In this document: positions 1-64,000 of the stretch, in pieces
How positions within the stretch are numbered: position 1 is the first letter of the stretch
How the letters are laid out: the number at the start of each line of letters is the position of its first letter
Assembly (NCBI GenBank): GCA_963751455.1
Contig: CAVVUN010000001.1
Span: forward strand, 224,001-288,000
From: Nitrospirota bacterium
GTDB lineage: Bacteria > Nitrospirota > UBA9217
Reading direction: 5' to 3'
Length of the DNA stretch: 64,000 nucleotides
Made by a program: the position numbers and the translations under genes
Notes under the pieces: generated by a model
Told to the model about the DNA's origin: nothing
Databases searched by the model: none
The model's input: only the letters and a program-made list of their open reading frames with translations

Positions 1-667
1 GGCCATCGAGGTCCGTCGTAAGAATGCCGCTCACAACGCTTTTCAATATAAGATCCTGAAGAGTTCTCAGATCCTCCAGATCAACGCTCTTTTCCCGCAA
101 TTCCTGGCGTGTTTTCCGGAGCCGCTCGGAAAGATAGCCGCTCAGGAGCGAAATTATGTAAAAAGAGAGAATATTGATGAAGACCAGATACAACACTTGC
201 ATCGACGTGAAGGTCGTGCTCGGGACAAAACCGAGGACGTTATAATACTGCATGTCGAGCATTCCGCCGTACAGTATGCTGGCAAGCGATGCTGCGAAGT
301 AGCCGCCTGGTCGGTAAATAATGATACTCGCGGAAATGATCGTCAGATGATAGAGTATCGAAAAACTACTGTCTATCCCGCCCGTAATGCGGACCAGGAA
401 GGTGACGAGAACGATATCAACCGCTATCTGGAGATAGGCGAAAAGCGGGAGATTATTGATTTTGTCAAGCAGGTACCAGTAAATTCCGGTCAGGACGTAA
501 ACAAAAAGGACAAAATAATAGAGATAACGGGCAGGGACCTCGTATATGCGATATTCATGTTGAAAGAAAAGCAGGGTGCCGAGCAGCAGCGTAACCAGCA
601 TGGCCCTGCTCAGTATGGACCACTTCAGCCTGCCGTGATATTCTTCTTTTGAACGGTCTTGGGTCAC
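1..667 (-). CDS. pilS: PilS-like membrane sensor histidine kinase, N-terminal part (runs off window start)
   Basis: Manual minus-strand translation from GTG at 667 is open to position 1: multiple TM helices (…YLQIAVDIVLVTFLVRITGGIDSSFSILY…) then coiled coil and PAS start (…LILKSVVSGILTTDLDG). Lies directly downstream of pilC. Not in the ORF track because it lacks a stop. Confidence 0.8.
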   Translation of the reverse strand, partial: MTQDRSKEEYHGRLKWSILSRAMLVTLLLGTLLFFQHEYRIYEVPARYLYYFVLFVYVLTGIYWYLLDKINNLPLFAYLQIAVDIVLVTFLVRITGGIDSSFSILYHLTIISASIIIYRPGGYFAASLASILYGGMLDMQYYNVLGFVPSTTFTSMQVLYLVFINILSFYIISLLSGYLSERLRKTRQELREKSVDLEDLRTLQDLILKSVVSGILTTDLDG

Positions 668-674
668 CGATGGT

Positions 675-1889
675 TTAACCGCCTGCAATCGAACCCATCT
701 GGAATATGGGCATGTACATGGCAATGATAACAAAACCGACCGTCGTGCCCAGAAATATCATGAGCATCGGTTCGAGCAGAGAAGTAAGAGTGCCGACCGC
801 GGTATCGACCTCGTCGTCGTAGAAATCCGCTATCTTGGTCAGCATGTTGTCGAGCGCGCCGGTCGATTCTCCCACAGCAATCATCTGCGTAACCATGGCG
901 GGAAACACTTTGGATTTGCTCAGCGGTTCGGCAAGGGTCTTACCTTCGCTCACGCTCTGTCTCGTTGTCATAATGGCCTCTTCCACGATCTTGTTGCCGG
1001 CCGTTCGCGCCACGATTATGAGTCCCTCGAGAATGGGGACTCCGCTTGACAGGAGCGTGCCGAGGGTCCGCGTAAATTTCGCGACAGCAACTTTGCGGAT
1101 AAGATCGCCCGCAACCGGAAGTCTCAGGGCTATCCTGTCCGTTGCTTTGAGGCCAGCGTCAGTTTTTCGCCACTGTTTCAGCCCTATGATGAAACCGACA
1201 AACGAGAGCAGCGTGCTCAGCCCGCCCCAACCCTTCAGAAAGTTGCTGACTGCTACCACGATCCGGGTCGGCAGCGGCAGCGCCTGGCCGCCTTCAGCGA
1301 ACATGTTTGCGAGCATCGGCACGACGATGACGAGCAGGAGAGAAACGACCGCGACCGCAACGAACAGAATGACGGACGGATACACCATTGCCGACTTGAT
1401 CTGCTGTTTTATTTTTGCAAATTTCTCCATGTAAGCGGCAAGCCGTTGGAGAATCGTATCAAGGATACCGCCTGCCTCACCGGCTGCGACCATGTTCACA
1501 TAGAGGTTATCGAAGACTTTTGGGTGCTTTTTGAGGGCTTCGGCAAACGTGGACCCGCTTTCTACGTCCGACCGCACCTGGATGACCGTCTTTGATAGCG
1601 TGACGTTTTCCGACTGGCTGCCGAGAATATCGAGACACTGCACAAGGGGAAGACCCGCGTCGATCATCGTTGCCAGCTGCCTCGTCAGTATCACGACGTC
1701 CTTGTCAGTTACTTTCGGGGCTCCAAAGCTCAACTTGATCTCTTTGGGCTTTGCGGTTACGCTGATCGGCAGGATATTCTGTTTCCGAAGAAGCGCCATC
1801 ACCTCCTCTTTGGTGTTGGCGGAAAGCTCCCCTTTCTGGACGGCTCCCTGCCGGGTTTTCCCCTCCCAGGTAAATACTGTCGTTGCCAT
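675..1889 (-). CDS. pilC: Type IV pilus inner-membrane platform protein PilC (T2SS F family)
   Basis: RQLATMIDAGLPL, YVNMVAAGEAGGILD, MIAVGESTGALDNML motifs. Likely start MATTVFTWEG at 1889. pilB-pilT-pilC order. Confidence 0.95.
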   Translation of the reverse strand: MATTVFTWEGKTRQGAVQKGELSANTKEEVMALLRKQNILPISVTAKPKEIKLSFGAPKVTDKDVVILTRQLATMIDAGLPLVQCLDILGSQSENVTLSKTVIQVRSDVESGSTFAEALKKHPKVFDNLYVNMVAAGEAGGILDTILQRLAAYMEKFAKIKQQIKSAMVYPSVILFVAVAVVSLLLVIVVPMLANMFAEGGQALPLPTRIVVAVSNFLKGWGGLSTLLSFVGFIIGLKQWRKTDAGLKATDRIALRLPVAGDLIRKVAVAKFTRTLGTLLSSGVPILEGLIIVARTAGNKIVEEAIMTTRQSVSEGKTLAEPLSKSKVFPAMVTQMIAVGESTGALDNMLTKIADFYDDEVDTAVGTLTSLLEPMLMIFLGTTVGFVIIAMYMPIFQMGSIAGG

Positions 1890-1899
1890 GTTCACCCTC

Positions 1900-2034
1900 A
1901 CCCATGATTCCCATCTCCTTTTCTCAAAGGAGATGGTAGATAAACCCTTGATTCCCCTCTCATGTTTTTCAATGAGAAGGTACGACGGGTCTATCTTACC
2001 CTTGATCGCTCTGTCTCCCCGTAGCACAGGGAGA
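1900..2034. repeat. Three degenerate tandem hairpin (REP-like) units in the pilT-pilC spacer
   Basis: Units start ACCC(A/T)TGAT at 1900, 1944 and 1998, each followed by a hairpin (CCATCTCCTT…AAGGAGATGG; TCTCAT…ATGAGA; TCTCCC…GGGAGA). Confidence 0.55.
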
Positions 2035-2048
2035 ACCGGAATAAAGCC

Positions 2049-3152
2049 TTACCGGTATTCCTTTTGAATAACCTGGCTGCCTGCCAGTCCCGATCGTCCA
2101 AGCTGCTGAATCAGTTCTTCGGGGTTTGACGACCTTCCAATGCAGTCATCGTAGCTGATCATCTTCTTGACATACAGCTCATACAGTCCCTGATTCAGTG
2201 TCTGCATGCCGTATTTTGACTGGCCGGTCTGCATCTGCGAATAAATCTGATGGATTTTGTCCTCACGGATGAGATTCCGGATAGCGGCGTTCGGGACAAG
2301 GATTTCCATTGCAAGCACCCTGCCGCCGCCGATTTTGGGGATGAGCTGTTGCGACATGACCCCTTCAAGCACGAACGAAAGCTGCGCCCTGACCTGAGAT
2401 TGCTGGTGCGGAGAAAAAACATCGATGATACGGTTCATGGTCTGGGCCGCAGAATTGGTGTGCAGCGTCGCAAACGTCAGGTGGCCGGTTTCCGCGATGG
2501 TCAAGGCCGCTTCAATCGTCTCGAGGTCCCGCATTTCTCCGACAAGCACGACATCAGGGTCTTGCCTTAAAATATATTTCAACGCATCCTTGAAAGATTT
2601 CGTGTCCGCGTTTACCTCGCGCTGGTTGACCACGCATTTTTTATGGGGATGGAGGTACTCGATCGGATCTTCGATGGTTATGATGTGCTCCTGCCGCTCG
2701 CTGTTGATCTTGTCTATCATGGATGCAAGCGTTGTGGACTTGCCGCTGCCCGTCGGTCCCGTAACCAGCACAAGTCCCCGCGGCTTCCTGCAAAGATCAG
2801 AGACGACGTCTGGAAGGCCGAGTTCCTGGAATGTCTTTATCTTGAACGGGATGGTCCTGATCGCGGCCGCAACGGCGCCGCGCTGTACAAAGATGTTCGC
2901 CCGAAACCGGGAAAGATTCTTGACCCCGAACGAGAGATCGAGCTCGCTGTTCTCCTCGAACTTGTGCTTTTGTCCGTCAGTGAGAATACTGTAACAAAGG
3001 TCTTTGGTCTGCGTTCCGCTGAGCGGCTCCAGACCGGGGATCGCTTTCATCTTGCCGTCGATGCGAACGGAGGGGGCGATGCCGGTCGTAACGTGAAGGT
3101 CTGAAGCCCCTTTTTCTATCATATACTTGAGCAAGTCGTGCAGATTGGCCAT
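2049..3152 (-). CDS. pilT: Type IV pilus retraction ATPase PilT
   Basis: Walker A GPTGSGKST, LRQDPDVVLVGEMRD, AIRNLIRE signature. Confidence 0.96.
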   Translation of the reverse strand: MANLHDLLKYMIEKGASDLHVTTGIAPSVRIDGKMKAIPGLEPLSGTQTKDLCYSILTDGQKHKFEENSELDLSFGVKNLSRFRANIFVQRGAVAAAIRTIPFKIKTFQELGLPDVVSDLCRKPRGLVLVTGPTGSGKSTTLASMIDKINSERQEHIITIEDPIEYLHPHKKCVVNQREVNADTKSFKDALKYILRQDPDVVLVGEMRDLETIEAALTIAETGHLTFATLHTNSAAQTMNRIIDVFSPHQQSQVRAQLSFVLEGVMSQQLIPKIGGGRVLAMEILVPNAAIRNLIREDKIHQIYSQMQTGQSKYGMQTLNQGLYELYVKKMISYDDCIGRSSNPEELIQQLGRSGLAGSQVIQKEYR

Positions 3153-3193
3153 ATAAACCTCTTGTTCAGCTTGATTTTACGTCTTTTCGAGAC

Positions 3194-5038
3194 TTAACTC
3201 TCCTGGTTGTCCGGGAACGTATTCTCAACGACTTCCTCCAGCGAGGTGAGTCCGGCTTTCACCTTGAGCAGTCCGCTCATACGGAGCGTCCTCATGCCTC
3301 CGGCGATCGCTTGCTTTTTTATGTCGAATACGGACGCCCCTTGCAGGATCAGTTCCTTGATCTCATCCTTGATCGGCATCACCTCGTAGAGCGCCACCCT
3401 TCCCTTGTACCCTGTTTTGTTGCATACGTCGCAGCCGGTCCCCTTGTTGCTCACGATCGTGGGGGCTTCCTCCGGTGAAAATCCTGCCTCGATAAAGATC
3501 TCGGGCGGAATTTTCTCCGGTTTCTTGCAGTTCTGGCAGGCCTTCCGGACCAGCCTCTGGGCGACAATGAGAATGACTGCCGAGGACACGAGAAAAGGCT
3601 CCACGCCCATGTTCAGCATGCGGTTGATGGTGCTGGGCGCATCGTTCGTATGGAGAGTGGTGAGCACCAGGTGTCCGGTAAGAGCCGCCTTGACGCCGAT
3701 TTCAGCCGTCTCATAGTCGCGTGTTTCTCCCACCATGATGATATCCGGGTCCTGCCGCAGAAAGGACCGCAGGGCCGCAGCAAAGTTTAGACCGATGTCG
3801 TCTTTCATCTGGACCTGGTTGATGCCCATCAGGTTGAATTCGACAGGATCTTCAGCCGTCATGATGTTTTCGGAATCCGTGTTCAGTTCACTGAGGGCCG
3901 AGTAAAGGGTCGTCGTCTTTCCGCTTCCGGTAGGACCGGTCACGAGCACCATGCCGTACGGCCTGTTGAGCGCATCTTTAAAGTCTTTCAGCTGGTCTTC
4001 ATCGAACCCCAGCTTGGTCATGTCCAGCTGCAGGTTAGATTTATCGAGCAGACGCATGACAATCTTTTCCCCGAACAGGCAGGGCAGCACCGAAACGCGG
4101 AAGTCCATGACCTTATTTTTGCTCATCTTGAGCTTGATTCTGCCGTCCTGCGGAAGCCTCCGCTCGGCAATATCGAGCGAGGCCATGATCTTGATGCGGG
4201 AAATGATTGCGTTTCTGATCTTGAGCGGAAGCCCCATCACCGTATTCAGAACGCCGTCGAGCCGGTACCTGACCCTGAATTTTTTTTCATAGGGCTCGAC
4301 ATGGATATCGCTGACGCCCATGGTAGCGGCCCGCAGCAGGATCCCGTTTACAAGTTTGACGATGGGCGCCTCTACTTCGGCTGAAAGCTGGTCAAGGCCC
4401 TGGTCCTCTACCACTTCCAGATTATCCACGGCGCCGTGGACCAGGTTATCGAAGTCCTCGACGTCAACGACGCCGCCGGTGTCGATATCGTCGATCACGG
4501 ATTCCTCATCCTTTGATTCATCGAGAGCATAATCCTTGGCGTCCAGCGTGATCTTTTTTTCTTCCTTGGCAGATGCTCCTGTTCCGCCCTTTGACGAAGC
4601 AAGCCCCTTCGCGCCGTAATATTTTTTTATTGCATCGATAATCGCGCCTTCGGTCGCGACTACGGCTTCGACATTGTAGCCTGTCATGAATTTGATATCA
4701 TCGATTGCAAAAATATTCGAGGGGTCCACCATCGCGATCGTAATCGTTGCGCCCGCACGATTAATAGGCATGATCCGGTATTTCTGCGCAACGTCAGCCG
4801 GGATATGTTTGACAACGGCCTGATTGATTTCGAACTTGCTGAGGTCGACATACGGAACACCATACTGCTTGCTCAGAAACGTCATGAGCTTGTCTTCCTG
4901 TACGAACCCGAGTTTTACCAGCGTTGATCCAAGCCGGCCGCCCTCGGTTTTCTGTGCAGTAAGCGCTTTTTTCAGCTGGTCTTCCGTTATAAGACCCGAC
5001 GATACAAGCATTGCGCCGAGCCTTCCCGACATTGCCAT
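3194..5038 (-). CDS. pilB: Type IV pilus assembly ATPase PilB
   Basis: N-terminal MshEN-like RLGAMLV…GRLG, Walker A GPTGSGKTT, RQDPDIIMVGE, tetracysteine motif CQNC…CDVC. Confidence 0.96.
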   Translation of the reverse strand: MAMSGRLGAMLVSSGLITEDQLKKALTAQKTEGGRLGSTLVKLGFVQEDKLMTFLSKQYGVPYVDLSKFEINQAVVKHIPADVAQKYRIMPINRAGATITIAMVDPSNIFAIDDIKFMTGYNVEAVVATEGAIIDAIKKYYGAKGLASSKGGTGASAKEEKKITLDAKDYALDESKDEESVIDDIDTGGVVDVEDFDNLVHGAVDNLEVVEDQGLDQLSAEVEAPIVKLVNGILLRAATMGVSDIHVEPYEKKFRVRYRLDGVLNTVMGLPLKIRNAIISRIKIMASLDIAERRLPQDGRIKLKMSKNKVMDFRVSVLPCLFGEKIVMRLLDKSNLQLDMTKLGFDEDQLKDFKDALNRPYGMVLVTGPTGSGKTTTLYSALSELNTDSENIMTAEDPVEFNLMGINQVQMKDDIGLNFAAALRSFLRQDPDIIMVGETRDYETAEIGVKAALTGHLVLTTLHTNDAPSTINRMLNMGVEPFLVSSAVILIVAQRLVRKACQNCKKPEKIPPEIFIEAGFSPEEAPTIVSNKGTGCDVCNKTGYKGRVALYEVMPIKDEIKELILQGASVFDIKKQAIAGGMRTLRMSGLLKVKAGLTSLEEVVENTFPDNQES

Positions 5039-5148
5039 GAGGGAACTCCTTGAAAAGAAAGTGCTATAATAGACGAGAAATTGTAAAGTAATATTACTTT
5101 AATAGGAGAGGTATGTCAAGAAGAGACCTGATACTTTTATCTTCCTTG

Positions 5149-5998
5149 TCACTTTCGCATCTGTAACGTCAGGGCGTTTTTCATAATCGCTACCGGCGCT
5201 TTTTCCCCGGTCCATATTTCAAAGGCGATTACGCCCTGATACAGGAGCATGCCGATGCCGGCAAGTGTTTTCGCCTTCCGCATGCGTGCGGTCTTCAGGA
5301 ACCGCGTCTCGGGGGGATTGTATACCAGATCGCATACGAGGTGGCGCCCGTGAATAAGATTGCCGGCCAACGGGAGCGGATCTCCCCTCTTTAATCCAAG
5401 CGGAGTTGCGTTGATAAGACAGTCCGCAGCAGATGCGCAAGCCTGCGAGGGCATCGTGCTTTATGGCCGTTGCTTCAACTCCTGTTTTTTCCGTGATTTC
5501 CCGCGAAAGGATGCCCGCTTTTTGCATATCTACATCGTAATAAATAATTCTGCCTGCGCCGGCAAGGCAAAGACTGAATCCCACTGCCCGGGCTGCCCCG
5601 CCCGAGCCGATGAAGAGGAACGTCTTCCCCCTCGGATCAAATTTTGCCTGCTCGCGCAGTGAGCGGAGAAAACCTCTGCCGTCCGTATTGTGCCCTATTA
5701 ATCGGCCTTCCGTTATCTGTATCGTATTAACCGCTCCTATCAGTTTCGCTTCCTGGGACAGCTCGTCCAGAAACGGAATCACCTTTTCTTTATGAGGCAC
5801 AGTAACATTCAGGCCGTGCAGCCCGAGCGCGCCTATTGCCTTCGCAGCCTCGGGAAGACGGTCTGGATGAACGGCGAATGGAACGTAGCACGCGTCCAGA
5901 CCCAGTTTTTTGAATGCGGCATTGTGCATGCCGGGCGAAAAAGTATGTTCGACCGGATAGCCGAAGATTCCGTAAATATTCGTTTTTCCCGATATCAT
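5149..5998 (-). CDS. aroE: Shikimate dehydrogenase (apparent +1 frameshift near 5443, probably sequencing error)
   Basis: N-part GYPVEHTFSP…NVTVPHK…GAVNT…NTDG…GSGGAAR; C-part INATPLG…DLVYNP…GIGMLLYQG in another frame. Removing one base joins them. Confidence 0.88.
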
Positions 5999-7292
5999 GG
6001 TATATCCTTGCCTCCTTTTGCCAAAACAGCGACGAGTTCCGCAAATCCTTCAGCCGCCAAAATCTTTACGCCGAGCCTCTGCTCCAGGCCCGCAAGATGC
6101 ATACCGTCGAGGAAGAGGTCCTCGTCCTCTTTGAGCGCGTTCGACGGAACCACTACGATATCACCGGACCTTTTTCCGCTCAGCGCGCGCAGAATGTCTC
6201 CGCCGGTCAGTAACCCGCTTACCGTAACGGACGGTCCGAAAAACCTGTTCTCAGCGGTAACAAGGCGCACGCTCACGCCATCTATTGATTGAAGCTTTGG
6301 CAACAGCCCCCGCAATACGCCACTGAAAGGAAACACCGGTAACGATGGTTGCTCTGACAGGGTGCACCCTTTTCGGGAGTCGCGTACGGGAAACTTCTTT
6401 CATGAATGACGCAATCATGCCTACTCCGTTCTCGATCTGAGGAAAATCTTCATAGGCGGAAAATGACGGGAAAGGCTGGCCGGCCTTGATGTAAAATTCG
6501 TCGGAAGCAAATACAAGCCGCGTTCCATACCGGCGCTTGAATATGGTTTGCATGGGCTCGACAAGTTTAAGCACGGCGCGGGCTTCTTTCTTCGAAAATG
6601 TTTTTATCGGGAACAGTGCCTTCCCGGAACCCTGTTACGCCGACCGGCACAATTGCGATTGAGGAGACCGAGGGGAAAAGGCCTGAGAGGTCATTCAGGG
6701 TTTTTACAAGATGTTCGCCGTCGTTTATCCCCGGGCACAATACGATTTGAGCGTGAATCCTGATTCCTCCGGAAGCAAGACGTTTCAGGCTTGCGAGTAT
6801 ATCGGGAGCTTTTTTATTCCGGAGCATGGATGAACGGAGTTCGTGATTGGTGGTATGAACCGAAATATACAGCGGGCTCAATCTCTGCGTGAAGATGCGC
6901 TTCCAGTCCGGATCGGAGAGTGCTCCGAGCGTTATGAAATTTCCGTACAGGAAAGAGGCCCGGAAATCATCGTCTTTGACATACAGTGTTTTACGGCAGC
7001 CGGGCGGCATCTGATCGACGAAACAAAAGATGCATTTGTTGCGACAGCGTTTGACTGCAATCGGCGCAAATTCGAGTCCCAGTGAATCGTCTGGCTCTTT
7101 ACTGACGCGGATCGACCGAATACCGCCGCGTTTTTTTTTGACTGTCAGAGTAACGCGGTCGTACGCTGCGAAAAACCTGAAATCGATGACATCGTGGATG
7201 GCATTTCCATTGATCGAAACAAGGATATCGCCCCTGCCCAGACCCAGTTCCGAGGCCGAACTGCCGGGAGGGACGTTGAGAATCTCAAGCAA
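5995..7292 (-). CDS. PDZ + DUF512 radical-SAM-like Fe-S protein (two apparent +1 frameshifts near 6620 and 6328)
   Basis: PDZ-like N-terminus, CRNKCIFC motif, LYVKDDDFRASF, FPQIENGVG, FFGPSVTVSGLLTG across ORFs 6567-7292, 6251-6574 and 5995-6336. Confidence 0.8.
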
Positions 7293-7727
7293 TCACACGC
7301 TCCTCTTCGAGGCAAACATATAGTCGACATATCCGATGATCTGCGTCTTCGCTTCTTCGGAAACCTGGCGAAATTTTCTCAGCATCTGCAGCTCCTCGGC
7401 GCTCATGATTTTTTCAAGGTAATTGCATTGTTCTTCGGAAAGCGGGAACTTGCGTTTCCCCCGTCTGAACTTTGCCTGCGAAGGAGACAGAAAAAAGCCC
7501 TTGACCTCGGCGGGGACCTTCTCCTGGTGGGCGGTAAGAATCAGGACCGATTTGTCCAGGTTCAGTTTCTGCGCGACCATGATAAGGGTCTTGTCCTTCG
7601 GAATGTGCCCTTTATTGATGGTGACCCGCAGGAGTTCCGGGCTGATTCCCAGGACCTTCGACGCGTCTTTCAGATTTCTGAATCCTTTCTTTTCGAGTGC
7701 CTGCCTGATCATATCGGATATTTTCAT
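7293..7727 (-). CDS. XRE-like helix-turn-helix protein
   Basis: N-terminal HTH-like segment (LKDASKVLGISPELL…LIMVAQKLNLD). Abuts the DUF512 gene start. Confidence 0.6.
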   Translation of the reverse strand: MKISDMIRQALEKKGFRNLKDASKVLGISPELLRVTINKGHIPKDKTLIMVAQKLNLDKSVLILTAHQEKVPAEVKGFFLSPSQAKFRRGKRKFPLSEEQCNYLEKIMSAEELQMLRKFRQVSEEAKTQIIGYVDYMFASKRSV

Positions 7728-7795
7728 TTTATCCCCCCCTGCCGTGCATATGAGATTCGTTCAAGAGTTTCTATCGATGTTGAACATCGACTCCA

Positions 7796-8341
7796 TCAGG
7801 AACCCACTATTTTCATTCCCCTCAGAATATATTGTACGCCTGACGCGATTGTGACGCCTGCCGTGGTCCAGTAGAGAATAGCCAACAACCCCAATTCCGT
7901 TCCATAGTTCATCAAGATGAGGGAAAGCGTTACGGTAGTCAACTGGAGCACGGTAGTTACCTTGCCGATTATCGTCGGCTGAATCTTCAGATTGTGCGTC
8001 GTAAGATAAATGATCAGACTTCCCATGACCAGGATAGCGTCTCTGCTTACGACGATGGTAACCAGCCAGAACGGCAGTTTGCGAAGAATGACGAGCGTTA
8101 CAAAGGCCGAAAGAATCAGCAATTTGTCGGCCATGGGGTCGAGAAACGCCCCGAGTTCGGTCTTTTTCTTCATCATTCGCGCGAACATGCCGTCGAGCGC
8201 ATCGGAGAGGCACGCGATAACAAAAACCAGAAGCGCTTCCCGATAGTATTCATAGATCATGAGATCTATAAAAAACGGAATCAGGATCACCCTGATAAGA
8301 GTGATAAAGTTCGGCAGGTTCAACGGCGCCCTCTTGGCCAA
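7796..8341 (-). CDS. pgsA: CDP-alcohol phosphatidyltransferase (PgsA family)
   Basis: NLPNFITLIR and SDALDGMFAR…GAFLDPMADK signature. Confidence 0.85.
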   Translation of the reverse strand: MAKRAPLNLPNFITLIRVILIPFFIDLMIYEYYREALLVFVIACLSDALDGMFARMMKKKTELGAFLDPMADKLLILSAFVTLVILRKLPFWLVTIVVSRDAILVMGSLIIYLTTHNLKIQPTIIGKVTTVLQLTTVTLSLILMNYGTELGLLAILYWTTAGVTIASGVQYILRGMKIVGS

Positions 8342-8478
8342 AACAAAAATATGAATATTTATAACATATTTATTTGTGTTGTCAACCTTTTTCTTTTTGT
8401 TTTTTGGTTTATCCGTTCGAGCTTCGTGCGAGGAAAGAGCTTCAGCGCAGATGATTCATGAAGAACTACAGGTTCGAG

Positions 8479-8526
8479 TGGAGCCGGCGAGTGGGATTGA
8501 ACCACCGACCTGCTGATTACGAATCA
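8479..8526 (-). repeat. att site: exact 48-bp duplicate of the 3' end of tRNA-Thr(CGT)
   Basis: TGGAGCCGGCGAGTGGGATTGAACCACCGACCTGCTGATTACGAATCA is identical to 11148-11195. Confidence 0.95.
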
Positions 8527-8837
8527 TTGCGACAAACAGAAGAGAACGTGCATGGATACTGCTCAAAATTCAATATTGTATGTAGTGGATGTCACCACAT
8601 CTGCTCTATGCGCGGCGGATATTAACATAGCCTTTCGCAGTCGTCAAGCGTTTTCGTTAGTGACTCAGTTTAATTAAATGTGAGCGACCGAAATTGATGC
8701 CAATCATCATCCGATGCCCGATGCTTTACTTCCGCATATTAACTCGCTCATATTATCGTAAGGTTTCAAGCACTCATTTTTCTTCTGTCGAGCGGAAAGA
8801 GATTACTGAGAAAGCGGCTAAAGCAATATGGAAAAAA

Positions 8838-9500
8838 TTAACTCCCTAATATTTCTTCTAGTTTCTCAAGTAACTTAACATGCTTGTCTGTTTGCAAGGC
8901 AGCGGCAGAATAATATCTTTTTTCTGAAAATGGTGTATTACTGGCTCTTTCCAGTGTAAACGGAACAGGGTTGACTGGGTGTGTTTGATCTGGCCAGAAA
9001 GAAATCCCGCCAACTTCATAATTAACCTTCCCATGACCTTCTACGTTTTCATTAAGATAAGATGATATTTCTTTTACCTTAGGGTTGATTAACTCTAATG
9101 ATTTTTCTGTACTAATATAGATTTGACTATGGTACAGCCTTGCCCTAAGTATTTGCTTATAATTTGGCACATTTACATGTTCTGAAATGCGATTAAAAGC
9201 ATCTACTAAAAAGGAATCTGAGTCGTTAGTAGAAGAACGAGTATCCGCCACAATGCCATCATTATAAATTGTAAAGGATATGCTAATGGGTTTCCCTTCA
9301 CTATTTATAAATTCACCCTTTTCAAATTTAACTCCCTTTACATCATCTAAGTCGTCTTTGCTGGTAGGGTAATTTGAAAATTTATAAGTGCCCACCAATA
9401 AGGGGATAAGAATTGGATATAGATTTAAACCTTTTGGGTTTAAATCAACACTAGGGAAAAGCCACACTGTTCTTGCAAGATTAATAGATAACATTTTCAT
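8838..9500 (-). CDS. Hypothetical protein (about 220 aa), third gene of the TA operon; possible chaperone or defence accessory
   Basis: ATG at 9500 overlaps the antitoxin TGA (ATGA), with GGAGG RBS upstream. No recognisable catalytic motif. Confidence 0.7.
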   Translation of the reverse strand: MKMLSINLARTVWLFPSVDLNPKGLNLYPILIPLLVGTYKFSNYPTSKDDLDDVKGVKFEKGEFINSEGKPISISFTIYNDGIVADTRSSTNDSDSFLVDAFNRISEHVNVPNYKQILRARLYHSQIYISTEKSLELINPKVKEISSYLNENVEGHGKVNYEVGGISFWPDQTHPVNPVPFTLERASNTPFSEKRYYSAAALQTDKHVKLLEKLEEILGS

Positions 9501-10057
9501 GCTCGCGCTCCTCCCGTTTTTGTTTCTTTTGATGGTTGTCCTGATATAAGAAGATTGGAAATAGCGGATTCTGCCTTTTTTCTTCTCCACTCCGATAAAT
9601 CAGGTATGCCTATTCCGTAGTTTTGCTTTAATCCTCCTTGAATATTTGATTTTATTTCTAACCCAGCTTCTGCTTTTTTTTCTTTGAAATATGGTTCATC
9701 TTTAAAGCTCAAAACCTTCAACGATTCAGAAGATAAATTTAAGTCCCATTCTACTAATTCACTTATAGGAACAAACCTAACTACAATGCCTATATCAAAC
9801 GCAGAAGCCAATTTTTTTAAAGTAACAATTGTGAACTTCCCATAATCAGGATCTTCAAGAACAGATATTCTTTCTTGAAGCATTCCAGCTCTTTTCCCTA
9901 ATTCCTGTTGAGACCATTTTCTTTCTTCCTGTTCTCTTAGCGCTCTAATTTGAAATGGTATACCTGTCGCAATGTGTTCTGATACAAACGCATCTCTATA
10001 TTCTTTATTTTTCAATCTCGCTATTAATTTTTCTTTTCTTTTATCAAATAAAGTCAT
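9497..10057 (-). CDS. HigA-like XRE/HTH antitoxin with long C-terminal extension
   Basis: QIRALRE…WSQQELGKRAGMLQERISVLEDP…LKKLASAFD HTH motif. Start MTLFDK overlaps the toxin end. Tail of about 60 aa after the HTH domain. Confidence 0.82.
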   Translation of the reverse strand: MTLFDKRKEKLIARLKNKEYRDAFVSEHIATGIPFQIRALREQEERKWSQQELGKRAGMLQERISVLEDPDYGKFTIVTLKKLASAFDIGIVVRFVPISELVEWDLNLSSESLKVLSFKDEPYFKEKKAEAGLEIKSNIQGGLKQNYGIGIPDLSEWRRKKAESAISNLLISGQPSKETKTGGARA

Positions 10058-10421
10058 CGGTGTAACTCCCATCCTCTAAAATTAATTTTCTTCTTTGTTG
10101 TGCAATTGTGGGCGCGGATGCAGGATTAAATTTGCTTCCTATTTCTTTTGATCCTATCAGTAAGGTAAATTCTTTTTCTCTAGGGCCAAAGCAGCCTAAT
10201 AGGCGATATTGAATATTCTGAAGGATCACTCGTATTTCATGAATACCTTCATAACCATGCAATATGTCAAAATAGGGTCTTACCCATTGGGGCGTAATTG
10301 CTAAATAATTAATTCGTTCGTCGATTTTTACTTGGGCTTTTGTTGGCAGACCTTCAAGCCACTCTTCTATAACGTTAGTGGTTTTGTCTTTGAGAAAAAC
10401 TTTGAAGGCCCATATCTTCAT
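10044..10421 (-). CDS. RelE/HigB (Gp49-like) type II toxin
   Basis: 125 aa with NVIEEWLEGLP…GIHEIRV…QYRLLGCF…FTLLIG pattern typical of the Gp49/RelE-like family. Upstream of an HTH gene (HigBA order). Confidence 0.8.
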   Translation of the reverse strand: MKIWAFKVFLKDKTTNVIEEWLEGLPTKAQVKIDERINYLAITPQWVRPYFDILHGYEGIHEIRVILQNIQYRLLGCFGPREKEFTLLIGSKEIGSKFNPASAPTIAQQRRKLILEDGSYTDDFI

Positions 10422-10425
10422 AGGA

Positions 10426-10493
10426 ATTATATAATAAAAATATTATAATTTCAATATTTTTTTATTTGCTCAATATAATACTTTTATTATATT
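10426..10493. promoter_or_regulatory. Divergent promoters with two identical-arm operators TATAATA-N4-TATTATA
   Basis: Operators at 10430-10447 and 10474-10491. Minus-strand TTGAAA-N17-TATAAT ends 4 nt before the toxin ATG. Plus-strand TTGCTC-N16-TATATT faces the transposase relic. Confidence 0.65.
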
Positions 10494-10545
10494 AACGTTT
10501 TATTGGTTCCATTGCCTATATGTTATTGATTTTAAAGAAATAGTA

Positions 10546-10935
10546 ATGAATCGTATCATGACCAAAGGCGTTTGGCAAGGAAAATCACCGGGCAACCTGT
10601 CTTGACAGGCCGGCAAAAGGTAGGTTATAAAGCTTCTGGCCTCTGTCGGTTAGGCCTGTTCCGATTATCAGCATAACGCCCTGCAGATTTCAATTGTAAG
10701 CCCATTCAGTGTGATAAGATTGGTCTTTCTGCTATGCAAAAGAAATGAACGTACTCGCGACAAAAGGGCCAATGGGCGTTAGGATGATGTTCACATTTTG
10801 GACAGTCACAGATGCGGATTCAAAGCTTGTTCTTGTTTGAGATGTAAAATCAGCAAGGCTTTTTATGCAGGAGACACTATCGATGATGAATATATCGCAG
10901 GTTCATCCCAAAGACAACGACATTCATGCTACGCA
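10546..10935 (+). pseudogene. Degenerate IS1-family transposase fragment
   Basis: Stops and frameshifts, but reads MNR…IKLLASVG*ACSDYQHNAL…CKPIQCD…WSFCYAKEMNV…FWTVTDADSKLV…SARLFMQ. This resembles the IS1-family IQCDEIWSFCYAK…WTAIDADSKL segment, recognised from memory. Confidence 0.7.
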
Positions 10936-11068
10936 ACCGAGGGGATTTACTCTTGCTACAAAAATTAGCAAGCACACTGCATCAAACAAATATTTGCTGA
11001 TATGTAATCAGCTGTTTTATCTCTAATGCCATGTTTTTAAAAGCATATTAAAATATAATACTTCAGAA

Positions 11069-11090
11069 TGTAGTGAACTGTAGTGAACTG
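11069..11090 (+). repeat. Tandem 10-bp repeat TGTAGTGAAC x2; putative integrase arm-type sites
   Basis: About 60 bp inside one att core. A related TGTAGTGGA lies at 8581-8589, about 55 bp inside the other core. Confidence 0.5.
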
Positions 11091-11147
11091 ACTGAGTTGC
11101 GAGGTTTTACGTTGAGATGAGAAAAGCCGCGTCAATTGCGGATGGAA

Positions 11148-11222
11148 TGGAGCCGGCGAGTGGGATTGAACCACCGACCTGCTGATTACGAATCAGCTGC
11201 TCTACCACTGAGCTACGCCGGC
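11148..11222 (-). tRNA. tRNA-Thr(CGT)
   Basis: GCCGGCGTAGCTCAGTGGTAGAGCAGCTGATTCGTAATCAGCAGGTCGGTGGTTCAATCCCACTCGCCGGCTCCA: cloverleaf, anticodon CGT, encoded CCA. Confidence 0.97.
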
Positions 11223-11370
11223 AAAAAAGAGCGATGAAAGAACCGGGTTGTTTATACAATATTCCCTACAGTACTGTCAAGAAAATCTTTGGTACGCCTG
11301 CCTTTAAGGGGCTCATCCCTTGTTTTTTTGTCCGATTGTTTTTTATGAACATTTGATTTATACTCCGTTC

Positions 11371-14064
11371 ATGAATGAAATAATCACCACAGGAAATTCT
11401 AAAAAAAGAAGGCTGTATATTATCGACGGTCATTCGTATATTTACCGGGCCTTTTACGCCCTCAAAAACCTGTCTACGTCCCAGGGAATGCCAACCAATG
11501 CAATTTTCGGTTTTACCAACATGCTGCTCAAGGTAATAAAGGAGAAAGCACCCGATCTGGTCGCCATCGTATTCGATCCCCCGGGTCCTACCAGAAGGCA
11601 TATTGAGTACAAAGAATATAAATCTCACCGTCCGCCCATGCCCCGGGACCTGGTCCCGCAGATACCGTACATCCACAAGCTGGTCCAGGCATTCCGTATC
11701 CCGGTTTTTATGGAGAATGGCCAGGAGGCAGACGACGTGATTGCGACCCTGGCGCGCAAAGCTGAAACATCTGGAATAGAGGTTGTCATCGTGACCGGCG
11801 ATAAGGACATTTTGCAGCTCGTGGGTCCGAACATCAAAGTCTATGATACCATGAAAGAAAAAGTCTATGAGCCGAAGGATGTAGAAGAACGGTTCGGCGT
11901 CCCGACTGACCGTGTTGTCGAGATCATGGGACTCATGGGAGACGCGTCGGACAATATTCCCGGTGTGCCGGGCATCGGCGAGAAGACCGCTCAGGCGCTT
12001 ATCCGCCAATATGAAACCATAGAGAACGCGATCAAACACGCGTCAGAGATCTCCAAACCGAAGCTCAGGCAATCGCTCATGGAGAACGCGCACCTGGCCC
12101 GGTTGAGCCGGGAACTTGCCCGGCTCTGCGACGACCTGCCGCTTGCTATTGATTATAATGCGCTCAAGGTCGCAGAGCCCGACAACCCGGCCCTCCTGGC
12201 TCTCTTGCGGGAGCTCGAATTTCCTTCCCTCTTGAAATATGTGACAATTGAGGCTGAACAGGAAAAACAATACAGCACGGTGCTGACCGAAACCGACCTT
12301 CAAAACCTGATAAGAACGCTGTCGACGACCCGCGAGTTTTCGTTCGATACGAAGACCACGTCGCTCAATCCGATGCTTGGCGAGTTGGTGGGCATTGCCT
12401 TCTCAGTGAAATCAGGCGAGGGATTTTACCTGCCGCTTGCGCATTCCTGCCCCGGCGCCCCTGCGCAGCTGCCCCTTGATGAGGGCTTGGCCCGGCTAAA
12501 GCCGGTTTTCAGCGACCCGTCGATAAAAAAAACCGGGCAAGACCTGAAAAATCATCTCCTCGTTCTCGGCCGTCATGGAATCGATGTGATGGGGATATCG
12601 TTCGATACTAAGATAGGGTCGTATCTTTTGAATCCCGGCCGTACAGCGCATACTACAGAGGCCCTCGCACTTGAATATCTGAATTATAAATCTACAACCC
12701 ACGCGCAGATAACAGGCACGGGCAAAAAGCGGATCTGTTTTGACGCGGTGGATATCAAAACGGCCACGGAGTATCTGTGTGAAGAAGCCGATATCGCGCT
12801 TCGTTTGAAGAACGTGCTTGAGCCGAAGCTCCAGGAGCAGAACCTTGAAGGCCTGTTCCGTGATATGGAAATGCCGCTCCTGGAAGTGCTCGCCGATATG
12901 GAAAGAAGTGGAATCAAGGTCGACGCAGAATATCTTAAAACCTTATCGGTTCGTCTCGAGAAGGAAACCGCTTCGATCATCGAAGCCATCTACGGACTGG
13001 CAGGCTGCGAATTCAATATAAATTCTCCGAAACAGATGGCCGATATTCTTTTCGTGAAACTTCAGCTGACACCCACAAAAAAAACGAAAACGGGATTTTC
13101 CACGAACGTAGACGTTCTCGAAGAGCTCGCCCACGTTCATCCCTTGCCCGCTCAAATCCTCAAGTACCGCACGCTCTCCAAGCTCAAGTCTACCTATATC
13201 GACGCGTTACCACTCATGATAAACCCGGAAACCGGCAGGCTCCACACCACGTTCAACCAGACAGTGACCGCAACGGGCAGGCTTTCCAGCAGCGACCCCA
13301 ATCTCCAGAACATTCCGATACGAAACGACGTCGGCAGGGAGATCAGAAAAGCGTTTATCGCGGACGAAGGCGCGAGCATCATTTCCGCGGATTATTCCCA
13401 GATCGAGCTTCGGGTGCTCGCGCATATGAGCGGCGACCAGGGTCTCATTCAGACGTTTCTCGACGACCAGGATGTTCATACGAGAACCGCTTCCGAGATC
13501 TTCGGCCTGGCACCGGAGGAAATCACCTCGGAGATGCGCCGCAGGGCCAAGGCGGTCAACTTCGGCATTATTTACGGGATCTCCGCGTTCGGGCTGGCCC
13601 AGGACATCGGCGTCTCGAACACCGAGGCGAAGCGCTACATTGACAGCTACTTCAGCCGCTATCCGGGCGTAAAGGAATTTCTGGACACAACAGTGCGGGA
13701 AGCCAAGCTAAAGGGTTTCGTCACCACACTCTTTGGCAGACGCCGTTTTATTCCGGAGCTGGCATCAGCGGCAGCGGCGATCCGAAGCTTCGGCGAACGA
13801 ATGGCACTCAATACACCTATCCAGGGAACCGCCGCCGATCTTATAAAGATCGCAATGATCCGCATCCACAAGCGAATTCAGAAACAGAAGCTGAAATCGA
13901 GGATGATTCTGCAAGTGCATGATGAACTTGTCTTTGAAACACCGGATATTGAGATAGAGCCGATGAAGAAGCTGATTCAAGAAGAAATGGAGAGCGCTGC
14001 CTCACTGACAGTGCATATCAAAGTGGACATCGGCGCGGGAAAAAACTGGGAAGAAGCGCATTAA
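11371..14064 (+). CDS. polA: DNA polymerase I
   Basis: 5'-3' exonuclease (IIDGHSYIYRAFY, EADDVIATLA), polymerase motifs ADYSQIELR, KAVNFGIIYG, LQVHDELV. Confidence 0.97.
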   Translation: MNEIITTGNSKKRRLYIIDGHSYIYRAFYALKNLSTSQGMPTNAIFGFTNMLLKVIKEKAPDLVAIVFDPPGPTRRHIEYKEYKSHRPPMPRDLVPQIPYIHKLVQAFRIPVFMENGQEADDVIATLARKAETSGIEVVIVTGDKDILQLVGPNIKVYDTMKEKVYEPKDVEERFGVPTDRVVEIMGLMGDASDNIPGVPGIGEKTAQALIRQYETIENAIKHASEISKPKLRQSLMENAHLARLSRELARLCDDLPLAIDYNALKVAEPDNPALLALLRELEFPSLLKYVTIEAEQEKQYSTVLTETDLQNLIRTLSTTREFSFDTKTTSLNPMLGELVGIAFSVKSGEGFYLPLAHSCPGAPAQLPLDEGLARLKPVFSDPSIKKTGQDLKNHLLVLGRHGIDVMGISFDTKIGSYLLNPGRTAHTTEALALEYLNYKSTTHAQITGTGKKRICFDAVDIKTATEYLCEEADIALRLKNVLEPKLQEQNLEGLFRDMEMPLLEVLADMERSGIKVDAEYLKTLSVRLEKETASIIEAIYGLAGCEFNINSPKQMADILFVKLQLTPTKKTKTGFSTNVDVLEELAHVHPLPAQILKYRTLSKLKSTYIDALPLMINPETGRLHTTFNQTVTATGRLSSSDPNLQNIPIRNDVGREIRKAFIADEGASIISADYSQIELRVLAHMSGDQGLIQTFLDDQDVHTRTASEIFGLAPEEITSEMRRRAKAVNFGIIYGISAFGLAQDIGVSNTEAKRYIDSYFSRYPGVKEFLDTTVREAKLKGFVTTLFGRRRFIPELASAAAAIRSFGERMALNTPIQGTAADLIKIAMIRIHKRIQKQKLKSRMILQVHDELVFETPDIEIEPMKKLIQEEMESAASLTVHIKVDIGAGKNWEEAH

Positions 14065-14067
14065 GCA

Positions 14068-14140
14068 GCATAGGGCAGAGCGCGTGGAGTATGGAGCTTG
14101 CGCATACGTCGATTTCATTTTTTTCGCTCTGCGCTTTGCG
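14068..14140. repeat. Palindromic array of 7-bp units (GCAWAGN family) between convergent polA and tamB
   Basis: GCATAGG GCAGAGC GCGTGGA GTATGGA … CTCTGCG CTTTGCG. Same family as 45975-46045. Confidence 0.6.
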
Positions 14141-14143
14141 GAC

Positions 14144-17100
14144 TTATTTGAACTCAAACCTGTACTTAATGTCCGCGCCGGTGTTTCCCAGTTCATTCCG
14201 CTCACCTACCAGCGAAAAGTGCCTGTCCAGGATGTATTCTATTCTAAAAACCTGCTCCGGCGTTGTGGACCCCACGTTCGAGGAATACGTGACATAGAGC
14301 TTGTCCTGTACGATCTCCTTGCCCACCGTAACCCGCGGCACGGACGTATCGTTTTTGCTTATATAAGGGTCCACCTGGAACCGGTCGAGTCCGGTCAAAC
14401 TGCGGGCACTGCTTTCAAAGATGTCCTGGAACTGCCCGGTTGCAAAGTAGGCTGCCTCGTTCATACCGACGCCGGCCTCATGCCCCATGAGTTCGGCGCT
14501 CTTCTTCCCCAAGGCGAGCAGCGCGAGGATGTCCGAGTCCGGCAGTGACGGATCGGAGACCAGCGTTACTACGGCACGGTCGGCGGTGCCGGAAACCGCC
14601 AACCCGATACGGTACTCACGCTCAACATCGCGGACCCGAATCTCAGCCTGAATATCGAGCACCGGGTTGATTCTGTTCGGGTCCACGAAATCCGCCGACG
14701 CATGAACGATCCTGAATTCGTTTTTCCTAAAGTACACGGAGCCTTTCGGCGCCGCGACCCTGCCCAGGAGCTGCGGCTGGTTCACGGTGCCCCTCAGGAA
14801 AACATCTACATCCAGAGGCATTTTCGCAAGATTATTCTGGAACAGTATTCCCTCTTTCCCGTGAAACCGGATGTTGATATGCATATCGCCGACCCGTCCG
14901 GCCTCGGCCTTTTTTTTCTGGTAGAGGCCCCTTCCGACATCGACGAGCATGCTCTTCCACTCCACCCGTTTATCATACCTGGCGCGCCTGATCATGAGAT
15001 CGCCGGTCAAAGACTGTTCCGAGAGGTCGCCGTCGTAATACAGGCTTCCGGAAAAGGTCGATGTAAGCCCTTCCGGGTAGCGTACCGTAACGTTTTCAAA
15101 AGCGGCCGTTGTGGAAAAATCTCTCAGAGCGAAACCGTCCAGCTGGGCCCATCCTGTCGCGTTTACCATGCCGCCCCCGAAATCTCCGTTAACAGAATCC
15201 ACGACAAGCCGGCTGCGGTCAAACGTAAGCCTTCCCTTCAAGCCCGATAATTTCTGAGGAATGTCTCTTATCTTGACCTCGCCGTTCCTTACAAGCAGCT
15301 CGCCAGTCACTTCGGGGTTTTTCCATTCATCTCTCACAGTAAGCTTGACTTCAGCTATTCCGTCTGCATGCTCTATTTCTCGAAACAGGAGCCTGAGGAT
15401 AGACATATTTACAGATCCCGTGAGCGAGAGGTCAGCATCTCTGAAAAATCCTGTTCCTCCTGCAACCCCGATCTTGGTACCCGGCCCATTCATATCGAGC
15501 GCATGTATCATGATTTTTCCTGCCTGCAGGGACGCGTTTATTTCCGCGGAATTTTCAATGCGATAATCCCCGATCAGGAAACTCAAACGACGAAAAGATG
15601 CCGTGCCTGAAAACGTCGATGATTCGGTGCCGCTGCCACGCAGGTTCATGTTTCCATCTGCCGTCACTTTGACACGGCCCAGAAGTTCTTTTCCCCCGGC
15701 AACAAGAAAAGGGTCTATGGTCTCTGCATTGACCTTCGCCTGCATGGTCCAGTTGTACGGTCTACTGAGCGCCATCCGTGCAGATAGACCTGCCCGACCC
15801 TCCCCCACTGCGGACTGAAAGGTAAGCACCCGATCGTTGATTTCCAGTCCGGCTGTAAGGCTTCCAATGCCCGTGTGGTTATAGAGAAGCTCGTCCATCT
15901 TGAGTGAAGCGGCTACGCGCGGCCGCGAGAAGGGTCCGTTCGATTCTATTTCGAAACCGCACTCTCCGTCGATCGGCAATCGCGGCAGATAATCTACTTC
16001 AGAAAGCTTTACCCCGCTGCCTTCTACGCGCGCCGCATACGATCCGTTGAATCCGATCCAGCCCGTTCCCCTCAACGTGCCGCTGCCCTTGACCACGTGG
16101 ACCTGGGGAAATTCGATCCTGTCCTTCGAAAGAGCGGCAGTAATGGTCGCGCGAGAAAAAGATTCGCCGTAAGCGCTTCCCGCTTCGAGTTCGAGATGAC
16201 CGTTTCCCGTAAAATCGGCCACCGTCCCGTCGAACGAAAGTTCGCCCCGGGCTGATAAGGTAAGCGGAATCGGCTTGTAAAAAAGGGCCACTACGCTGAC
16301 TACGTCCGAACGTACCACTTTGAGACGGGCGGAAAAAACCGTTTCTGGGCCGGAAATATCGGCAGATCCATCGAACACGTAATGAGAGTCCTGCTGATGG
16401 ATGTCGACGGACGCAAGTGTAAGCTTCCTGTCGCTGTATCGGACCGTACCCTCGGCCCTGTTAAACAATATTCCGCGTATCGCCGTCGGGCCTGCCCTCA
16501 ACTTCCCCTGGAAAGCCGGAGCGATAAAAGCGCCCGACACGGTACCGGAAACTTCGATCCTGCCATCCAGCGGAAGCGATGTAAGAAAGGAGAGCGTCCG
16601 GCCGCGGTCTCCCGATTCAGCTTGCAGCTGCACATCAAATCCCCGTTGCGGGTCGGCCCTGCCCGACAGAGCTGATCGCCAGATCGCCTGCCAGGATATG
16701 GAAATGCCGGATATCCAGTCCTTGTTCCCGGTAGCCGAATACTGCATCGAACGAGTCTATCATGACATCTTTGTTAGCCCTCGCCACCTTCCAGTTTCGG
16801 CCGATCAGCTTCAAATTGTTATCGCCGTAATTGAATGCTGCGCTGGCATCACGGAGCAGCAGACCTTCGTAGGAAATGCCTTCCAGGCGGACTGTTCCGT
16901 CAACCGCGGGACTGGTGATGTTTCCCCTAATCGTTGCCTCAGCCTCTATATGCGGATTATGTTCCTTTTTTTTGAAAGCTTTAAATACATCCGTAAATTT
17001 ACCGATTGTTTGCAGGCCTGACTGCATTCTGACTTTCAGGTTCAAAGCAACATCGGGCAGGCGGCCGAGATCGCCCGAAGCAGAAAGCGTGGTATCGGAC

Positions 17101-17786
17101 GAAGTGAGTTCTGACGACTCGACCCTGAACCTGCCGTGCTCGTAGCGGATTACCGCTTTCAGTCCTCCTGCCAATTCATTGTACGCCGGAGCAGTTGTGC
17201 GAATTTGACAATTTTTCACCGTGACTCTTGCGCTGTCGCTTCCCAGGCTGACCTTCGCACTGATCTGGATTCCGGACAGCGAGGCACTGGTGGCTGTTAG
17301 TTCGTCATTAAATGAAACCCTGCCCTGGTTCACTGCAATCGCGCCAAGGACTATCGTGAACCCCGAACTGCTGCGGGACGGCGTTCGGCCGATGTTTTGC
17401 CTAATCCGGTCCAGCATCTCGGTGTAGTTTAAAGTTCCGTCCTTTGCCCGCTTTATTGCAATCCGGGGCTCCAGAAACACGATTGATGGCATATTGATCT
17501 TTTTCAGGAGAAGCGAAACCGGGTTGATATAGACCTTTATTTTTCGGATCGCAGCCAGTTCTTCCCGTTTTCCGTCCGTAATAGAAATGTCCCTTGCCTC
17601 TATATAAATCGGAATGAAGTTGGCGCGGACAGAACCGATCTGGACGTCGTTCCCAAGCGCGGCTTTGAGCACGTCCGCCACGAGAGGTTTGAGCCTGCGC
17701 GCGAAACGGTCGCTCTGGGCGTAATATTCCGCCGCAATCAGCAGTACAAAGACCAGGATCGATATGGCAACGATAATTTTTTTCAC
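14144..17786 (-). CDS. tamB: Translocation/assembly module TamB (AsmA-like); apparent +1 frameshift near 16670
   Basis: N-terminal TM anchor, long beta-taco-type sequence, DUF490-like C-terminus (NPVLDIQAE…SDILALLALG…GADIKYRFEFK). ORFs 16635-17786 and 14144-16747 join by deleting one base. Confidence 0.82.
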
Positions 17787-17851
17787 AATGTTGGGATAAG
17801 ATTCCTTATATCAGGAAGACACAATGAAGAACCAATATGTTTTTTTTCAGA

Positions 17852-20431
17852 CTACTCGATGACTGAAAGCAAGGCTGTTTTGATCTTTTCGAGCCTTTCG
17901 CTGTCCGTGATCTTTTTTCGCAGCAGGTCCGTTACGTAGAAAGAATCCTTGACGCAGCCGCCTTCAGTCACAATTTTTGCTGAAGCGATGTCAAGATTCA
18001 AGTCATAGAGCGTCCTCGTGACGCGGAAAAGAAAGCCTACCATGTCTCGTGCTGTTATGTCGACAATCGTGAACGAATCAGAGCTCGTGTTGTCGAACTC
18101 AACGGATGACTGTATAGCCGCCGGCAAACGGCGCATCGCAGTATAGAGACCGGGTTCGGGCGGCTTGCTTTTTCCCATAAGCACAGTCTGCAGCTCCCTG
18201 CAAAGCGTTTCCCAGGCGTCGTCGTACGGGTAAATATTGCCCTCTGAGTCGGTTATCTGAAAGGTGTCTATCATTACCCCGTTTCGTGACGTATATACCT
18301 GTGCCCTCAAAATGTTCAGGTTCTTCGCGGCGATTGTACCTGCGGTGCGGTAGAACATGCCGTACGCGTCGTACGCGCAAACGATAAGTTCCGTGTATCC
18401 TTTTTCCGGATACTGTCTGTGCCGGATGACAAGATGTTCATCCTGAAGCCGTTTCATCATTCCCATATGAGCAACCGCTTTCCGTGCGGATGTATTGAGA
18501 AGGTATTGATCCGGCATGGCCGCTATAAATTCGTCAATGTCCGTAATCGAAAACAATTTTTGCGCTTCGTTTCTGATCCTGGCCGCTGCCGCTTCCAGGC
18601 GCGTTTGTTCCTGCTCGACCGCGTGGGCGCTCTTTTCTAAAAATTCAAGTGTCTTCACATAAAGATCGTCCAGGAGAACCGACTTCCACTGAGTCCACGC
18701 TGTCGGGTTTGTGGCTGAAATATCGGCATAGGTGAGCAGATAGAGCATACGAAGGTTTTCAGAGTCCCGCACAGTGCCGGCGAAATGAGCTATCACCTTC
18801 CGGTCGCTCAACTCCCGGCGCTGGGAAAGGTTTGACATAAGCAGATGGTTTTGAACGAGAAAGAGTATCCTGTCCCCGTCTTCCTTTTCCACGCCAAGCC
18901 GCATCAGGATGCCTGCCGCAATTTCGACGCCCCGCTGTTCGTGCTCCGACCGGTAGGCTTTTCCGAGATCATGAATCAGTACGGTAAGAAACAGGATCCA
19001 GCGTTCTTTCAGGGCACGAAGGGCTTGTCTCAGCATGGCAAGGGACGGGAAACGCCCGGACCATAAATCCTCCAGATTTCTTATGGCGAGAAGAATGTGT
19101 TCATCCACCGTATAGAGGTGGTAATAATCATGCCGGGCAAGCGCCTGGATCGGCCTGAATTCCGGGATATATCGTCCCAGAAAACGCAGTTCTTTCATGA
19201 GTCTCATTGTTTCAGCCAGATTGTCAGGATTATTGAGGATCGAAAGAAAGGCGGCCGAGGCAACGGGAGATGATCGTGCATCATCTTCGATTCTGCACTC
19301 CCGAACCATGGCTTTGAGCCTTTCTGAAAAAAAAGCGTGGCGGGACTGCGCGATTTCGAATGCTTTTAGAATCAGTGACGGTTCTGCTCTGCAGTCGGCC
19401 TCCGTCGTCGCAACCAGCGTCTTCCCGTTCAGGGAAAACGGTCCAAACGAGAGGCTTCTTTCATACCAGCGGCGCACGGGCTTCGGAAGAGCGGCTTCAA
19501 TGACGATATTCGAGAATTCGCGTATGTTCCGTGCATGGATGAAGTAGGCTTTCATAAAGCGCTCCACAGCAAGCAGGTGCGCAGAATCCCGGAAATGAAA
19601 ATGAAGCGCCGCCTGTTCCTGCAGATCGAACGTCAGGTGATCATTTTTACGTCCGGACAGGTAATGAATTTCGTTTCTCACTCTCCAGAGGAAATTGCGC
19701 GATCTGATGAAGACCGAATATTGCCCCTCGCTTACGATTCCCTGAACGACGAGGTCTGCCAGAGACTGTATACGCAAGTGTACGAAGGAAACCCAGAGCG
19801 CGGTATGGGCGTCCCGAAGCCCGCCTTCGCCTTCCTTGATGTTGGGTTCTCTCAGGTAGATGGAACCGCCGTATTTTCTCCGGGTCGCGTTCCTTTCCGA
19901 AATCTTGTCGTTGATAAAGCTCGCGGCCTTCCAGTAAAAAACCTCGCTGAGCATTTCTTTGAGGAATGACTCATACCGGGCCGGGTCGCCGGCAATAAGG
20001 CGGGATTCGATAAGGGAGGTCCGGATCTTGTTGTCCTGGCGGGCGAGTAAAACACATTCTTTCAGGGTGCGGACACTGTAGCCCAGGTCAAACCCGGCGT
20101 CCCACAGCATATACAGGAGGTCAGGCGAGCGTCTTCCTTCTTCTTCATCGCTGCAGAGAAACATGATGTCGATATCGGAATGGGGATTCAGTTCTCCCCT
20201 GCCGTAGCCCCCCACGGCAAGCAGGGCCGGCATAGGTCCGGCTGCAGACAGTCGTTCGTGGGAGTTTCGAAGAACCCGGTCTATCAAAGCGGTGCGGCGC
20301 TGCACCACCTCCGTGCCGGCTGCACCGTTAAAGTGCGCATCCCTGATGACCGCATTTTCCCGGTCCAGAAAGGCCTTAAGCGGGCCGTCAACGTCAAAAC
20401 ACTCTGATGATTGTCGGTTTACGGAGTTCAC
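17852..20431 (-). CDS. glnD: [Protein-PII] uridylyltransferase GlnD
   Basis: AVGGYGRGELNPHSDID NTase motif, EPNIKEGEGGLRD, HD domain (YHLYTVDEH, HDLGK), C-terminal ACT domains. Confidence 0.95.
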   Translation of the reverse strand: MNSVNRQSSECFDVDGPLKAFLDRENAVIRDAHFNGAAGTEVVQRRTALIDRVLRNSHERLSAAGPMPALLAVGGYGRGELNPHSDIDIMFLCSDEEEGRRSPDLLYMLWDAGFDLGYSVRTLKECVLLARQDNKIRTSLIESRLIAGDPARYESFLKEMLSEVFYWKAASFINDKISERNATRRKYGGSIYLREPNIKEGEGGLRDAHTALWVSFVHLRIQSLADLVVQGIVSEGQYSVFIRSRNFLWRVRNEIHYLSGRKNDHLTFDLQEQAALHFHFRDSAHLLAVERFMKAYFIHARNIREFSNIVIEAALPKPVRRWYERSLSFGPFSLNGKTLVATTEADCRAEPSLILKAFEIAQSRHAFFSERLKAMVRECRIEDDARSSPVASAAFLSILNNPDNLAETMRLMKELRFLGRYIPEFRPIQALARHDYYHLYTVDEHILLAIRNLEDLWSGRFPSLAMLRQALRALKERWILFLTVLIHDLGKAYRSEHEQRGVEIAAGILMRLGVEKEDGDRILFLVQNHLLMSNLSQRRELSDRKVIAHFAGTVRDSENLRMLYLLTYADISATNPTAWTQWKSVLLDDLYVKTLEFLEKSAHAVEQEQTRLEAAAARIRNEAQKLFSITDIDEFIAAMPDQYLLNTSARKAVAHMGMMKRLQDEHLVIRHRQYPEKGYTELIVCAYDAYGMFYRTAGTIAAKNLNILRAQVYTSRNGVMIDTFQITDSEGNIYPYDDAWETLCRELQTVLMGKSKPPEPGLYTAMRRLPAAIQSSVEFDNTSSDSFTIVDITARDMVGFLFRVTRTLYDLNLDIASAKIVTEGGCVKDSFYVTDLLRKKITDSERLEKIKTALLSVIE

Positions 20432-20461
20432 GATACGACACGCAGGAAAAGAAATGATTGG

Positions 20462-20527
20462 GGTTTGTTTAGTTTGTTTAGTTTGTTTGGTTTAAAACAA
20501 GACAAACCATATAAACCAAATAAACCA
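20462..20527. repeat. Palindromic array of 9-bp units (GTTTGTTTR / AAACCANAY family)
   Basis: GTTTGTTTA x2, GTTTGTTTGG TTTAAA … AAACCATAT AAACCAAAT AAACC. Same family as 34026-34104. Confidence 0.7.
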
Positions 20528-20537
20528 TTTAACGATA

Positions 20538-20960
20538 TTACTGCTTCACGCCTTTAAAACTAATCGATTTGATCTCTTCCATCATCAGCATGAAGCTGCC
20601 GAAACCCGCCTCGCCGAAACACCGCACGTCGGAGTCCATGTCGAGGGCTGTTTCGCTCCCATCGGCCATCCGGGCTGTGATTTTGATTTTGCGGTCATGT
20701 TTCTCTCCTACGATTACCTCCCTTACACGCTCGAAAGGCAGATTCACTTCAGCCATTCCCATGTATCCCGAAAACCGAATTCTGCCCTCACAGCTGAATT
20801 TCTCGCCCTCAATCTTGTGGCCCGACGCGTCAACCACCGTGACCGAGAAATTTTTATCTACCCGCGGGGCCCGGTCGAACCCTCCGCCCTTCCCCCCCAT
20901 GGCACTAAGAAGAAAAAATGCGGACAAAACCAGAATCGCGGATGAGAATCGTTTCAGCAT
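20538..20960 (-). CDS. Exported hypothetical protein
   Basis: 140 aa with signal-peptide-like N-terminus (…LLSAMGGKGGG) and AGGAG RBS. Confidence 0.7.
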   Translation of the reverse strand: MLKRFSSAILVLSAFFLLSAMGGKGGGFDRAPRVDKNFSVTVVDASGHKIEGEKFSCEGRIRFSGYMGMAEVNLPFERVREVIVGEKHDRKIKITARMADGSETALDMDSDVRCFGEAGFGSFMLMMEEIKSISFKGVKQ

Positions 20961-21136
20961 GTTCGAACTCCTTTCAGAATCGCGGGTTTAGGGCTTACAT
21001 ATGCTTCGTAAGATACCATATCGAAATATGGCTTTCAACAAAAAAGCTTGCCCCGAGGCATTCATGTGACTATACTGAGCAAGGGTAAATATCCAATCAC
21101 CATTACTCATTTTCCGATTAATATCAGGAGTTTGAA

Positions 21137-21910
21137 ATGACAGACAATTTTAATAAACTCATAGCTCTCATGGCCACTCTTCGCGGGCCGGAAGGGTGCC
21201 CCTGGGACGCCAAACAGACGTCTGATTCGCTGAAACCGTTCCTGATAGAAGAATGCTACGAAGTGGTTGACGCCATCGATGAGGGCATTCCCGATAAGGT
21301 AAAGGAGGAATTGGGCGATCTCCTGTTTCAGATCGTATTCCATGCCCGCCTTGCCGAGGAAAAAGGCCAGTTCACGATGAACGACATCCTGTCGGTGAAC
21401 CTGGAAAAGATGATCCGGCGGCACCCTCATGTTTTCGGTAATGAAAAGCTCACGACCGACCGGGAAGTCCTCGCCAATTGGGAAGAGATCAAGAAGAAGG
21501 AAAAAGGCTACGAACAGAGGAAGTCGGTCCTTGAAGGCGTTCCCAAAAGCATGCCCTCGCTCATTCGGGCGCACCGGCTCCAGGAACGGGCAGCCCGCGT
21601 CGGATTCGACTGGAACAGGATCGATGAGGCGCTCCCGAAGCTCGACGAGGAGCTCGCGGAGTTCAAGGAGTCCCTCCAGAGCGGCGATGCAGCGAAAATA
21701 GAAGAAGAGCTGGGCGACATCTTTTTTATGCTCGTCAATCTTTCGCGCTTCCTTGACGTTGACCCTGAAAACGCCTTAAGAAAAACGATCAGCAAATTCA
21801 TCCGCCGTTTTCGCTATATTGAAGAAAAATCGGCAGGTGCCGGAAAATCCCTGAGCGATATGACGATTGATGAGATGGAAAAGCTCTGGCAGGAATCGAA
21901 GCAGAAATAA
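21137..21910 (+). CDS. mazG: Nucleoside triphosphate pyrophosphohydrolase MazG
   Basis: LRGPEGCPWD, EECYEVVDAI, EELGDLLFQ and a second EELGD domain. Confidence 0.95.
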   Translation: MTDNFNKLIALMATLRGPEGCPWDAKQTSDSLKPFLIEECYEVVDAIDEGIPDKVKEELGDLLFQIVFHARLAEEKGQFTMNDILSVNLEKMIRRHPHVFGNEKLTTDREVLANWEEIKKKEKGYEQRKSVLEGVPKSMPSLIRAHRLQERAARVGFDWNRIDEALPKLDEELAEFKESLQSGDAAKIEEELGDIFFMLVNLSRFLDVDPENALRKTISKFIRRFRYIEEKSAGAGKSLSDMTIDEMEKLWQESKQK

Positions 21911-21941
21911 AAACAGAGGGGAAATGCCGTCCCCTCTGTTT
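21911..21941. terminator. Bidirectional intrinsic terminator
   Basis: AAACAGAGGGG-N9-CCCCTCTGTTT between convergent genes. Confidence 0.8.
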
Positions 21942-21963
21942 GAAATCACGCCGCATTCTCCTT

Positions 21964-23196
21964 TTAGAAAGTGCAGGAATCCCCGCCCATCAGCGTACAA
22001 CTGCTGAATGTCTTCACATCCGATCCGACGGTAACCGTTACAGGAGATCCAAAAACGATCGTCGCATTGTTGACCGTGACCGTGCCGGACGCCGGACATT
22101 CTGCCCCCGAAAGGGTATGTATGGGAGTTGCGACTCCCGTACCGATCGTGATCGTACCCGGAACACATCCATACTGGCTAAGATCAGGCTGCCAGGAAAG
22201 CCCGATACTTCCGTCGATCCATTCATCTGTGCTTAGATCTGCATTCGTGCGCACTTTGTCTTTCAGATTGGAGAGTGAGATTGTCATGGCAAAGATACTG
22301 CTGCCGCCACTTGAATAATCGAAGACGAAGCTTCCATTCAACGTGTCTTCGTCCGTTGTGACCGTGCCGCTCGTTGTCGTCGTTGCTGAGGTCCAGACAT
22401 CGCTGATATTGTTGAAACTGAAGGTGGCGATATCGCCTCCGCTGCCCGTTTCAGTAAATGATCCGTTTGCGTCGTTTCTTCCGCTGGTTAAGTTATTCGT
22501 GTTGTTAAACGTTCCGTTTAATACATCTGTAGAATATAAGGTATCGCTGAGGTACAATTTTACCGTAAAATTAGTGGCAGTCATGTTTTCTATGTTGGAC
22601 GAATTATCGAGTAAATGTTTACGATAGAGCTGTAATGTTCCGGATACGACCGTGTAGGTCGTAGAGGTGCTTTGCCTGCAGTTTGTAAATTGTATCGTTG
22701 CAGTGTCTTCATCATAAGATCCCGGCACAGATGTATCCGAGCCGCTAACCGAGTACGTGCCGCTGCCTCCTGCGCAGGTTGTGGGCGATATAGAGATTGA
22801 GGTCGCGTTCATTGTTTTTAAAGAACGGCTTTTCTGAACAGCGCTCCCGATTACAGGAAGCTTGAGGTCGGCAACCATCTTATCTACCACGTTTTTTAGC
22901 CGTGGGTCGAGATATGCGATTGCATCGGTATTAACAGCCTTACCTCTTTTCTTCGGAGCATAGGACGGAACTTCACTGCTCGCCATACTGGAAGATTGAT
23001 CAAGCGTCGATGTCAACGTTACTGCGCCGGTTACGGCCTTTGTAGAAGATGAGGCCTGGGTGGCGTTAGTATAGGTGACCTGCCCGCCTCCATCGTTGCC
23101 GCCCCCGCCTCCGCTGCATGACAATATTGATCCAGCCAATAAAGCAGTTACCGACAGAACACTTAATAATCTAACTATTGTGATTCTCCTGAACAT
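21964..23196 (-). CDS. Ser/Thr-rich beta-strand lipoprotein, unknown function
   Basis: Lipobox ILSC followed by a poly-Gly linker. Paired Cys residues near the C-terminus. Confidence 0.75.
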   Translation of the reverse strand: MFRRITIVRLLSVLSVTALLAGSILSCSGGGGGNDGGGQVTYTNATQASSSTKAVTGAVTLTSTLDQSSSMASSEVPSYAPKKRGKAVNTDAIAYLDPRLKNVVDKMVADLKLPVIGSAVQKSRSLKTMNATSISISPTTCAGGSGTYSVSGSDTSVPGSYDEDTATIQFTNCRQSTSTTYTVVSGTLQLYRKHLLDNSSNIENMTATNFTVKLYLSDTLYSTDVLNGTFNNTNNLTSGRNDANGSFTETGSGGDIATFSFNNISDVWTSATTTTSGTVTTDEDTLNGSFVFDYSSGGSSIFAMTISLSNLKDKVRTNADLSTDEWIDGSIGLSWQPDLSQYGCVPGTITIGTGVATPIHTLSGAECPASGTVTVNNATIVFGSPVTVTVGSDVKTFSSCTLMGGDSCTF

Positions 23197-23338
23197 TTCG
23201 GCATCCTCCCTTTTGCGGCATAATGATTAAATATTAGAACAAATTTATCGTGCAATTAAGATACAGTCAAGGTACTAATCACTTTTTTTGTAATTAATGG
23301 TGAGTTAACACGCAAGGAATTGCATTTTTGTGTTACGG

Positions 23339-25249
23339 TTATTTTATTGTGAGAGTATAATTGCCGTATTTACCGGCAGATAGCGGTTTGGGAGAATACG
23401 GCGTCGATGTGACCTTTACATAGTACGTACCCGAAGGCAGAGTGCCTGTCGAAATTTTTGAGGCAAGTAAATCGTCGCCGTTTTCATGACATGCATAGTC
23501 GTAGGAAGAGCAGTTAAAGGGCTCATTATAAGGGTAAGGAGTGGTTCTTCCTGTATTGTCGTTTGAATCGAGCAGTGTTGTTCCCTCCGGGCCCATCAAC
23601 TCAACAAAGGTATCTGCACCGTTTAAAAGACCTGTGGTTGTTATCGTGTAACTGCTGGTTCCGTTTGCGGTAAACTTTGCGTAATCGGCAGAACCGGCAG
23701 GATAAAGTCCAAGACTCACAGGAACCGAATATGCTAACGCAGAGATCGGGCTGTCATATCCTTCTTCCAGATATCGAATTCCCCTGTCCTCAAATTTTGA
23801 GCGGACAGTAGCTATTTCCGATGCTATTGAAGGCCTCTGTAGCCAGCTGTCCCATAATAATTCAACATTTACGGGCGTAGCTGCAGTTTTAAAGGCATTG
23901 GATTGAAGGATGTCCATAATCGGCTGCATAGTGTAGTTACTGAGCAGATTGACCAGCACATTAGCAACAGCAACTTCGCTGGAAGCATAGTAAAACGGTG
24001 AACCTCCAGGATTTCCAAAATCGAATGGAATCTGCGCGTAATTGCCGGCCGTATCAACATACCCTGAAAACGGCATTGATGCAGTGGTAGACAAGCGGGA
24101 AGCGTCGTTCGATAAGAGCCATTTCTTGACAGCTGACGGGAAGAAATTTCCCCAGCCTTCGCTCCAGGAGAGCCGCAGGTCCTGGTCGTTATCGGTTAGA
24201 TAGTGATACCCGCCCGGGGACTGGTCGCGTGAAAATTTATCAGCTATAAAGTGTCCGAGTTCATGCAGGATGACATCATCGTCGTATTCGTCAGTATCAC
24301 CGTTACCATCCCCGCCAAGCACGTAAATTCCGTCGTTTCCGCAGCCGGTGCAATAGTAAGTCCCATTTTGATTGCCCTTTGCCCAGAATGCTACTATGGC
24401 GGGAGGACTTACGCCAAGACTGTGCATGAACTGGAAGGCATTTGTATAGACATCCATGATGTTGAATGCTCCACCAGCGTCGCCTGCTGAAGGAACCGAT
24501 ATATTCACGACGGATGTGCCCGTAGGCGTAAAAATGCCGCTTGCAAAGCTATAAAGAGCATTAGCAGTAGTGAGATCCTTCACGTCGATAGCAGGAGAAC
24601 CGCCGAACGACATCGACGATATGACCCGTACATAAACAGGGTCGCTGCCTTGGGAAACGAGAAAGCTATATGTGCCATCCGTGCCGGTAATACCGGAAGC
24701 TAACACTGTGCCGAATGAATCAACGAGTTCAATGTCGGCAAGCCGGACAGGCTTGTAATATCCTGTCCTTAAGGTAAACCCGGACATGTTGTACTCCCTA
24801 TCTTCGTACTGAACGGTTCCGCTGATCAATATCGGGCCTGCCAACCCGGCTTCCGGGGTCGCTGAAACTTCCGGCGATTCCGCACTTTCCTCGGATCCAT
24901 TCAAAGCTGTGACTACAAAATAGTAAGTTTTGTTGTTCAAAAGGCCTGTGGGAACGTAGGGGCTTACTGCTCCGGAAACTGATACGCCGTCAGTCAAATT
25001 CGTATAATTGGTCTTTTTCACACCAGTCTGGGAGGCCATATAAACCTTATACGAAGTCGCGCCCTCAACTCCCCGCCAACTCAGGGTTACTTTCCCGTCG
25101 CCGGCTACGACACTAACAGCAGCTGGAGCCGAGAACCCGGATGTGCTTCCCGGTGGAGACGGATCCGCGGAATGTTTCGATCTGCAGCCGTCCTGAAATA
25201 TGAGCACAGCGGCAAGAATAAAGAGAATAAAAACATTTTTGCGATTCAT
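23339..25249 (-). CDS. Lipoprotein with FN3 domain, zinc metallopeptidase domain and PPC-like C-terminal domain
   Basis: Possible lipobox QDGC. FN3 (VTLSW…SYKVY…GLLNNKTYYFVVTA). DDDVILHELGH plus SWSEGWGNF zincin motifs. C-terminal ADTFVEL…NDN…GTYYVKV. Confidence 0.78.
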   Translation of the reverse strand: MNRKNVFILFILAAVLIFQDGCRSKHSADPSPPGSTSGFSAPAAVSVVAGDGKVTLSWRGVEGATSYKVYMASQTGVKKTNYTNLTDGVSVSGAVSPYVPTGLLNNKTYYFVVTALNGSEESAESPEVSATPEAGLAGPILISGTVQYEDREYNMSGFTLRTGYYKPVRLADIELVDSFGTVLASGITGTDGTYSFLVSQGSDPVYVRVISSMSFGGSPAIDVKDLTTANALYSFASGIFTPTGTSVVNISVPSAGDAGGAFNIMDVYTNAFQFMHSLGVSPPAIVAFWAKGNQNGTYYCTGCGNDGIYVLGGDGNGDTDEYDDDVILHELGHFIADKFSRDQSPGGYHYLTDNDQDLRLSWSEGWGNFFPSAVKKWLLSNDASRLSTTASMPFSGYVDTAGNYAQIPFDFGNPGGSPFYYASSEVAVANVLVNLLSNYTMQPIMDILQSNAFKTAATPVNVELLWDSWLQRPSIASEIATVRSKFEDRGIRYLEEGYDSPISALAYSVPVSLGLYPAGSADYAKFTANGTSSYTITTTGLLNGADTFVELMGPEGTTLLDSNDNTGRTTPYPYNEPFNCSSYDYACHENGDDLLASKISTGTLPSGTYYVKVTSTPYSPKPLSAGKYGNYTLTIK

Positions 25250-25289
25250 CAATACGGTACCTTCGATATAATTATGATTACGGGTTTAA

Positions 25290-25784
25290 TCAGTTTGACT
25301 CGATAATGTCCCTGCCACGTTTGTCTTTTTTGATGCGGGGCTCCCGGTGCGGCTTCTTATCTGTATCAGGACCGAGAATATACGTGGTCTCAACTCTGAA
25401 CCCTGGCTTATTGTCATGGGGAAGAGAGATAGATGCCTTGATTCCGCCTTTACCCTTGGCCGGAGTACGAACCGTGATCTTCATCTGCTTCTCGGTATTT
25501 TTCTCGACCGGACCTGACCAGGATGTCCCCCCGTACAGAAGTTCAGCCCCGCCTGTAAGCTCTATCCTGATCCTCATTTCAGGAGCTTCCGTCATCGAGC
25601 GGGCAGTAACAAGGAAATCCAGGGTTTCACCTGGTTGTATGCTCGACTGCGTAACGCCAGTTTGAACCGGGGCTATGGTCACGAAAAGCGGCGGCAGTGC
25701 CTTGCGCCCAGCCGCTAAGGAAGTACCCGGCCACACAGATACGAACAATATGCAAATAAATAGAATAATTTGTTTCATTCTCAT
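25290..25784 (-). CDS. Small secreted basic beta-sandwich protein (possible partner of the downstream peptidase)
   Basis: Signal peptide MKQIILFICILFVSVWPGTSLA. About 40 bp upstream of the peptidase gene. Confidence 0.65.
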   Translation of the reverse strand: MRMKQIILFICILFVSVWPGTSLAAGRKALPPLFVTIAPVQTGVTQSSIQPGETLDFLVTARSMTEAPEMRIRIELTGGAELLYGGTSWSGPVEKNTEKQMKITVRTPAKGKGGIKASISLPHDNKPGFRVETTYILGPDTDKKPHREPRIKKDKRGRDIIESN

Positions 25785-25927
25785 TTGAGCCTCGGCAAAC
25801 AATATACACCAAAAGATTTGCGTTTTTTAGTCAAATTGTAAAAATGAGCACATTAAACAGAATCATTATTGAAAGTATAACCGGATAATTGCACGGGTTC
25901 GGAATAATTGTATTTTTCCGCAATATA

Positions 25928-25962
25928 AAAAAAGGGGGTGGGGTAAAGGCCCCACCCCCTTT
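25928..25962 (-). terminator. Intrinsic terminator after the giant lipoprotein gene
   Basis: AAAGGGGGTGGGG-N6-CCCCACCCCCTTT with an A-run on the left (U-tract on minus). Confidence 0.85.
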
Positions 25963-25989
25963 GATATCGATTTACTGACTGCTATAACA

Positions 25990-28900
25990 TTAACGATCCT
26001 TGCTCATGATCATGATGTACTGCTTCAGGGATTCCTGCTTCAGGTACTGGTTTCCGGAGCTCGAGGGCGCGACACGCGCTTTGTAGTAATACCCTGTTCC
26101 CGGATACAGAGTGTTCACATCGATGTTATGACCATGACCTGTCCACGTCACTTCGTCATAGGCATTCACTCCGATCGTGAATTGTGTTCCAGCGCCGAAA
26201 TCCAATTGGAAGCTGAAGCTGGATCCGTCAAACGTGATCGGTTTTTTATTCATCTCCATCTGGTCTCTCGGATCGCTCGAATACTCCTGGCTTGTGCTCG
26301 TACCGGTCAGCGGGTCATAGCTGTTGACCCATGCATAGACGCGGCTCGGTATATATCCTGATGCATTCGCATCTATTATCGTGCCGGTCACGTTCTGCAC
26401 ACCGGTGATTCCTGTAGCTCCGTTCGTCGGTGATGTAATCGTCACGAATTGGGGCTTCGGCCTCGCGTTTGCTGTCTGGATGCTCACACCTGCGTAGTTC
26501 CACGCTGAATCGTTGATGCTGACATAGTTCCAGCCGTCATAGACATCCACGGTAATGCTGAATGTGCTGTCGGCGTTAATCGTGAACTGATGGTTTCCTC
26601 CGGTGGAATCCATATAGTTGCCTGTTCCGGCAGGAGCCGTCGTGCTTCCGGTTATGGTTACCTGCTGAACTGACGTTGTTCCTGATGTCGCATCCCACTG
26701 CGAGTCGCCGCATCCGCCGTACGGATTTACCATCTTCACGGCAGACGAGACAGCGGATACCGTGATCGGGGGCGTTGGTTTAATACCATTACTGCTGTTC
26801 ACGCCGAAGCTGATGTTACTTTGATAGTTGCCGCCGTCTATATTGATCCAGGTGGATCCGCTGTTGGTGCTATCGTAGACCGGGATGCCGGTAATGGTCC
26901 AGCTGTATAAACCCGACCCTGTTGCTGTTTCTGTGGTGTCTGCGGTTGCCGATTTTACATCATTGAGACCGCACACGCCTATATGAGCATTGATCGTTCG
27001 GCCCGGCCTGTTGGTTGTGCCGATTACCGTAATGGTCTGGTAGGCTCCTGCATCGTAGTTGCCATAAGTATCGACGGTAAGAGGGACGTTATCCGAATTC
27101 CTGACCTCGGTTAACGTTACAGCCGGATTCTGATACGCACAGCCGCTCGCGGGACCCGTTATGGAAATGCCCGTCCACTTGTAATTCGCGTCATTGATGT
27201 CGACGTAGTTATAGTTTCCTGCACCGCCGACAATGGGAACGGTGACGGTGAAGGTGCCCAGCGTGCCCTCTGTTCCTGTCAACTTCACGGTCTGCCATTC
27301 ACTATGAGACGTGGAGCCGTCATAGCCATTCCAGTTGACATTCACATCGCCGACCAGGGCTTGCCCTACGATTGTTGCGGAGCAGGTCGTAACGCTTGCC
27401 GTGCCCATGCCGCCGGTGGGCGCAGTATAGGGATCGCCGTTGATCGTGCTGATCGTTGCCTTCATCACCTGCTTGCCCAGCGTGATGTAGATGTTCAATC
27501 CGTACCAGTTCCCGTCAGCGTCGTTCATGCTGACATTGTTCCAGCCGGTGAAAAGCTCCACAGTAAGGCTGAAGGAACCATCGGTCATGGCTTTCAAGGT
27601 GCCGTTGGAGTTGCTTCCTTCGCTGTTGATCCAGTAGGTCCCATCGATCGGTTTTTTGAGTCTGCCGGTTACGGTTACAGTGTAGTCGCTATCCCCGGTT
27701 GCATCCCATTCGGTGCTGTTGCCGTAGGACTTCGTCGGTGACAGGGTAGTCGTAGTTGTTGACCACACGGTTACGTTGCCGAACGGCGGAACATATACCG
27801 AGCCGGTATCCGTATAGACACCCATATTTGCGTTATACCCGTTCCCCATCGAACCGCCGGTTCCTGAGGAAACACTTCCTCCCAGGTTAAGCCAGTTGTC
27901 TCCCTGGAAGATTTCGACAGTTACCGTGAATGTCCCGTTTCCTGAGCTGTAATCGACAGGCGCCTGAGCATAGTAGTTAGCCTGAGACTCGTTCCAGACG
28001 TTTACGTTCAGGTTCGGGAGGGTGGAACCAACCGGGAGCCCGGCTACCAGGACAGCGCCTGTAATCGTCAGTTTTTTACTGCCGGATTTAAACGTTGCGC
28101 TGTCTTTACTGTTGTAGTAATCGCCGTAAGTGCCTTTTGACAGCGCTTGACCAAGATCGTCAACAACGCTTGTTATACTGATTACCGGCGGGATGCCGCC
28201 TGTTGTCTGGACTCTGAAACTCTTGCCGAGTCCCGCGCAGTCCCAGATCCCGATATTGCTCCAGCCCCGGTAGAGCTGGGCTGTCACTGTCACGTCGCCG
28301 TTTGTAAACGTGAGCGGATAATTCTGCGATCCGCTGCCGTTCACATTCAGCCCGGCGCAGCCCATATTGGTCGCTAAATCCGGGTTCATGGTGTGCACTT
28401 TTATCGTAACGGAATCGGCGCCTCCGGCATCGAATCCGTCGAAGTTCTCGTTAAAGACAAGCGGTGTAGTCGAACCGGCTGCTGTGACCGTGACAGTAAT
28501 CTCTTTGTAAATACCGTCAACGCTGAAGTTGTTGACGCTGCTGATCGCCATTATATCCGCAATGATATCTGACGTCTTGGGCGCGGTGGGATCCGTCTTG
28601 GGATCGTTGCCGATGGTATTTATCCCGATACTGCCAAGGCCGATGACCTCCCAATAATACTGACCTCCTTCAGCAAACGGTCCATTCCCTCCACCACCAC
28701 CGCCTGTACTACCACCTGGCGAATTGCTGGGGCCTCCTCCGCCGTCCTCGCAGAAGCCGAACTTGCAACTGACGTCCTTTGCGCCGACCGAGATGGGATC
28801 CTTGTCTGTCGAGATGCTCGTCATCGTGCTCGGCAGAGCAAATGCCATACCCTGTCCCGGATTGCGGGCATCAACCAGAATTACCACATAGGTCGATACA

Positions 28901-30804
28901 TTGGAAACAGCATCCCAGCTGAACGTAGCCGGCGTCGTCCCGGCAGCTACCGCAGTAGACAGCTTGCCTCCGTTTGCTATCGTCGTAGTCCCTTCCTTCA
29001 AGTAAATGTTTACTTTTGCCGGATTGACGATCGGCCTGTCCCTGGTATCGATGCCTTCCGATGCGCGAATAATCACCCAGGCGCCGTTTATCTTCTTAAG
29101 AGTAGTATAGAGCGAGTCTTTGGGCGCCGCATCAGCGCATTCCTTCAGGGCCACTGTCGAAGTTGCCGATAATTTGAATTCGAAATCGGCCGTGTCACCA
29201 ACGACATTGATGTCGCCAATAACTTCACCCGTGATGGATGTCCCACAGTACTGCCATTGCGTGAATGCATCGTTGGACAGCATATCGCTGAATTCTTTTA
29301 TAGAATACTTACCATCGCGATTCACGTCGGATCTATTGTCGATATACTGTGACGTATCGTATTCCATATAGAATTCGCCTGACATGACACTCTGTATTTG
29401 CGCCAGATTGCGGTCGTTGAAGCCGCGCACCCATTTCCCGAATACGTCCTTAACCTGCGCTTGGGCATTCTGGGTCGTCGTGTCTGCCGTGGCGGTTATG
29501 CCCGATGATAAGGATGCCGATATTGTACCGAGAGATCCGTTTAAATCCATCATGACATTGCCGGCAAGGTCTTTCCCGCCGGAGACTTTTAACGTGTAAT
29601 TGGTCCCCAGCTGAAGGGGTGTGCCGAGGGCGAATTCGTATACATAATATCCGTCGTTGTCTTTGCCGACAAACAGAACGCCCGGTTTAGCTCCAAGGCT
29701 GGGAGTGCCTTCGAGAAGAAGTGAATTAATATCGAGCACTTTGTTGGATCCGATCCTTATCGGTTTCGTTACGTCCACCGGGCTTCCCATTTCTACCACA
29801 GTCGGGCTGAGCCAGACACCGGTAGGCGCAAGAGTATCCGTCCCGGAAGCGGTCTTGAATGTGCCGACTGCCGTCAATGCCACGGCATTTCCATACACAT
29901 TTGTGACTGCGGGCACCAGGGTAGTCGCCTGGTCGGCACCTGTAACCGTAACGGTATAAACAGTATTGGCAGCAAGGGTCACCCCTGCGTCCGGATAAAA
30001 CGTGGCCGTAGTCCAATCCGGGGACAATGTCCAATGACCTGAAATGGCCGGAGATATTTTGATGCTTGAAAGATTGTCACGCCACATTGCCATGCTGAAC
30101 GAAATCTGGATGGCGGCGTTGGTCGGAAAAGTAGACGTTGAATTGCCCCACGACTGCGTGCCATCCGTATTTTTACCGAAACCGAACATTGTTCTTACCG
30201 TAGGAGCCGCATCGCTCGGCTGGGCCACCAAGTTAGTTCCGGTAACCGCATTTTCGTACTTGTTTACGATAGTCTGTGTTGCTACGAGCGGTTTCGAGCC
30301 AAGAGTAAATTTCCACGCAACCAAGGTATATTTTCCCGCCGGAATGAGAGCTCCTTCTGTATATGCCCCGTTATTTAGAGCCGCATTGGTCAAGGTGCTG
30401 AGGGTGTAATCTCCATTTGCGTCGGCAGTAGTTTCCGCAATAGGAGCAAGCCATTCAGGATGATCAGCATCATAAAGCCAGACATCGGCGTTGTTAAGAG
30501 GTATGTCAGTCGCCATAAACGTCTTGTTAAGACCGCTGGTAGGAAGTGTCGAAAGATAGAGGTCGCTGCCCGGTCTTCCCATCGGCGCACCGCCCAATGA
30601 CTTGTAGGAAGGTTTTGATACGGTACTCGACAGGGTCACTTTTCCGGAAATGGTTGTAGTAGCCGGCGTTGTGCCGCCGCCTCCATCTCCGCCTCCGCCA
30701 GTGTCAGGTGTCCCGCCGCCACCGCCTCCACCGCCGCCGCAGGACGTTATGATGAGAGCCATTGTAAGAAGAATTGCCAACAAACAAGATATCTTTTTCA
30801 TCAC
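25990..30804 (-). CDS. Giant (1604 aa) surface lipoprotein: Ig-like domains, NTF2/SnoaL-like domain, tandem Ig repeats
   Basis: Lipobox ITSC plus poly-Gly. Big_5-like segments (IQISFS…LAANTVYTVTV). NTF2-like segment (VKDVFGKWVRGFNDRNL…LKKINGAWVII). Repeated F-x-x-T-V-x-x-x-x-G-x-N modules. Confidence 0.8.
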   Translation of the reverse strand: MMKKISCLLAILLTMALIITSCGGGGGGGGGTPDTGGGGDGGGGTTPATTTISGKVTLSSTVSKPSYKSLGGAPMGRPGSDLYLSTLPTSGLNKTFMATDIPLNNADVWLYDADHPEWLAPIAETTADANGDYTLSTLTNAALNNGAYTEGALIPAGKYTLVAWKFTLGSKPLVATQTIVNKYENAVTGTNLVAQPSDAAPTVRTMFGFGKNTDGTQSWGNSTSTFPTNAAIQISFSMAMWRDNLSSIKISPAISGHWTLSPDWTTATFYPDAGVTLAANTVYTVTVTGADQATTLVPAVTNVYGNAVALTAVGTFKTASGTDTLAPTGVWLSPTVVEMGSPVDVTKPIRIGSNKVLDINSLLLEGTPSLGAKPGVLFVGKDNDGYYVYEFALGTPLQLGTNYTLKVSGGKDLAGNVMMDLNGSLGTISASLSSGITATADTTTQNAQAQVKDVFGKWVRGFNDRNLAQIQSVMSGEFYMEYDTSQYIDNRSDVNRDGKYSIKEFSDMLSNDAFTQWQYCGTSITGEVIGDINVVGDTADFEFKLSATSTVALKECADAAPKDSLYTTLKKINGAWVIIRASEGIDTRDRPIVNPAKVNIYLKEGTTTIANGGKLSTAVAAGTTPATFSWDAVSNVSTYVVILVDARNPGQGMAFALPSTMTSISTDKDPISVGAKDVSCKFGFCEDGGGGPSNSPGGSTGGGGGGNGPFAEGGQYYWEVIGLGSIGINTIGNDPKTDPTAPKTSDIIADIMAISSVNNFSVDGIYKEITVTVTAAGSTTPLVFNENFDGFDAGGADSVTIKVHTMNPDLATNMGCAGLNVNGSGSQNYPLTFTNGDVTVTAQLYRGWSNIGIWDCAGLGKSFRVQTTGGIPPVISITSVVDDLGQALSKGTYGDYYNSKDSATFKSGSKKLTITGAVLVAGLPVGSTLPNLNVNVWNESQANYYAQAPVDYSSGNGTFTVTVEIFQGDNWLNLGGSVSSGTGGSMGNGYNANMGVYTDTGSVYVPPFGNVTVWSTTTTTLSPTKSYGNSTEWDATGDSDYTVTVTGRLKKPIDGTYWINSEGSNSNGTLKAMTDGSFSLTVELFTGWNNVSMNDADGNWYGLNIYITLGKQVMKATISTINGDPYTAPTGGMGTASVTTCSATIVGQALVGDVNVNWNGYDGSTSHSEWQTVKLTGTEGTLGTFTVTVPIVGGAGNYNYVDINDANYKWTGISITGPASGCAYQNPAVTLTEVRNSDNVPLTVDTYGNYDAGAYQTITVIGTTNRPGRTINAHIGVCGLNDVKSATADTTETATGSGLYSWTITGIPVYDSTNSGSTWINIDGGNYQSNISFGVNSSNGIKPTPPITVSAVSSAVKMVNPYGGCGDSQWDATSGTTSVQQVTITGSTTAPAGTGNYMDSTGGNHQFTINADSTFSITVDVYDGWNYVSINDSAWNYAGVSIQTANARPKPQFVTITSPTNGATGITGVQNVTGTIIDANASGYIPSRVYAWVNSYDPLTGTSTSQEYSSDPRDQMEMNKKPITFDGSSFSFQLDFGAGTQFTIGVNAYDEVTWTGHGHNIDVNTLYPGTGYYYKARVAPSSSGNQYLKQESLKQYIMIMSKDR

Positions 30805-30942
30805 CTTACCCCTTTCATAAAAAATGGATTCAAATGTTCATTCTCTTCACAAAAGAGAATGCGTTTTCGCAGGTCGATAATTCTTACGTTCGTTTTAAGC
30901 TTTTCCTATTTGTCTCCTTTCTTAAAGGGAAGTATACCAAAG

Positions 30943-30979
30943 TATAAGCAAATATAGATTCGGTTCTGCTTATAGTCAA
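30943..30979 (-). promoter_or_regulatory. Sigma70-like promoter TTGACT-N17-TATATT overlapped by inverted repeat TATAAGCA…TGCTTATA
   Basis: -35 at 30979-30974, -10 at 30956-30951, palindrome arms at 30943-30950 and 30967-30974. Confidence 0.55.
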
Positions 30980-31082
30980 GGTAATATTCCCGTTTACAGC
31001 CTGAGTTCTTTTCAGCAAATTAAAACTTTTGATTACAGGTCATTTTTCTTATACAAAAAAAAGGTGGGACATCAAATAAAAT

Positions 31083-31251
31083 AAGCAATTATAATGCCGA
31101 AATAAATACTCATTAATTCAAACAATTATAAAAGTGTAGTGTGAAATTTATTACATAGCAATTGTCATAAATGACAACAGTCTTCGTAGTACTTTGAATT
31201 TATGAAAGGTTTTGTCAGGAGAATCGTGACAGAAAAGCGCACTTTCTGTCA
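31083..31251 (-). promoter_or_regulatory. Sigma54-like promoter with IHF-like site and upstream palindromic activator sites
   Basis: Minus strand TCGGCA-TTATAA-TTGCT (GG-N10-GC) at 31100-31084. IHF-like ATTCAAACAATTA at 31116-31128. TGTGA-N6-TTACA at 31140-31155. TTGTCA-TAAA-TGACAA at 31162-31177. TGACAGAAA…TTTCTGTCA at 31227-31251. Confidence 0.6.
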
Positions 31252-31391
31252 GTTATCCTGCAACGAATCCGTTGAAAAGAAGGTGAAAGGGTAATAGAGG
31301 AATCTGTTGGCCCGCTGTTATTGAGAAAAACACTACAGAAGCGCAAACAATAAAGAATAAAGAGCAGTTGGTGAACGGCATCAAATATTGA

Positions 31392-32633
31392 TTAATAAGA
31401 ATAAGACGACGACAGGCTGATGGTCCATCCGAAAATAGATGCATCCTGCGCATTGGTGCTTCCCGTAATCTGGGATTTACCATCGCCGCTGATGAGACCG
31501 CCTCCGAAGGTGACCGATGTATTACGGGTAAAATGACTGATACTCAGGCTTCCGCCGTAAACGTCGATGTGCTCTTCAATGGCGGTCACGCCTGGCTGAA
31601 TATCGGGTGTATTTGCCATATTGGTATAGACGCCGCCGCGGAGCGCCCAATTTTTGCTGAGATAGTATTCAGTTCCGAGAGCCACATTAAGGACTGGTTC
31701 CTTGTTTCCGAATATCGGGTCAGTTACTGACGTGTAGTATGTTAAATCACCTGATATGAGAAGACTGCCTGAGGCGAAATATGCTGCGCCGAGCGCCAGC
31801 CGTGTCGGATATTTTCTTTCGGTGTTGTCTCTGATGTCCGGGAAACGCAGCAGATTACTATTGGGGCAGTTAGCCCCAATTCCTGTCGGGTCGGAACAGG
31901 TGTTCTGGTCGGTAGCTTTGGAGCTCGTCACGTAGGTCTTTGAAGCGGAGAAGCCGAGAGATAATTTCTGAAAGGGGGCCCAAATGAGACCGATGACAGG
32001 ACGAACGCCCCATTCATTTAATTCGAAATATTTATTTAACCATTCATCGCCGCCGGTGGATGTAATTACAATTTGATTAAGAATAAACTGGGCCTTTCGC
32101 TTATGCACATAGAGGGTGACCCCGGCTGATAAATCCTTGGCGATTTCCGCACCTAAGGAAGGACCGAAATTGAAAGTGTTGTCCTCGTTATTAAAGTTGA
32201 TAATATAGCGCGATATGGTGCTGGACAGATTATAAAAAGATTGGTCCTGATCTTCATTTATACTGTCCGGGACCGCGTAGGAAAAACCGAATTTAAACTT
32301 GCCCAGGGGTTGGACTATGCCGAAATAATTCGGCAGGAGGGCCGATGAATTTCTCTCCCAATCATAACCGCTGATAGCGCCTTTATAGGTCTTGGTCACG
32401 TTGTAATAGGCGTTTACGCTGGCAGACAAGTTTTTCCCGCTTGAATACACAATTCCGCCTGGATTGTAGTAGAGCCCTGTTGCATCGTCGGAAATTGCGG
32501 TATAAGCGCCTCCCATCCCCGACGCTCGGTCTCCGATCAGCGCGTTATTATAATGGAACTCATCGGCACTCGCGATACCGCACATGGTCAAAATAAAGGC
32601 AAACCCCGAAATAAGGCGCTTCACGCTTTTCAT
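31392..32633 (-). CDS. Outer-membrane beta-barrel, FadL/OmpP1/PorV-like
   Basis: Signal peptide, GDRASGMGGAYTAISDDATGLYYNPGG signature, amphipathic strands, aromatic C-terminus. Confidence 0.8.
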   Translation of the reverse strand: MKSVKRLISGFAFILTMCGIASADEFHYNNALIGDRASGMGGAYTAISDDATGLYYNPGGIVYSSGKNLSASVNAYYNVTKTYKGAISGYDWERNSSALLPNYFGIVQPLGKFKFGFSYAVPDSINEDQDQSFYNLSSTISRYIINFNNEDNTFNFGPSLGAEIAKDLSAGVTLYVHKRKAQFILNQIVITSTGGDEWLNKYFELNEWGVRPVIGLIWAPFQKLSLGFSASKTYVTSSKATDQNTCSDPTGIGANCPNSNLLRFPDIRDNTERKYPTRLALGAAYFASGSLLISGDLTYYTSVTDPIFGNKEPVLNVALGTEYYLSKNWALRGGVYTNMANTPDIQPGVTAIEEHIDVYGGSLSISHFTRNTSVTFGGGLISGDGKSQITGSTNAQDASIFGWTISLSSSYSY

Positions 32634-32685
32634 TCCATCCCCCGAGCTTAACTTTAACGTTAAATAACCTTCACATACATAAATG

Positions 32686-33525
32686 TTATTTCAGATTTTT
32701 AATCTCTGCAGCAAAGCGTTTCTTGTTCGTTTTCATGCCGGCCCCGTCTATGCCTTCGCCGCTCATCGTGTTCCTGATCAAAGCCGTCCTTGTATCGAAT
32801 GCCGGATGCGTTCTGTCGATAATTTCTGTGGCCTTGCCCTTGATGGCGCCAATCCTTTCAAGGTACCGTGCCAGTCCGCCTGAATCATAACCGGTCAGGG
32901 CCGTGATGATCACAGAAACTTTATCGGCCTGAACCTCGTCCTCTCTCTTATATCCTTCAAGGAAAAGCATGCCGAGGGCCTTGTCGACAGCCTGCGAAAA
33001 AGCAAGCCTCGCGGATTCAGAGCTGCCGCCAACCAGCCTGGCAAGACCTGACGTGGCCGAATCTTCGCTTCCTTTTATGTTCAGTTCTTTTACCACGTGT
33101 TTTTCGGTTACATGGGTGATTTCATGGGCCAGTACGCCGGCAAGTTCCGATTCGTCCTTCATCAACTGCAGGGCGCCCTTGGTGACGAAAATGTACCCGC
33201 CCGGTGCCGCATATGCGTTGATGTCCTCGGTGTCGAGTATCATGAATCGAAACTCCAACTCCGGCCTGCCCGCATTGCGCGTCAGGGAAAGCCCCACGAG
33301 ATTTACATACTTCAGCAGAGAAGTCTCATTATACGCTTTATATCTGCCAAGGATTCTGGCCGCGACTTCTCTGCCGAATTCTATTTCCGCTGTTATATCG
33401 CTCGTGGTTACGACTTCTCCGGATGAAGGCCTCTGCCGCCAGTTTTCGTCCGCGGCCAGCGCCGGCCCAAAGGAAATCAGCATTCCGATCAGAAATAGTA
33501 AAATCGAGAAAATGCCTTTTTTCAT
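32686..33525 (-). CDS. Exported M48-family (BepA-like) metallopeptidase
   Basis: INAYAAPGGYIFVTKG, ELAGVLAHEITH, EVQAD, THP motifs and a signal peptide. Confidence 0.88.
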   Translation of the reverse strand: MKKGIFSILLFLIGMLISFGPALAADENWRQRPSSGEVVTTSDITAEIEFGREVAARILGRYKAYNETSLLKYVNLVGLSLTRNAGRPELEFRFMILDTEDINAYAAPGGYIFVTKGALQLMKDESELAGVLAHEITHVTEKHVVKELNIKGSEDSATSGLARLVGGSSESARLAFSQAVDKALGMLFLEGYKREDEVQADKVSVIITALTGYDSGGLARYLERIGAIKGKATEIIDRTHPAFDTRTALIRNTMSGEGIDGAGMKTNKKRFAAEIKNLK

Positions 33526-34010
33526 TACCTGCCCCCCTCGATGAACCTGGTCACTTCATCACTCGTGAAAGTTACAGTCTCCATCTTTTCCACAGCGGCA
33601 TAATTCACTTCTTCTTCGGTGCTCAACCGTTTGCGATCTTCGTGGGTGAGGCCCCTGGCCGCGGCTGCGCTGGTATACGTAGAGGCCCGCCGCCGGACGC
33701 CCTGGTTTATTTCAGAATCACTTGCCTTGATCATGGAGGTTTTCTGCAGCGGCGGCTGCGACGAAACCAGCAGGCCGGCTACATATCCCTGCATGCCGCC
33801 ATAGGTTACCTTGATCCAGGTGCCTGTTTTCACTGAAGCACTCAATTTGAAACCCTTGCCGATTTCCGCGATAACCTTCGACTTGAAGGATGGCTCGGAC
33901 ATCACTTTTGCCTTCATGCTCTGCACGTAGTAAATTTCATCCGCCTGAGCAATTGAAACGGTAAGGACCATTACGAATGCAGCAAGAATGAATAAACTTT
34001 TTTTCATCAT
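33525..34010 (-). CDS. Exported SH3b-domain protein
   Basis: Signal peptide, EPSFKSKVI…WIKVTYGGMQGYV SH3-like motif, C-terminal SAAAARGL. Stop overlaps the M48 start. Confidence 0.72.
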   Translation of the reverse strand: MMKKSLFILAAFVMVLTVSIAQADEIYYVQSMKAKVMSEPSFKSKVIAEIGKGFKLSASVKTGTWIKVTYGGMQGYVAGLLVSSQPPLQKTSMIKASDSEINQGVRRRASTYTSAAAARGLTHEDRKRLSTEEEVNYAAVEKMETVTFTSDEVTRFIEGGR

Positions 34011-34025
34011 GCACCTCCTGTTTCA

Positions 34026-34104
34026 GTTTGTAAAGTTTCTTTGGTTTCTTTGTTCGTTCGGTTTAAACCAAACAACCAGATGAACCAGACAAACCAGATA
34101 AACC
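34026..34104. repeat. Palindromic array of 9-bp units (GTTTCTTTG / AACCAGAYR family)
   Basis: GTTTCTTTG x2 … centre GGTTTAAACC … AACCAGATG AACCAGACA AACCAGATA AACC. Confidence 0.7.
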
Positions 34105-34107
34105 GCA

Positions 34108-36036
34108 TTATTCCAGCGTATAGATCGTCACCGGCTGTTCCCTGCCTTTTACTTTCACGTTCCCGATAAGTTTGCAGTCGAACTTGTCCTTTACCTTTTC
34201 ATATGTATATTCGGAGAAGATCAGAGGACTTTTATATTCCTTCGTTATGCTTTCGAGCCGCGACGCAAGATTTACCGTATCGCCCACCACCGTGTAGTTC
34301 TTCTTTTTTTCGGATCCGATTTCACCGATCGTCGCAACGCCGGTATTTATGCCGATGCCGATCTTGACTTCCAGTTCGAACCCCCGCTCCTTAAGAGTTC
34401 TGTTTACATCTTTGAGAGCGGCCAGCATTTCCCGGCCTGCCAGGACGGCCTGTTCGGGATGATTGTCCGTCTTTACCGGCGCGCCCCAGAAAGCCATGAT
34501 CGCATCGCCTATATATTTATCGATAGTCCCGTTATGTTTCAGGATGATATCGGCCATAGCGGAAAAATGAACATTCAGCATTTCAACGATCTTTTCAGGA
34601 GGCGTCGTCTCAGACATGGTAGTAAAACCTCTGATGTCCGAGAAGAGCACTGTCATATTAATCTTCTGTCCGGCGCTCGATTTCTGGTATTCCTTGTAGT
34701 TATGCAGTACCTCGTGCAGAACGTCCTTGGAAACATATTGGGTGAACAGGTGCGAGACGCGGCGCTTCTCTGCTGCTTCCGTGAAGGTAAGGTAGCCGAA
34801 AGAAAGGAAGCTGCTCGACACGGTTGAAAAAATGAAGGGCACGGCATCCATGATAAGATTCGCTTTAAAAGCAAAGAAGGAGTAACCCACATACGATGCG
34901 AGCATGAAGAGCGGGAAGAAAGCGCGGATTACGAACCGCTTGGTATAGAACACGATCCACGGCGTGAGGCAAGCCCCGATAAATATAGTAAGAAACGTAA
35001 TCCGGCGGTCAGCGGGTTTCAGAAAATCATTCTGGAGATAGTTCCCGGCCAGCGCCACATGGAGAATCACGCCGGGAGTGCTCGATGCGAGCGGCGTCGC
35101 CTTCAAGTCCGACGCCCCTACCGCGCTCGCACCGATAAATACGATGGCGTCCTTGAATTCTTCCGGGTTTACCATGAGGTTTTCGATCTCGCCGTTTCGT
35201 ATCTTCTGCAGTGATGCGAATATCCCGCCTATGGAATACGGCTGCACTTTATCGATGCCCACCATATTGATGAGGTAATTGCCTTTTTCATCAAGGGGAA
35301 GAATGCGGTCATTGATGGCAATTGAATGTTCCCCGATGGAAACCTTCGTCTTTTCATCGATAAACGGCGCTAGCCCAAGCACCGGGTAAAGCCTGCCTTG
35401 ATATTCCCGAAGCGGCCTGGTTCTTCTGAGCACGTTGTCGCTGTCGGGCGTAAACTCGACCACTGCAATGTTTTTTGCCGCAGACCTGACCGCCTCAAGA
35501 GGCAGGGTAAAGTCGTTGTTCTGGCTGTCGCTTTTTACGCCCAAAGAACCTGAAAGAACTTTAATTGCGTTCCGCTCGACAAAATCAACGGGCATCGGCA
35601 GAGCCAGTTGCATGTTGTTTCGCCGCTCATCGTCCGCTGTTTCCCGCTTTATGATCATGCTGTGGTAGACATTCCGGGCAGCCGCCGTGGCTTCAGCAAG
35701 CGCCATGTCGCTCGTTTCATCCGTGCGCTCCGTAAACAGGATATCGAAGAGCACGGCTCGGGGTCCTCCCAAAGAGAGGAATTCAAGAAGATCGGCCCAG
35801 ATAGCGCGCGGCCACGGCCACCGTCCTGCAATAGCCTCCAGCGCCTTGAGCGATGCGTCGTCAACGAGGATTACCTTTATATTGTTTGGAGGAAGTTTAT
35901 CGGACCGGAAGAGCTTGGATTTTACATCATACAGGAACAACTCCGGCTTTTCAAATAAGCCGGGCACATACAAACCAATAGTAATAAGCAGAATTACTAC
36001 GGATACAAGGACCGCGATGATTGATTTTTTTTCCAT
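34108..36036 (-). CDS. CHASE2-domain class III adenylate cyclase
   Basis: CHASE2 motifs (GRWPWPR, FDILFTE, PDSDNVLRR, PGVILH), three TM helices, catalytic VLFSDIRGFT, DKYIGDAIM (Lys indicates ATP specificity), GDTVNLASRLE. Confidence 0.92.
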   Translation of the reverse strand: MEKKSIIAVLVSVVILLITIGLYVPGLFEKPELFLYDVKSKLFRSDKLPPNNIKVILVDDASLKALEAIAGRWPWPRAIWADLLEFLSLGGPRAVLFDILFTERTDETSDMALAEATAAARNVYHSMIIKRETADDERRNNMQLALPMPVDFVERNAIKVLSGSLGVKSDSQNNDFTLPLEAVRSAAKNIAVVEFTPDSDNVLRRTRPLREYQGRLYPVLGLAPFIDEKTKVSIGEHSIAINDRILPLDEKGNYLINMVGIDKVQPYSIGGIFASLQKIRNGEIENLMVNPEEFKDAIVFIGASAVGASDLKATPLASSTPGVILHVALAGNYLQNDFLKPADRRITFLTIFIGACLTPWIVFYTKRFVIRAFFPLFMLASYVGYSFFAFKANLIMDAVPFIFSTVSSSFLSFGYLTFTEAAEKRRVSHLFTQYVSKDVLHEVLHNYKEYQKSSAGQKINMTVLFSDIRGFTTMSETTPPEKIVEMLNVHFSAMADIILKHNGTIDKYIGDAIMAFWGAPVKTDNHPEQAVLAGREMLAALKDVNRTLKERGFELEVKIGIGINTGVATIGEIGSEKKKNYTVVGDTVNLASRLESITKEYKSPLIFSEYTYEKVKDKFDCKLIGNVKVKGREQPVTIYTLE

Positions 36037-36179
36037 AGTGGAAAACGTGCTGTTTACTTGTAGTATTTTCTCTAACAAAAGTATGATATATAATCTAACA
36101 CCAATTTGCAATAATTTCTAGTTTTTTTTAGCCTCGCAACCGAAGAACCGACATCGACTGGATTTATTGTAAGGGAATC

Positions 36180-36220
36180 AAAATCAAAAGGCCAGGTACT
36201 ATTACCCGGCCTTTGATTTT
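36180..36220 (-). terminator. Intrinsic terminator after lpdA
   Basis: AAAATCAAAAGGCC…GGCCTTTGATTTT hairpin. Confidence 0.7.
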
Positions 36221-36246
36221 TGTGCAGGTGTTGTTTAATCATTTTC

Positions 36247-37647
36247 TTACTGTTCGGACTTCAGAACGTGAATAGCGTTTCCATGAACGTCCTCGGCCGC
36301 CTCCATGAGCGCCTCCGAGAGAGTCGGGTGAGCGTGAATCATGCTGCCCAGTTCCCTGGCGGTCGCACCGGCCTTCATGGCAAGCGCCCCTTCGTGGACG
36401 ATGTCCGACGCGTGTGCTCCGCACACATGGACCCCGAGCAGTTTATCGGTTGCGGAATCGGCGATTACCTTCACCATCCCAACGATCTCACCCATTGCAT
36501 GGGCTTTTCCGAGTGCGCGGTACTGAAAACGGCCGATCTTCACCCTGACCCCTTTCTCAAGCGCCTGGTCCTCTCTCAGTCCCACGCTCCCGATTTCCGG
36601 CATGGTAAAGATACCGGCGGGAATAACACTATAATCCATTTTTGCATCGCCTCCGAGAGCGTTCTCAGCGGCAATGAGACCCTGGTGCGATGCAACATGC
36701 GCGAGCATCATTTTCCCGGTTACATCGCCGATCGCGTACACGGTCGGCACATTTGTCTGCATCTTCTCATTAACCGATATCTCGCCTCGTGCGCCCTTGG
36801 CCACGCCGGCTATTTCCAAACCGAGCCCTTCAGAGTTCATACTCCTTCCGATCGAAACAAGGACGCTTTCGGCGTTGATTTGACTGCCGTTGCTGAGCTG
36901 CGCCCTGATCGATCCGTCCCTCTCCTTCTCAAGCCTTTCAACCCGCACTGAAGCGATCAGCTTGATTTTAGCTTTTTTGAATTCACGCTCGATGAGAGAC
37001 GATATTTCGGGGTCTTCCGTGGACAAGGCCCGGGGCATCATTTCAAGAATCGTTACCTGTGAACCGTAGGTTCCGTAAATGAAGGCGAATTCGGAGCCGA
37101 TTACACCTGCGCCGATAATGATCAAACTTGTCGGGATTTTATCAAGGCGCACTGCGTCATCGCTGGTCATTATATCTTTGCCGTCGAAATCAAAGCCGGG
37201 CAGTTTCGCCGGTCTCGACCCTGTGGCGATAATTATTCTATCCGAAGGAATTTCCTCATGTGTTCCGTCCGTCCGCCGCACACCAACCAGGCCGGCTGAA
37301 AGAAGAGAACCGCGTCCGTCGACCAGCGTAATTCCATTGCCCTTGAAGAGAGCTTTGATGCCCTTGACCTGAGTAGAAACCACCTTGTTCATGCGTTCCC
37401 TGATCTTTTCCAGGTTAAAGGAGACATCTCCGCTAAACACCAGCCCGAACTGGGCGCCGCTCCTCGCATGCGTCAGGGCCTGCGCCGACGCAATCAGTGT
37501 TTTGGTCGGGATGCACCCGCGGTTCAGGCAGGTGCCGCCGACCTCGGCGTCTTCGACGACAGTCACCTGAGCTCCCATCTGAGCAGCGCGGATCGCTGCT
37601 ACGTATCCGCCCGGTCCCGCGCCGATGATCGTCAATTTTAGCGGCAT
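36247..37647 (-). CDS. lpdA: Dihydrolipoyl dehydrogenase
   Basis: GAGPGGY, GGTCLNRGCIP redox disulfide, GAGVIG, HAHPTLSE. Confidence 0.96.
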   Translation of the reverse strand: MPLKLTIIGAGPGGYVAAIRAAQMGAQVTVVEDAEVGGTCLNRGCIPTKTLIASAQALTHARSGAQFGLVFSGDVSFNLEKIRERMNKVVSTQVKGIKALFKGNGITLVDGRGSLLSAGLVGVRRTDGTHEEIPSDRIIIATGSRPAKLPGFDFDGKDIMTSDDAVRLDKIPTSLIIIGAGVIGSEFAFIYGTYGSQVTILEMMPRALSTEDPEISSLIEREFKKAKIKLIASVRVERLEKERDGSIRAQLSNGSQINAESVLVSIGRSMNSEGLGLEIAGVAKGARGEISVNEKMQTNVPTVYAIGDVTGKMMLAHVASHQGLIAAENALGGDAKMDYSVIPAGIFTMPEIGSVGLREDQALEKGVRVKIGRFQYRALGKAHAMGEIVGMVKVIADSATDKLLGVHVCGAHASDIVHEGALAMKAGATARELGSMIHAHPTLSEALMEAAEDVHGNAIHVLKSEQ

Positions 37648-37744
37648 ATGTGCACCTCTCTGAAAATCATTTTACTTGCTTTTCTTTGTACAGGGATGAG
37701 GTTTTCATGCGCGAAAGAACGTTAAGGAGAGGGTGAATCTCCAC

Positions 37745-37958
37745 CTAGTGTAGTGTCTCACAAACGACTGGTGTTATCATAGCGCGGCAGTAGGCCGCAG
37801 CCAAACTTGTAGGGCAAGGCTTTAGCCTTGCTGAAAGCGCCGGAACAGCAGCAACCCTAAAGGGTCGCCCTACAAATTCATCAGCAAATATTTATGCGAA
37901 GATAAGTATTCGATGAGAAATCATCATAACACCGTCCATTTAAGAGACACTACACTAG
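37745..37958. mobile_element. MITE with about 36-bp imperfect terminal inverted repeats and CTAG ends
   Basis: Left CTAGTGTAGTGTCTCacaaacgactGGTGTTATcAT; reverse complement of right CTAGTGTAGTGTCTCttaaatggacGGTGTTATgAT. No ORF inside. Confidence 0.8.
37809..37873. repeat. Inverted GTAG-type REP doublet (REPIN-like) inside the MITE
   Basis: GTAGGGCAAGGCTTTAGCCTTGC … GCAACCCTAAAGGGTCGCCCTAC. Confidence 0.75.
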
Positions 37959-38126
37959 GTTGAGCGCCACAACGATAGAGGGTAGATTCCCCCTATTGGA
38001 AAAGAGGTTAGGAGGATTTTTTGACGGCATTGTTCCGTCTAAGTTGTACAGAGCGAAAAAAAAGGAGAGCAATAAACTCTCCCGTTGGGCGCTTTCGTGC
38101 AGACCTTGAGAAGTACAGCCCGCTTC

Positions 38127-38516
38127 CTATTTACCCTCCTCTTCCTTCAGAAACTTCTCATACTCGGCTTTCGTCATGAGGTCGTTCAATTCTGAGGAAT
38201 CGGTCATATCGAGCACAATCAGCCAGCCATTGCCATAGGGATCCTCGTTTATAATTTCAGGAGAGTCGGCAAGGTCTTCATTTACTTCCAGTATCGTACC
38301 GGATATCGGGCTTACTACCGGTGATGTGGCCTTTGTGGATTCTATTTCGCACAGTTCCGAGTCGGCATCGACTTCGGTATCAATTTCGGGCAGGTCCACA
38401 TAGACAATGTCCCCGAGCTGCTGTTGCGCGAAGTCGCTGATTCCAACTGTAGCCTTTCTTCCTTCCGCGCGCACCCACGCATGTTCTCTATGATACTTTA
38501 TATCATCAGGGTTCAT
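38127..38516 (-). CDS. gcvH: Glycine cleavage system H protein (lipoyl carrier)
   Basis: HAWVR…VGISDFAQQQLGDIVYVDLP…IESTKAT (lipoyl Lys)…INEDPYGNGWL. GGAGG RBS before ATG 38516. Confidence 0.92.
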   Translation of the reverse strand: MNPDDIKYHREHAWVRAEGRKATVGISDFAQQQLGDIVYVDLPEIDTEVDADSELCEIESTKATSPVVSPISGTILEVNEDLADSPEIINEDPYGNGWLIVLDMTDSSELNDLMTKAEYEKFLKEEEGK

Positions 38517-38624
38517 GTCTGCCACCTCCGGGAATAGTATATCATGATGAAGAGTGAATTTGTTTTTATCTTAAGCAGTTTATTTTGTCAAGAAAAAAAA
38601 CCGGCAAGAAACCGGTATACCAAT

Positions 38625-38651
38625 AAAAAAGGGATGCATAATCGCATCCCT
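38625..38651 (-). terminator. Intrinsic terminator after rnfB
   Basis: AAAAAAGGGATGC-ATAATC-GCATCCCT. Confidence 0.75.
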
Positions 38652-38697
38652 GGAATGGTAGCACTTATATTGAGGCCGCTGGTCGCGACTGCCGGCG

Positions 38698-39861
38698 TTA
38701 TGCCCCGACCGGCTGATGTTCTTTTTTTTCTTTCTTTCTCACCGCGCCGGCCGGCACAGCGACCATGGTGATCGCTTTTTTCGCGCAGCGCGCTTCACAC
38801 ATCCGGCACCCGATACATTTTCCCTGATTCACGACATGCCCTGCTTTCACGTCTCCGGAAATCGCGCTGACCGGGCATACCTTCTTACAAACATCTATCC
38901 CCGCGCATTTTGCCGGATCGATATATGCTTTGGGACGGACCGGGATGTAATCCCTGATAGCGTTCGTTGGGCATTTTTTAACGCACAGCCCGCACACGAT
39001 GCATTTGGCGTGGTCTATCCGGGCGACATTATTATCCACCTTGATTGCGTCTACCGGACATGTTTTTACGCAGATGCCGCACCCAATACACCCTACCTGG
39101 CACTTCTTCTTCGTATCTACGCCCTTGTCCCTGCTGTGGCAGCTGATTACGACTGCCTTTGACGCCTGCGCCAGTTCTATCACCTGTTTCGGGCAGGCCG
39201 CAACGCATTTTCCGCAGGCAGTGCACTTGTCCGGATCGATGAGCGGCAGCTTGTCGGCGCTCATCGTGATCGCTCCGAAAGGACAGGCCCGCATGCAGGT
39301 CCCGTATCCGAGACAGCCGAACTCGCAGGATTTGTCTCCGCCGGCGGCAAGCACCGCTGCGGTGCAGTCCTGAACGCCGGTATAAATAAATTTCCTCTGA
39401 GTGAGCGAAGTTCCGCCCTGGCAGAATACGCGCGCGATCTTCGGTTCAACCTTCTCGGCTCTTTTGCCGGTGATGTCGGCGATCTTCTCGGCCACGGCCG
39501 ATTTGCCCGGGGCGCACATATTTACCGCAACGTCGGGATTGCCTGCGACCGCCTCGGCATATCCCATGCAGCCCGCAAATCCGCAGGCGCCGCAATTTGC
39601 GCCCGGAAGCGTTTCGCGAACCTTCTCTACCTTCGGATCGACTTTCACGACGAACCTGGCAGCTACAATGGCCAGCGCGATGCCGAAAATGATTCCAAGT
39701 CCCGCAAGCACGACCAGCCCGAATCCTACGTAGTCCCAGGGCACAAACTCGAGCGACTCAGCCGAACCGCCCACGCCTACCTGGGGGACCAGTCTGTTTG
39801 CGAATATGCTCAATGTATCGAAAAATATTTTGATCAGGAGATTGCTTAATTGTTCATACAT
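38698..39861 (-). CDS. rnfB: Rnf complex subunit B (polyferredoxin type)
   Basis: TM anchor, LPGANCGACGFAGC, multiple CxxCxxCxxxCP motifs. Last gene of rnfCDGEAB. Confidence 0.9.
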   Translation of the reverse strand: MYEQLSNLLIKIFFDTLSIFANRLVPQVGVGGSAESLEFVPWDYVGFGLVVLAGLGIIFGIALAIVAARFVVKVDPKVEKVRETLPGANCGACGFAGCMGYAEAVAGNPDVAVNMCAPGKSAVAEKIADITGKRAEKVEPKIARVFCQGGTSLTQRKFIYTGVQDCTAAVLAAGGDKSCEFGCLGYGTCMRACPFGAITMSADKLPLIDPDKCTACGKCVAACPKQVIELAQASKAVVISCHSRDKGVDTKKKCQVGCIGCGICVKTCPVDAIKVDNNVARIDHAKCIVCGLCVKKCPTNAIRDYIPVRPKAYIDPAKCAGIDVCKKVCPVSAISGDVKAGHVVNQGKCIGCRMCEARCAKKAITMVAVPAGAVRKKEKKEHQPVGA

Positions 39862-39943
39862 GGTTTTGTACCTTTATTTACCGCCACCACCGCTTTAACC
39901 GCATATCTTGTTTTCTTCGCGTCTTCGTGGCAGAATTTTATTA

Positions 39944-40528
39944 TTACAGCGTGATCATTCCGGAAAAGCCTAAAAATGCGAGAGCGATCAGCCCGGTCAG
40001 GACGAACGAAATCGGAAGGCCCTGAAACGACTTCGGAACATCCGCCAGCTCCAGTTTTTCCCTGATGCTGGCCATGATAATAAGAGCGAGGCTGAAGCCG
40101 AGCCCGGATCCGGTTGCAAGCGCCATGCTCTCGAACAAACCGTAGTGTTCATCGGCATTGATAAGGGGTACCGCGAGAATGATGCAGTTCGTCACAATCA
40201 GCGCAAGGTAAATCCCGAGTTTATAATACAATGCCGGCGTAACTTTTTTCATGATGGTGTCCGCTGCCTGGACAAAGGCCGCGACCACGCCGATGAAAAT
40301 AACGATTTTCAAGAACCCGAGATGGAGAGGGATCATGATATACTGGTAGATGAACCAGTTCAACGCCGCCCCGATCAACATCACGGCTGTAAAGGTAAAA
40401 CTCATCCCTACCGCGGTCTCCATTTTCTTGGTGACTCCGAAAAAGATACAGAGACCGAGATATCGGGAAAATACGAAATTATTGATGAGCGCAGACGCTA
40501 TGAATATCGTTAAAACTTTTTCCCACAT
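39944..40528 (-). CDS. rnfA: Rnf complex subunit A
   Basis: NNFVFSRYLGLC, YLALIVTNCIIL, IREKLELADVP. Confidence 0.93.
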   Translation of the reverse strand: MWEKVLTIFIASALINNFVFSRYLGLCIFFGVTKKMETAVGMSFTFTAVMLIGAALNWFIYQYIMIPLHLGFLKIVIFIGVVAAFVQAADTIMKKVTPALYYKLGIYLALIVTNCIILAVPLINADEHYGLFESMALATGSGLGFSLALIIMASIREKLELADVPKSFQGLPISFVLTGLIALAFLGFSGMITL

Positions 40529-40552
40529 GAATAACCCTCCGTGCTAAAAAAC

Positions 40553-40645
40553 ATTTCAAATTGCAAAATGCAATTGTAAATTGCATACTGAAATCAGAAG
40601 CCAAATATTTTGAATTTTGCAATTTTCAATTTACAATTTCCAATT
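40553..40645. repeat. Palindromic array of 7-bp units (TGCAAAW / WTTTGCA family) between rnfE and rnfA
   Basis: TTCAAAT TGCAAAA TGCAAT TGTAAAT TGCA … TTTTGAA TTTTGCA ATTTTCA ATTTACA ATTTCCA. Confidence 0.7.
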
Positions 40646-40660
40646 ACGCGTTTCTCAGCG

Positions 40661-41290
40661 TTAATGTCCTCCGCTGCTCGCTCCTGTCCCGCCGAAGAAC
40701 TTCCGATCGATCCAGTTCAGCCAGCCCATCATGAGACCCATGGCAAAGAACCCGCCTGTGGGCAAGATCATGATAAGAAGCGGCTTTTGTCCGAGGATCG
40801 GGTAACCCCAGAGAGAACCCTTTCCGAGAAACTCCCTGAACACTCCGAGCAGCACCAGCGCAAGAAGAAAGCCCAGACCCATCGCAGCCCCGTCAACCAT
40901 CGAGGGTAGGAGTTTGTTCCTGCTCGCGAACATTTCCGCGCGGGAAAGCACGATGGCAAAAGCAACGATCAGCATGATGTAGAGTCCCATGTCCTTGTAA
41001 ACCGCCCTTTGGGTGGCTGCCATCACCTGGTCGGTGACCGTGACCCATGTGGCGATGATGAACATATACGAAGGAATGCGGACTTTCGGATTAATATAAT
41101 TTCTGAGGAGGGAAACGGTGCCGTTGACCATGGTCATAACGAAGAGGACGGCCACGCCCATGAGAAAGCCGTTCTTTACTCCGCTGGTAACGGCCACGGC
41201 CGGACAGAGCGAAAGAGCAAGGCGAAAAACCGGGTTTTCACCGAAAATGCCGTTTTTGAATATGGTCCCGTAACTGACCGTATTGCTCAT
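40661..41290 (-). CDS. rnfE: Rnf complex subunit E
   Basis: ENPVFRLALSLCPAVAVT, VRIPSYMFIIA, FREFLGKG. Confidence 0.93.
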   Translation of the reverse strand: MSNTVSYGTIFKNGIFGENPVFRLALSLCPAVAVTSGVKNGFLMGVAVLFVMTMVNGTVSLLRNYINPKVRIPSYMFIIATWVTVTDQVMAATQRAVYKDMGLYIMLIVAFAIVLSRAEMFASRNKLLPSMVDGAAMGLGFLLALVLLGVFREFLGKGSLWGYPILGQKPLLIMILPTGGFFAMGLMMGWLNWIDRKFFGGTGASSGGH

Positions 41291-41877
41291 TTTGCCACCT
41301 CCTGTGCGGCAGTCGTAAGACCGGATGCGTATTTGTCCACAAGCGTCTGCACGGCGTCTTTAACGCCGTTCGTAACAGCCCGGCTCGATATCGTGGCGCC
41401 CGATATTGCTTGAATATTCTCCTTGGTCTCTCCTTTTATGAGGACGATCTGCGAGAGGGCTTTTCCTTTGAACTGGTCGAGGAACAGCAGTCTGTCTTCA
41501 ACCTGGTCTCCCAGGCCCGGCGTTTCGGCGTGATGCAGGATCTTAATGTCCCTGATCTTCATCTCGTTATCGAGAGATACGAGCATCTGGATATAGCTTG
41601 AATACCCTTTCCCGGCCGTGCTCGCGATAAAGGCTACCGGTTTCCCGGCCGCTGTAGCCGAGAAATACTCGTATTTTTTTTCATGGGCCGACCAGGTGCC
41701 CGCAACCTTGATAGGGTCGGTAGCATCGGGTGCCATTTCCTTGAGCGCCAGTTCTTTTTCTCTTTTTTCGGCCTGGTATCTCACGGGCGACGTGTATTTA
41801 TATGTAAGACCCATGATCAAGCCGGCGCCGATAAAGATCAAAACAAGGCTCAGGGTTATTTTCAGCATCTCCTTCAT
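41287..41877 (-). CDS. rnfG: Rnf complex subunit G
   Basis: N-terminal TM, ETPGLG, FMN-binding SGATISS. Confidence 0.93.
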   Translation of the reverse strand: MKEMLKITLSLVLIFIGAGLIMGLTYKYTSPVRYQAEKREKELALKEMAPDATDPIKVAGTWSAHEKKYEYFSATAAGKPVAFIASTAGKGYSSYIQMLVSLDNEMKIRDIKILHHAETPGLGDQVEDRLLFLDQFKGKALSQIVLIKGETKENIQAISGATISSRAVTNGVKDAVQTLVDKYASGLTTAAQEVAK

Positions 41878-42905
41878 TTCTTCACCCCCTTGGCCTCTGC
41901 TTTCCCGAAGACACTGCTCTTCATGCCGCGGTCAAGCAGCGGCGCAAAACAGTTCATCAGGAGAATGGCGAACATGACGCCTTCCGGATACCCGCCTTTG
42001 ATACGTATCAATACGGTAAGGGCGCCGCACGCAATGCCGAATACGACCTGTGCGCTTCGAACCGAGGGACCCGTTACATAATCCGTAGCCATGAAGAAAG
42101 CGCCCAGGATAAGGCCTCCGGACATCATATGGAAAACGGCATCGCCCGTGAAAAGACCTTCCTTGCCGCCCACAATCCATGAAAGAAGGCCGACCGTTGC
42201 TATGAACGAAACAGGGATATGCCATGTGATGTACCGTTTCAGCAGGAGGAAACCGGCCCCCAGGAGCAGCGCGATCACGGACGTCTCGCCCAATGAACCT
42301 GCCCGGTTGCCGAGGAACAGGTCACGATAAAGATCGGCCTTGGTATGGAAAATTTCGAGAAGTCGGGCCATGCCTTCCTCCTTCAGGAGGACAAGCGGGG
42401 TGGCAGTTGTCTTGGCGTCAACTCCCATGAAGTTTGCCACCGGAGCCGCATAGGTGGTCATGAGTTTCGGAAAGCTGATAAGCACAAATGCCCTGCCTAT
42501 CAAGGCAGGGTTGAAGATGTTGGACCCCAGCCCGCCGAAGAGGTGCTTGGTTATGAAGATCGCTACGAACGCCCCCACAAACGGGATGTAGAGCGGCACG
42601 TTCGAGGGCAGGTTCATAGCCAGAAGCAGGCCTGTCAGAAAAGCGCTTCCGTCCGAAAGCGTGAGCGGTTTCTTTAGTATCCACTGAGAACCCGCCTCGG
42701 AAAGCAGTGCGGTCACAATGCAAACGAGTATGACCATCGCAGCCGGCACGCCGAAATAATACACGGACATCAGGGCCGCGGGAAGAAGAGCGCCGCTGAC
42801 GGTCCACATGATCTTAGCGGTACTTTCCTCGGCGCGCATGTGCGGCCCGATCGAGACGATCAGTTTTGGCTGTTCTTTATCTGCAGGTTTTACGGCTGCT
42901 TCCAT
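41874..42905 (-). CDS. rnfD: Rnf complex subunit D
   Basis: FGGLGSNIFNPALIGR, DAKTTATPL (FMN Thr), GSLGETS, FMATDYVT. GGAGGAG RBS before ATG 42905. Confidence 0.94.
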   Translation of the reverse strand: MEAAVKPADKEQPKLIVSIGPHMRAEESTAKIMWTVSGALLPAALMSVYYFGVPAAMVILVCIVTALLSEAGSQWILKKPLTLSDGSAFLTGLLLAMNLPSNVPLYIPFVGAFVAIFITKHLFGGLGSNIFNPALIGRAFVLISFPKLMTTYAAPVANFMGVDAKTTATPLVLLKEEGMARLLEIFHTKADLYRDLFLGNRAGSLGETSVIALLLGAGFLLLKRYITWHIPVSFIATVGLLSWIVGGKEGLFTGDAVFHMMSGGLILGAFFMATDYVTGPSVRSAQVVFGIACGALTVLIRIKGGYPEGVMFAILLMNCFAPLLDRGMKSSVFGKAEAKGVKK

Positions 42906-42920
42906 CTCTTTAACTCCTCC

Positions 42921-43038
42921 AAATTCCAAAACTCAAACAAATAATATCCAAATTCAAATTATCAATTTCAAAAAATTTGCTATTTGGTGCTTGCTGCGTC
43001 TACTTTATTTGTTATTTGATGCTTGGGATTTGGTGCTT
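42921..43038. repeat. Palindromic array (CAAAT-rich / ATTTGGTGCTT family) between rnfC and rnfD
   Basis: A/C-rich left arm, T/G-rich right arm. Shares CAAATAATATCCAAATTC with 45471-45602. Confidence 0.7.
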
Positions 43039-43047
43039 GTCCTCAAT

Positions 43048-44376
43048 TCAGTTCTTTTTCTTCGCAAGTTCCTTTTTCGCCTTCTTGACCCACTGCACCA
43101 TCGGCCGGTTTGCCGGACATCCGAACGAACAGGAACCGCATTCGAAACAATCCATCAGATTATACAGCTTCGCATCTTCATAATGGCCCTTCTCGATATA
43201 CAGCCCGATTATGGAAGGCTGCAGCTTCATCGGGCATGCGTCTATGCACCTGCCGCAGCGGATGCAGGGGCCATAGGACTTCGTATTGACTTCCGATTTC
43301 GGGAGAACCGTGATGCCCGAGGTTCCCTTGATAACCGGGACTTCCAGCGTGTACTGGCTCATTCCCATCATCGGTCCGCCCGCGATCACCTTGGCAGCTT
43401 CCTCGGTCATTCCGCCGGCTTCATCAATGAGCTGGGAAAAAGGCGTGCCGATCCTGGCCAGAAAATTCTTCGGATCCTTGACCCCTCTTCCGGTCACGGT
43501 GACGTAACGCTCGATGAGAGGCCTTCCATAGCGGACCGCGTTATAGATAGCCTCGGCAGTCCCGACGTTCTGGACCACTACGCCTATATCCATCGGCAGT
43601 CCGCCTGCGGGCACGGTCCTCCCCGAAATAGCCTTTATCAGCATCTTCTCGGCGCCCTGCGGGTACTTGACCTTGAGGGGCCATACCTTCACTTCCGGAG
43701 ACTCGGCCGCAGCCCTAGCCATGGTCTCAATGGCATCGGGTTTGTTGTCTTCAATGCCTATATAGCCTTTTGTCACGCCGAGTATCCTCATGAGGATCTT
43801 CAGACCTTCGATGATCTGTTTCGGCCTTTCGAGCATCAGGCGGTGGTCGGACGTGAGAAACGGTTCGCACTCTGCGCCGTTCAGAATAAGGACGTCGATC
43901 GGTTTTTCCTTCGGTGGCGCCAGTTTGACATGCGTTGGGAAGGTCGCACCGCCCATGCCTACGATGCCGGCTTCCTGGACGATTTTCTTGAGTTCATCGG
44001 GACTCAGCACGTTGTAATCCGCGTTTTCCTTCAGCCCGGAAATCCATTCATCCTTGCCGTCGCTTTCTATGACAACGGCCGGAATGTTTATACCGAGCGA
44101 ATGAGGAAACGCGCCTAAAGCGACCACTTTGCCCGAGATGGAAGCATGGACAGGCGCGGAAACAAAACCGGTTGTCTCAGCTATCTTCTCGCCCTTTTTT
44201 ACTTCCTGTCCGATTACGACGAGTGGCTTGGTGGGCGCTCCGATGTGCTGACTCAAGGGGATAACAGCTCTTTTGGGGATTGCAGCGGGAATTGCGGGCT
44301 TCTGTGCGGTAAGGTATTTGTTGTCAGCGGGATGCACGCCTCCGCTGAACGTCCCTTTTTGTGTAGTGGCTTCCAT
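43048..44376 (-). CDS. rnfC: Rnf complex subunit C
   Basis: QHIGAP, AGIVGMGGATFPTHVK, NGAECEPFLTSD, two CxxCxxCxxxCP motifs. Confidence 0.95.
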   Translation of the reverse strand: MEATTQKGTFSGGVHPADNKYLTAQKPAIPAAIPKRAVIPLSQHIGAPTKPLVVIGQEVKKGEKIAETTGFVSAPVHASISGKVVALGAFPHSLGINIPAVVIESDGKDEWISGLKENADYNVLSPDELKKIVQEAGIVGMGGATFPTHVKLAPPKEKPIDVLILNGAECEPFLTSDHRLMLERPKQIIEGLKILMRILGVTKGYIGIEDNKPDAIETMARAAAESPEVKVWPLKVKYPQGAEKMLIKAISGRTVPAGGLPMDIGVVVQNVGTAEAIYNAVRYGRPLIERYVTVTGRGVKDPKNFLARIGTPFSQLIDEAGGMTEEAAKVIAGGPMMGMSQYTLEVPVIKGTSGITVLPKSEVNTKSYGPCIRCGRCIDACPMKLQPSIIGLYIEKGHYEDAKLYNLMDCFECGSCSFGCPANRPMVQWVKKAKKELAKKKN

Positions 44377-44595
44377 TCTGTCTCACCTGCCATAGGTTAT
44401 AAAGATCGAAAATTATAACTTGAGAATTTCGTAAAGCCGCAGAGTTTATATCAGAACAAGCTTCAGGTGTCAAGCAATTTCTTGTGAAAACTCCGCGCTG
44501 AACGGCCTGTATGAATTGAATTTGTTTAGGAAAAAGCCGCCACCTCTGACAAATTCAGTTCTTTGTTGAAACATGATAATGATAATAATAACGAA

Positions 44596-44640
44596 CGGAG
44601 GCGAGAACCGATATTGATGCTATATCGTTCTCCCTCCGTT
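44596..44640. terminator. Long hairpin downstream of the NifU-like gene
   Basis: AACGGAGGCGAGAACCGATAT…ATATCGTTCTCCCTCCGTT. Confidence 0.6.
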
Positions 44641-44688
44641 TATCGGACTGGAGTTCGGAAAGGAATTTTGATATTCCACAATGGCGGT

Positions 44689-44913
44689 TTACGCGACCTG
44701 GACAACTTCCTTTACTTCCGCAACTTCCTGTTTCAGCATCTTTTCAACGCCCATTTTCATCGTCATCGTGGACATCGGGCAGGACCCGCAGGCGCCTTTC
44801 AGGCGCACCTTTACGACGCCTTTTTCATCGACACTCACGAGTTCTATATCCCCGCCGTCTCTTTGCAGCGCCGGCCTTACCTTTTTGAGCGCTTCTTCGA
44901 CTTTTTCTTTCAT
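44689..44913 (-). CDS. NifU C-terminal / Nfu-type Fe-S carrier
   Basis: [15 protein letters not shown]…[11 protein letters not shown]. Confidence 0.92.
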
Positions 44914-45086
44914 CCGGATAATCTCCTTGTAGTGAATTTATTTACCACAGTATACATCTTTTTATGCCTCTTTAACAGTTTTTTCTATGACGTCGCAGTT
45001 CATCATATTTGGTTGACTTGGTGTTCCCCTTCTGATACCTTTTCCGTTGTCAATGCGACCATCAGCTGTCTTTTAAAGGTATTATT

Positions 45087-45461
45087 ATGGTAAATGTTCT
45101 TATTGTGGGCATAGGCGGGTTCCTGGGTGCAGCGGCCCGGTACGGGCTTTCGCTCTGGATCGGAGGACGCTGGGGACGCAGTTTTCCCCTGGGCACCTTC
45201 GTCATTAATATTACCGGCAGCTTCCTGATTGGCCTTCTGATGACACTCATGACGGAACGGTTTACTGAAAATCCGCAATGGCGGCTCATGCTTGTTGTCG
45301 GATTCCTCGGCGCATACACTACCTTCTCGACATTTGAGTACGAGACCGGCGCATTGCTCAAGGATGGTGAATGGCTCTACGCCGGCATGAACGTGATTCT
45401 GAGCGTTGTGCTGGGATTTATCGGTTTAAAAGCGGGTGAAATCATCGCGAAGAGCATATAA
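45087..45461 (+). CDS. crcB: Fluoride channel Fluc/CrcB
   Basis: GGFLGAAARY, FPLGTFVINITGSF, GFLGAYTTFSTF. Confidence 0.95.
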   Translation: MVNVLIVGIGGFLGAAARYGLSLWIGGRWGRSFPLGTFVINITGSFLIGLLMTLMTERFTENPQWRLMLVVGFLGAYTTFSTFEYETGALLKDGEWLYAGMNVILSVVLGFIGLKAGEIIAKSI

Positions 45462-45470
45462 GAGAGGAAC

Positions 45471-45602
45471 AAATTTCAAATAGCAAATCACAAAATGCCA
45501 AATAATATCCAAATTCGAAACTCCAATGTTCAAAAAGTTAGGATTTGGTGGATTTTGCTCTTTGGAGCTTATTTGATATTTAGTGCTTTAAATTTGGGAT
45601 TT
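45471..45602. repeat. Palindromic array (same family as 42921-43038) between crcB and the DUF190 gene
   Basis: AAATTTCAAATAGCAAATCACAAAATGCCAAATAATATCCAAATTC … ATTTGATATTTAGTGCTTTAAATTTGGGATTT. Confidence 0.7.
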
Positions 45603-45632
45603 TCTCTCTCGGTATTTACTTAAGGAGAGATC

Positions 45633-46007
45633 ATGGTAAAGAGCGGCCCGGCCAAGAAGCTTACAATATATCTCGGTGAGGCGGACAAAATCCACGGGAA
45701 ACCCGTGTACGAGGTATTGCTGGACATATTTTATAAAAGGAAGATAGCCGGCGCAAGCGTGTTCCGTGGTATCGAGGGATACGGAAGCGACGGCGTGTTC
45801 CATACCGCAAAAATTCTCGAACTATCAACGTCTTTGCCGGTAAAAATCGAGGTTGTGGATTCGGAAGAGAAGATTAACGGGATTTTGGATGAAGTGACCT
45901 CTATTGTGGAAAAGGGGGTCATCGAGGTGAGCGATACGAACGTGATTAAATGCTGCGTGAGAGAGGCGGCAAAGGATAAGGCGCATAGCGCAAAGAGCAA
46001 AGAGTAA
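45633..46007 (+). CDS. DUF190 (PII-like) protein
   Basis: LTIYLGEADK…AGASVFRGIEGYG…ILELSTSLPVKIEVVD. Typical crcB neighbour. Confidence 0.88.
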   Translation: MVKSGPAKKLTIYLGEADKIHGKPVYEVLLDIFYKRKIAGASVFRGIEGYGSDGVFHTAKILELSTSLPVKIEVVDSEEKINGILDEVTSIVEKGVIEVSDTNVIKCCVREAAKDKAHSAKSKE

Positions 46008-46045
46008 TACGCCCCTACGCTATGCTCCATGCCCTCTGCGCTGTA
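45975..46045. repeat. Palindromic 7-bp array (GCAWAGN family) overlapping the DUF190 3' end
   Basis: GCATAGC GCAAAGA GCAAAGA G … CTACGCT ATGCTCC ATGCCCT CTGCGCT. Confidence 0.65.
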
Positions 46046-46690
46046 TCATTCCTTCCATCCATGCGCGCCGATAAGAGGAACGAACACACAGGGCATGCTC
46101 TTCTCTGCAATAAAACCCTTTGCTGTTTTTACAATTTTGAGCAGCCGCTGGGTATGGCGTTCTCCGACGGGGATCACCATCCTCCCGCCCACTTTGAGCT
46201 GTTCCACCAGCGGCGGGGGAACATCGGGTGAGCCCGCAGTTACGAGGATAGCATCGAAAGACGACATCTCCTTCCAGCCGTAGGTCCCGTCATAGGTCTT
46301 GATCGCCACGTTCCGGTATCCCAGGCGGTCCAGCGCAATCCGTGCCTTTTCCGCTACCGTCTTGATCCGCTCCACGGTATAGACTTTTTCACACAGCTCT
46401 GCCAGGACCGCAGCCTGGTATCCGGACCCGGTCCCTATCTCGAGCACGCGTTCCGTGCCGCTCAGCGCGAGCATTTCAGTCATTGAGGCTACCATATAAG
46501 GCTGCGACATGGTCTGGCTCTCGCCTATCGGAAGGGCGTTGTCGGCATAAGCCATGCCGCGCATCGCTTCGGGCAGGAATTCGTGGCGGGGCACTTTGCG
46601 CATTGCGGCGAGAACCCGCCCGTCGGCGATACCCCGTCCGACCAGCTGTTCATCCACCATACGATTACGTTCTTTCCCGTAATCGATCAA
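46046..46690 (-). CDS. pcm: Protein-L-isoaspartate O-methyltransferase
   Basis: QTMSQPY, VLEIGTGSGYQAA, FVPLIG. Confidence 0.95.
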   Translation of the reverse strand: MIDYGKERNRMVDEQLVGRGIADGRVLAAMRKVPRHEFLPEAMRGMAYADNALPIGESQTMSQPYMVASMTEMLALSGTERVLEIGTGSGYQAAVLAELCEKVYTVERIKTVAEKARIALDRLGYRNVAIKTYDGTYGWKEMSSFDAILVTAGSPDVPPPLVEQLKVGGRMVIPVGERHTQRLLKIVKTAKGFIAEKSMPCVFVPLIGAHGWKE

Positions 46691-47463
46691 TCGCTGCTCC
46701 TGTGTATCGATGTTTCAAGGTAGGTCATTGTTTCAAGCGATTTAAGCTTCTCGAAGGATGAGTAATCTGTGAGATCGAGATGCAGCGGCGTGATCGAAAC
46801 CATGGATCGGTCCACGGCATCGAAATCCGTGCCCTCTTCCCGTTCCCAGTCGGGCTCGCCTCCGCCAATCCAGTAATACTTTTTCCCGCGAGGATCGACC
46901 CGTTCCACGGTCATTTGATGGTAGATCCTTTTGCCCAGGCGGGTAATAAGCGTTCCCCGGATTTCCGAAAGCGGCTTGTTCGGAACATTGATGTTCAGAA
47001 GAGTTCCCGGCGCCATGCCTTTCTCCAGTGTCCGAACCACGGCCCTGAGCGTCACCTCTGCAGCCTCAGGGAACAGGAAATCGTTCCTGGCCACGACCGA
47101 TACGGCGATTGAAGGGATGCCGAGCAAGGTCCCCTCAATGGCGCCCGCCACCGTTCCCGAGTAGGTAATATCGTCTCCCAGGTTTGGCCCCTTGTTGATG
47201 CCCGACACAACGAGCCTCGGCGTCTCTTTCAGAAGGCCCTTTACCGCGATGTTTACGCAATCGGTGGGAGTGCCGTTGACGCTGTATATAGAGGGTTTGA
47301 TCTCCTCGATGAGAAGAGGCCGATGAAGGGTCATGGAATGCCCGGCAGCGCTCCGTTCGCGATCAGGGGCGACAATCACAACGTCGTCGAGTTCGCGAAG
47401 GCGCCTGGCAAGGGTCTGGATTCCCGGGGAATAAACCCCGTCGTCGTTCGTGAGAAGAATCAT
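46687..47463 (-). CDS. surE: 5'/3'-nucleotidase SurE
   Basis: ILLTNDDG, GTPTDCV, SGINKGPNLG, YSGTVAGA. Confidence 0.96.
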   Translation of the reverse strand: MILLTNDDGVYSPGIQTLARRLRELDDVVIVAPDRERSAAGHSMTLHRPLLIEEIKPSIYSVNGTPTDCVNIAVKGLLKETPRLVVSGINKGPNLGDDITYSGTVAGAIEGTLLGIPSIAVSVVARNDFLFPEAAEVTLRAVVRTLEKGMAPGTLLNINVPNKPLSEIRGTLITRLGKRIYHQMTVERVDPRGKKYYWIGGGEPDWEREEGTDFDAVDRSMVSITPLHLDLTDYSSFEKLKSLETMTYLETSIHRSSD

Positions 47464-47587
47464 GAGGATATGAACAGCAGGTAATCAGAATGCGGACGAG
47501 CAAACCGAATTACATATCCCCTCATCTTTGTCCCCTCTCGCAGGAGAGGTTTGAGGTGAGGGTTGATTCACGTTTACCGGCCTGTCG

Positions 47588-48439
47588 CTACTTTTTCTTT
47601 ATTTCAGCTTCAATGACGTGCTCAACATCCTGGAGGCTGCGGAGTTGAACCAGTTTTCCGTTTACGAACAGGGTCGGTGTTCCGGGGACTTCGGCCTGGG
47701 CGCCCTCGTTCATGTCCCTGGCAATGATCTTTTGTATCTCCGGGTCGTTCAGGTCGCGCTTGAACTTTTCCATGTTCAGCTTGAGTTCCTTGGCGATGGC
47801 CTCAATCTTTGTCTCATCCAGGCTGCTCGAGGATTCGAACAGCTTATGGCTGAATTCCCAGAATTTGTCCTGGCGAAACGCCGCAAGGGCGGCTGCGGCT
47901 GCTTTTTTCGCGAACGAGTGCATCGGAAGAGGATAATTCTTCATGACCAGCTTTACATCTTTGGGATATTTTTCCAGCAACTGCTGGAGAACCGGCTCGA
48001 GCCGGCCGCAGTATGGTCATTGGTAATCGCTGAAGACCGCGATGGTAACCGGCGCATTGCGGGGACCTTTGAACGGCAATCCCTCGAACGAAAACTGCTG
48101 AACGAGTTCGAGCTGTATCATTTTCAGCGTCTTTTCGGTGCTGCTCGATACGATTACTGTATTGTTCGAAGGCGAAAAAGCGACCCTGTCGAATATTTTT
48201 TCCACCGGGATGCGGTTTAACACCGTTTCATTTGCAACGGAAAAAACCAGAAGTTGACCGCGGGTAAGAATATACATCAATTTTCCGTCCGGGGCCGCGG
48301 CAATGTCCAGGGCGGATGCTTCCAGATTGAGCTGTTTCTTGAGGCTCCATTCAACCGACGCCTCGGCGCCGGCCAGCCGCGGAAGAAACGCCGTCGGCGA
48401 CAAAGCAACTACGAGCAATAGCAGTAAGAACCTTTTCAA
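47588..48439 (-). CDS. Exported DsbA-like thioredoxin-fold selenoprotein (UPYC), 283 aa with TGA read-through
   Basis: ORFs 48017-48439 and 47588-47980 are in frame: …VFSDYQ-TGA-PYCGRLEP…NYPLPMH…GTPTLFVNGK. The TGA aligns with the first Cys of CxxC. A hairpin follows. Confidence 0.85.
47981..48016 (-). promoter_or_regulatory. Putative bacterial SECIS element
   Basis: After UGA: CCAUACUGC-GGCCGGC-UCGA-GCCGGUU-CUCCAGCAG. Apical loop starts 16 nt after UGA. Confidence 0.6.
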
Positions 48440-48629
48440 GTGATACTCCTTTCAAATGGTGAAAGTTGATATAATGAATGGGAAAAATGGAAAAAAGATT
48501 TGCGATTGATAATTATTTTATAACAGACAGCCCATTTATGCAATCGTTATTTCAAATACGACAGCTTATGGCAAATCAATTGTCGTAAAGATACCGGCAG
48601 GCCGCGTCCGTATCGCCTGAACAAAGATG

Positions 48630-48662
48630 AAAAAAAGCCATAACGTATTACGCGTTATGGCT
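48630..48662 (-). terminator. Terminator after tRNA-Pro
   Basis: AAAAAAAGCCATAACG-TATTACG-CGTTATGGCT. Confidence 0.8.
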
Positions 48663-48668
48663 GTAAAA

Positions 48669-48745
48669 TGGTCGGGGCGAGCCGATTTGAACGGCCGACC
48701 ACTCGCACCCCAAGCGAGTACGCTACCAGGCTGCGCCACGCCCCG
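48669..48745 (-). tRNA. tRNA-Pro(GGG)
   Basis: CGGGGCGTGGCGCAGCCTGGTAGCGTACTCGCTTGGGGTGCGAGTGGTCGGCCGTTCAAATCGGCTCGCCCCGACCA. Anticodon GGG. Classic ihfA-merR-tRNA-Pro context. Confidence 0.96.
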
Positions 48746-48764
48746 AAACCGTTAAGAACTGACT

Positions 48765-49047
48765 ATTTCAAATTTCAAATTGCAAATATCAAATTGCATA
48801 ATTTTGAAAATATTGTAACTATTCAGCTTCTTTTCAGAACAGCATTAAGACAAATCTAAGAAAAAGCCCTTCTATCCGCAGATTTCGCAGATTGACGCAG
48901 ATTCTAAAACCGGAATTCTGGTTTTGTTTTTATCTGCGAAATCTGCGTAATCTGCAGATAAAAAAATGACCTGAGTAGTTACAAAATATTAAACCATACT
49001 ATCACTCAAATTTGCAATTTTCATTTTGCACTATGCAATATGCAATA
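48765..49047. repeat. Palindromic 7-bp array (TGCAAAW family) interrupted by a MITE
   Basis: Left TTTCAAA TTTCAAA TTGCAAA TATCAAA TTGCA; right TTTGCAA TTTTCAT TTTGCAC TATGCAA TATGCAA. Confidence 0.72.
48815..48982. mobile_element. 168-bp MITE with 12-bp TIRs and 8-bp target-site duplication
   Basis: TIRs GTAACTATTCAG / CTGAGTAGTTAC (1 mismatch). AAAATATT is directly repeated at 48807-48814 and 48983-48990. Contains a 9-bp CGCAGAT palindromic array (48873-48959). Confidence 0.85.
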
Positions 49048-49052
49048 AATCT

Positions 49053-49382
49053 TTATTTCAATATCTCCAATATCTCCCTGAGTTCCTTTTTGACCGTTTC
49101 CAGGACAGCGTCCATGTCCTGATCCGCCCTGCCGTTCAGTTTCTTTCTGGCCCCCGTAATAGTATATCCTTCTTTATATAATAGCTGCTTGATCTGAAGA
49201 ATATGATCGAGGTCCTTTTTCTTGTACAATCGCTGGCCGGAACTCCCCTTGTCCGGCTTGAGCTGGGGAAATTCGGTTTCCCAATAGCGGAGCACGTACG
49301 GTTCCAGCCCCGTAAGGCGGCTGACCTCGCCAATGCGGTAGAAAAGCCTACTCTGCTGTGGGGATTGTTGTTTCGATGACAT
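49053..49382 (-). CDS. MerR-family transcriptional regulator
   Basis: [30 protein letters not shown]…QRLY…GYTITGAR. Confidence 0.92.
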
Positions 49383-49644
49383 GCTCTTTGAAAATCATGC
49401 TGGGCCTGAAACTGACAACCTTCCTCGGGGTGATTTCTATTTCCTGGCCGGTCTTCGGGTTGCGGCCCTTTCTCGAGTTCTTCTTCCGGACGACAAAATT
49501 CCCGAAACCCGAAAGTTTCACTGTTTCACCCTGTCTCAGAGTGTCTTTGATTAAATCCAGAATCATCTCCACGAGTTCCTCAGCATCCTGCTTGGGCAGG
49601 CCGACCTTATCGAAAACTTCGGAGATGATATCTGCCTTGGTCAT
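49348..49644 (-). CDS. ihfA: Integration host factor subunit alpha
   Basis: MTKADI…VKLSGFGNF…[34 protein letters not shown]. Confidence 0.92.
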
Positions 49645-49759
49645 AGATACCTCCTGTAGAATTGGATAACTATAGAGCATAGGCGTTTCAAAGTCAAGGC
49701 AAAATTTGTTCTATATTGCTGAAATCACGAAAGATTATTAATATGTACAAAAGCACTTT

Positions 49760-50005
49760 TATCGGAAGATCATCCAGACGTAAACAGATTTTATAGGTAG
49801 TTAAAAGCGTTATCCCCATATTTCGCAGATATACGCTGATTTTAAAGAAAGAATAAATTCAAGGCGGGTTTTTTATCAGCGAATCTGAGATGATATAGAG
49901 ACTGGCACTGCGTTCAAATATTGTCGTGTAAAGTACTCACACAGTTTTTTAAAAAAGAACAAATTAGCCTCGTTTTTATCTGCGAAATCTGCGTAATCTG
50001 CGGTT
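49760..50005. repeat. Degenerate, apparently doubled 9-bp palindromic array (CGCAGAT / ATCTGCG family)
   Basis: TTTCGCAGATATACGCTGATTTT … ATCAGCGAATCTG … ATCTGCGAAATCTGCGTAATCTGCGG. The right arm nearly matches that inside the MITE at 48930-48958. Confidence 0.65.
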
Positions 50006-50121
50006 ATATATCAACTCTTGGTTCTTCACTACAGTTTGACATCATCCTGGTTTGCCGTTAATATAACCAAAGTAATAAGATAAGGCAAGATTGCCAAGGG
50101 TATGCGCTTTGATTATTCCTC

Positions 50122-51573
50122 ATGACCTATAAACTGATTAAAATTTCCGTTCTCCTTGTGTGGCTGGTCCTGTTCGGAATTCTGATCGAGCGCACCTATC
50201 TGCGTCCTTCGTCGGTCATCGCTCTCGATGTGATAGCCGAGGAAGGGATCCGGGCATCCGACGAGTGGTCCGGCATTTACCAGCACGGCAGTAAGATAGG
50301 ATATGCGCACAGTGTTGTAAAACGCGAGGCGGATGCCTATCATCTTATCCATGAATCCGAACTCGACGTGCTGCTCCTGGGATCAATCCAGCGCGTCAGG
50401 ACAAAGATCGACAGCTACACCACACTCAATTTCCTGCTCAAGTACTTCAATTTCACGCTGGAGTCCCCAAACAGCTCGATGGAAATCAAGGGCGCAGTGC
50501 TCGGGAAGAAACTGATGCTGGACATCCTTACTGCGGGACAAACGCGAAAGGAGCAGATCATCCTGACCGAGCCGCCCTACCTTTCTCCCAACATCAAACC
50601 CGCTCTCGTGCTGATGGGGCTGGAGCCCGGAAGGAAATACCGTTTCCCGCTTTTCAATCCTGCCACATTGAACACTGAGGACGCGTCCATATCCGTCGAA
50701 GCGAAGGAAAAGATCAAGGTTGGAGACGCTGAACAAAGCGTGTATAAATTAAAGGAAACGTACCAGGGAATGGAGGCCTTTTCCTGGATCACTGAAGAAG
50801 GCGAAACAATAAAGGAAGAAAGCCCGCTCGGCTACGTGCTGTTAAAGGAAACCATGTCCGAGGCGCTGAAGCGTGACAAGCAGGGCCCGATCGTAGACAT
50901 CATATCCCTGGTAATGATCCCGTCGGACCATATAGAAGACCCGAGCAAAACAAAGTATCTCAAAGCCAGGCTGACAGGAGCGCAGCTCAACGGATTCGGT
51001 CTTGACGGCGGCAGGCAGGCGTTCAAGAATAACGCCGTTGAAGTAAGCGTCCGGGCCGCGAATACCGCGTACAGCCTGCCCTACTCCGGGAAAGATATGG
51101 GCGAAGCCCTTCGGCCTGCCCCGCTGGTCCAGAGCGATGACCGGCAAATACAGGACCAGGCGCGGAAAATCGTGGGCAAAGAACGGGACGCTGCGAAAGC
51201 CGCGCGACTGCTGAACGAATGGGTGTACTCCGCGATCCGGAAAAAGCCGGTCGTCAGCATCCCAAGCGCCGTCGAAGTCCTGAACCAGCGCATCGGGGAC
51301 TGCAACGAGCACACGACGCTCTACACAGCGCTCGCCCGCGCTTCAGGAATACCCGCGCGCATGGCTGCAGGCATCGTATACCTGCGCGACGGCTTTTACT
51401 ACCATGCCTGGCCGGAAATATGGGACGGCCAGTGGACCGCCGTGGACCCGACTTTTAACCAGTTCCCCGCTGATGCCACGCACATCCGGTTCGTCACCGG
51501 CGACCTGGCACGGCAAGCGGATATCCTGAAGCTGGTCGGGAAACTGAAGGTGGAGGTTTTGGAGTATAAATGA
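50122..51573 (+). CDS. Membrane-anchored transglutaminase-like protein
   Basis: N-terminal TM. Catalytic triad motifs GDCNEH…ARASGIPAR…YHAWPE…WTAVDPT. Confidence 0.88.
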   Translation: MTYKLIKISVLLVWLVLFGILIERTYLRPSSVIALDVIAEEGIRASDEWSGIYQHGSKIGYAHSVVKREADAYHLIHESELDVLLLGSIQRVRTKIDSYTTLNFLLKYFNFTLESPNSSMEIKGAVLGKKLMLDILTAGQTRKEQIILTEPPYLSPNIKPALVLMGLEPGRKYRFPLFNPATLNTEDASISVEAKEKIKVGDAEQSVYKLKETYQGMEAFSWITEEGETIKEESPLGYVLLKETMSEALKRDKQGPIVDIISLVMIPSDHIEDPSKTKYLKARLTGAQLNGFGLDGGRQAFKNNAVEVSVRAANTAYSLPYSGKDMGEALRPAPLVQSDDRQIQDQARKIVGKERDAAKAARLLNEWVYSAIRKKPVVSIPSAVEVLNQRIGDCNEHTTLYTALARASGIPARMAAGIVYLRDGFYYHAWPEIWDGQWTAVDPTFNQFPADATHIRFVTGDLARQADILKLVGKLKVEVLEYK

Positions 51574-51582
51574 GATGGGAAA

Positions 51583-51732
51583 TCTCAGATGTACTTTGAT
51601 CTTATCCGCAGATAAACAAATATAACGTCCGTGTAAAAGCAGTCTAGCCGCAGATTACGCAGATGGACGCAGATTTTAAACCATAAATTAACGTTCGGCT
51701 TAATCTGTGGAATCTGTGAAATCTGCGGATAA
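51583..51732. repeat. 9-bp palindromic array (CGCAGAT / ATCTGYG family)
   Basis: CCGCAGATTACGCAGATGGACGCAGATT … AATCTGTGGAATCTGTGAAATCTGCGG. Confidence 0.75.
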
Positions 51733-51767
51733 AAAATAGCTGATATAATTTATTTATATACTAAAAT

Positions 51768-52496
51768 ATGATCAAACTCATCAACCTCACCAAGCGTTAC
51801 GGCAATCTCACGGCCGTGAACAACATCAACCTCGAAATCGGGCAGGGAGAAGTGTTTGGTTTCCTCGGGCCGAACGGCGCAGGCAAGACTACCACCATAA
51901 AAATGATGGCGGGCCTGCTGCAGCCCACCTCCGGGAATGCGCTGATCGGCGGCTATGATATTCAGAAGGATCCTCTTCGAGCGAAATTCATCACCGGGTT
52001 CATACCCGACCGGCCTTTTCTGTATGAGAAGCTGACCGCAATGGAATTTATGCAGTTCGTTTCGAAGCTGTATGACATGAACAGAGCCGAGAACCGCATC
52101 GCGGAACTGCTCGAGTTGTTCAGTTTATCGGAATGGGCAGATGAGCTGGTGGAAAATTTTTCTCACGGCATGAAGCAGCGTCTCGTGATGGCCTCGGCCC
52201 TGCTGCACCGTCCCCGGGTGCTCGTGGTGGACGAGCCCATGGTCGGTCTGGACCCGCGCGGCGCCCGGCTGGTAAAGGACATCTTCAAGGAAATTTCGTC
52301 TGCGGGAGTGACTGTTTTCATGTCCACCCATACGCTCGAAATCGTGGAGCAGATGTGTACGCGGGTGGCGATCATCAACAAGGGCGAAATTATTGCGGAA
52401 GGAAGCGTCGCGGACCTCGGCCGCATGGCGCGCATGCCTGACAGCCGTCTTGAGCCAATATTCCTGAAGCTGACCGGCGGAGATGAAGGGATATGA
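51768..52496 (+). CDS. ABC transporter ATP-binding protein (ABC-2 type)
   Basis: GPNGAGKTT, FSHGMKQR, VVDEP, STH. Confidence 0.93.
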   Translation: MIKLINLTKRYGNLTAVNNINLEIGQGEVFGFLGPNGAGKTTTIKMMAGLLQPTSGNALIGGYDIQKDPLRAKFITGFIPDRPFLYEKLTAMEFMQFVSKLYDMNRAENRIAELLELFSLSEWADELVENFSHGMKQRLVMASALLHRPRVLVVDEPMVGLDPRGARLVKDIFKEISSAGVTVFMSTHTLEIVEQMCTRVAIINKGEIIAEGSVADLGRMARMPDSRLEPIFLKLTGGDEGI

Positions 52497-52554
52497 ACAG
52501 AAATCACGAATTTAAAATAACAAGTTCGGTTCCAAAGTTGATGCAGTCAAAATC

Positions 52555-52798
52555 CACCGCCGAGACACGGAGACACAGAGATAAAAACGAGTCTCTTACG
52601 GTTCTCACAAGCTTTCCCATAACCCGCTGCATCCCGTGAACAGCGTTCGCGCTTTACATGACCGGAATGCGAGCCGGTAAACCACAAATCGTGCATGCGC
52701 GTGCGTAGCGCAGCGAAGCTCAGCGCTATGGATAGCTAAGTCGATTGGAAGAACATAAGATAATCTGGCATGTTTGCGCGGCGCTGTGAACGGCGGTG
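52555..52798. repeat. Degenerate 8-bp inverted array (CACCGCCG AGACACGG AGACACAG … CTGTG AA CGGCGGTG) enclosing about 200 bp non-coding cargo
   Basis: Terminal CACCGCCG and CGGCGGTG are reverse complements. The cargo ends show weak inverted similarity. Confidence 0.45.
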
Positions 52799-52871
52799 CA
52801 GAAAAAAAACAAGGATCTTGTACTTCCCTGAAGTGTTTGTCCGTTGTTCATTGGAGATGATCAAATAAAAG

Positions 52872-54560
52872 ATGTTTTTACTTCTCACTCCCCGATATCA
52901 CGCGATAAAAAACAAACTGCTCAGGCTCGCGCCGGGCGACGGTCTCAAGACGTTCGTGCTCGCCTGCCTCGGTCTCGCCTTCTGGGCCTTCCTGTTTATC
53001 ATTTCCTATCGGGTGCTTTCCTATTTCAGGACCATCGAAGGACTGGGAGACCTGCTCGCGCTCCGTCTGCTGTCCATGGTCCTCCTCACGTTCTTCTCGA
53101 TCCTGGTGTTCAGCAATATTGTAACGTCCCTTTCAACGTTCTATCTCTCGGGGGAGCTCCAGATCCTGCTATCAGCGCCGGTAAGGACGGAGAGGCTCTT
53201 CCGCGCCAAGTTCATCGAGACAATCGCGGATTCGTCCTGGATGACACTCATCTACGGTCTGCCGGTCTTCATCGCCTACGGCGCGGTATTCAAGGCCCCG
53301 CTTGCCTATTACGGGGGGCTCATCTTTACGATCATTCCGTTCCTGGCGATTCCGGCCGGCATCGGCATCATCTTCACCATGCTGCTGGTGAACGCCTTCC
53401 CCGCGCGAAGGGCAAAGGACTTGATCGTGCTCCTCGGCCTGCTGTTCTTCGTATCCCTGTATATTTTATTCCGGATGCTCCGCCCCGAAAAGCTTGTGGA
53501 CCCGGACGCGTTTCCCACGCTCGTCCAGTACCTTACAGCAATGCGCGGACCGGTATCGCCGCTTCTTCCCAACTACTGGGCTGCGGAAACCCTCTCCCCG
53601 CTTCTTCGGAACACGCTGGGCGAAGCCCCCTTCTACCTCCTGATGCTCTGGAGCACGGCAGCCGCGCTCTTCGTTATCAGCGAATGGGTGTGCGGGAAAA
53701 TCTATTACCCGGGTTGGTCCCGCTCGCAGGAGGGGAAAAAGGCCGCCATATCGCGCTCGCGCGCGGCGGACCTGTTCTTTTCGATGGTCGCACGTCCGTT
53801 TCGCGGCAAGATGCGTGCGATCGTGACGAAAGACGTGAAGCTCTTCTTTCGCGACACCTCGCAGTGGTCGCAGCTTTTTCTTCTGTTCGCGCTCATGGTC
53901 GTTTATATTTACAGCTTCAAGCTTCTTCCCCTGGAACGGGCGGCCATGCCCAGCTTCTTTCTGCAGAACCTGATCTCCTTCCTGAATCTCGGCATGGTGG
54001 GGTTCGTGACTTCGGCCCTGGCTGTGCGCTTCGTATTCCCTGCCGTGAGCCTGGAAGGCTCCTCCTTCTGGATTGTCCGTTCAGCACCCCTGACGATCAG
54101 GGATTTTCTATGGTCCAAGTTCTGGAGCAGCCTGCTGCCGCTCGTTATTCTTTCAGAAATCCTGCTGGTGCTTTCGAATACCCTGCTCAAAGTTACTCCC
54201 TTCATGATGGGAATCGGCATTGTTACCGTATTTCTCATGACTTTCGGCATAACGGCCCTCGGCATCGGACTGGGCGCAGCGTTTCCTAAGTTCAAGCATG
54301 AAAACGTCGCGCAGATTCCGTCCGGCTTCGGCGGAATAGTGTATATGCTGATGACAATGCTGTATATCGGCCTCGTGGTCTTGCTCGAAGCCTGGCCCGT
54401 GTACCGCATTTTTTCGGCCCAGACCTTCTCGGCACAGATATCAATCGCCGGGTGGATAATGATAACTTTTTCGTTTATTCTGGTTCTGATAATCAACATC
54501 CTCGCCGTGTTTTTACCGATGAAAATCGGCCTGAAACGGCTTATTCAGAGGGAAATTTAA
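52872..54560 (+). CDS. Putative ABC-2 exporter permease (multi-TM)
   Basis: Many TM helices, LLSAPV…LFRAKF, KDVKLFFRD, SLEGSSFWIVRSAP. Follows the ABC ATPase. Confidence 0.85.
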   Translation: MFLLLTPRYHAIKNKLLRLAPGDGLKTFVLACLGLAFWAFLFIISYRVLSYFRTIEGLGDLLALRLLSMVLLTFFSILVFSNIVTSLSTFYLSGELQILLSAPVRTERLFRAKFIETIADSSWMTLIYGLPVFIAYGAVFKAPLAYYGGLIFTIIPFLAIPAGIGIIFTMLLVNAFPARRAKDLIVLLGLLFFVSLYILFRMLRPEKLVDPDAFPTLVQYLTAMRGPVSPLLPNYWAAETLSPLLRNTLGEAPFYLLMLWSTAAALFVISEWVCGKIYYPGWSRSQEGKKAAISRSRAADLFFSMVARPFRGKMRAIVTKDVKLFFRDTSQWSQLFLLFALMVVYIYSFKLLPLERAAMPSFFLQNLISFLNLGMVGFVTSALAVRFVFPAVSLEGSSFWIVRSAPLTIRDFLWSKFWSSLLPLVILSEILLVLSNTLLKVTPFMMGIGIVTVFLMTFGITALGIGLGAAFPKFKHENVAQIPSGFGGIVYMLMTMLYIGLVVLLEAWPVYRIFSAQTFSAQISIAGWIMITFSFILVLIINILAVFLPMKIGLKRLIQREI

Positions 54561-54711
54561 GAAATGTTTAAACCACTATATATTGTATGTGTGGATAAAA
54601 ATAATACCTTACCTTGTAATTTTTGCCTTTACAATACCCCCTTCTTATGATATAAACGATCCCAGAATTCCGGGGATAACAAGACGGAAAATCGGCCCCA
54701 ATTAACTGTAC

Positions 54712-54795
54712 GGGACGACGGACGTCCGCTCACCTCGGTTCGCTAGGACGTTGGACGCTAAAGACTTTTCATCCTTCGTCCTTCGTCCCTCATCT
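54712..54795. repeat. 7-bp palindromic array (GGACGAT / CGTCCYT family) upstream of smc
   Basis: GGGACGACGGACG…GGACGTTGGACG … CATCCTTCGTCCTTCGTCCCTCATC. Same family at 59846-59930 and 61166-61250. Confidence 0.7.
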
Positions 54796-54861
54796 CCGGC
54801 TTTTTACGCGCCTTCTCACGCCCATCGCTTCATACGCGATCCGCATATTATAAGGAGACCT

Positions 54862-57800
54862 ATGCAGCTCAAAACCCTCGAAATGACCGGCTTCAAGTCC
54901 TTCTCTGACAAGACGATCGTCGCATTTCAACCCGGGATAACCGCAGTGGTAGGACCGAACGGATGCGGCAAGAGCAATATCTCGGACGCCATCCGCTGGG
55001 TGTTGGGCGAGCAGAGCGCAAAGCATCTGCGCGGCGAGAAGATGGAAGACGTGATTTTCAACGGGAGTGAAAACCGCAAGCCGCTCGGTCTGGCCGAGGT
55101 GGTTCTGAAGCTCTCGAACGCGGCCGGCGGCCTGCCGTCCGATTTCGGTCAATACAGCGAGATCGAAATCACCCGCCGCCTGTATCGCTCGGGCGAAAGC
55201 GAATATTTCATCAACAAGATCCCCTGCCGTCTGAAGGATATCCGCGACCTCATGATGGACGCGGGCGTAGGCGGCAAACTGCACGCGATCATCGAGCAGT
55301 CCAGGGTCGACCAGATTCTTTCTTCAAAGCCGCAGGACCGCCGTTTTCTCTTCGAGGAAGTTGCGGGCGTCATGAAATACAAGGCGCGCCGCCAGGAAGC
55401 GCTTTCCAAACTCGAGGCGACCCAGCAGAACCAGCTGCGGATAAACGACATCATCATCGAGGTAAAACGGCAGGTCAACTCCCTGGACCGGCAGGCAAAA
55501 AAAGCGGAGCGCTATCAGAAGCTGCGGGCCGAAATGAAGGATTCGGAGTTCCGGCTGGCCTCGGTTGAATATTCCAACCTGGGCATCGAATGGACCTCTT
55601 CGTCCGAAGAGTTCAGGAAGCTCGAAGACGAAGTTACCGGGCTCCACGCGGCGCTTGGCAGGATCGAGTCGGGGATCGAGGAAACCAGGGCGGCGGCCTT
55701 GTCTTCGGAGCGCGAGCTCGCGACGCTCCAGAACAAAATCCACGAAACCGAATCAGCGCTCAGCCGGGCCGAACACCGGGTGGAGATGTCCAAAAGCCAG
55801 ATCACATCCCTGACCGAACAGAGCGGCCGCGACAGCGCCGACATAGAATATCTCAAACAGGAAATGGTCCGAACGACGGATCAGAAAAAGCAGCACGAGG
55901 AGGAAGCGCGGTCTCTCGGCGAATCGATCGAGGAGAGAAACAGGGTACTCGTTCAAAAGGTGGAGGATATCGAGTCCGTTGCCCGTGCGCTCCAGGAAAA
56001 GGAACTGTCTCTTGAAGAGACCAGGAACGGGATCCTGAGCGCCATGAATCAATCGGCTGCTGAAAAGACCAGGGTATCGAACCTCAGGGCCAGGGTCTCT
56101 CAGATCGATGAGCAGGATGAGCGCGCATTGAAGGAAAAACTGGAACTGGAGCGGAAACTCGGGGAGCTTAAGGTCCTGCTCGCCGATAAAGAGCGCGAGC
56201 TTGAAGACATCGCGCGCCGCCGCGTCTCTGCCGAGGATGAACGGACACAGGTCTCGGCCAGGCTGGAACAGGCGACAGCAAACAGAAAAGGGCTCGAAAC
56301 AGGGCTCAATGAAAGCAGGAACAGACTTGCGGCACAGAGTTCGCGGCTCCGCTCCCTTCTCGAACTGGAACAGAGCCTCGAAGGTTATCAGAAAGGCGTG
56401 CGTACCGTGATGTCGGCCCGCAAGGAAGGCGCAGCCGAACAAAACCTCGGCACGATTCACGGAATCGTTGCCGATATGATCGAGACCGAACCCAGATACG
56501 AGGTGGCGATAGAGGCAGTGCTCGGAGACCGGCTCCAGTACGTTGTGGTCGATTCGCAGCACGATTCTCTCAAGGCCATCGATTATTTGAAGACTAGGAG
56601 CGGCGGTCGGAGCACCTTTGTTCCGAAAACGCCGCGGGAGGTCCGGTCAGAGCCGTTCATAAAGAACGGCCATGCAGGCGTGATCGGTCCGGCGCTCGGC
56701 GTTGTCAGATGCAAGGAGAACTACAGCACCGTCGCCCAATACCTGCTCGGCGACGTGGTGGTTGTCGATACCATGGACACCGCCCTTTATTTATGGAACA
56801 AGAACGGTTTTAACAAAACGGTTGTAACTCTTTCCGGCGAAATCGTGGATCCGTGGGGTGCGGTCACAGGGCGGAGCCGCAGACGCGGGCGGAGCCGGCA
56901 TGCTGACGAAACGCCGGGAGATCAAGGACCTTGAGCATGAAGTGTCCGTGATCACCGCTCAGGCGGCGAAGCTCGAAAGCGAACTTCGGACGGTCGAAAC
57001 GGCGATTGCTTCGGACACCAAAACCGAGGCGGAGCTGTCGCAGATAGTGCACCGCCTGGAGATCGAACACGTCAACGGGGAAAAAGATTGCACCGCGGTC
57101 AGCGAGGAGATCGGCCGCTCGACAGAGCGTTGCACCGTGTTGGAAGCCGAAGCCCGGGAACGGGAAACCATGCGGCATGCGCTGAACGCCGATATCCAAA
57201 AATCGGAGGTGGTTTTGAGGGACCTGGAGACGGGCCATTCGAATGCGCAGGCAAGCGCGGAAGCCCTTCAGGCTGAGCTTTCCCGTACGAAACAAACGCT
57301 TGAATCAGCGCGCGCCGAGATCATGGAACTCCGCATGCAGCTCGCAGGCCTGCAGGAAAAACAGGCCGCGTCAGCCAGGAGCATCGACGCTTTACTCAGG
57401 ACAGAGGCGGACCTCATGGACCGTATCGGGAAGCGCGAGGCGGGAATCGCCGGCGTTGCCTCGCGCCTCGCGGAGCTGCATGCGTCCATACAGGAAGCTG
57501 AAACCGAGATCAAAGGCCACATCACGACGCTTGAAGCAGACCGCACGGTCCTTGTTGCGCTGCAGGAAGCCCATTCCGTAAAAGCAGCTTCGCTCCAGGC
57601 GGCCGACGAACAGGCACGGCAGACGCGGCACGATATCGATGCCGGCCAGAAGCAGCTCTCCGCAAACGAAGTGAAGCGCACCGAGCTCAGGATGAAGATC
57701 GAGCATTTGAAGGACCGGATCTGGAGCGCATATCACAGCGACCTGGAAACCGTTGTTCAGGAGCTGGGAGTATTCGAGCTCAACCTCGAGGAATCGCGCC

Positions 57801-58444
57801 TCCGGCTGGACGAACTGCGCCAGAAGATCGACCAGCTCGGCCCGATCAACGTCGATGCGCTCCAGGAATACAACGAGCTGAGAGAGCGGTACGACCTGTT
57901 GAGCGCCCAGCAGAACGACATCAACGAATCCATCAACAACCTTAAAGCCACGATCGCAAAGCTTGACGGTGAAACCAAAGAGCTTTTCAGCGACGCCTTC
58001 AAGGCGATACAGGAAAAGTTCACCGAGGTCTTCTCTCTCCTGTTCGAGGGCGGCAGAGCCGAGCTTGTTCTGCTGGACGAGTCGAATATGCTGGAATCGG
58101 GGATCGAGATCATCGCGCAGCCGCGCGGCAAGAAGTTTCAGGCAATCTCGCTCCTGTCCGGCGGCGAAAGGGCGCTCACTGCCATCGCCCTGCTCTTCGC
58201 GGCATTCCTGGTCAAGCCGAGTCCGTTCTGCATGCTCGACGAGGTCGATGCGCCCCTCGATGAAGCCAATGTGACCCGCTTTACACGTCTTCTCCGGGAG
58301 ATGAGCAGCCGGTCGCAATTCATTACGATTACCCATAATAAACGGACAATGGAGATGGCCGACGCGCTCTATGGCATCACCATGGAAGAGCCCGGATGCT
58401 CCCGTGTGGTATCCGTCCAGCTGCGCGAAGCGGCCCTGGTATAA
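54862..58444 (+). CDS. smc: Chromosome segregation protein SMC (apparent +1 frameshift at GGG 56869-56871)
   Basis: GFKSF, GPNGCGKSN, hinge, LLSGGE signature, LDEVDAPLD. Deleting one G restores VTGGAADAGG and joins the two ORFs. Confidence 0.93.
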
Positions 58445-58460
58445 GCCGGAAAACAATTTC

Positions 58461-58736
58461 GTTTTAACCACGGATTAACACGGGTTCGGCTTCGCCGAAC
58501 AACACGGATAAAGCAGGAAGCTTTTCCGTTTTAAAACCGAGAAAAAAGATTTTAACCTGTGTTTATCTGTGCCTTGCCCGAGGGACAACGCGTGGTCATA
58601 GCATATTTTGTAATGTAACTACAGATGAATACTGATAAATTCTAGTCTCTAATTATCGATTTTTATTAAAACCGTGTCTATCCGCCTGCGGCCAGCGCTT
58701 ATCGTGCGAAGCGCGAATGCAGGCTGTGGTTAAAAT
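58461..58736. repeat. Composite 9-bp palindromic arrays (AACACGGAT family) with small palindromic insertions
   Basis: TTTTAACCACGGATTAACACGG … CCGTGTCTATCC[GCCTGC…GCAGGC]TGTGGTTAAAA. Insert GTTCGGCTTCGCCGAAC in the left arm. Confidence 0.6.
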
Positions 58737-58774
58737 AGTTTCTCGCTTTTTGCCACCCCTGCTTTTCTCTTTTC

Positions 58775-59800
58775 ATGGCGATTCCTGTGTGGTATTCTGT
58801 CCGCATGCTCACCGCTGTTAGAAGTACTCATTCATACAGGATTCTTCTCGCAGCCGTAATCGTTTTTGTTTTCCTTTATCTGTCCCCGTTCCCGGTCTCT
58901 GCCGCAGAAGCAGGAGATGACGCACAAGCAGGTAATCCAGCGCCCGCCGCAAGCGAACCCTTCAAAAGGTTCGAAGTGGAGTTCGAACCGGACGCTTACT
59001 ACACCTATATAGAATTCATCGTTTCCCTCACCAAAGATCCGATCCCCCACGTCGGCGAAAAAACAGAATCAGGAATATACCGGACGTTACTGTCGCGGGC
59101 GGCTCTTCTTCCGCGGTATGTGTTGTTCGAGGCGAGCATAAACCCTCTGCCCTACCTCGGCGCATACATCAAAAGAAACGAGCGCGGTTTTTACGATGAT
59201 GCCCAGATATCGGGAAGCTTCAACTGGGTGAAGGCCGTTACAGCGGGATTCGAGGAGCCCTATGCCGTTTCCCTCTTCGCCGGGAACGTTGTGGGCTTCG
59301 ATGTCCCGGGAAGCAAGGAGATAACCGGGAACGGCTACAGCGGATACCTCTACAGCGTGGGCAATTACCACATCAAGGACAACGTGCTGATTCATGACCG
59401 GTGGCAGGAAGTGGAATGGAAAATCAAGGGGGACCGGAAGTCCCCGGTGAAAAAGCTGAGCTGGAGTTTCCGGATCGGAGGCAAATTTCACGGGAATGTC
59501 GACATCACCGATATCTTTTACCTGTCCTTCAGGAGAAGCAGGCTCGATTACAAATCAGAGGGCTCTTCTCTCCTGAATAACAGCGGCTTTGAATACACCT
59601 ATGACATGGACAGGAAGGACCTGAGAGGAATGAGGCACTATTTCACGGTGGATAAAAAATGGCCTCTCGAGCAAAGGCGGATGGCACTCACCGTAGCGCT
59701 CGGTTTTGTGTGGGAATCGGCCAGGAAGTATACCGGGGAACTGGCAACCGCGACGGGCAGCAATTTTGAGTTCATCCTCCGGCCGAACATAGAGTTTTGA
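58775..59800 (+). CDS. Exported hypothetical protein, probable outer-membrane beta-barrel
   Basis: Signal peptide ending VSA-AE, aromatic amphipathic strands, C-terminal Phe (LRPNIEF). Start may be 58805. Confidence 0.65.
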   Translation: MAIPVWYSVRMLTAVRSTHSYRILLAAVIVFVFLYLSPFPVSAAEAGDDAQAGNPAPAASEPFKRFEVEFEPDAYYTYIEFIVSLTKDPIPHVGEKTESGIYRTLLSRAALLPRYVLFEASINPLPYLGAYIKRNERGFYDDAQISGSFNWVKAVTAGFEEPYAVSLFAGNVVGFDVPGSKEITGNGYSGYLYSVGNYHIKDNVLIHDRWQEVEWKIKGDRKSPVKKLSWSFRIGGKFHGNVDITDIFYLSFRRSRLDYKSEGSSLLNNSGFEYTYDMDRKDLRGMRHYFTVDKKWPLEQRRMALTVALGFVWESARKYTGELATATGSNFEFILRPNIEF

Positions 59801-59845
59801 AATTGTTGTATGCGGGGGAATTTATACAACCGCTTTAAACTACTT

Positions 59846-59930
59846 GATGGATGATGGACGATCGCTTACAGGGTCGCTAGGATGATGGACGATTTTGCGT
59901 CCCTCGTCCCTGGTCTTTTCGTCCCTCACC
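59846..59930. repeat. 7-bp palindromic array (GGACGAT family) between convergent genes
   Basis: GATGGATGATGGACGA…GGATGATGGACGA … CGTCCCTCGTCCCT…CGTCCCTC. Confidence 0.7.
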
Positions 59931-59942
59931 TCTCTTGCCGGT

Positions 59943-61100
59943 TCAATGTTTTTCCCCATCAACAGCAAGGATGATCTGCTCCGGAGCGACCTCCTCCGGT
60001 GAAATTGTTTCCAGAAATAGGCCGGCCGCGTTAAAACCCGCAGATTCGACCTTGTCCAGAATTGCCGCTTCCTTCCCGGGAGTACAGACGAGGGCCATTA
60101 TCTGATTTCCCTGCTTCAGCACGGATATCCTGCCCGGAGGAAAATGCTGATTGTTGTCAGTAACGGCATCTTCCAGGCCGTTCAACTCATCCTGAATTTT
60201 TTTATCGATGCTGGTCCGTATGGTCAGCCCCCCGCGATAGAGCGCCTGGTCTCCGAGCGCCCCGAGCAGCATCCCCTCAAGCGCCTGCTGGCAGCAAGGC
60301 CTTCCTCCGGCGGATTTCAGCGCTGAGAAATCGAACTTGCCGGAATTCTGCTGCCTGAGATTGAAGGGTGAATTTATCGATGCACCGAATGTTTCCTCGT
60401 CAATCAATTTTCCCTGGAGCATGTTCTTCAGCACCCGTTCCTGGCGGCTCCTGGCCTTCTCGGGTCTTTTGTAAGGGTTATAATAACGCGGGTTGGGCAG
60501 CATGCCGGCAAGCAGTGCAGCCTCCGCGGCGTTCAATTCGAAGACATGTTTATCGAGATAAAAGCGGCTTGCCGCTTCTATTCCGTAGATATTGTCCCCC
60601 CACTCCACTTCATTCAAGTAGAGCTCCAGAATTTTGCGTTTGGAAATCACCTGCTCGGCCTTGCGGGCGAGGACGTATTCCCGAAGCTTGCGGCTGATCG
60701 TTTTTTCACGGGACAGCAGCACGTTCTTGATCATCTGCTGCGTGATCGTGCTCCCACCGCGCGCAAAACGACCTTTTTGAACATCGTGCATGAGCGCTTC
60801 CCAGGCAGCCTTGTAGTTGACGCCCTCGTGCTGAAAAAAAGTGTCATCCTCTGCGGTCAATACCGCCCTTACTATGATCTCGGGAATAGTGGACATGGGG
60901 ACCCATATCCTGAATTTTCGATCGTAATACTGTGTCAAAACACTGCCGTTGCGGTCGAGAACGTCCGAAGCGGATGCCGGGCGGTAGTGTTTCAGTCTTG
61001 TCACGTCGGGGAGATCTGAAAGAACACGAAGAGCCCAAGCAACTACAAGAAGCGCACTGAGGGCAAACACGGCTATCGCCGCTAATATGATCTTTTTCAT
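59943..61100 (-). CDS. Peptidoglycan transglycosylase (GT51) lacking a transpeptidase domain
   Basis: AEDDTFFQHEG, GGSTITQQMIKN, RKLRE, LELYLN, LLAGML. No SxxK domain follows. Confidence 0.85.
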   Translation of the reverse strand: MKKIILAAIAVFALSALLVVAWALRVLSDLPDVTRLKHYRPASASDVLDRNGSVLTQYYDRKFRIWVPMSTIPEIIVRAVLTAEDDTFFQHEGVNYKAAWEALMHDVQKGRFARGGSTITQQMIKNVLLSREKTISRKLREYVLARKAEQVISKRKILELYLNEVEWGDNIYGIEAASRFYLDKHVFELNAAEAALLAGMLPNPRYYNPYKRPEKARSRQERVLKNMLQGKLIDEETFGASINSPFNLRQQNSGKFDFSALKSAGGRPCCQQALEGMLLGALGDQALYRGGLTIRTSIDKKIQDELNGLEDAVTDNNQHFPPGRISVLKQGNQIMALVCTPGKEAAILDKVESAGFNAAGLFLETISPEEVAPEQIILAVDGEKH

Positions 61101-61165
61101 AACAAAGGGTGCTTCTCTCCAGAGTAACGACAAGGGGAAAAGGCGGATGGTCTGGTTGAACTGCT

Positions 61166-61250
61166 CGATGGACGATAGACGACCGTTCGCTTCGCTCACT
61201 CGGACGATGGACGAAATGTCCCCTTCACTTCCCTACGTCCCTCGTCCGTT
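61166..61250. repeat. 7-bp palindromic array (GGACGAT family)
   Basis: CGATGGACGATAGACGA[CCGTTCGCTTCGCTCACT]CGGACGATGGACGA … CGTCCCTCGTCC. Confidence 0.7.
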
Positions 61251-61258
61251 TACCCGCC

Positions 61259-61801
61259 TTACCGTGCCGGCGTAATCAGATCCTGCAGGGCCTTGACGGT
61301 TGCGGGCTGGGTCCAGTCCCTAGCCCCGATTACTTTATATTTCACCATCCCGTTACGGTCGATAATATAGGTCTCGGGAAATTTAAAAGTGCCGTAAAGC
61401 TTTGAAATGGACTTCCGCGGGTCGAGCAGCACGGGAAGAGTCAGCCCGTTTTTCGCCATGAATCCGGTTACGACATCGGCCCCCCCCTCATCCACGTTTA
61501 CGGTCAACAGCTGAAAATCCGGACCGGAAAGCGCCTTGTAAAGCTTTTCCAGCAAGGGCATCTCTTCGACACAGGGAGGGCACCACGTCGCCCAGAAATG
61601 TACCATAACGACCTTGCCCCGGTAATCAGAGAGGCTCACCTGACCGCCGTTTGCTCCGGCGAGACTGAATGAGGGCGCCTGGTCTCCTTCCTGTATGATT
61701 TTAGCGGTCTTTGGGCCGCCTTTTGCAAGTATAATCAGAACAAATATCACGACGCCGGCAATGATAACCGCCGCCATAATGCCTTTCTTAACCGGGCTCA
61801 T
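61259..61801 (-). CDS. TlpA/ResA-family thiol-disulfide oxidoreductase
   Basis: TM anchor, FWATWCPPCVEEMP, FPETYIIDR. GGAGG RBS before ATG 61801. Confidence 0.92.
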   Translation of the reverse strand: MSPVKKGIMAAVIIAGVVIFVLIILAKGGPKTAKIIQEGDQAPSFSLAGANGGQVSLSDYRGKVVMVHFWATWCPPCVEEMPLLEKLYKALSGPDFQLLTVNVDEGGADVVTGFMAKNGLTLPVLLDPRKSISKLYGTFKFPETYIIDRNGMVKYKVIGARDWTQPATVKALQDLITPAR

Positions 61802-62143
61802 CGTCGCCCCTCCCGCTTTTTGGTTCATAACTTTCACCCTGAACGAGACTGGATTTTGGACTGCGCATGTTCTGCTCGGCGAACGGAACGGATTATACTC
61901 TGTTCTCCTGCCGAGGGCAAGCTGATTTCATAAGGCTGCAGCAGCAGAACCGCAAAGGAGGAACATACTGCTTTTTAGTTTTTAGTTTATAGTGACTTCT
62001 GCGCATTTGCGGCAAAAAACCTTTGCGGTTCGCGACTTTTGCCTGCGCCAGCCTGCACCCGGAGTTCACAGTGCGCTTTGCGCGTGTACAGGATACCTTT
62101 TTTGTTTGAAAATACAAGGCACTCTGATATAATGATCATTGCC

Positions 62144-63958
62144 ATGATTCATGAAATAAAACTGCACGGAAAAGCAAACGAAAAGCTGGATTATTACGTA
62201 ACGATCACCGGCGCGGACTTGAGCGGCAGGTATTTTTACGAATGCCTTCCCGATGGCGACCGTTTCTTCTCGGGCGGCAACGAGTTCGTGATCCAGCCTA
62301 CCGGCGTCCGTTATATGGGAACGGGCGGGAGCCTGTGCGAATACATGTTCGGCGTCGATCTTCCTCTGAAGGACCTTCTCAGAAAAGATGTTTCCAACCG
62401 GCTCGTGATGTACGGCGCATTCTACGATAAGACGGACAATATAACGTTTACAAACAACACGACGGGAGGCGAGTCCTACGATCAGCTGTTCCTTTCCGGC
62501 AACGCCGTTTCGAACTATTATTTCTTCATCCATGCCGGTCAGAAAACGGAAATCAGGGACATGCAGCTGGAAATCATCAAGTCGATCGGCAAACAGATCA
62601 AGCGCAGCGAAACCGTCGGGACCGGCGACGACAGCCTTCTCTGCCGGGAAATCTTCGACACGCTCGGCGATACAAAGGCGCTCGTGTTCCTGTTCAGGCT
62701 GGTAAACCGCCATAACGAGGAGTACTTCCGCACATTCAACCGTCTCTATGCGGAGCAAAAAACGGTCGGTGGAAGTCCTGTTCTGGATACCCTTGCCCAG
62801 AACTATAAAATCATTCCCTACCAGCAGGAGCGCATCAAGATTGACGGAATGTACAAGCTCCCCGAAAACAAGAAGGTGGTCGATGAATACAAGGATATCC
62901 TGATAACGGTGTCCGAAAAGGGTGATGTGACTCCCTCCGAACTCGCGAAGCTGTCTCGGCTGCGCACACTCAGCCTGCGTCTCAACATCCCGCATACGCT
63001 GTTTGACACGCTCGACGAGCTTCTGTTGAAGGACATGCATATTGTGGAGGTCGAGGAACCGGACTACATCAGGGAGACTCGCGCCATCTTCGAAGGACTT
63101 TTCTTCCAAGCCGACAAGATCAGAGGCCACCTCTCAACCGAAGACCTCATAAAGCTTTTGAAAGCAAAGCAGAAATCGACGACGCATCGCGACCCGGCGT
63201 TCGAAAGTCTGCTCCTGGATACAGTTCGTGCCTGCGATGAAAACGCGAGGGACACCAACGACATGACCGTTCTCGAGACCATGAGCCGCATCCTCACGTA
63301 TTTCGACCGTTACGACAGTTCGGCCACGTCGATCAACAGCCTTGCCTTTATGGAGAATTCGGCATTGACTGAAGACAATATCAGGAGCCTGTCAGGCAAT
63401 AAGGAAATCTTCGACAAGATCGACGGCAGTCTTTTCCTTGAGCTGTTCATAACCAGCCTCCTGGAAAACCAGTACCTGACCCGGTATGGGCGAAAAAAGA
63501 TAGAGATGCTGAGCCGGGGCCTCCTGGATATCAAAAGCGGCGATTCCACGTACCGGGAACTCTCCGCCGCGCTCAGCAAGATAAACGAGGAAGACAAGCT
63601 CTATACGAGCATCCATCGCTATATTAAAACACGCTTCAAGAGCTTCTACGCCGAATTGAACTCCAAGGAAGACCAGGAGATCTTTATCCAGGACCTGAAC
63701 AGGGAGATACAGTCGAAAGGCATCGTTCAGGGCCCGGTGCCGCACACTGTTTTCGAGGAGATCATCCTGGACATCAGGAAAGAGTCCTTCTATCTGAACA
63801 ATCTGTTGCCGCATATCATCGTTTCCCGGGACAGCCGCGTTCGCGAAGACTTCCTGGTGAACAGCGGACTCGACCGCTTCTACGTTGAGGAACTTGAAAA
63901 AGACTACTTCGAGATGAACCGGATCGAACAAGATGTCCTTGAGGAGATCAGGAAGTAA
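62144..63958 (+). CDS. Conserved hypothetical protein, TIGR04442-like
   Basis: MIHEIKLHG…RFFSGGNEF…GGSLCEYMFGVDLPLKDL…NRLVMYGA…SGLDRFYVEELE. Family recognised from memory. Confidence 0.7.
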   Translation: MIHEIKLHGKANEKLDYYVTITGADLSGRYFYECLPDGDRFFSGGNEFVIQPTGVRYMGTGGSLCEYMFGVDLPLKDLLRKDVSNRLVMYGAFYDKTDNITFTNNTTGGESYDQLFLSGNAVSNYYFFIHAGQKTEIRDMQLEIIKSIGKQIKRSETVGTGDDSLLCREIFDTLGDTKALVFLFRLVNRHNEEYFRTFNRLYAEQKTVGGSPVLDTLAQNYKIIPYQQERIKIDGMYKLPENKKVVDEYKDILITVSEKGDVTPSELAKLSRLRTLSLRLNIPHTLFDTLDELLLKDMHIVEVEEPDYIRETRAIFEGLFFQADKIRGHLSTEDLIKLLKAKQKSTTHRDPAFESLLLDTVRACDENARDTNDMTVLETMSRILTYFDRYDSSATSINSLAFMENSALTEDNIRSLSGNKEIFDKIDGSLFLELFITSLLENQYLTRYGRKKIEMLSRGLLDIKSGDSTYRELSAALSKINEEDKLYTSIHRYIKTRFKSFYAELNSKEDQEIFIQDLNREIQSKGIVQGPVPHTVFEEIILDIRKESFYLNNLLPHIIVSRDSRVREDFLVNSGLDRFYVEELEKDYFEMNRIEQDVLEEIRK

Positions 63959-64000
63959 TGTGCAGAGTCCGGATACTGGACCGATACCTCTTCCTGGAGA
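63958..64000 (+). CDS. Start of an LptF/LptG-like permease (partial)
   Basis: TAATG overlap, then MCRVRILDRYLFLE, resembling the LptF/G N-terminal ILDRY motif. Confidence 0.5.
   Translation, partial: MCRVRILDRYLFLE

Follow-up and report, generated by a model that had tools for sequence, protein, structure and literature searches.

The ORF-bearing IVS of the 23S rRNA of Coxiella and Leptospira harbors a gene for S23p (PF05635) between inverted repeats, and tandem heptamers (GACAGAT, GACAGAA) precede the start codon of this ORF (PMC4990558). Small genes wedged into conserved operons, for example into cas loci, have been described (PMC3936711), and GxxExxY genes receive a passing mention in the accessible literature. 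No description of a class composed of a gene plus repeat arms was found in the literature searched, which consisted mainly of the main texts of open-access papers. The accessible portions of MacGregor's study of TAACTGA repeats (PMC4679880) and of PMC8700078 do not connect the repeats with these genes.

Arrays of the window and of the whole genome

The window is a 64,000-nucleotide stretch of a contig from a Nitrospirota bacterium. All palindromic arrays of short tandem units listed for it in the initial annotation are present in the sequence, shifted by a few bases at most (Table 1). They lie between protein genes, contain no ORF, and are very probably empty, gene-less cassettes. A scan of the window against Rfam returned two tRNAs and nothing else, with no 23S rRNA gene around the arrays. 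The arrays had been assigned to at least six unrelated families; this number is overstated. The 8–10-bp words form one superfamily, in which CGCAGAT, CACGGAT, CACGGAG, CACGAAG/CGCGAAG and CGCAAAG are variants of a single word C-R-C-R-R-A-K. Two sites are less complete than was proposed: at 49760 scattered degenerate units are present but do not form a clean hairpin (z 0.4 for 49860–50010), and the remnant at 52555 retains its left arm but has no right one.

Table 1. Arrays and MITE of the window; the last column gives the type and position of genes flanked by the same word elsewhere.
Positions	Feature	Context	Fold z	Genes flanked by the word
14065..14140	empty 7-bp GCRYAG array	convergent polA/tamB gap, begins directly after polA stop		four-helix bundle: relative locus L229
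20462..20526	empty 9-bp GGTTTGTTT/AAACC array	upstream of glnD		four-helix bundle: G000 C9:376678, L206 (direct repeats there)
34025..34103	empty 9-bp GGTTTG/AAACC array	3' of CHASE2-cyclase gene	-3.7	
39880..39933	eroded 8/9-bp CACGAAG/CGCGAAG array	rnfA-rnfB junction		GxxExxY
40553..40645	empty 7-bp TGCAAA array	rnfE-rnfA junction		four-helix bundle: L222, L228
42920..43040	empty 7-bp CAAATAATATCC array	rnfC-rnfD junction		
45471..45606	empty CAAATAATATCC array	crcB-DUF190 junction		
45980..46045	empty GCRYAG array	overlaps DUF190 3' end, convergent with pcm	-3.9	
48764..49049	empty TGCAAA array interrupted by MITE	between merR-like gene and tRNA		
48815..48982	IS66-type MITE, 168 bp, ends GTAACTAYTCAG	loop of TGCAAA array		
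49760..50005	degenerate CGCAGAT units, no single clean hairpin	divergent ihfA gap		
51583..51733	empty CGCAGAT array, main hairpin 51645-51733	5' of ABC ATPase gene	-4.9	GxxExxY: G000 C15:1252989, L144, L146
52555..52582	left arm alone, CACGGAG/CACAGAG word		-0.1	
54712..54796	empty 7-bp GGACG array	between conserved promoter-like motif and smc ribosome-binding site		four-helix bundle: L177, L185, L187, L188, L197
58464..58570	empty CACGGAT array, small CTTCG hairpin in left arm; degenerate units continue to ~58735	3' of smc		GxxExxY: G000 C12:21596, C15:928332
59845..59925	empty GGACG array	convergent gap		
61163..61250	empty GGACG array	between thioredoxin-like gene and penicillin-binding-protein gene		
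61947..62031	eroded CGCAAAG array around 7-bp TTTTTAG run			CGCAAAG, GxxExxY: G000 C2:422946; TTTTTAG, four-helix bundle: L210

Scanning of the window for tandem units of period 7, 8 or 9 gave 22 arrays versus 1–7 in five local shuffles. Genome-wide, 496 of the 4105 gaps of 30–1500 bp between our own gene calls hold an array with a score of at least 4, versus 13 expected from shuffles; this is an undercount, because just 10 of the 17 window sites pass the same cut-off. A strict scan, requiring a tandem 5-mer pair and then its reverse-complement pair within 150 bp, detected 84, 25, 130 and 14 sites in the genome at periods 7, 8, 9 and 10, as compared with 2, 1, 4 and 1 after a single shuffling of the genome. 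At periods 5, 6, 11, 12 and 13 it detected 3–7 sites each (0–3 shuffled), i.e. the enrichment is restricted to periods 7–10. Called genes contain 9 of the 253 strict matches, at most two of which resemble real arms. Neighbouring bare arrays less than 5 kb apart belong to the same family in 23 of 96 cases versus 21.7 after shuffling, and local hopping was rejected on this ground.

That the arrays are ordinary intrinsic terminators or products of low-complexity drift is highly improbable. They do lie behind stop codons and form hairpins (z from -0.1 to -4.9 at the window sites other than 49760 and 52555, and -10.9 for the MITE-borne copy), and a scan of 38000–56000 for the terminator pattern, a short GC stem with a U run behind it, found three short matches inside arrays. 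In the same interval, however, the clear matches are situated at 38651–38630 and 48662–48636, and none was found on the sense strand of the three rnf arrays. The limitation to periods 7–10 and the enclosure of two specific gene families by the same arms also speak against this explanation, and the filled copies described below contradict it.

Some arrays hitch-hike on an IS66-type MITE: about 68 of the 496 adjoin MITE ends, and no other mover is required for those. The arrays at 48765 and 48873, annotated at first as two sites, both exist but constitute one nested locus, in which the MITE is flanked by an 8-bp target duplication (AAAATATT, 48807–48814 and 48983–48990) and itself bears an empty CGCAGAT array (48872–48962). 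This element has 50 long blastn matches across the genome. Among 58 GTAAC end pairs, 47 enclose a CGCAGAT array and 35 show an exact 8-bp duplication; the same ends surround a filled GxxExxY cassette in L143. Terminal inverted repeats starting with GTAA or GTAAC together with an 8-bp target duplication are hallmarks of IS66. Both are found in the MITE at 48815–48982, to which the likeness is confined; it is a carrier of some arrays and not the array itself. A 2064-bp element (G000 C9:161390) has GTAAC ends, an 8-bp duplication and a PF03050 transposase, with ends matching those of the MITE only partly. No intact transposase element with exactly the ends of the MITE was found in this genome; at L424 the left end of the MITE is accompanied by broken frames that are IS66-like by eye.

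Filled cassettes and their proteins

The initial annotation had interpreted the arrays as empty or non-autonomous versions of small mobile cassettes and had pointed to similar arms around four-helix-bundle (TIGR02436) and GxxExxY (TIGR04256) genes in other genomes. That the arrays are empty cassettes for genes of these two types is supported by the search for ORF-filled copies, which were found both in this genome and in relatives and in which the array family matches the ORF type by unit period. Filled GxxExxY genes of this genome include C2:422931–423308 with CGCAAAG arms and C15:1252935–1253345 with CGCAGAT arms. The period is 7 in 69/90 four-helix-bundle cassettes and 8–10 in 81/90 GxxExxY cassettes of this genome and relatives. 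In 78/91 cassettes of the four-helix-bundle type and in 58/95 with GxxExxY, the two opposite arms match each other better than the 95th percentile of mismatched pairs; this comparison superseded a first inverted-arm statistic that did not discriminate (mismatched pairs satisfied it in 41% and 59% of cases). Among four-helix-bundle loci from many phyla and from archaea, 60/77 pass the arm-match test and 62/77 have period 7. The cassette ORF is co-oriented with the upstream gene in 77/79 and 85/87 assignable cases. Deletion intermediates also exist, with internal-deletion copies in this genome at C3:251831, C15:928332, C15:1414666 and C15:1698088. No filled copy of the CAAATAATATCC family was found. 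A scan of this genome for other cargo between arms gave 81 ORF candidates (359 pairs versus 55 shuffled); new cargo types were rejected, since by eye the candidates other than GxxExxY are ordinary genes between adjacent arrays or chance pairs.

The four-helix-bundle ORF of filled relatives matches PF05635 (E 1.5e-38) and PDB entry 2gsc (E 1.4e-22). GxxExxY matches PF13366 PDDEXK_3 (E 3.8e-42), and its structure model (pLDDT 96) predicts a PD-(D/E)XK fold. The best fold matches of the model are restriction-endonuclease-like (Z 7.8, rmsd 3.2, 95 aligned), a Z below 8 being such that it may reflect a common arrangement; no solved structure related in sequence was found (best E 0.9). The D..E-x-K pattern occurs in 86/97 GxxExxY proteins. 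The dN/dS values of 0.015–0.17, obtained in 13 unsaturated of 128 pairs, indicate purifying selection on GxxExxY. When mapped on the GxxExxY tree, the arm word changes 29 times versus 65.3 after shuffling, kinship explaining part of this signal, and one junction harbors three GxxExxY clades with three words. The pairing of word and protein is not a strict one: at inherited junctions a changed arm word is found together with an unchanged protein clade.

Alleles of the same junctions in relatives

The set of genomes compared comprises a single genome for each species, with no other member of this genus. As proposed for a comparison of orthologous junctions, filled, empty and absent states are all present at one of them, larC-nadE. 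Of its 30 loci in relatives, 15 are filled, 4 keep the same arms but have lost most or all of the ORF by deletion, 8 hold empty arrays of another word, and the remaining three are bare, occupied by another gene and ambiguous. The selB, mutS, nuoE-nuoF and other junctions are filled in a relative and empty here. At rnfE-rnfA, the differences between genomes with 92–97% identity in rnfE begin precisely at the stop codon and end at the Shine-Dalgarno site, and array families replace each other wholesale between these borders. With labels assigned by eye, the family at this junction changes 16 times on the host tree versus 18.1 after shuffling, and three minority families have 3–4 origins each; L342 and L343, where the junction could not be delimited, were left out. 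GACAGA arrays occupy rnfC-rnfD in relatives and surround the four-helix-bundle ORF in L069. The outcomes named beforehand as contrary to the cassette interpretation, namely no filled copies, no polymorphism, and arrays explained as terminators or drift, were not encountered.

At the array junctions of the window itself filled copies were found in 0/18 long syntenic loci, 0/52 rnf loci and 0/30 smc-leader loci, so for the rnf and smc sites we infer a filled ancestor from the shared words alone. Two other gaps of the window, at 32633/32686 (L054) and ~20961–21136 (L089), are filled in a relative and have no array here.

It is rather doubtful that the repeats are passive, i.e. that slippage and template switching renew the palindromes, that homologous recombination or MITE transport moves them, and that the genes are passengers not recognising the arms. 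Even close pairs indeed show free variation in unit number, and the rnf genes form a mosaic among genomes (99% versus 82% identity in neighbouring genes); junction alleles could therefore travel by plain homologous recombination without any cassette enzyme. The GTAAC ends around CGCAGAT arrays and around the filled cassette of L143 fit this explanation as well, and so does the lack of a clear excess of target-site duplications at bare arrays (2/56 versus 3.7 and 13/103 versus 7.9). It leaves unexplained, however, the match between period and ORF type across phyla, the arm word tracking the protein tree across different junctions and the purifying selection on the ORF. Nor does it agree with the starts of arrays at stop codons, which are seen for bare and not for MITE-borne ones.

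Position in transcripts bears on another unlikely explanation, according to which the arrays are domesticated RNA elements: hairpins of mRNA, cut by RNase III or bound by the cassette protein, that tune downstream output and whose families are retained but interchangeable. In its favor, bare 7-bp arrays occur in 132/3013 same-strand gaps versus 4/563 divergent gaps (p 7.5e-6) at a median of 14 nt from the stop codon, whereas MITE-borne arrays exhibit no scarcity in divergent gaps (8/563, p 0.86). The position of the array in front of smc and the retention of array-like sequence at rnfE-rnfA in 49/50 genomes point in the same direction. The Coxiella IVS is cut at its first heptamer by RNase III (PMC4990558), and the heptamer repeats of Xanthomonas are mostly transcribed (PMC4692102). 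Yet the arms show no excess of G-U over A-C on the mRNA strand (104:103, 68:82, 92:86, 172:147), unlike terminators (28:13), and the suggestion of the initial annotation that the hairpins are processed out of transcripts is left unsupported. Bare, half and eroded alleles at the same junctions and the wholesale replacement between families also speak against such a role.

Proposed mechanism and comparison with known systems

The cassettes likely propagate as selfish DNA of a kind that has hardly been described. A cassette consists of a left arm of tandem units, a single short gene and an inverted right arm, and would sit in a host transcript directly 3' of a stop codon. Deletion between the arms probably removes the gene and leaves a bare array, and cassettes and arrays replace one another at the same junction among relatives. 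The arms are likely DNA recognition sites of the cassette's own protein. The GxxExxY nuclease, the activity of which is putative, likely cuts at the arms, and the cut would trigger recombinational copying or allele conversion. Four-helix-bundle cassettes would be non-catalytic and would depend for their movement on recombination by the host or on an enzyme supplied in trans. We slightly favor this mechanism as a whole, comprising remnants, junction swapping, arm recognition and nuclease-triggered copying. The mobility claimed initially holds as turnover among relatives; the mobilising enzyme is still a putative one.

It is possible, though we would put it at somewhat below even chances, that the cassettes represent a widespread class of selfish DNA, as yet without a name, built around two small proteins that are unrelated to each other and that each read the tandem-word code of their own arms. 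GxxExxY proteins would then be site-specific nucleases of 120 residues that home into the gaps behind stop codons in conserved operons, every arm word corresponding to one specificity. Bacterial heptamer repeats, so far unexplained, and ORF-bearing 23S rRNA IVS would derive from the four-helix-bundle (Avd-like) cassettes. If so, heptamer repeats, ORF-bearing rRNA IVS and operon-wedged small genes are one class of elements, and if GxxExxY cuts by word, its natural variants offer a series of very small nucleases that differ in specificity. In this genome at least one gap in 8 has an array, core respiratory operons included. PF05635 and PF13366, both very large families of unknown function, each gain a candidate substrate readable from the adjacent DNA, which makes their function directly testable.

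The 23S rRNA IVS resembles the cassettes in having a four-helix-bundle ORF within inverted repeats, a variable number of units and ORF deletions (PMC4990558). Terminal inverted repeats with tandem heptamers are present here as well, while the 23S location and, in the window, the ORF are absent. The IVS was described as a single rRNA insert excised by RNase III (PMC4990558), in contrast to the hundreds of copies in mRNA gaps found here, which are mostly gene-less, use many words and include a second cargo, GxxExxY, with the same design. The GGGAATC and GGGGA(C/T)T repeats of Xanthomonas and Nostoc share with the arrays period 7, a location in same-strand gaps within 50 bp of stop codons, rarity between divergent ORFs and frequent inverted pairing (PMC4692102). 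They were interpreted as G-quadruplex formers, whereas most array words, those of the window included, have no G tracts; the accessible portion of PMC4692102 links the heptamer repeats to no gene family and does not contain the terms "S23" and "helix bundle".

Ssn with its NTS/SRM hairpins is similar in that a small single-domain nuclease gene is flanked by a repeat with many gene-less copies, and in that repeat variants pair with protein variants (PMC11893778). Here, too, the repeat is found on both sides of the gene and in many gene-less copies. Ssn, however, is a GIY-YIG protein with demonstrated cutting of ssDNA and NTS is one short hairpin (PMC11893778), whereas GxxExxY is no GIY-YIG protein but a putative nuclease of the PD-(D/E)XK type, and two arms of tandem units surround its gene. 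REPINs are inverted, hairpin-forming doublets that are non-autonomous and tied to a cognate gene, the RAYT tyrosine transposase (PMC3116915). The arrays are likewise non-autonomous inverted hairpin doublets, but the gene between their arms is of the PF13366 or PF05635 family instead of a RAYT.

Arrays in the window and across the genome

The arrays (tandem 7- to 10-bp units, a spacer and the reverse-complement units, located in gene gaps) are real, and the copies in the window are very probably gene-less representatives of a widespread class of cassettes, whose filled members carry a small gene between the arms. All sites listed in the initial annotation are present in the sequence, and the window holds 22 short-period arrays vs 1-7 in five shuffles. 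In the whole genome (G000, 5.72 Mb) 84, 25, 130 and 14 tandem-plus-inverted sites are found at periods 7, 8, 9 and 10, respectively, vs 2, 1, 4 and 1 in one shuffled genome; other periods give only 3-7 sites. According to our own gene calls, 496 of 4105 gene gaps contain an array vs 13 expected, a cut-off passed by 10 of 17 window sites. The annotation had proposed at least six unrelated families: several families do exist, but they are not all unrelated, as the 8-10-bp repeat units ("words") form one superfamily. The sites at 48765 and 48873, listed separately, are nested one in another through a MITE, and those at 49760 and 52555 are remnants rather than full sites. The housekeeping genes of the window are polA, glnD, lpdA, gcvH, rnfCDGEAB, crcB, pcm, surE, ihfA and smc; three genes are frameshifted (see the table), which may reflect assembly errors and bear also on "broken" cassette genes of G000. 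Rfam detects two tRNAs only; a distance of 19 nt separates the second from the end of the TGCAAA array on its upstream side.

Locations of the MITE, cassettes and accompanying features
Feature	Location	Remark
tRNA genes	window 11151-11222, 48672-48745	both minus strand
168-bp MITE	window 48815-48982	
Nested element, lpdA-gcvH gap	window 37739-37964	42-nt inverted ends around REP-like TGTAGGGC...GCCCTACA palindrome
Promoter-like block upstream of smc	window ~54575-54655	conserved in nearly all of 29 relatives
Small hairpins in left arms of GGACG and CACGGAT arrays	window 54720-54745, 58482-58500, 59862-59880, 61185-61200	CGCTTCGCT, GGCTTCGCC type; likewise in filled relatives
Frameshifted smc, aroE and radical SAM gene	window 54862-58444, 5149-7292	
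Second repeat, ~215 bp	L435 (G000:C1:326500-327500)	with CGCGAAG array
526-bp element	L143:908-1433 (G007:C113)	
Filled four-helix-bundle cassette within restriction-modification methyltransferase gene	L060 (G061:C33), ~1470-1845, cassette orientation	
Methyltransferase ortholog	G000 C12:353476-353709	uninterrupted
GxxExxY cassettes at paralogous hemH-hemG-like junctions	G000 C12:21596, C2:30548	junctions named by eye; arm words differ; one cassette broken

The MITE has 50 long matches across G000; 47 of its 58 end pairs enclose a CGCAGAT array and 35 of the 58 show an exact 8-bp duplication. An IS66 transposase element on contig C9 has related ends and an 8-bp duplication. The MITE's GTAACTATTCAG ends recur, together with an exact 8-bp duplication, in the 526-bp element of a relative, which contains a filled GxxExxY cassette; in other relatives GTAACTATTCAG ends adjoin CGCAAAG arrays. 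The MITE accounts for part of the CGCAGAT copies, not for bare arrays (those not borne by it), at which no clear target duplication was seen. The second repeat, present at ~11 places with 95-99% identity, is probably another MITE.

A bare 7-bp array is found in 132 of 3013 gaps between same-strand genes, in 12 of the 529 convergent gaps and in 4 of the 563 divergent ones, the first detected unit lying at a median of 14 nt after the stop codon; for bare 8-10-bp arrays the gaps number 206, 30 and 19. MITE-borne arrays, though younger, are distributed without bias (49, 11 and 8). The smc array lies 3' of the promoter-like block and 5' of the ribosome-binding site; of 29 relatives the majority lack it, and a few carry other words at this position.

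Filled copies and turnover at junctions

The suggestion that the arrays are empty forms of small cassettes linked to TIGR02436 (four-helix-bundle) and TIGR04256 (GxxExxY) genes is borne out by filled copies with the same arms in G000 and its relatives. Neither gene has a match within the window; each has 8 loci in G000, flanked by arms of the same kind. Five GxxExxY and two typical four-helix-bundle genes are intact there, together with three longer divergent forms, and damaged copies are interrupted by an IS or the MITE, or have an internal deletion that spares both arms. TIGR02436 occurs in 44 of 61 genomes of the same family (E 1e-15) and TIGR04256 in 30 of 41 (E 1e-33). From about 177 and about 118 matches, respectively, 90 matches and 89 regions were sampled, part of them best-scoring first. 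Array period follows the type of gene: it is 7 in 69, 8 in 14 and 9 in 4 of 90 four-helix-bundle cassettes with a period call, and 8-10 in 81 and 7 in 3 of 90 GxxExxY cassettes. In 78/91 four-helix-bundle and 58/95 GxxExxY cassettes the two arms match each other better than do 95% of mismatched pairs. A set of 80 four-helix-bundle loci drawn from all species genomes spans many phyla and includes two archaea; 77 of the loci are measurable, 60 of these having matching arms and 62 period 7. For all words of the window but CAAATAATATCC, a filled counterpart exists among the cassettes of G000 and relatives. The usual layout is arm-gene-arm; the gene can also lie inside a single arm (L058, L068, L206, L228). 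The methyltransferase frame of L060 is open for 1043 codons right across the cassette, whose ORF uses a different frame.

Filled, empty and absent states at one orthologous junction, which the initial annotation proposed to compare, all occur at larC-nadE. Of 30 loci, taken in order of their similarity to a filled one and with genes named by eye, 15 are filled, 4 retain the same arms with the gene mostly or wholly lost, 8 have empty arrays of other words, and one each has a bare 23-bp gap, another gene or an unclear state. NadE is 94% identical between a filled locus (L374) and an empty one with another word (L375). The selB, mutS, nuoE-nuoF and other junctions are empty in G000 and filled in relatives, nearly always with a different word, and two array-free window gaps have a filled relative (L054, L089).

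No filled copy was found at rnfE-rnfA among the 50 of 52 loci that were readable. Families labelled by eye are TKCGGA (26), GAGTY (7), CGAAAT (5), TGYAAAT (3), single words (3), unclassified (5) and bare (1). On the rnfE+rnfA tree (45 labelled rows) array family needs 16 changes vs 18.1 when shuffled (7/200 as low), and starred branches force at least four, four and three origins of minority families. L362 and L366 (rnfE 97% identical), and likewise L350 and L361 (92%), differ over exactly the interval bounded by the stop codon and the Shine-Dalgarno site. The window array scores 69 against arrays of its own genome and 51 at best against orthologous ones, these scores being low-complexity. Mosaicism of the rnf operons is seen between genomes, whether of one genus or of different genera (rnfG-E-A 99%, rnfC-D 82-84% in L035/L351, L352/L357 and L036/L363), which points to recombination or binning errors. 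Given such scores and mosaicism, exchange of junction alleles by horizontal transfer fits as well as new insertion does. The rnfC-rnfD and crcB-DUF190 junctions behave in the same way.

Cassette proteins and the nature of the arms

The GxxExxY protein is assigned by Pfam to PDDEXK_3; 86 of 97 sequences show a D..E-x-K pattern. Its predicted model (pLDDT 96) matches restriction-endonuclease-like folds with Z up to 7.8, which is weak taken alone. In the 13 of 128 pairs free of saturation dN/dS is 0.015-0.17. The four-helix-bundle protein matches XCC0516 (2gsc); its match to bAvd is below the cut-off. In the tree of 97 GxxExxY proteins, a deep split separates words with final AT from those with final AG. 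Arm word requires 29 changes on it vs 65.3 when shuffled, a signal inflated by kinship, as whole clades share certain junctions by inheritance. Within inherited clades the units of both arms all switch together (CGCAAAG/CGCAGAG, CACAGAG/CACGGAG), and a single junction has three clades and three words.

The arms fold into long hairpins with bulges at regular intervals. On the mRNA strand, G-U and A-C arm mismatches number 104:103, 68:82, 92:86 and 172:147, i.e. without G-U excess, unlike 97 terminator-like stems picked without G-U bias (28:13, p 0.028). That the arrays are terminators is very improbable; the rnf arrays are not terminator-like on the sense strand. The same lack of G-U excess speaks against domesticated mRNA hairpins, which we consider unlikely. 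The mismatch counts fit better with strand-symmetric sites in DNA, or with mutational maintenance, although misregistered tandem units may blur the comparison.

In 77/79 and 85/87 assignable cases the cassette gene shares its strand with the host gene upstream. In the reading which we somewhat favor, the cassettes would be selfish and expressed from host transcripts, with arms that are likely DNA ends recognised by protein. The nuclease would set off recombination that copies one allele of a junction onto another, and arm-to-arm deletion would leave empties that keep being exchanged. That the repeats are passive and the genes mere passengers seems improbable. That the window arrays are empty cassettes is itself highly probable.

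Relation to known systems

Heptameric STRR repeats occur in cyanobacteria. A description of the cassette class was not found in the literature searched (main texts). In the excerpts concerned, Warrier (2016; PMC4990558) describes a Coxiella IVS that has inverted ends, contains heptamers of GACAGAT and is cut by RNase III; it is in our reading the single known filled member of the class. 23S_rRNA_IVP genes are noted within cas loci in an excerpt of PMC3936711. The heptamer repeats of Rehm (2015; PMC4692102) follow the same positional rules as our arrays, but the text examined links them to no gene, unlike the arms here. As far as their excerpts go, Ssn (Chenal 2025; PMC11893778) and REPIN/RAYT (Bertels and Rainey 2011; PMC3116915) are the closest working analogies. 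By the features that define IVS, REPIN and Ssn systems the class would stand outside all three, yet it appears to work like them.
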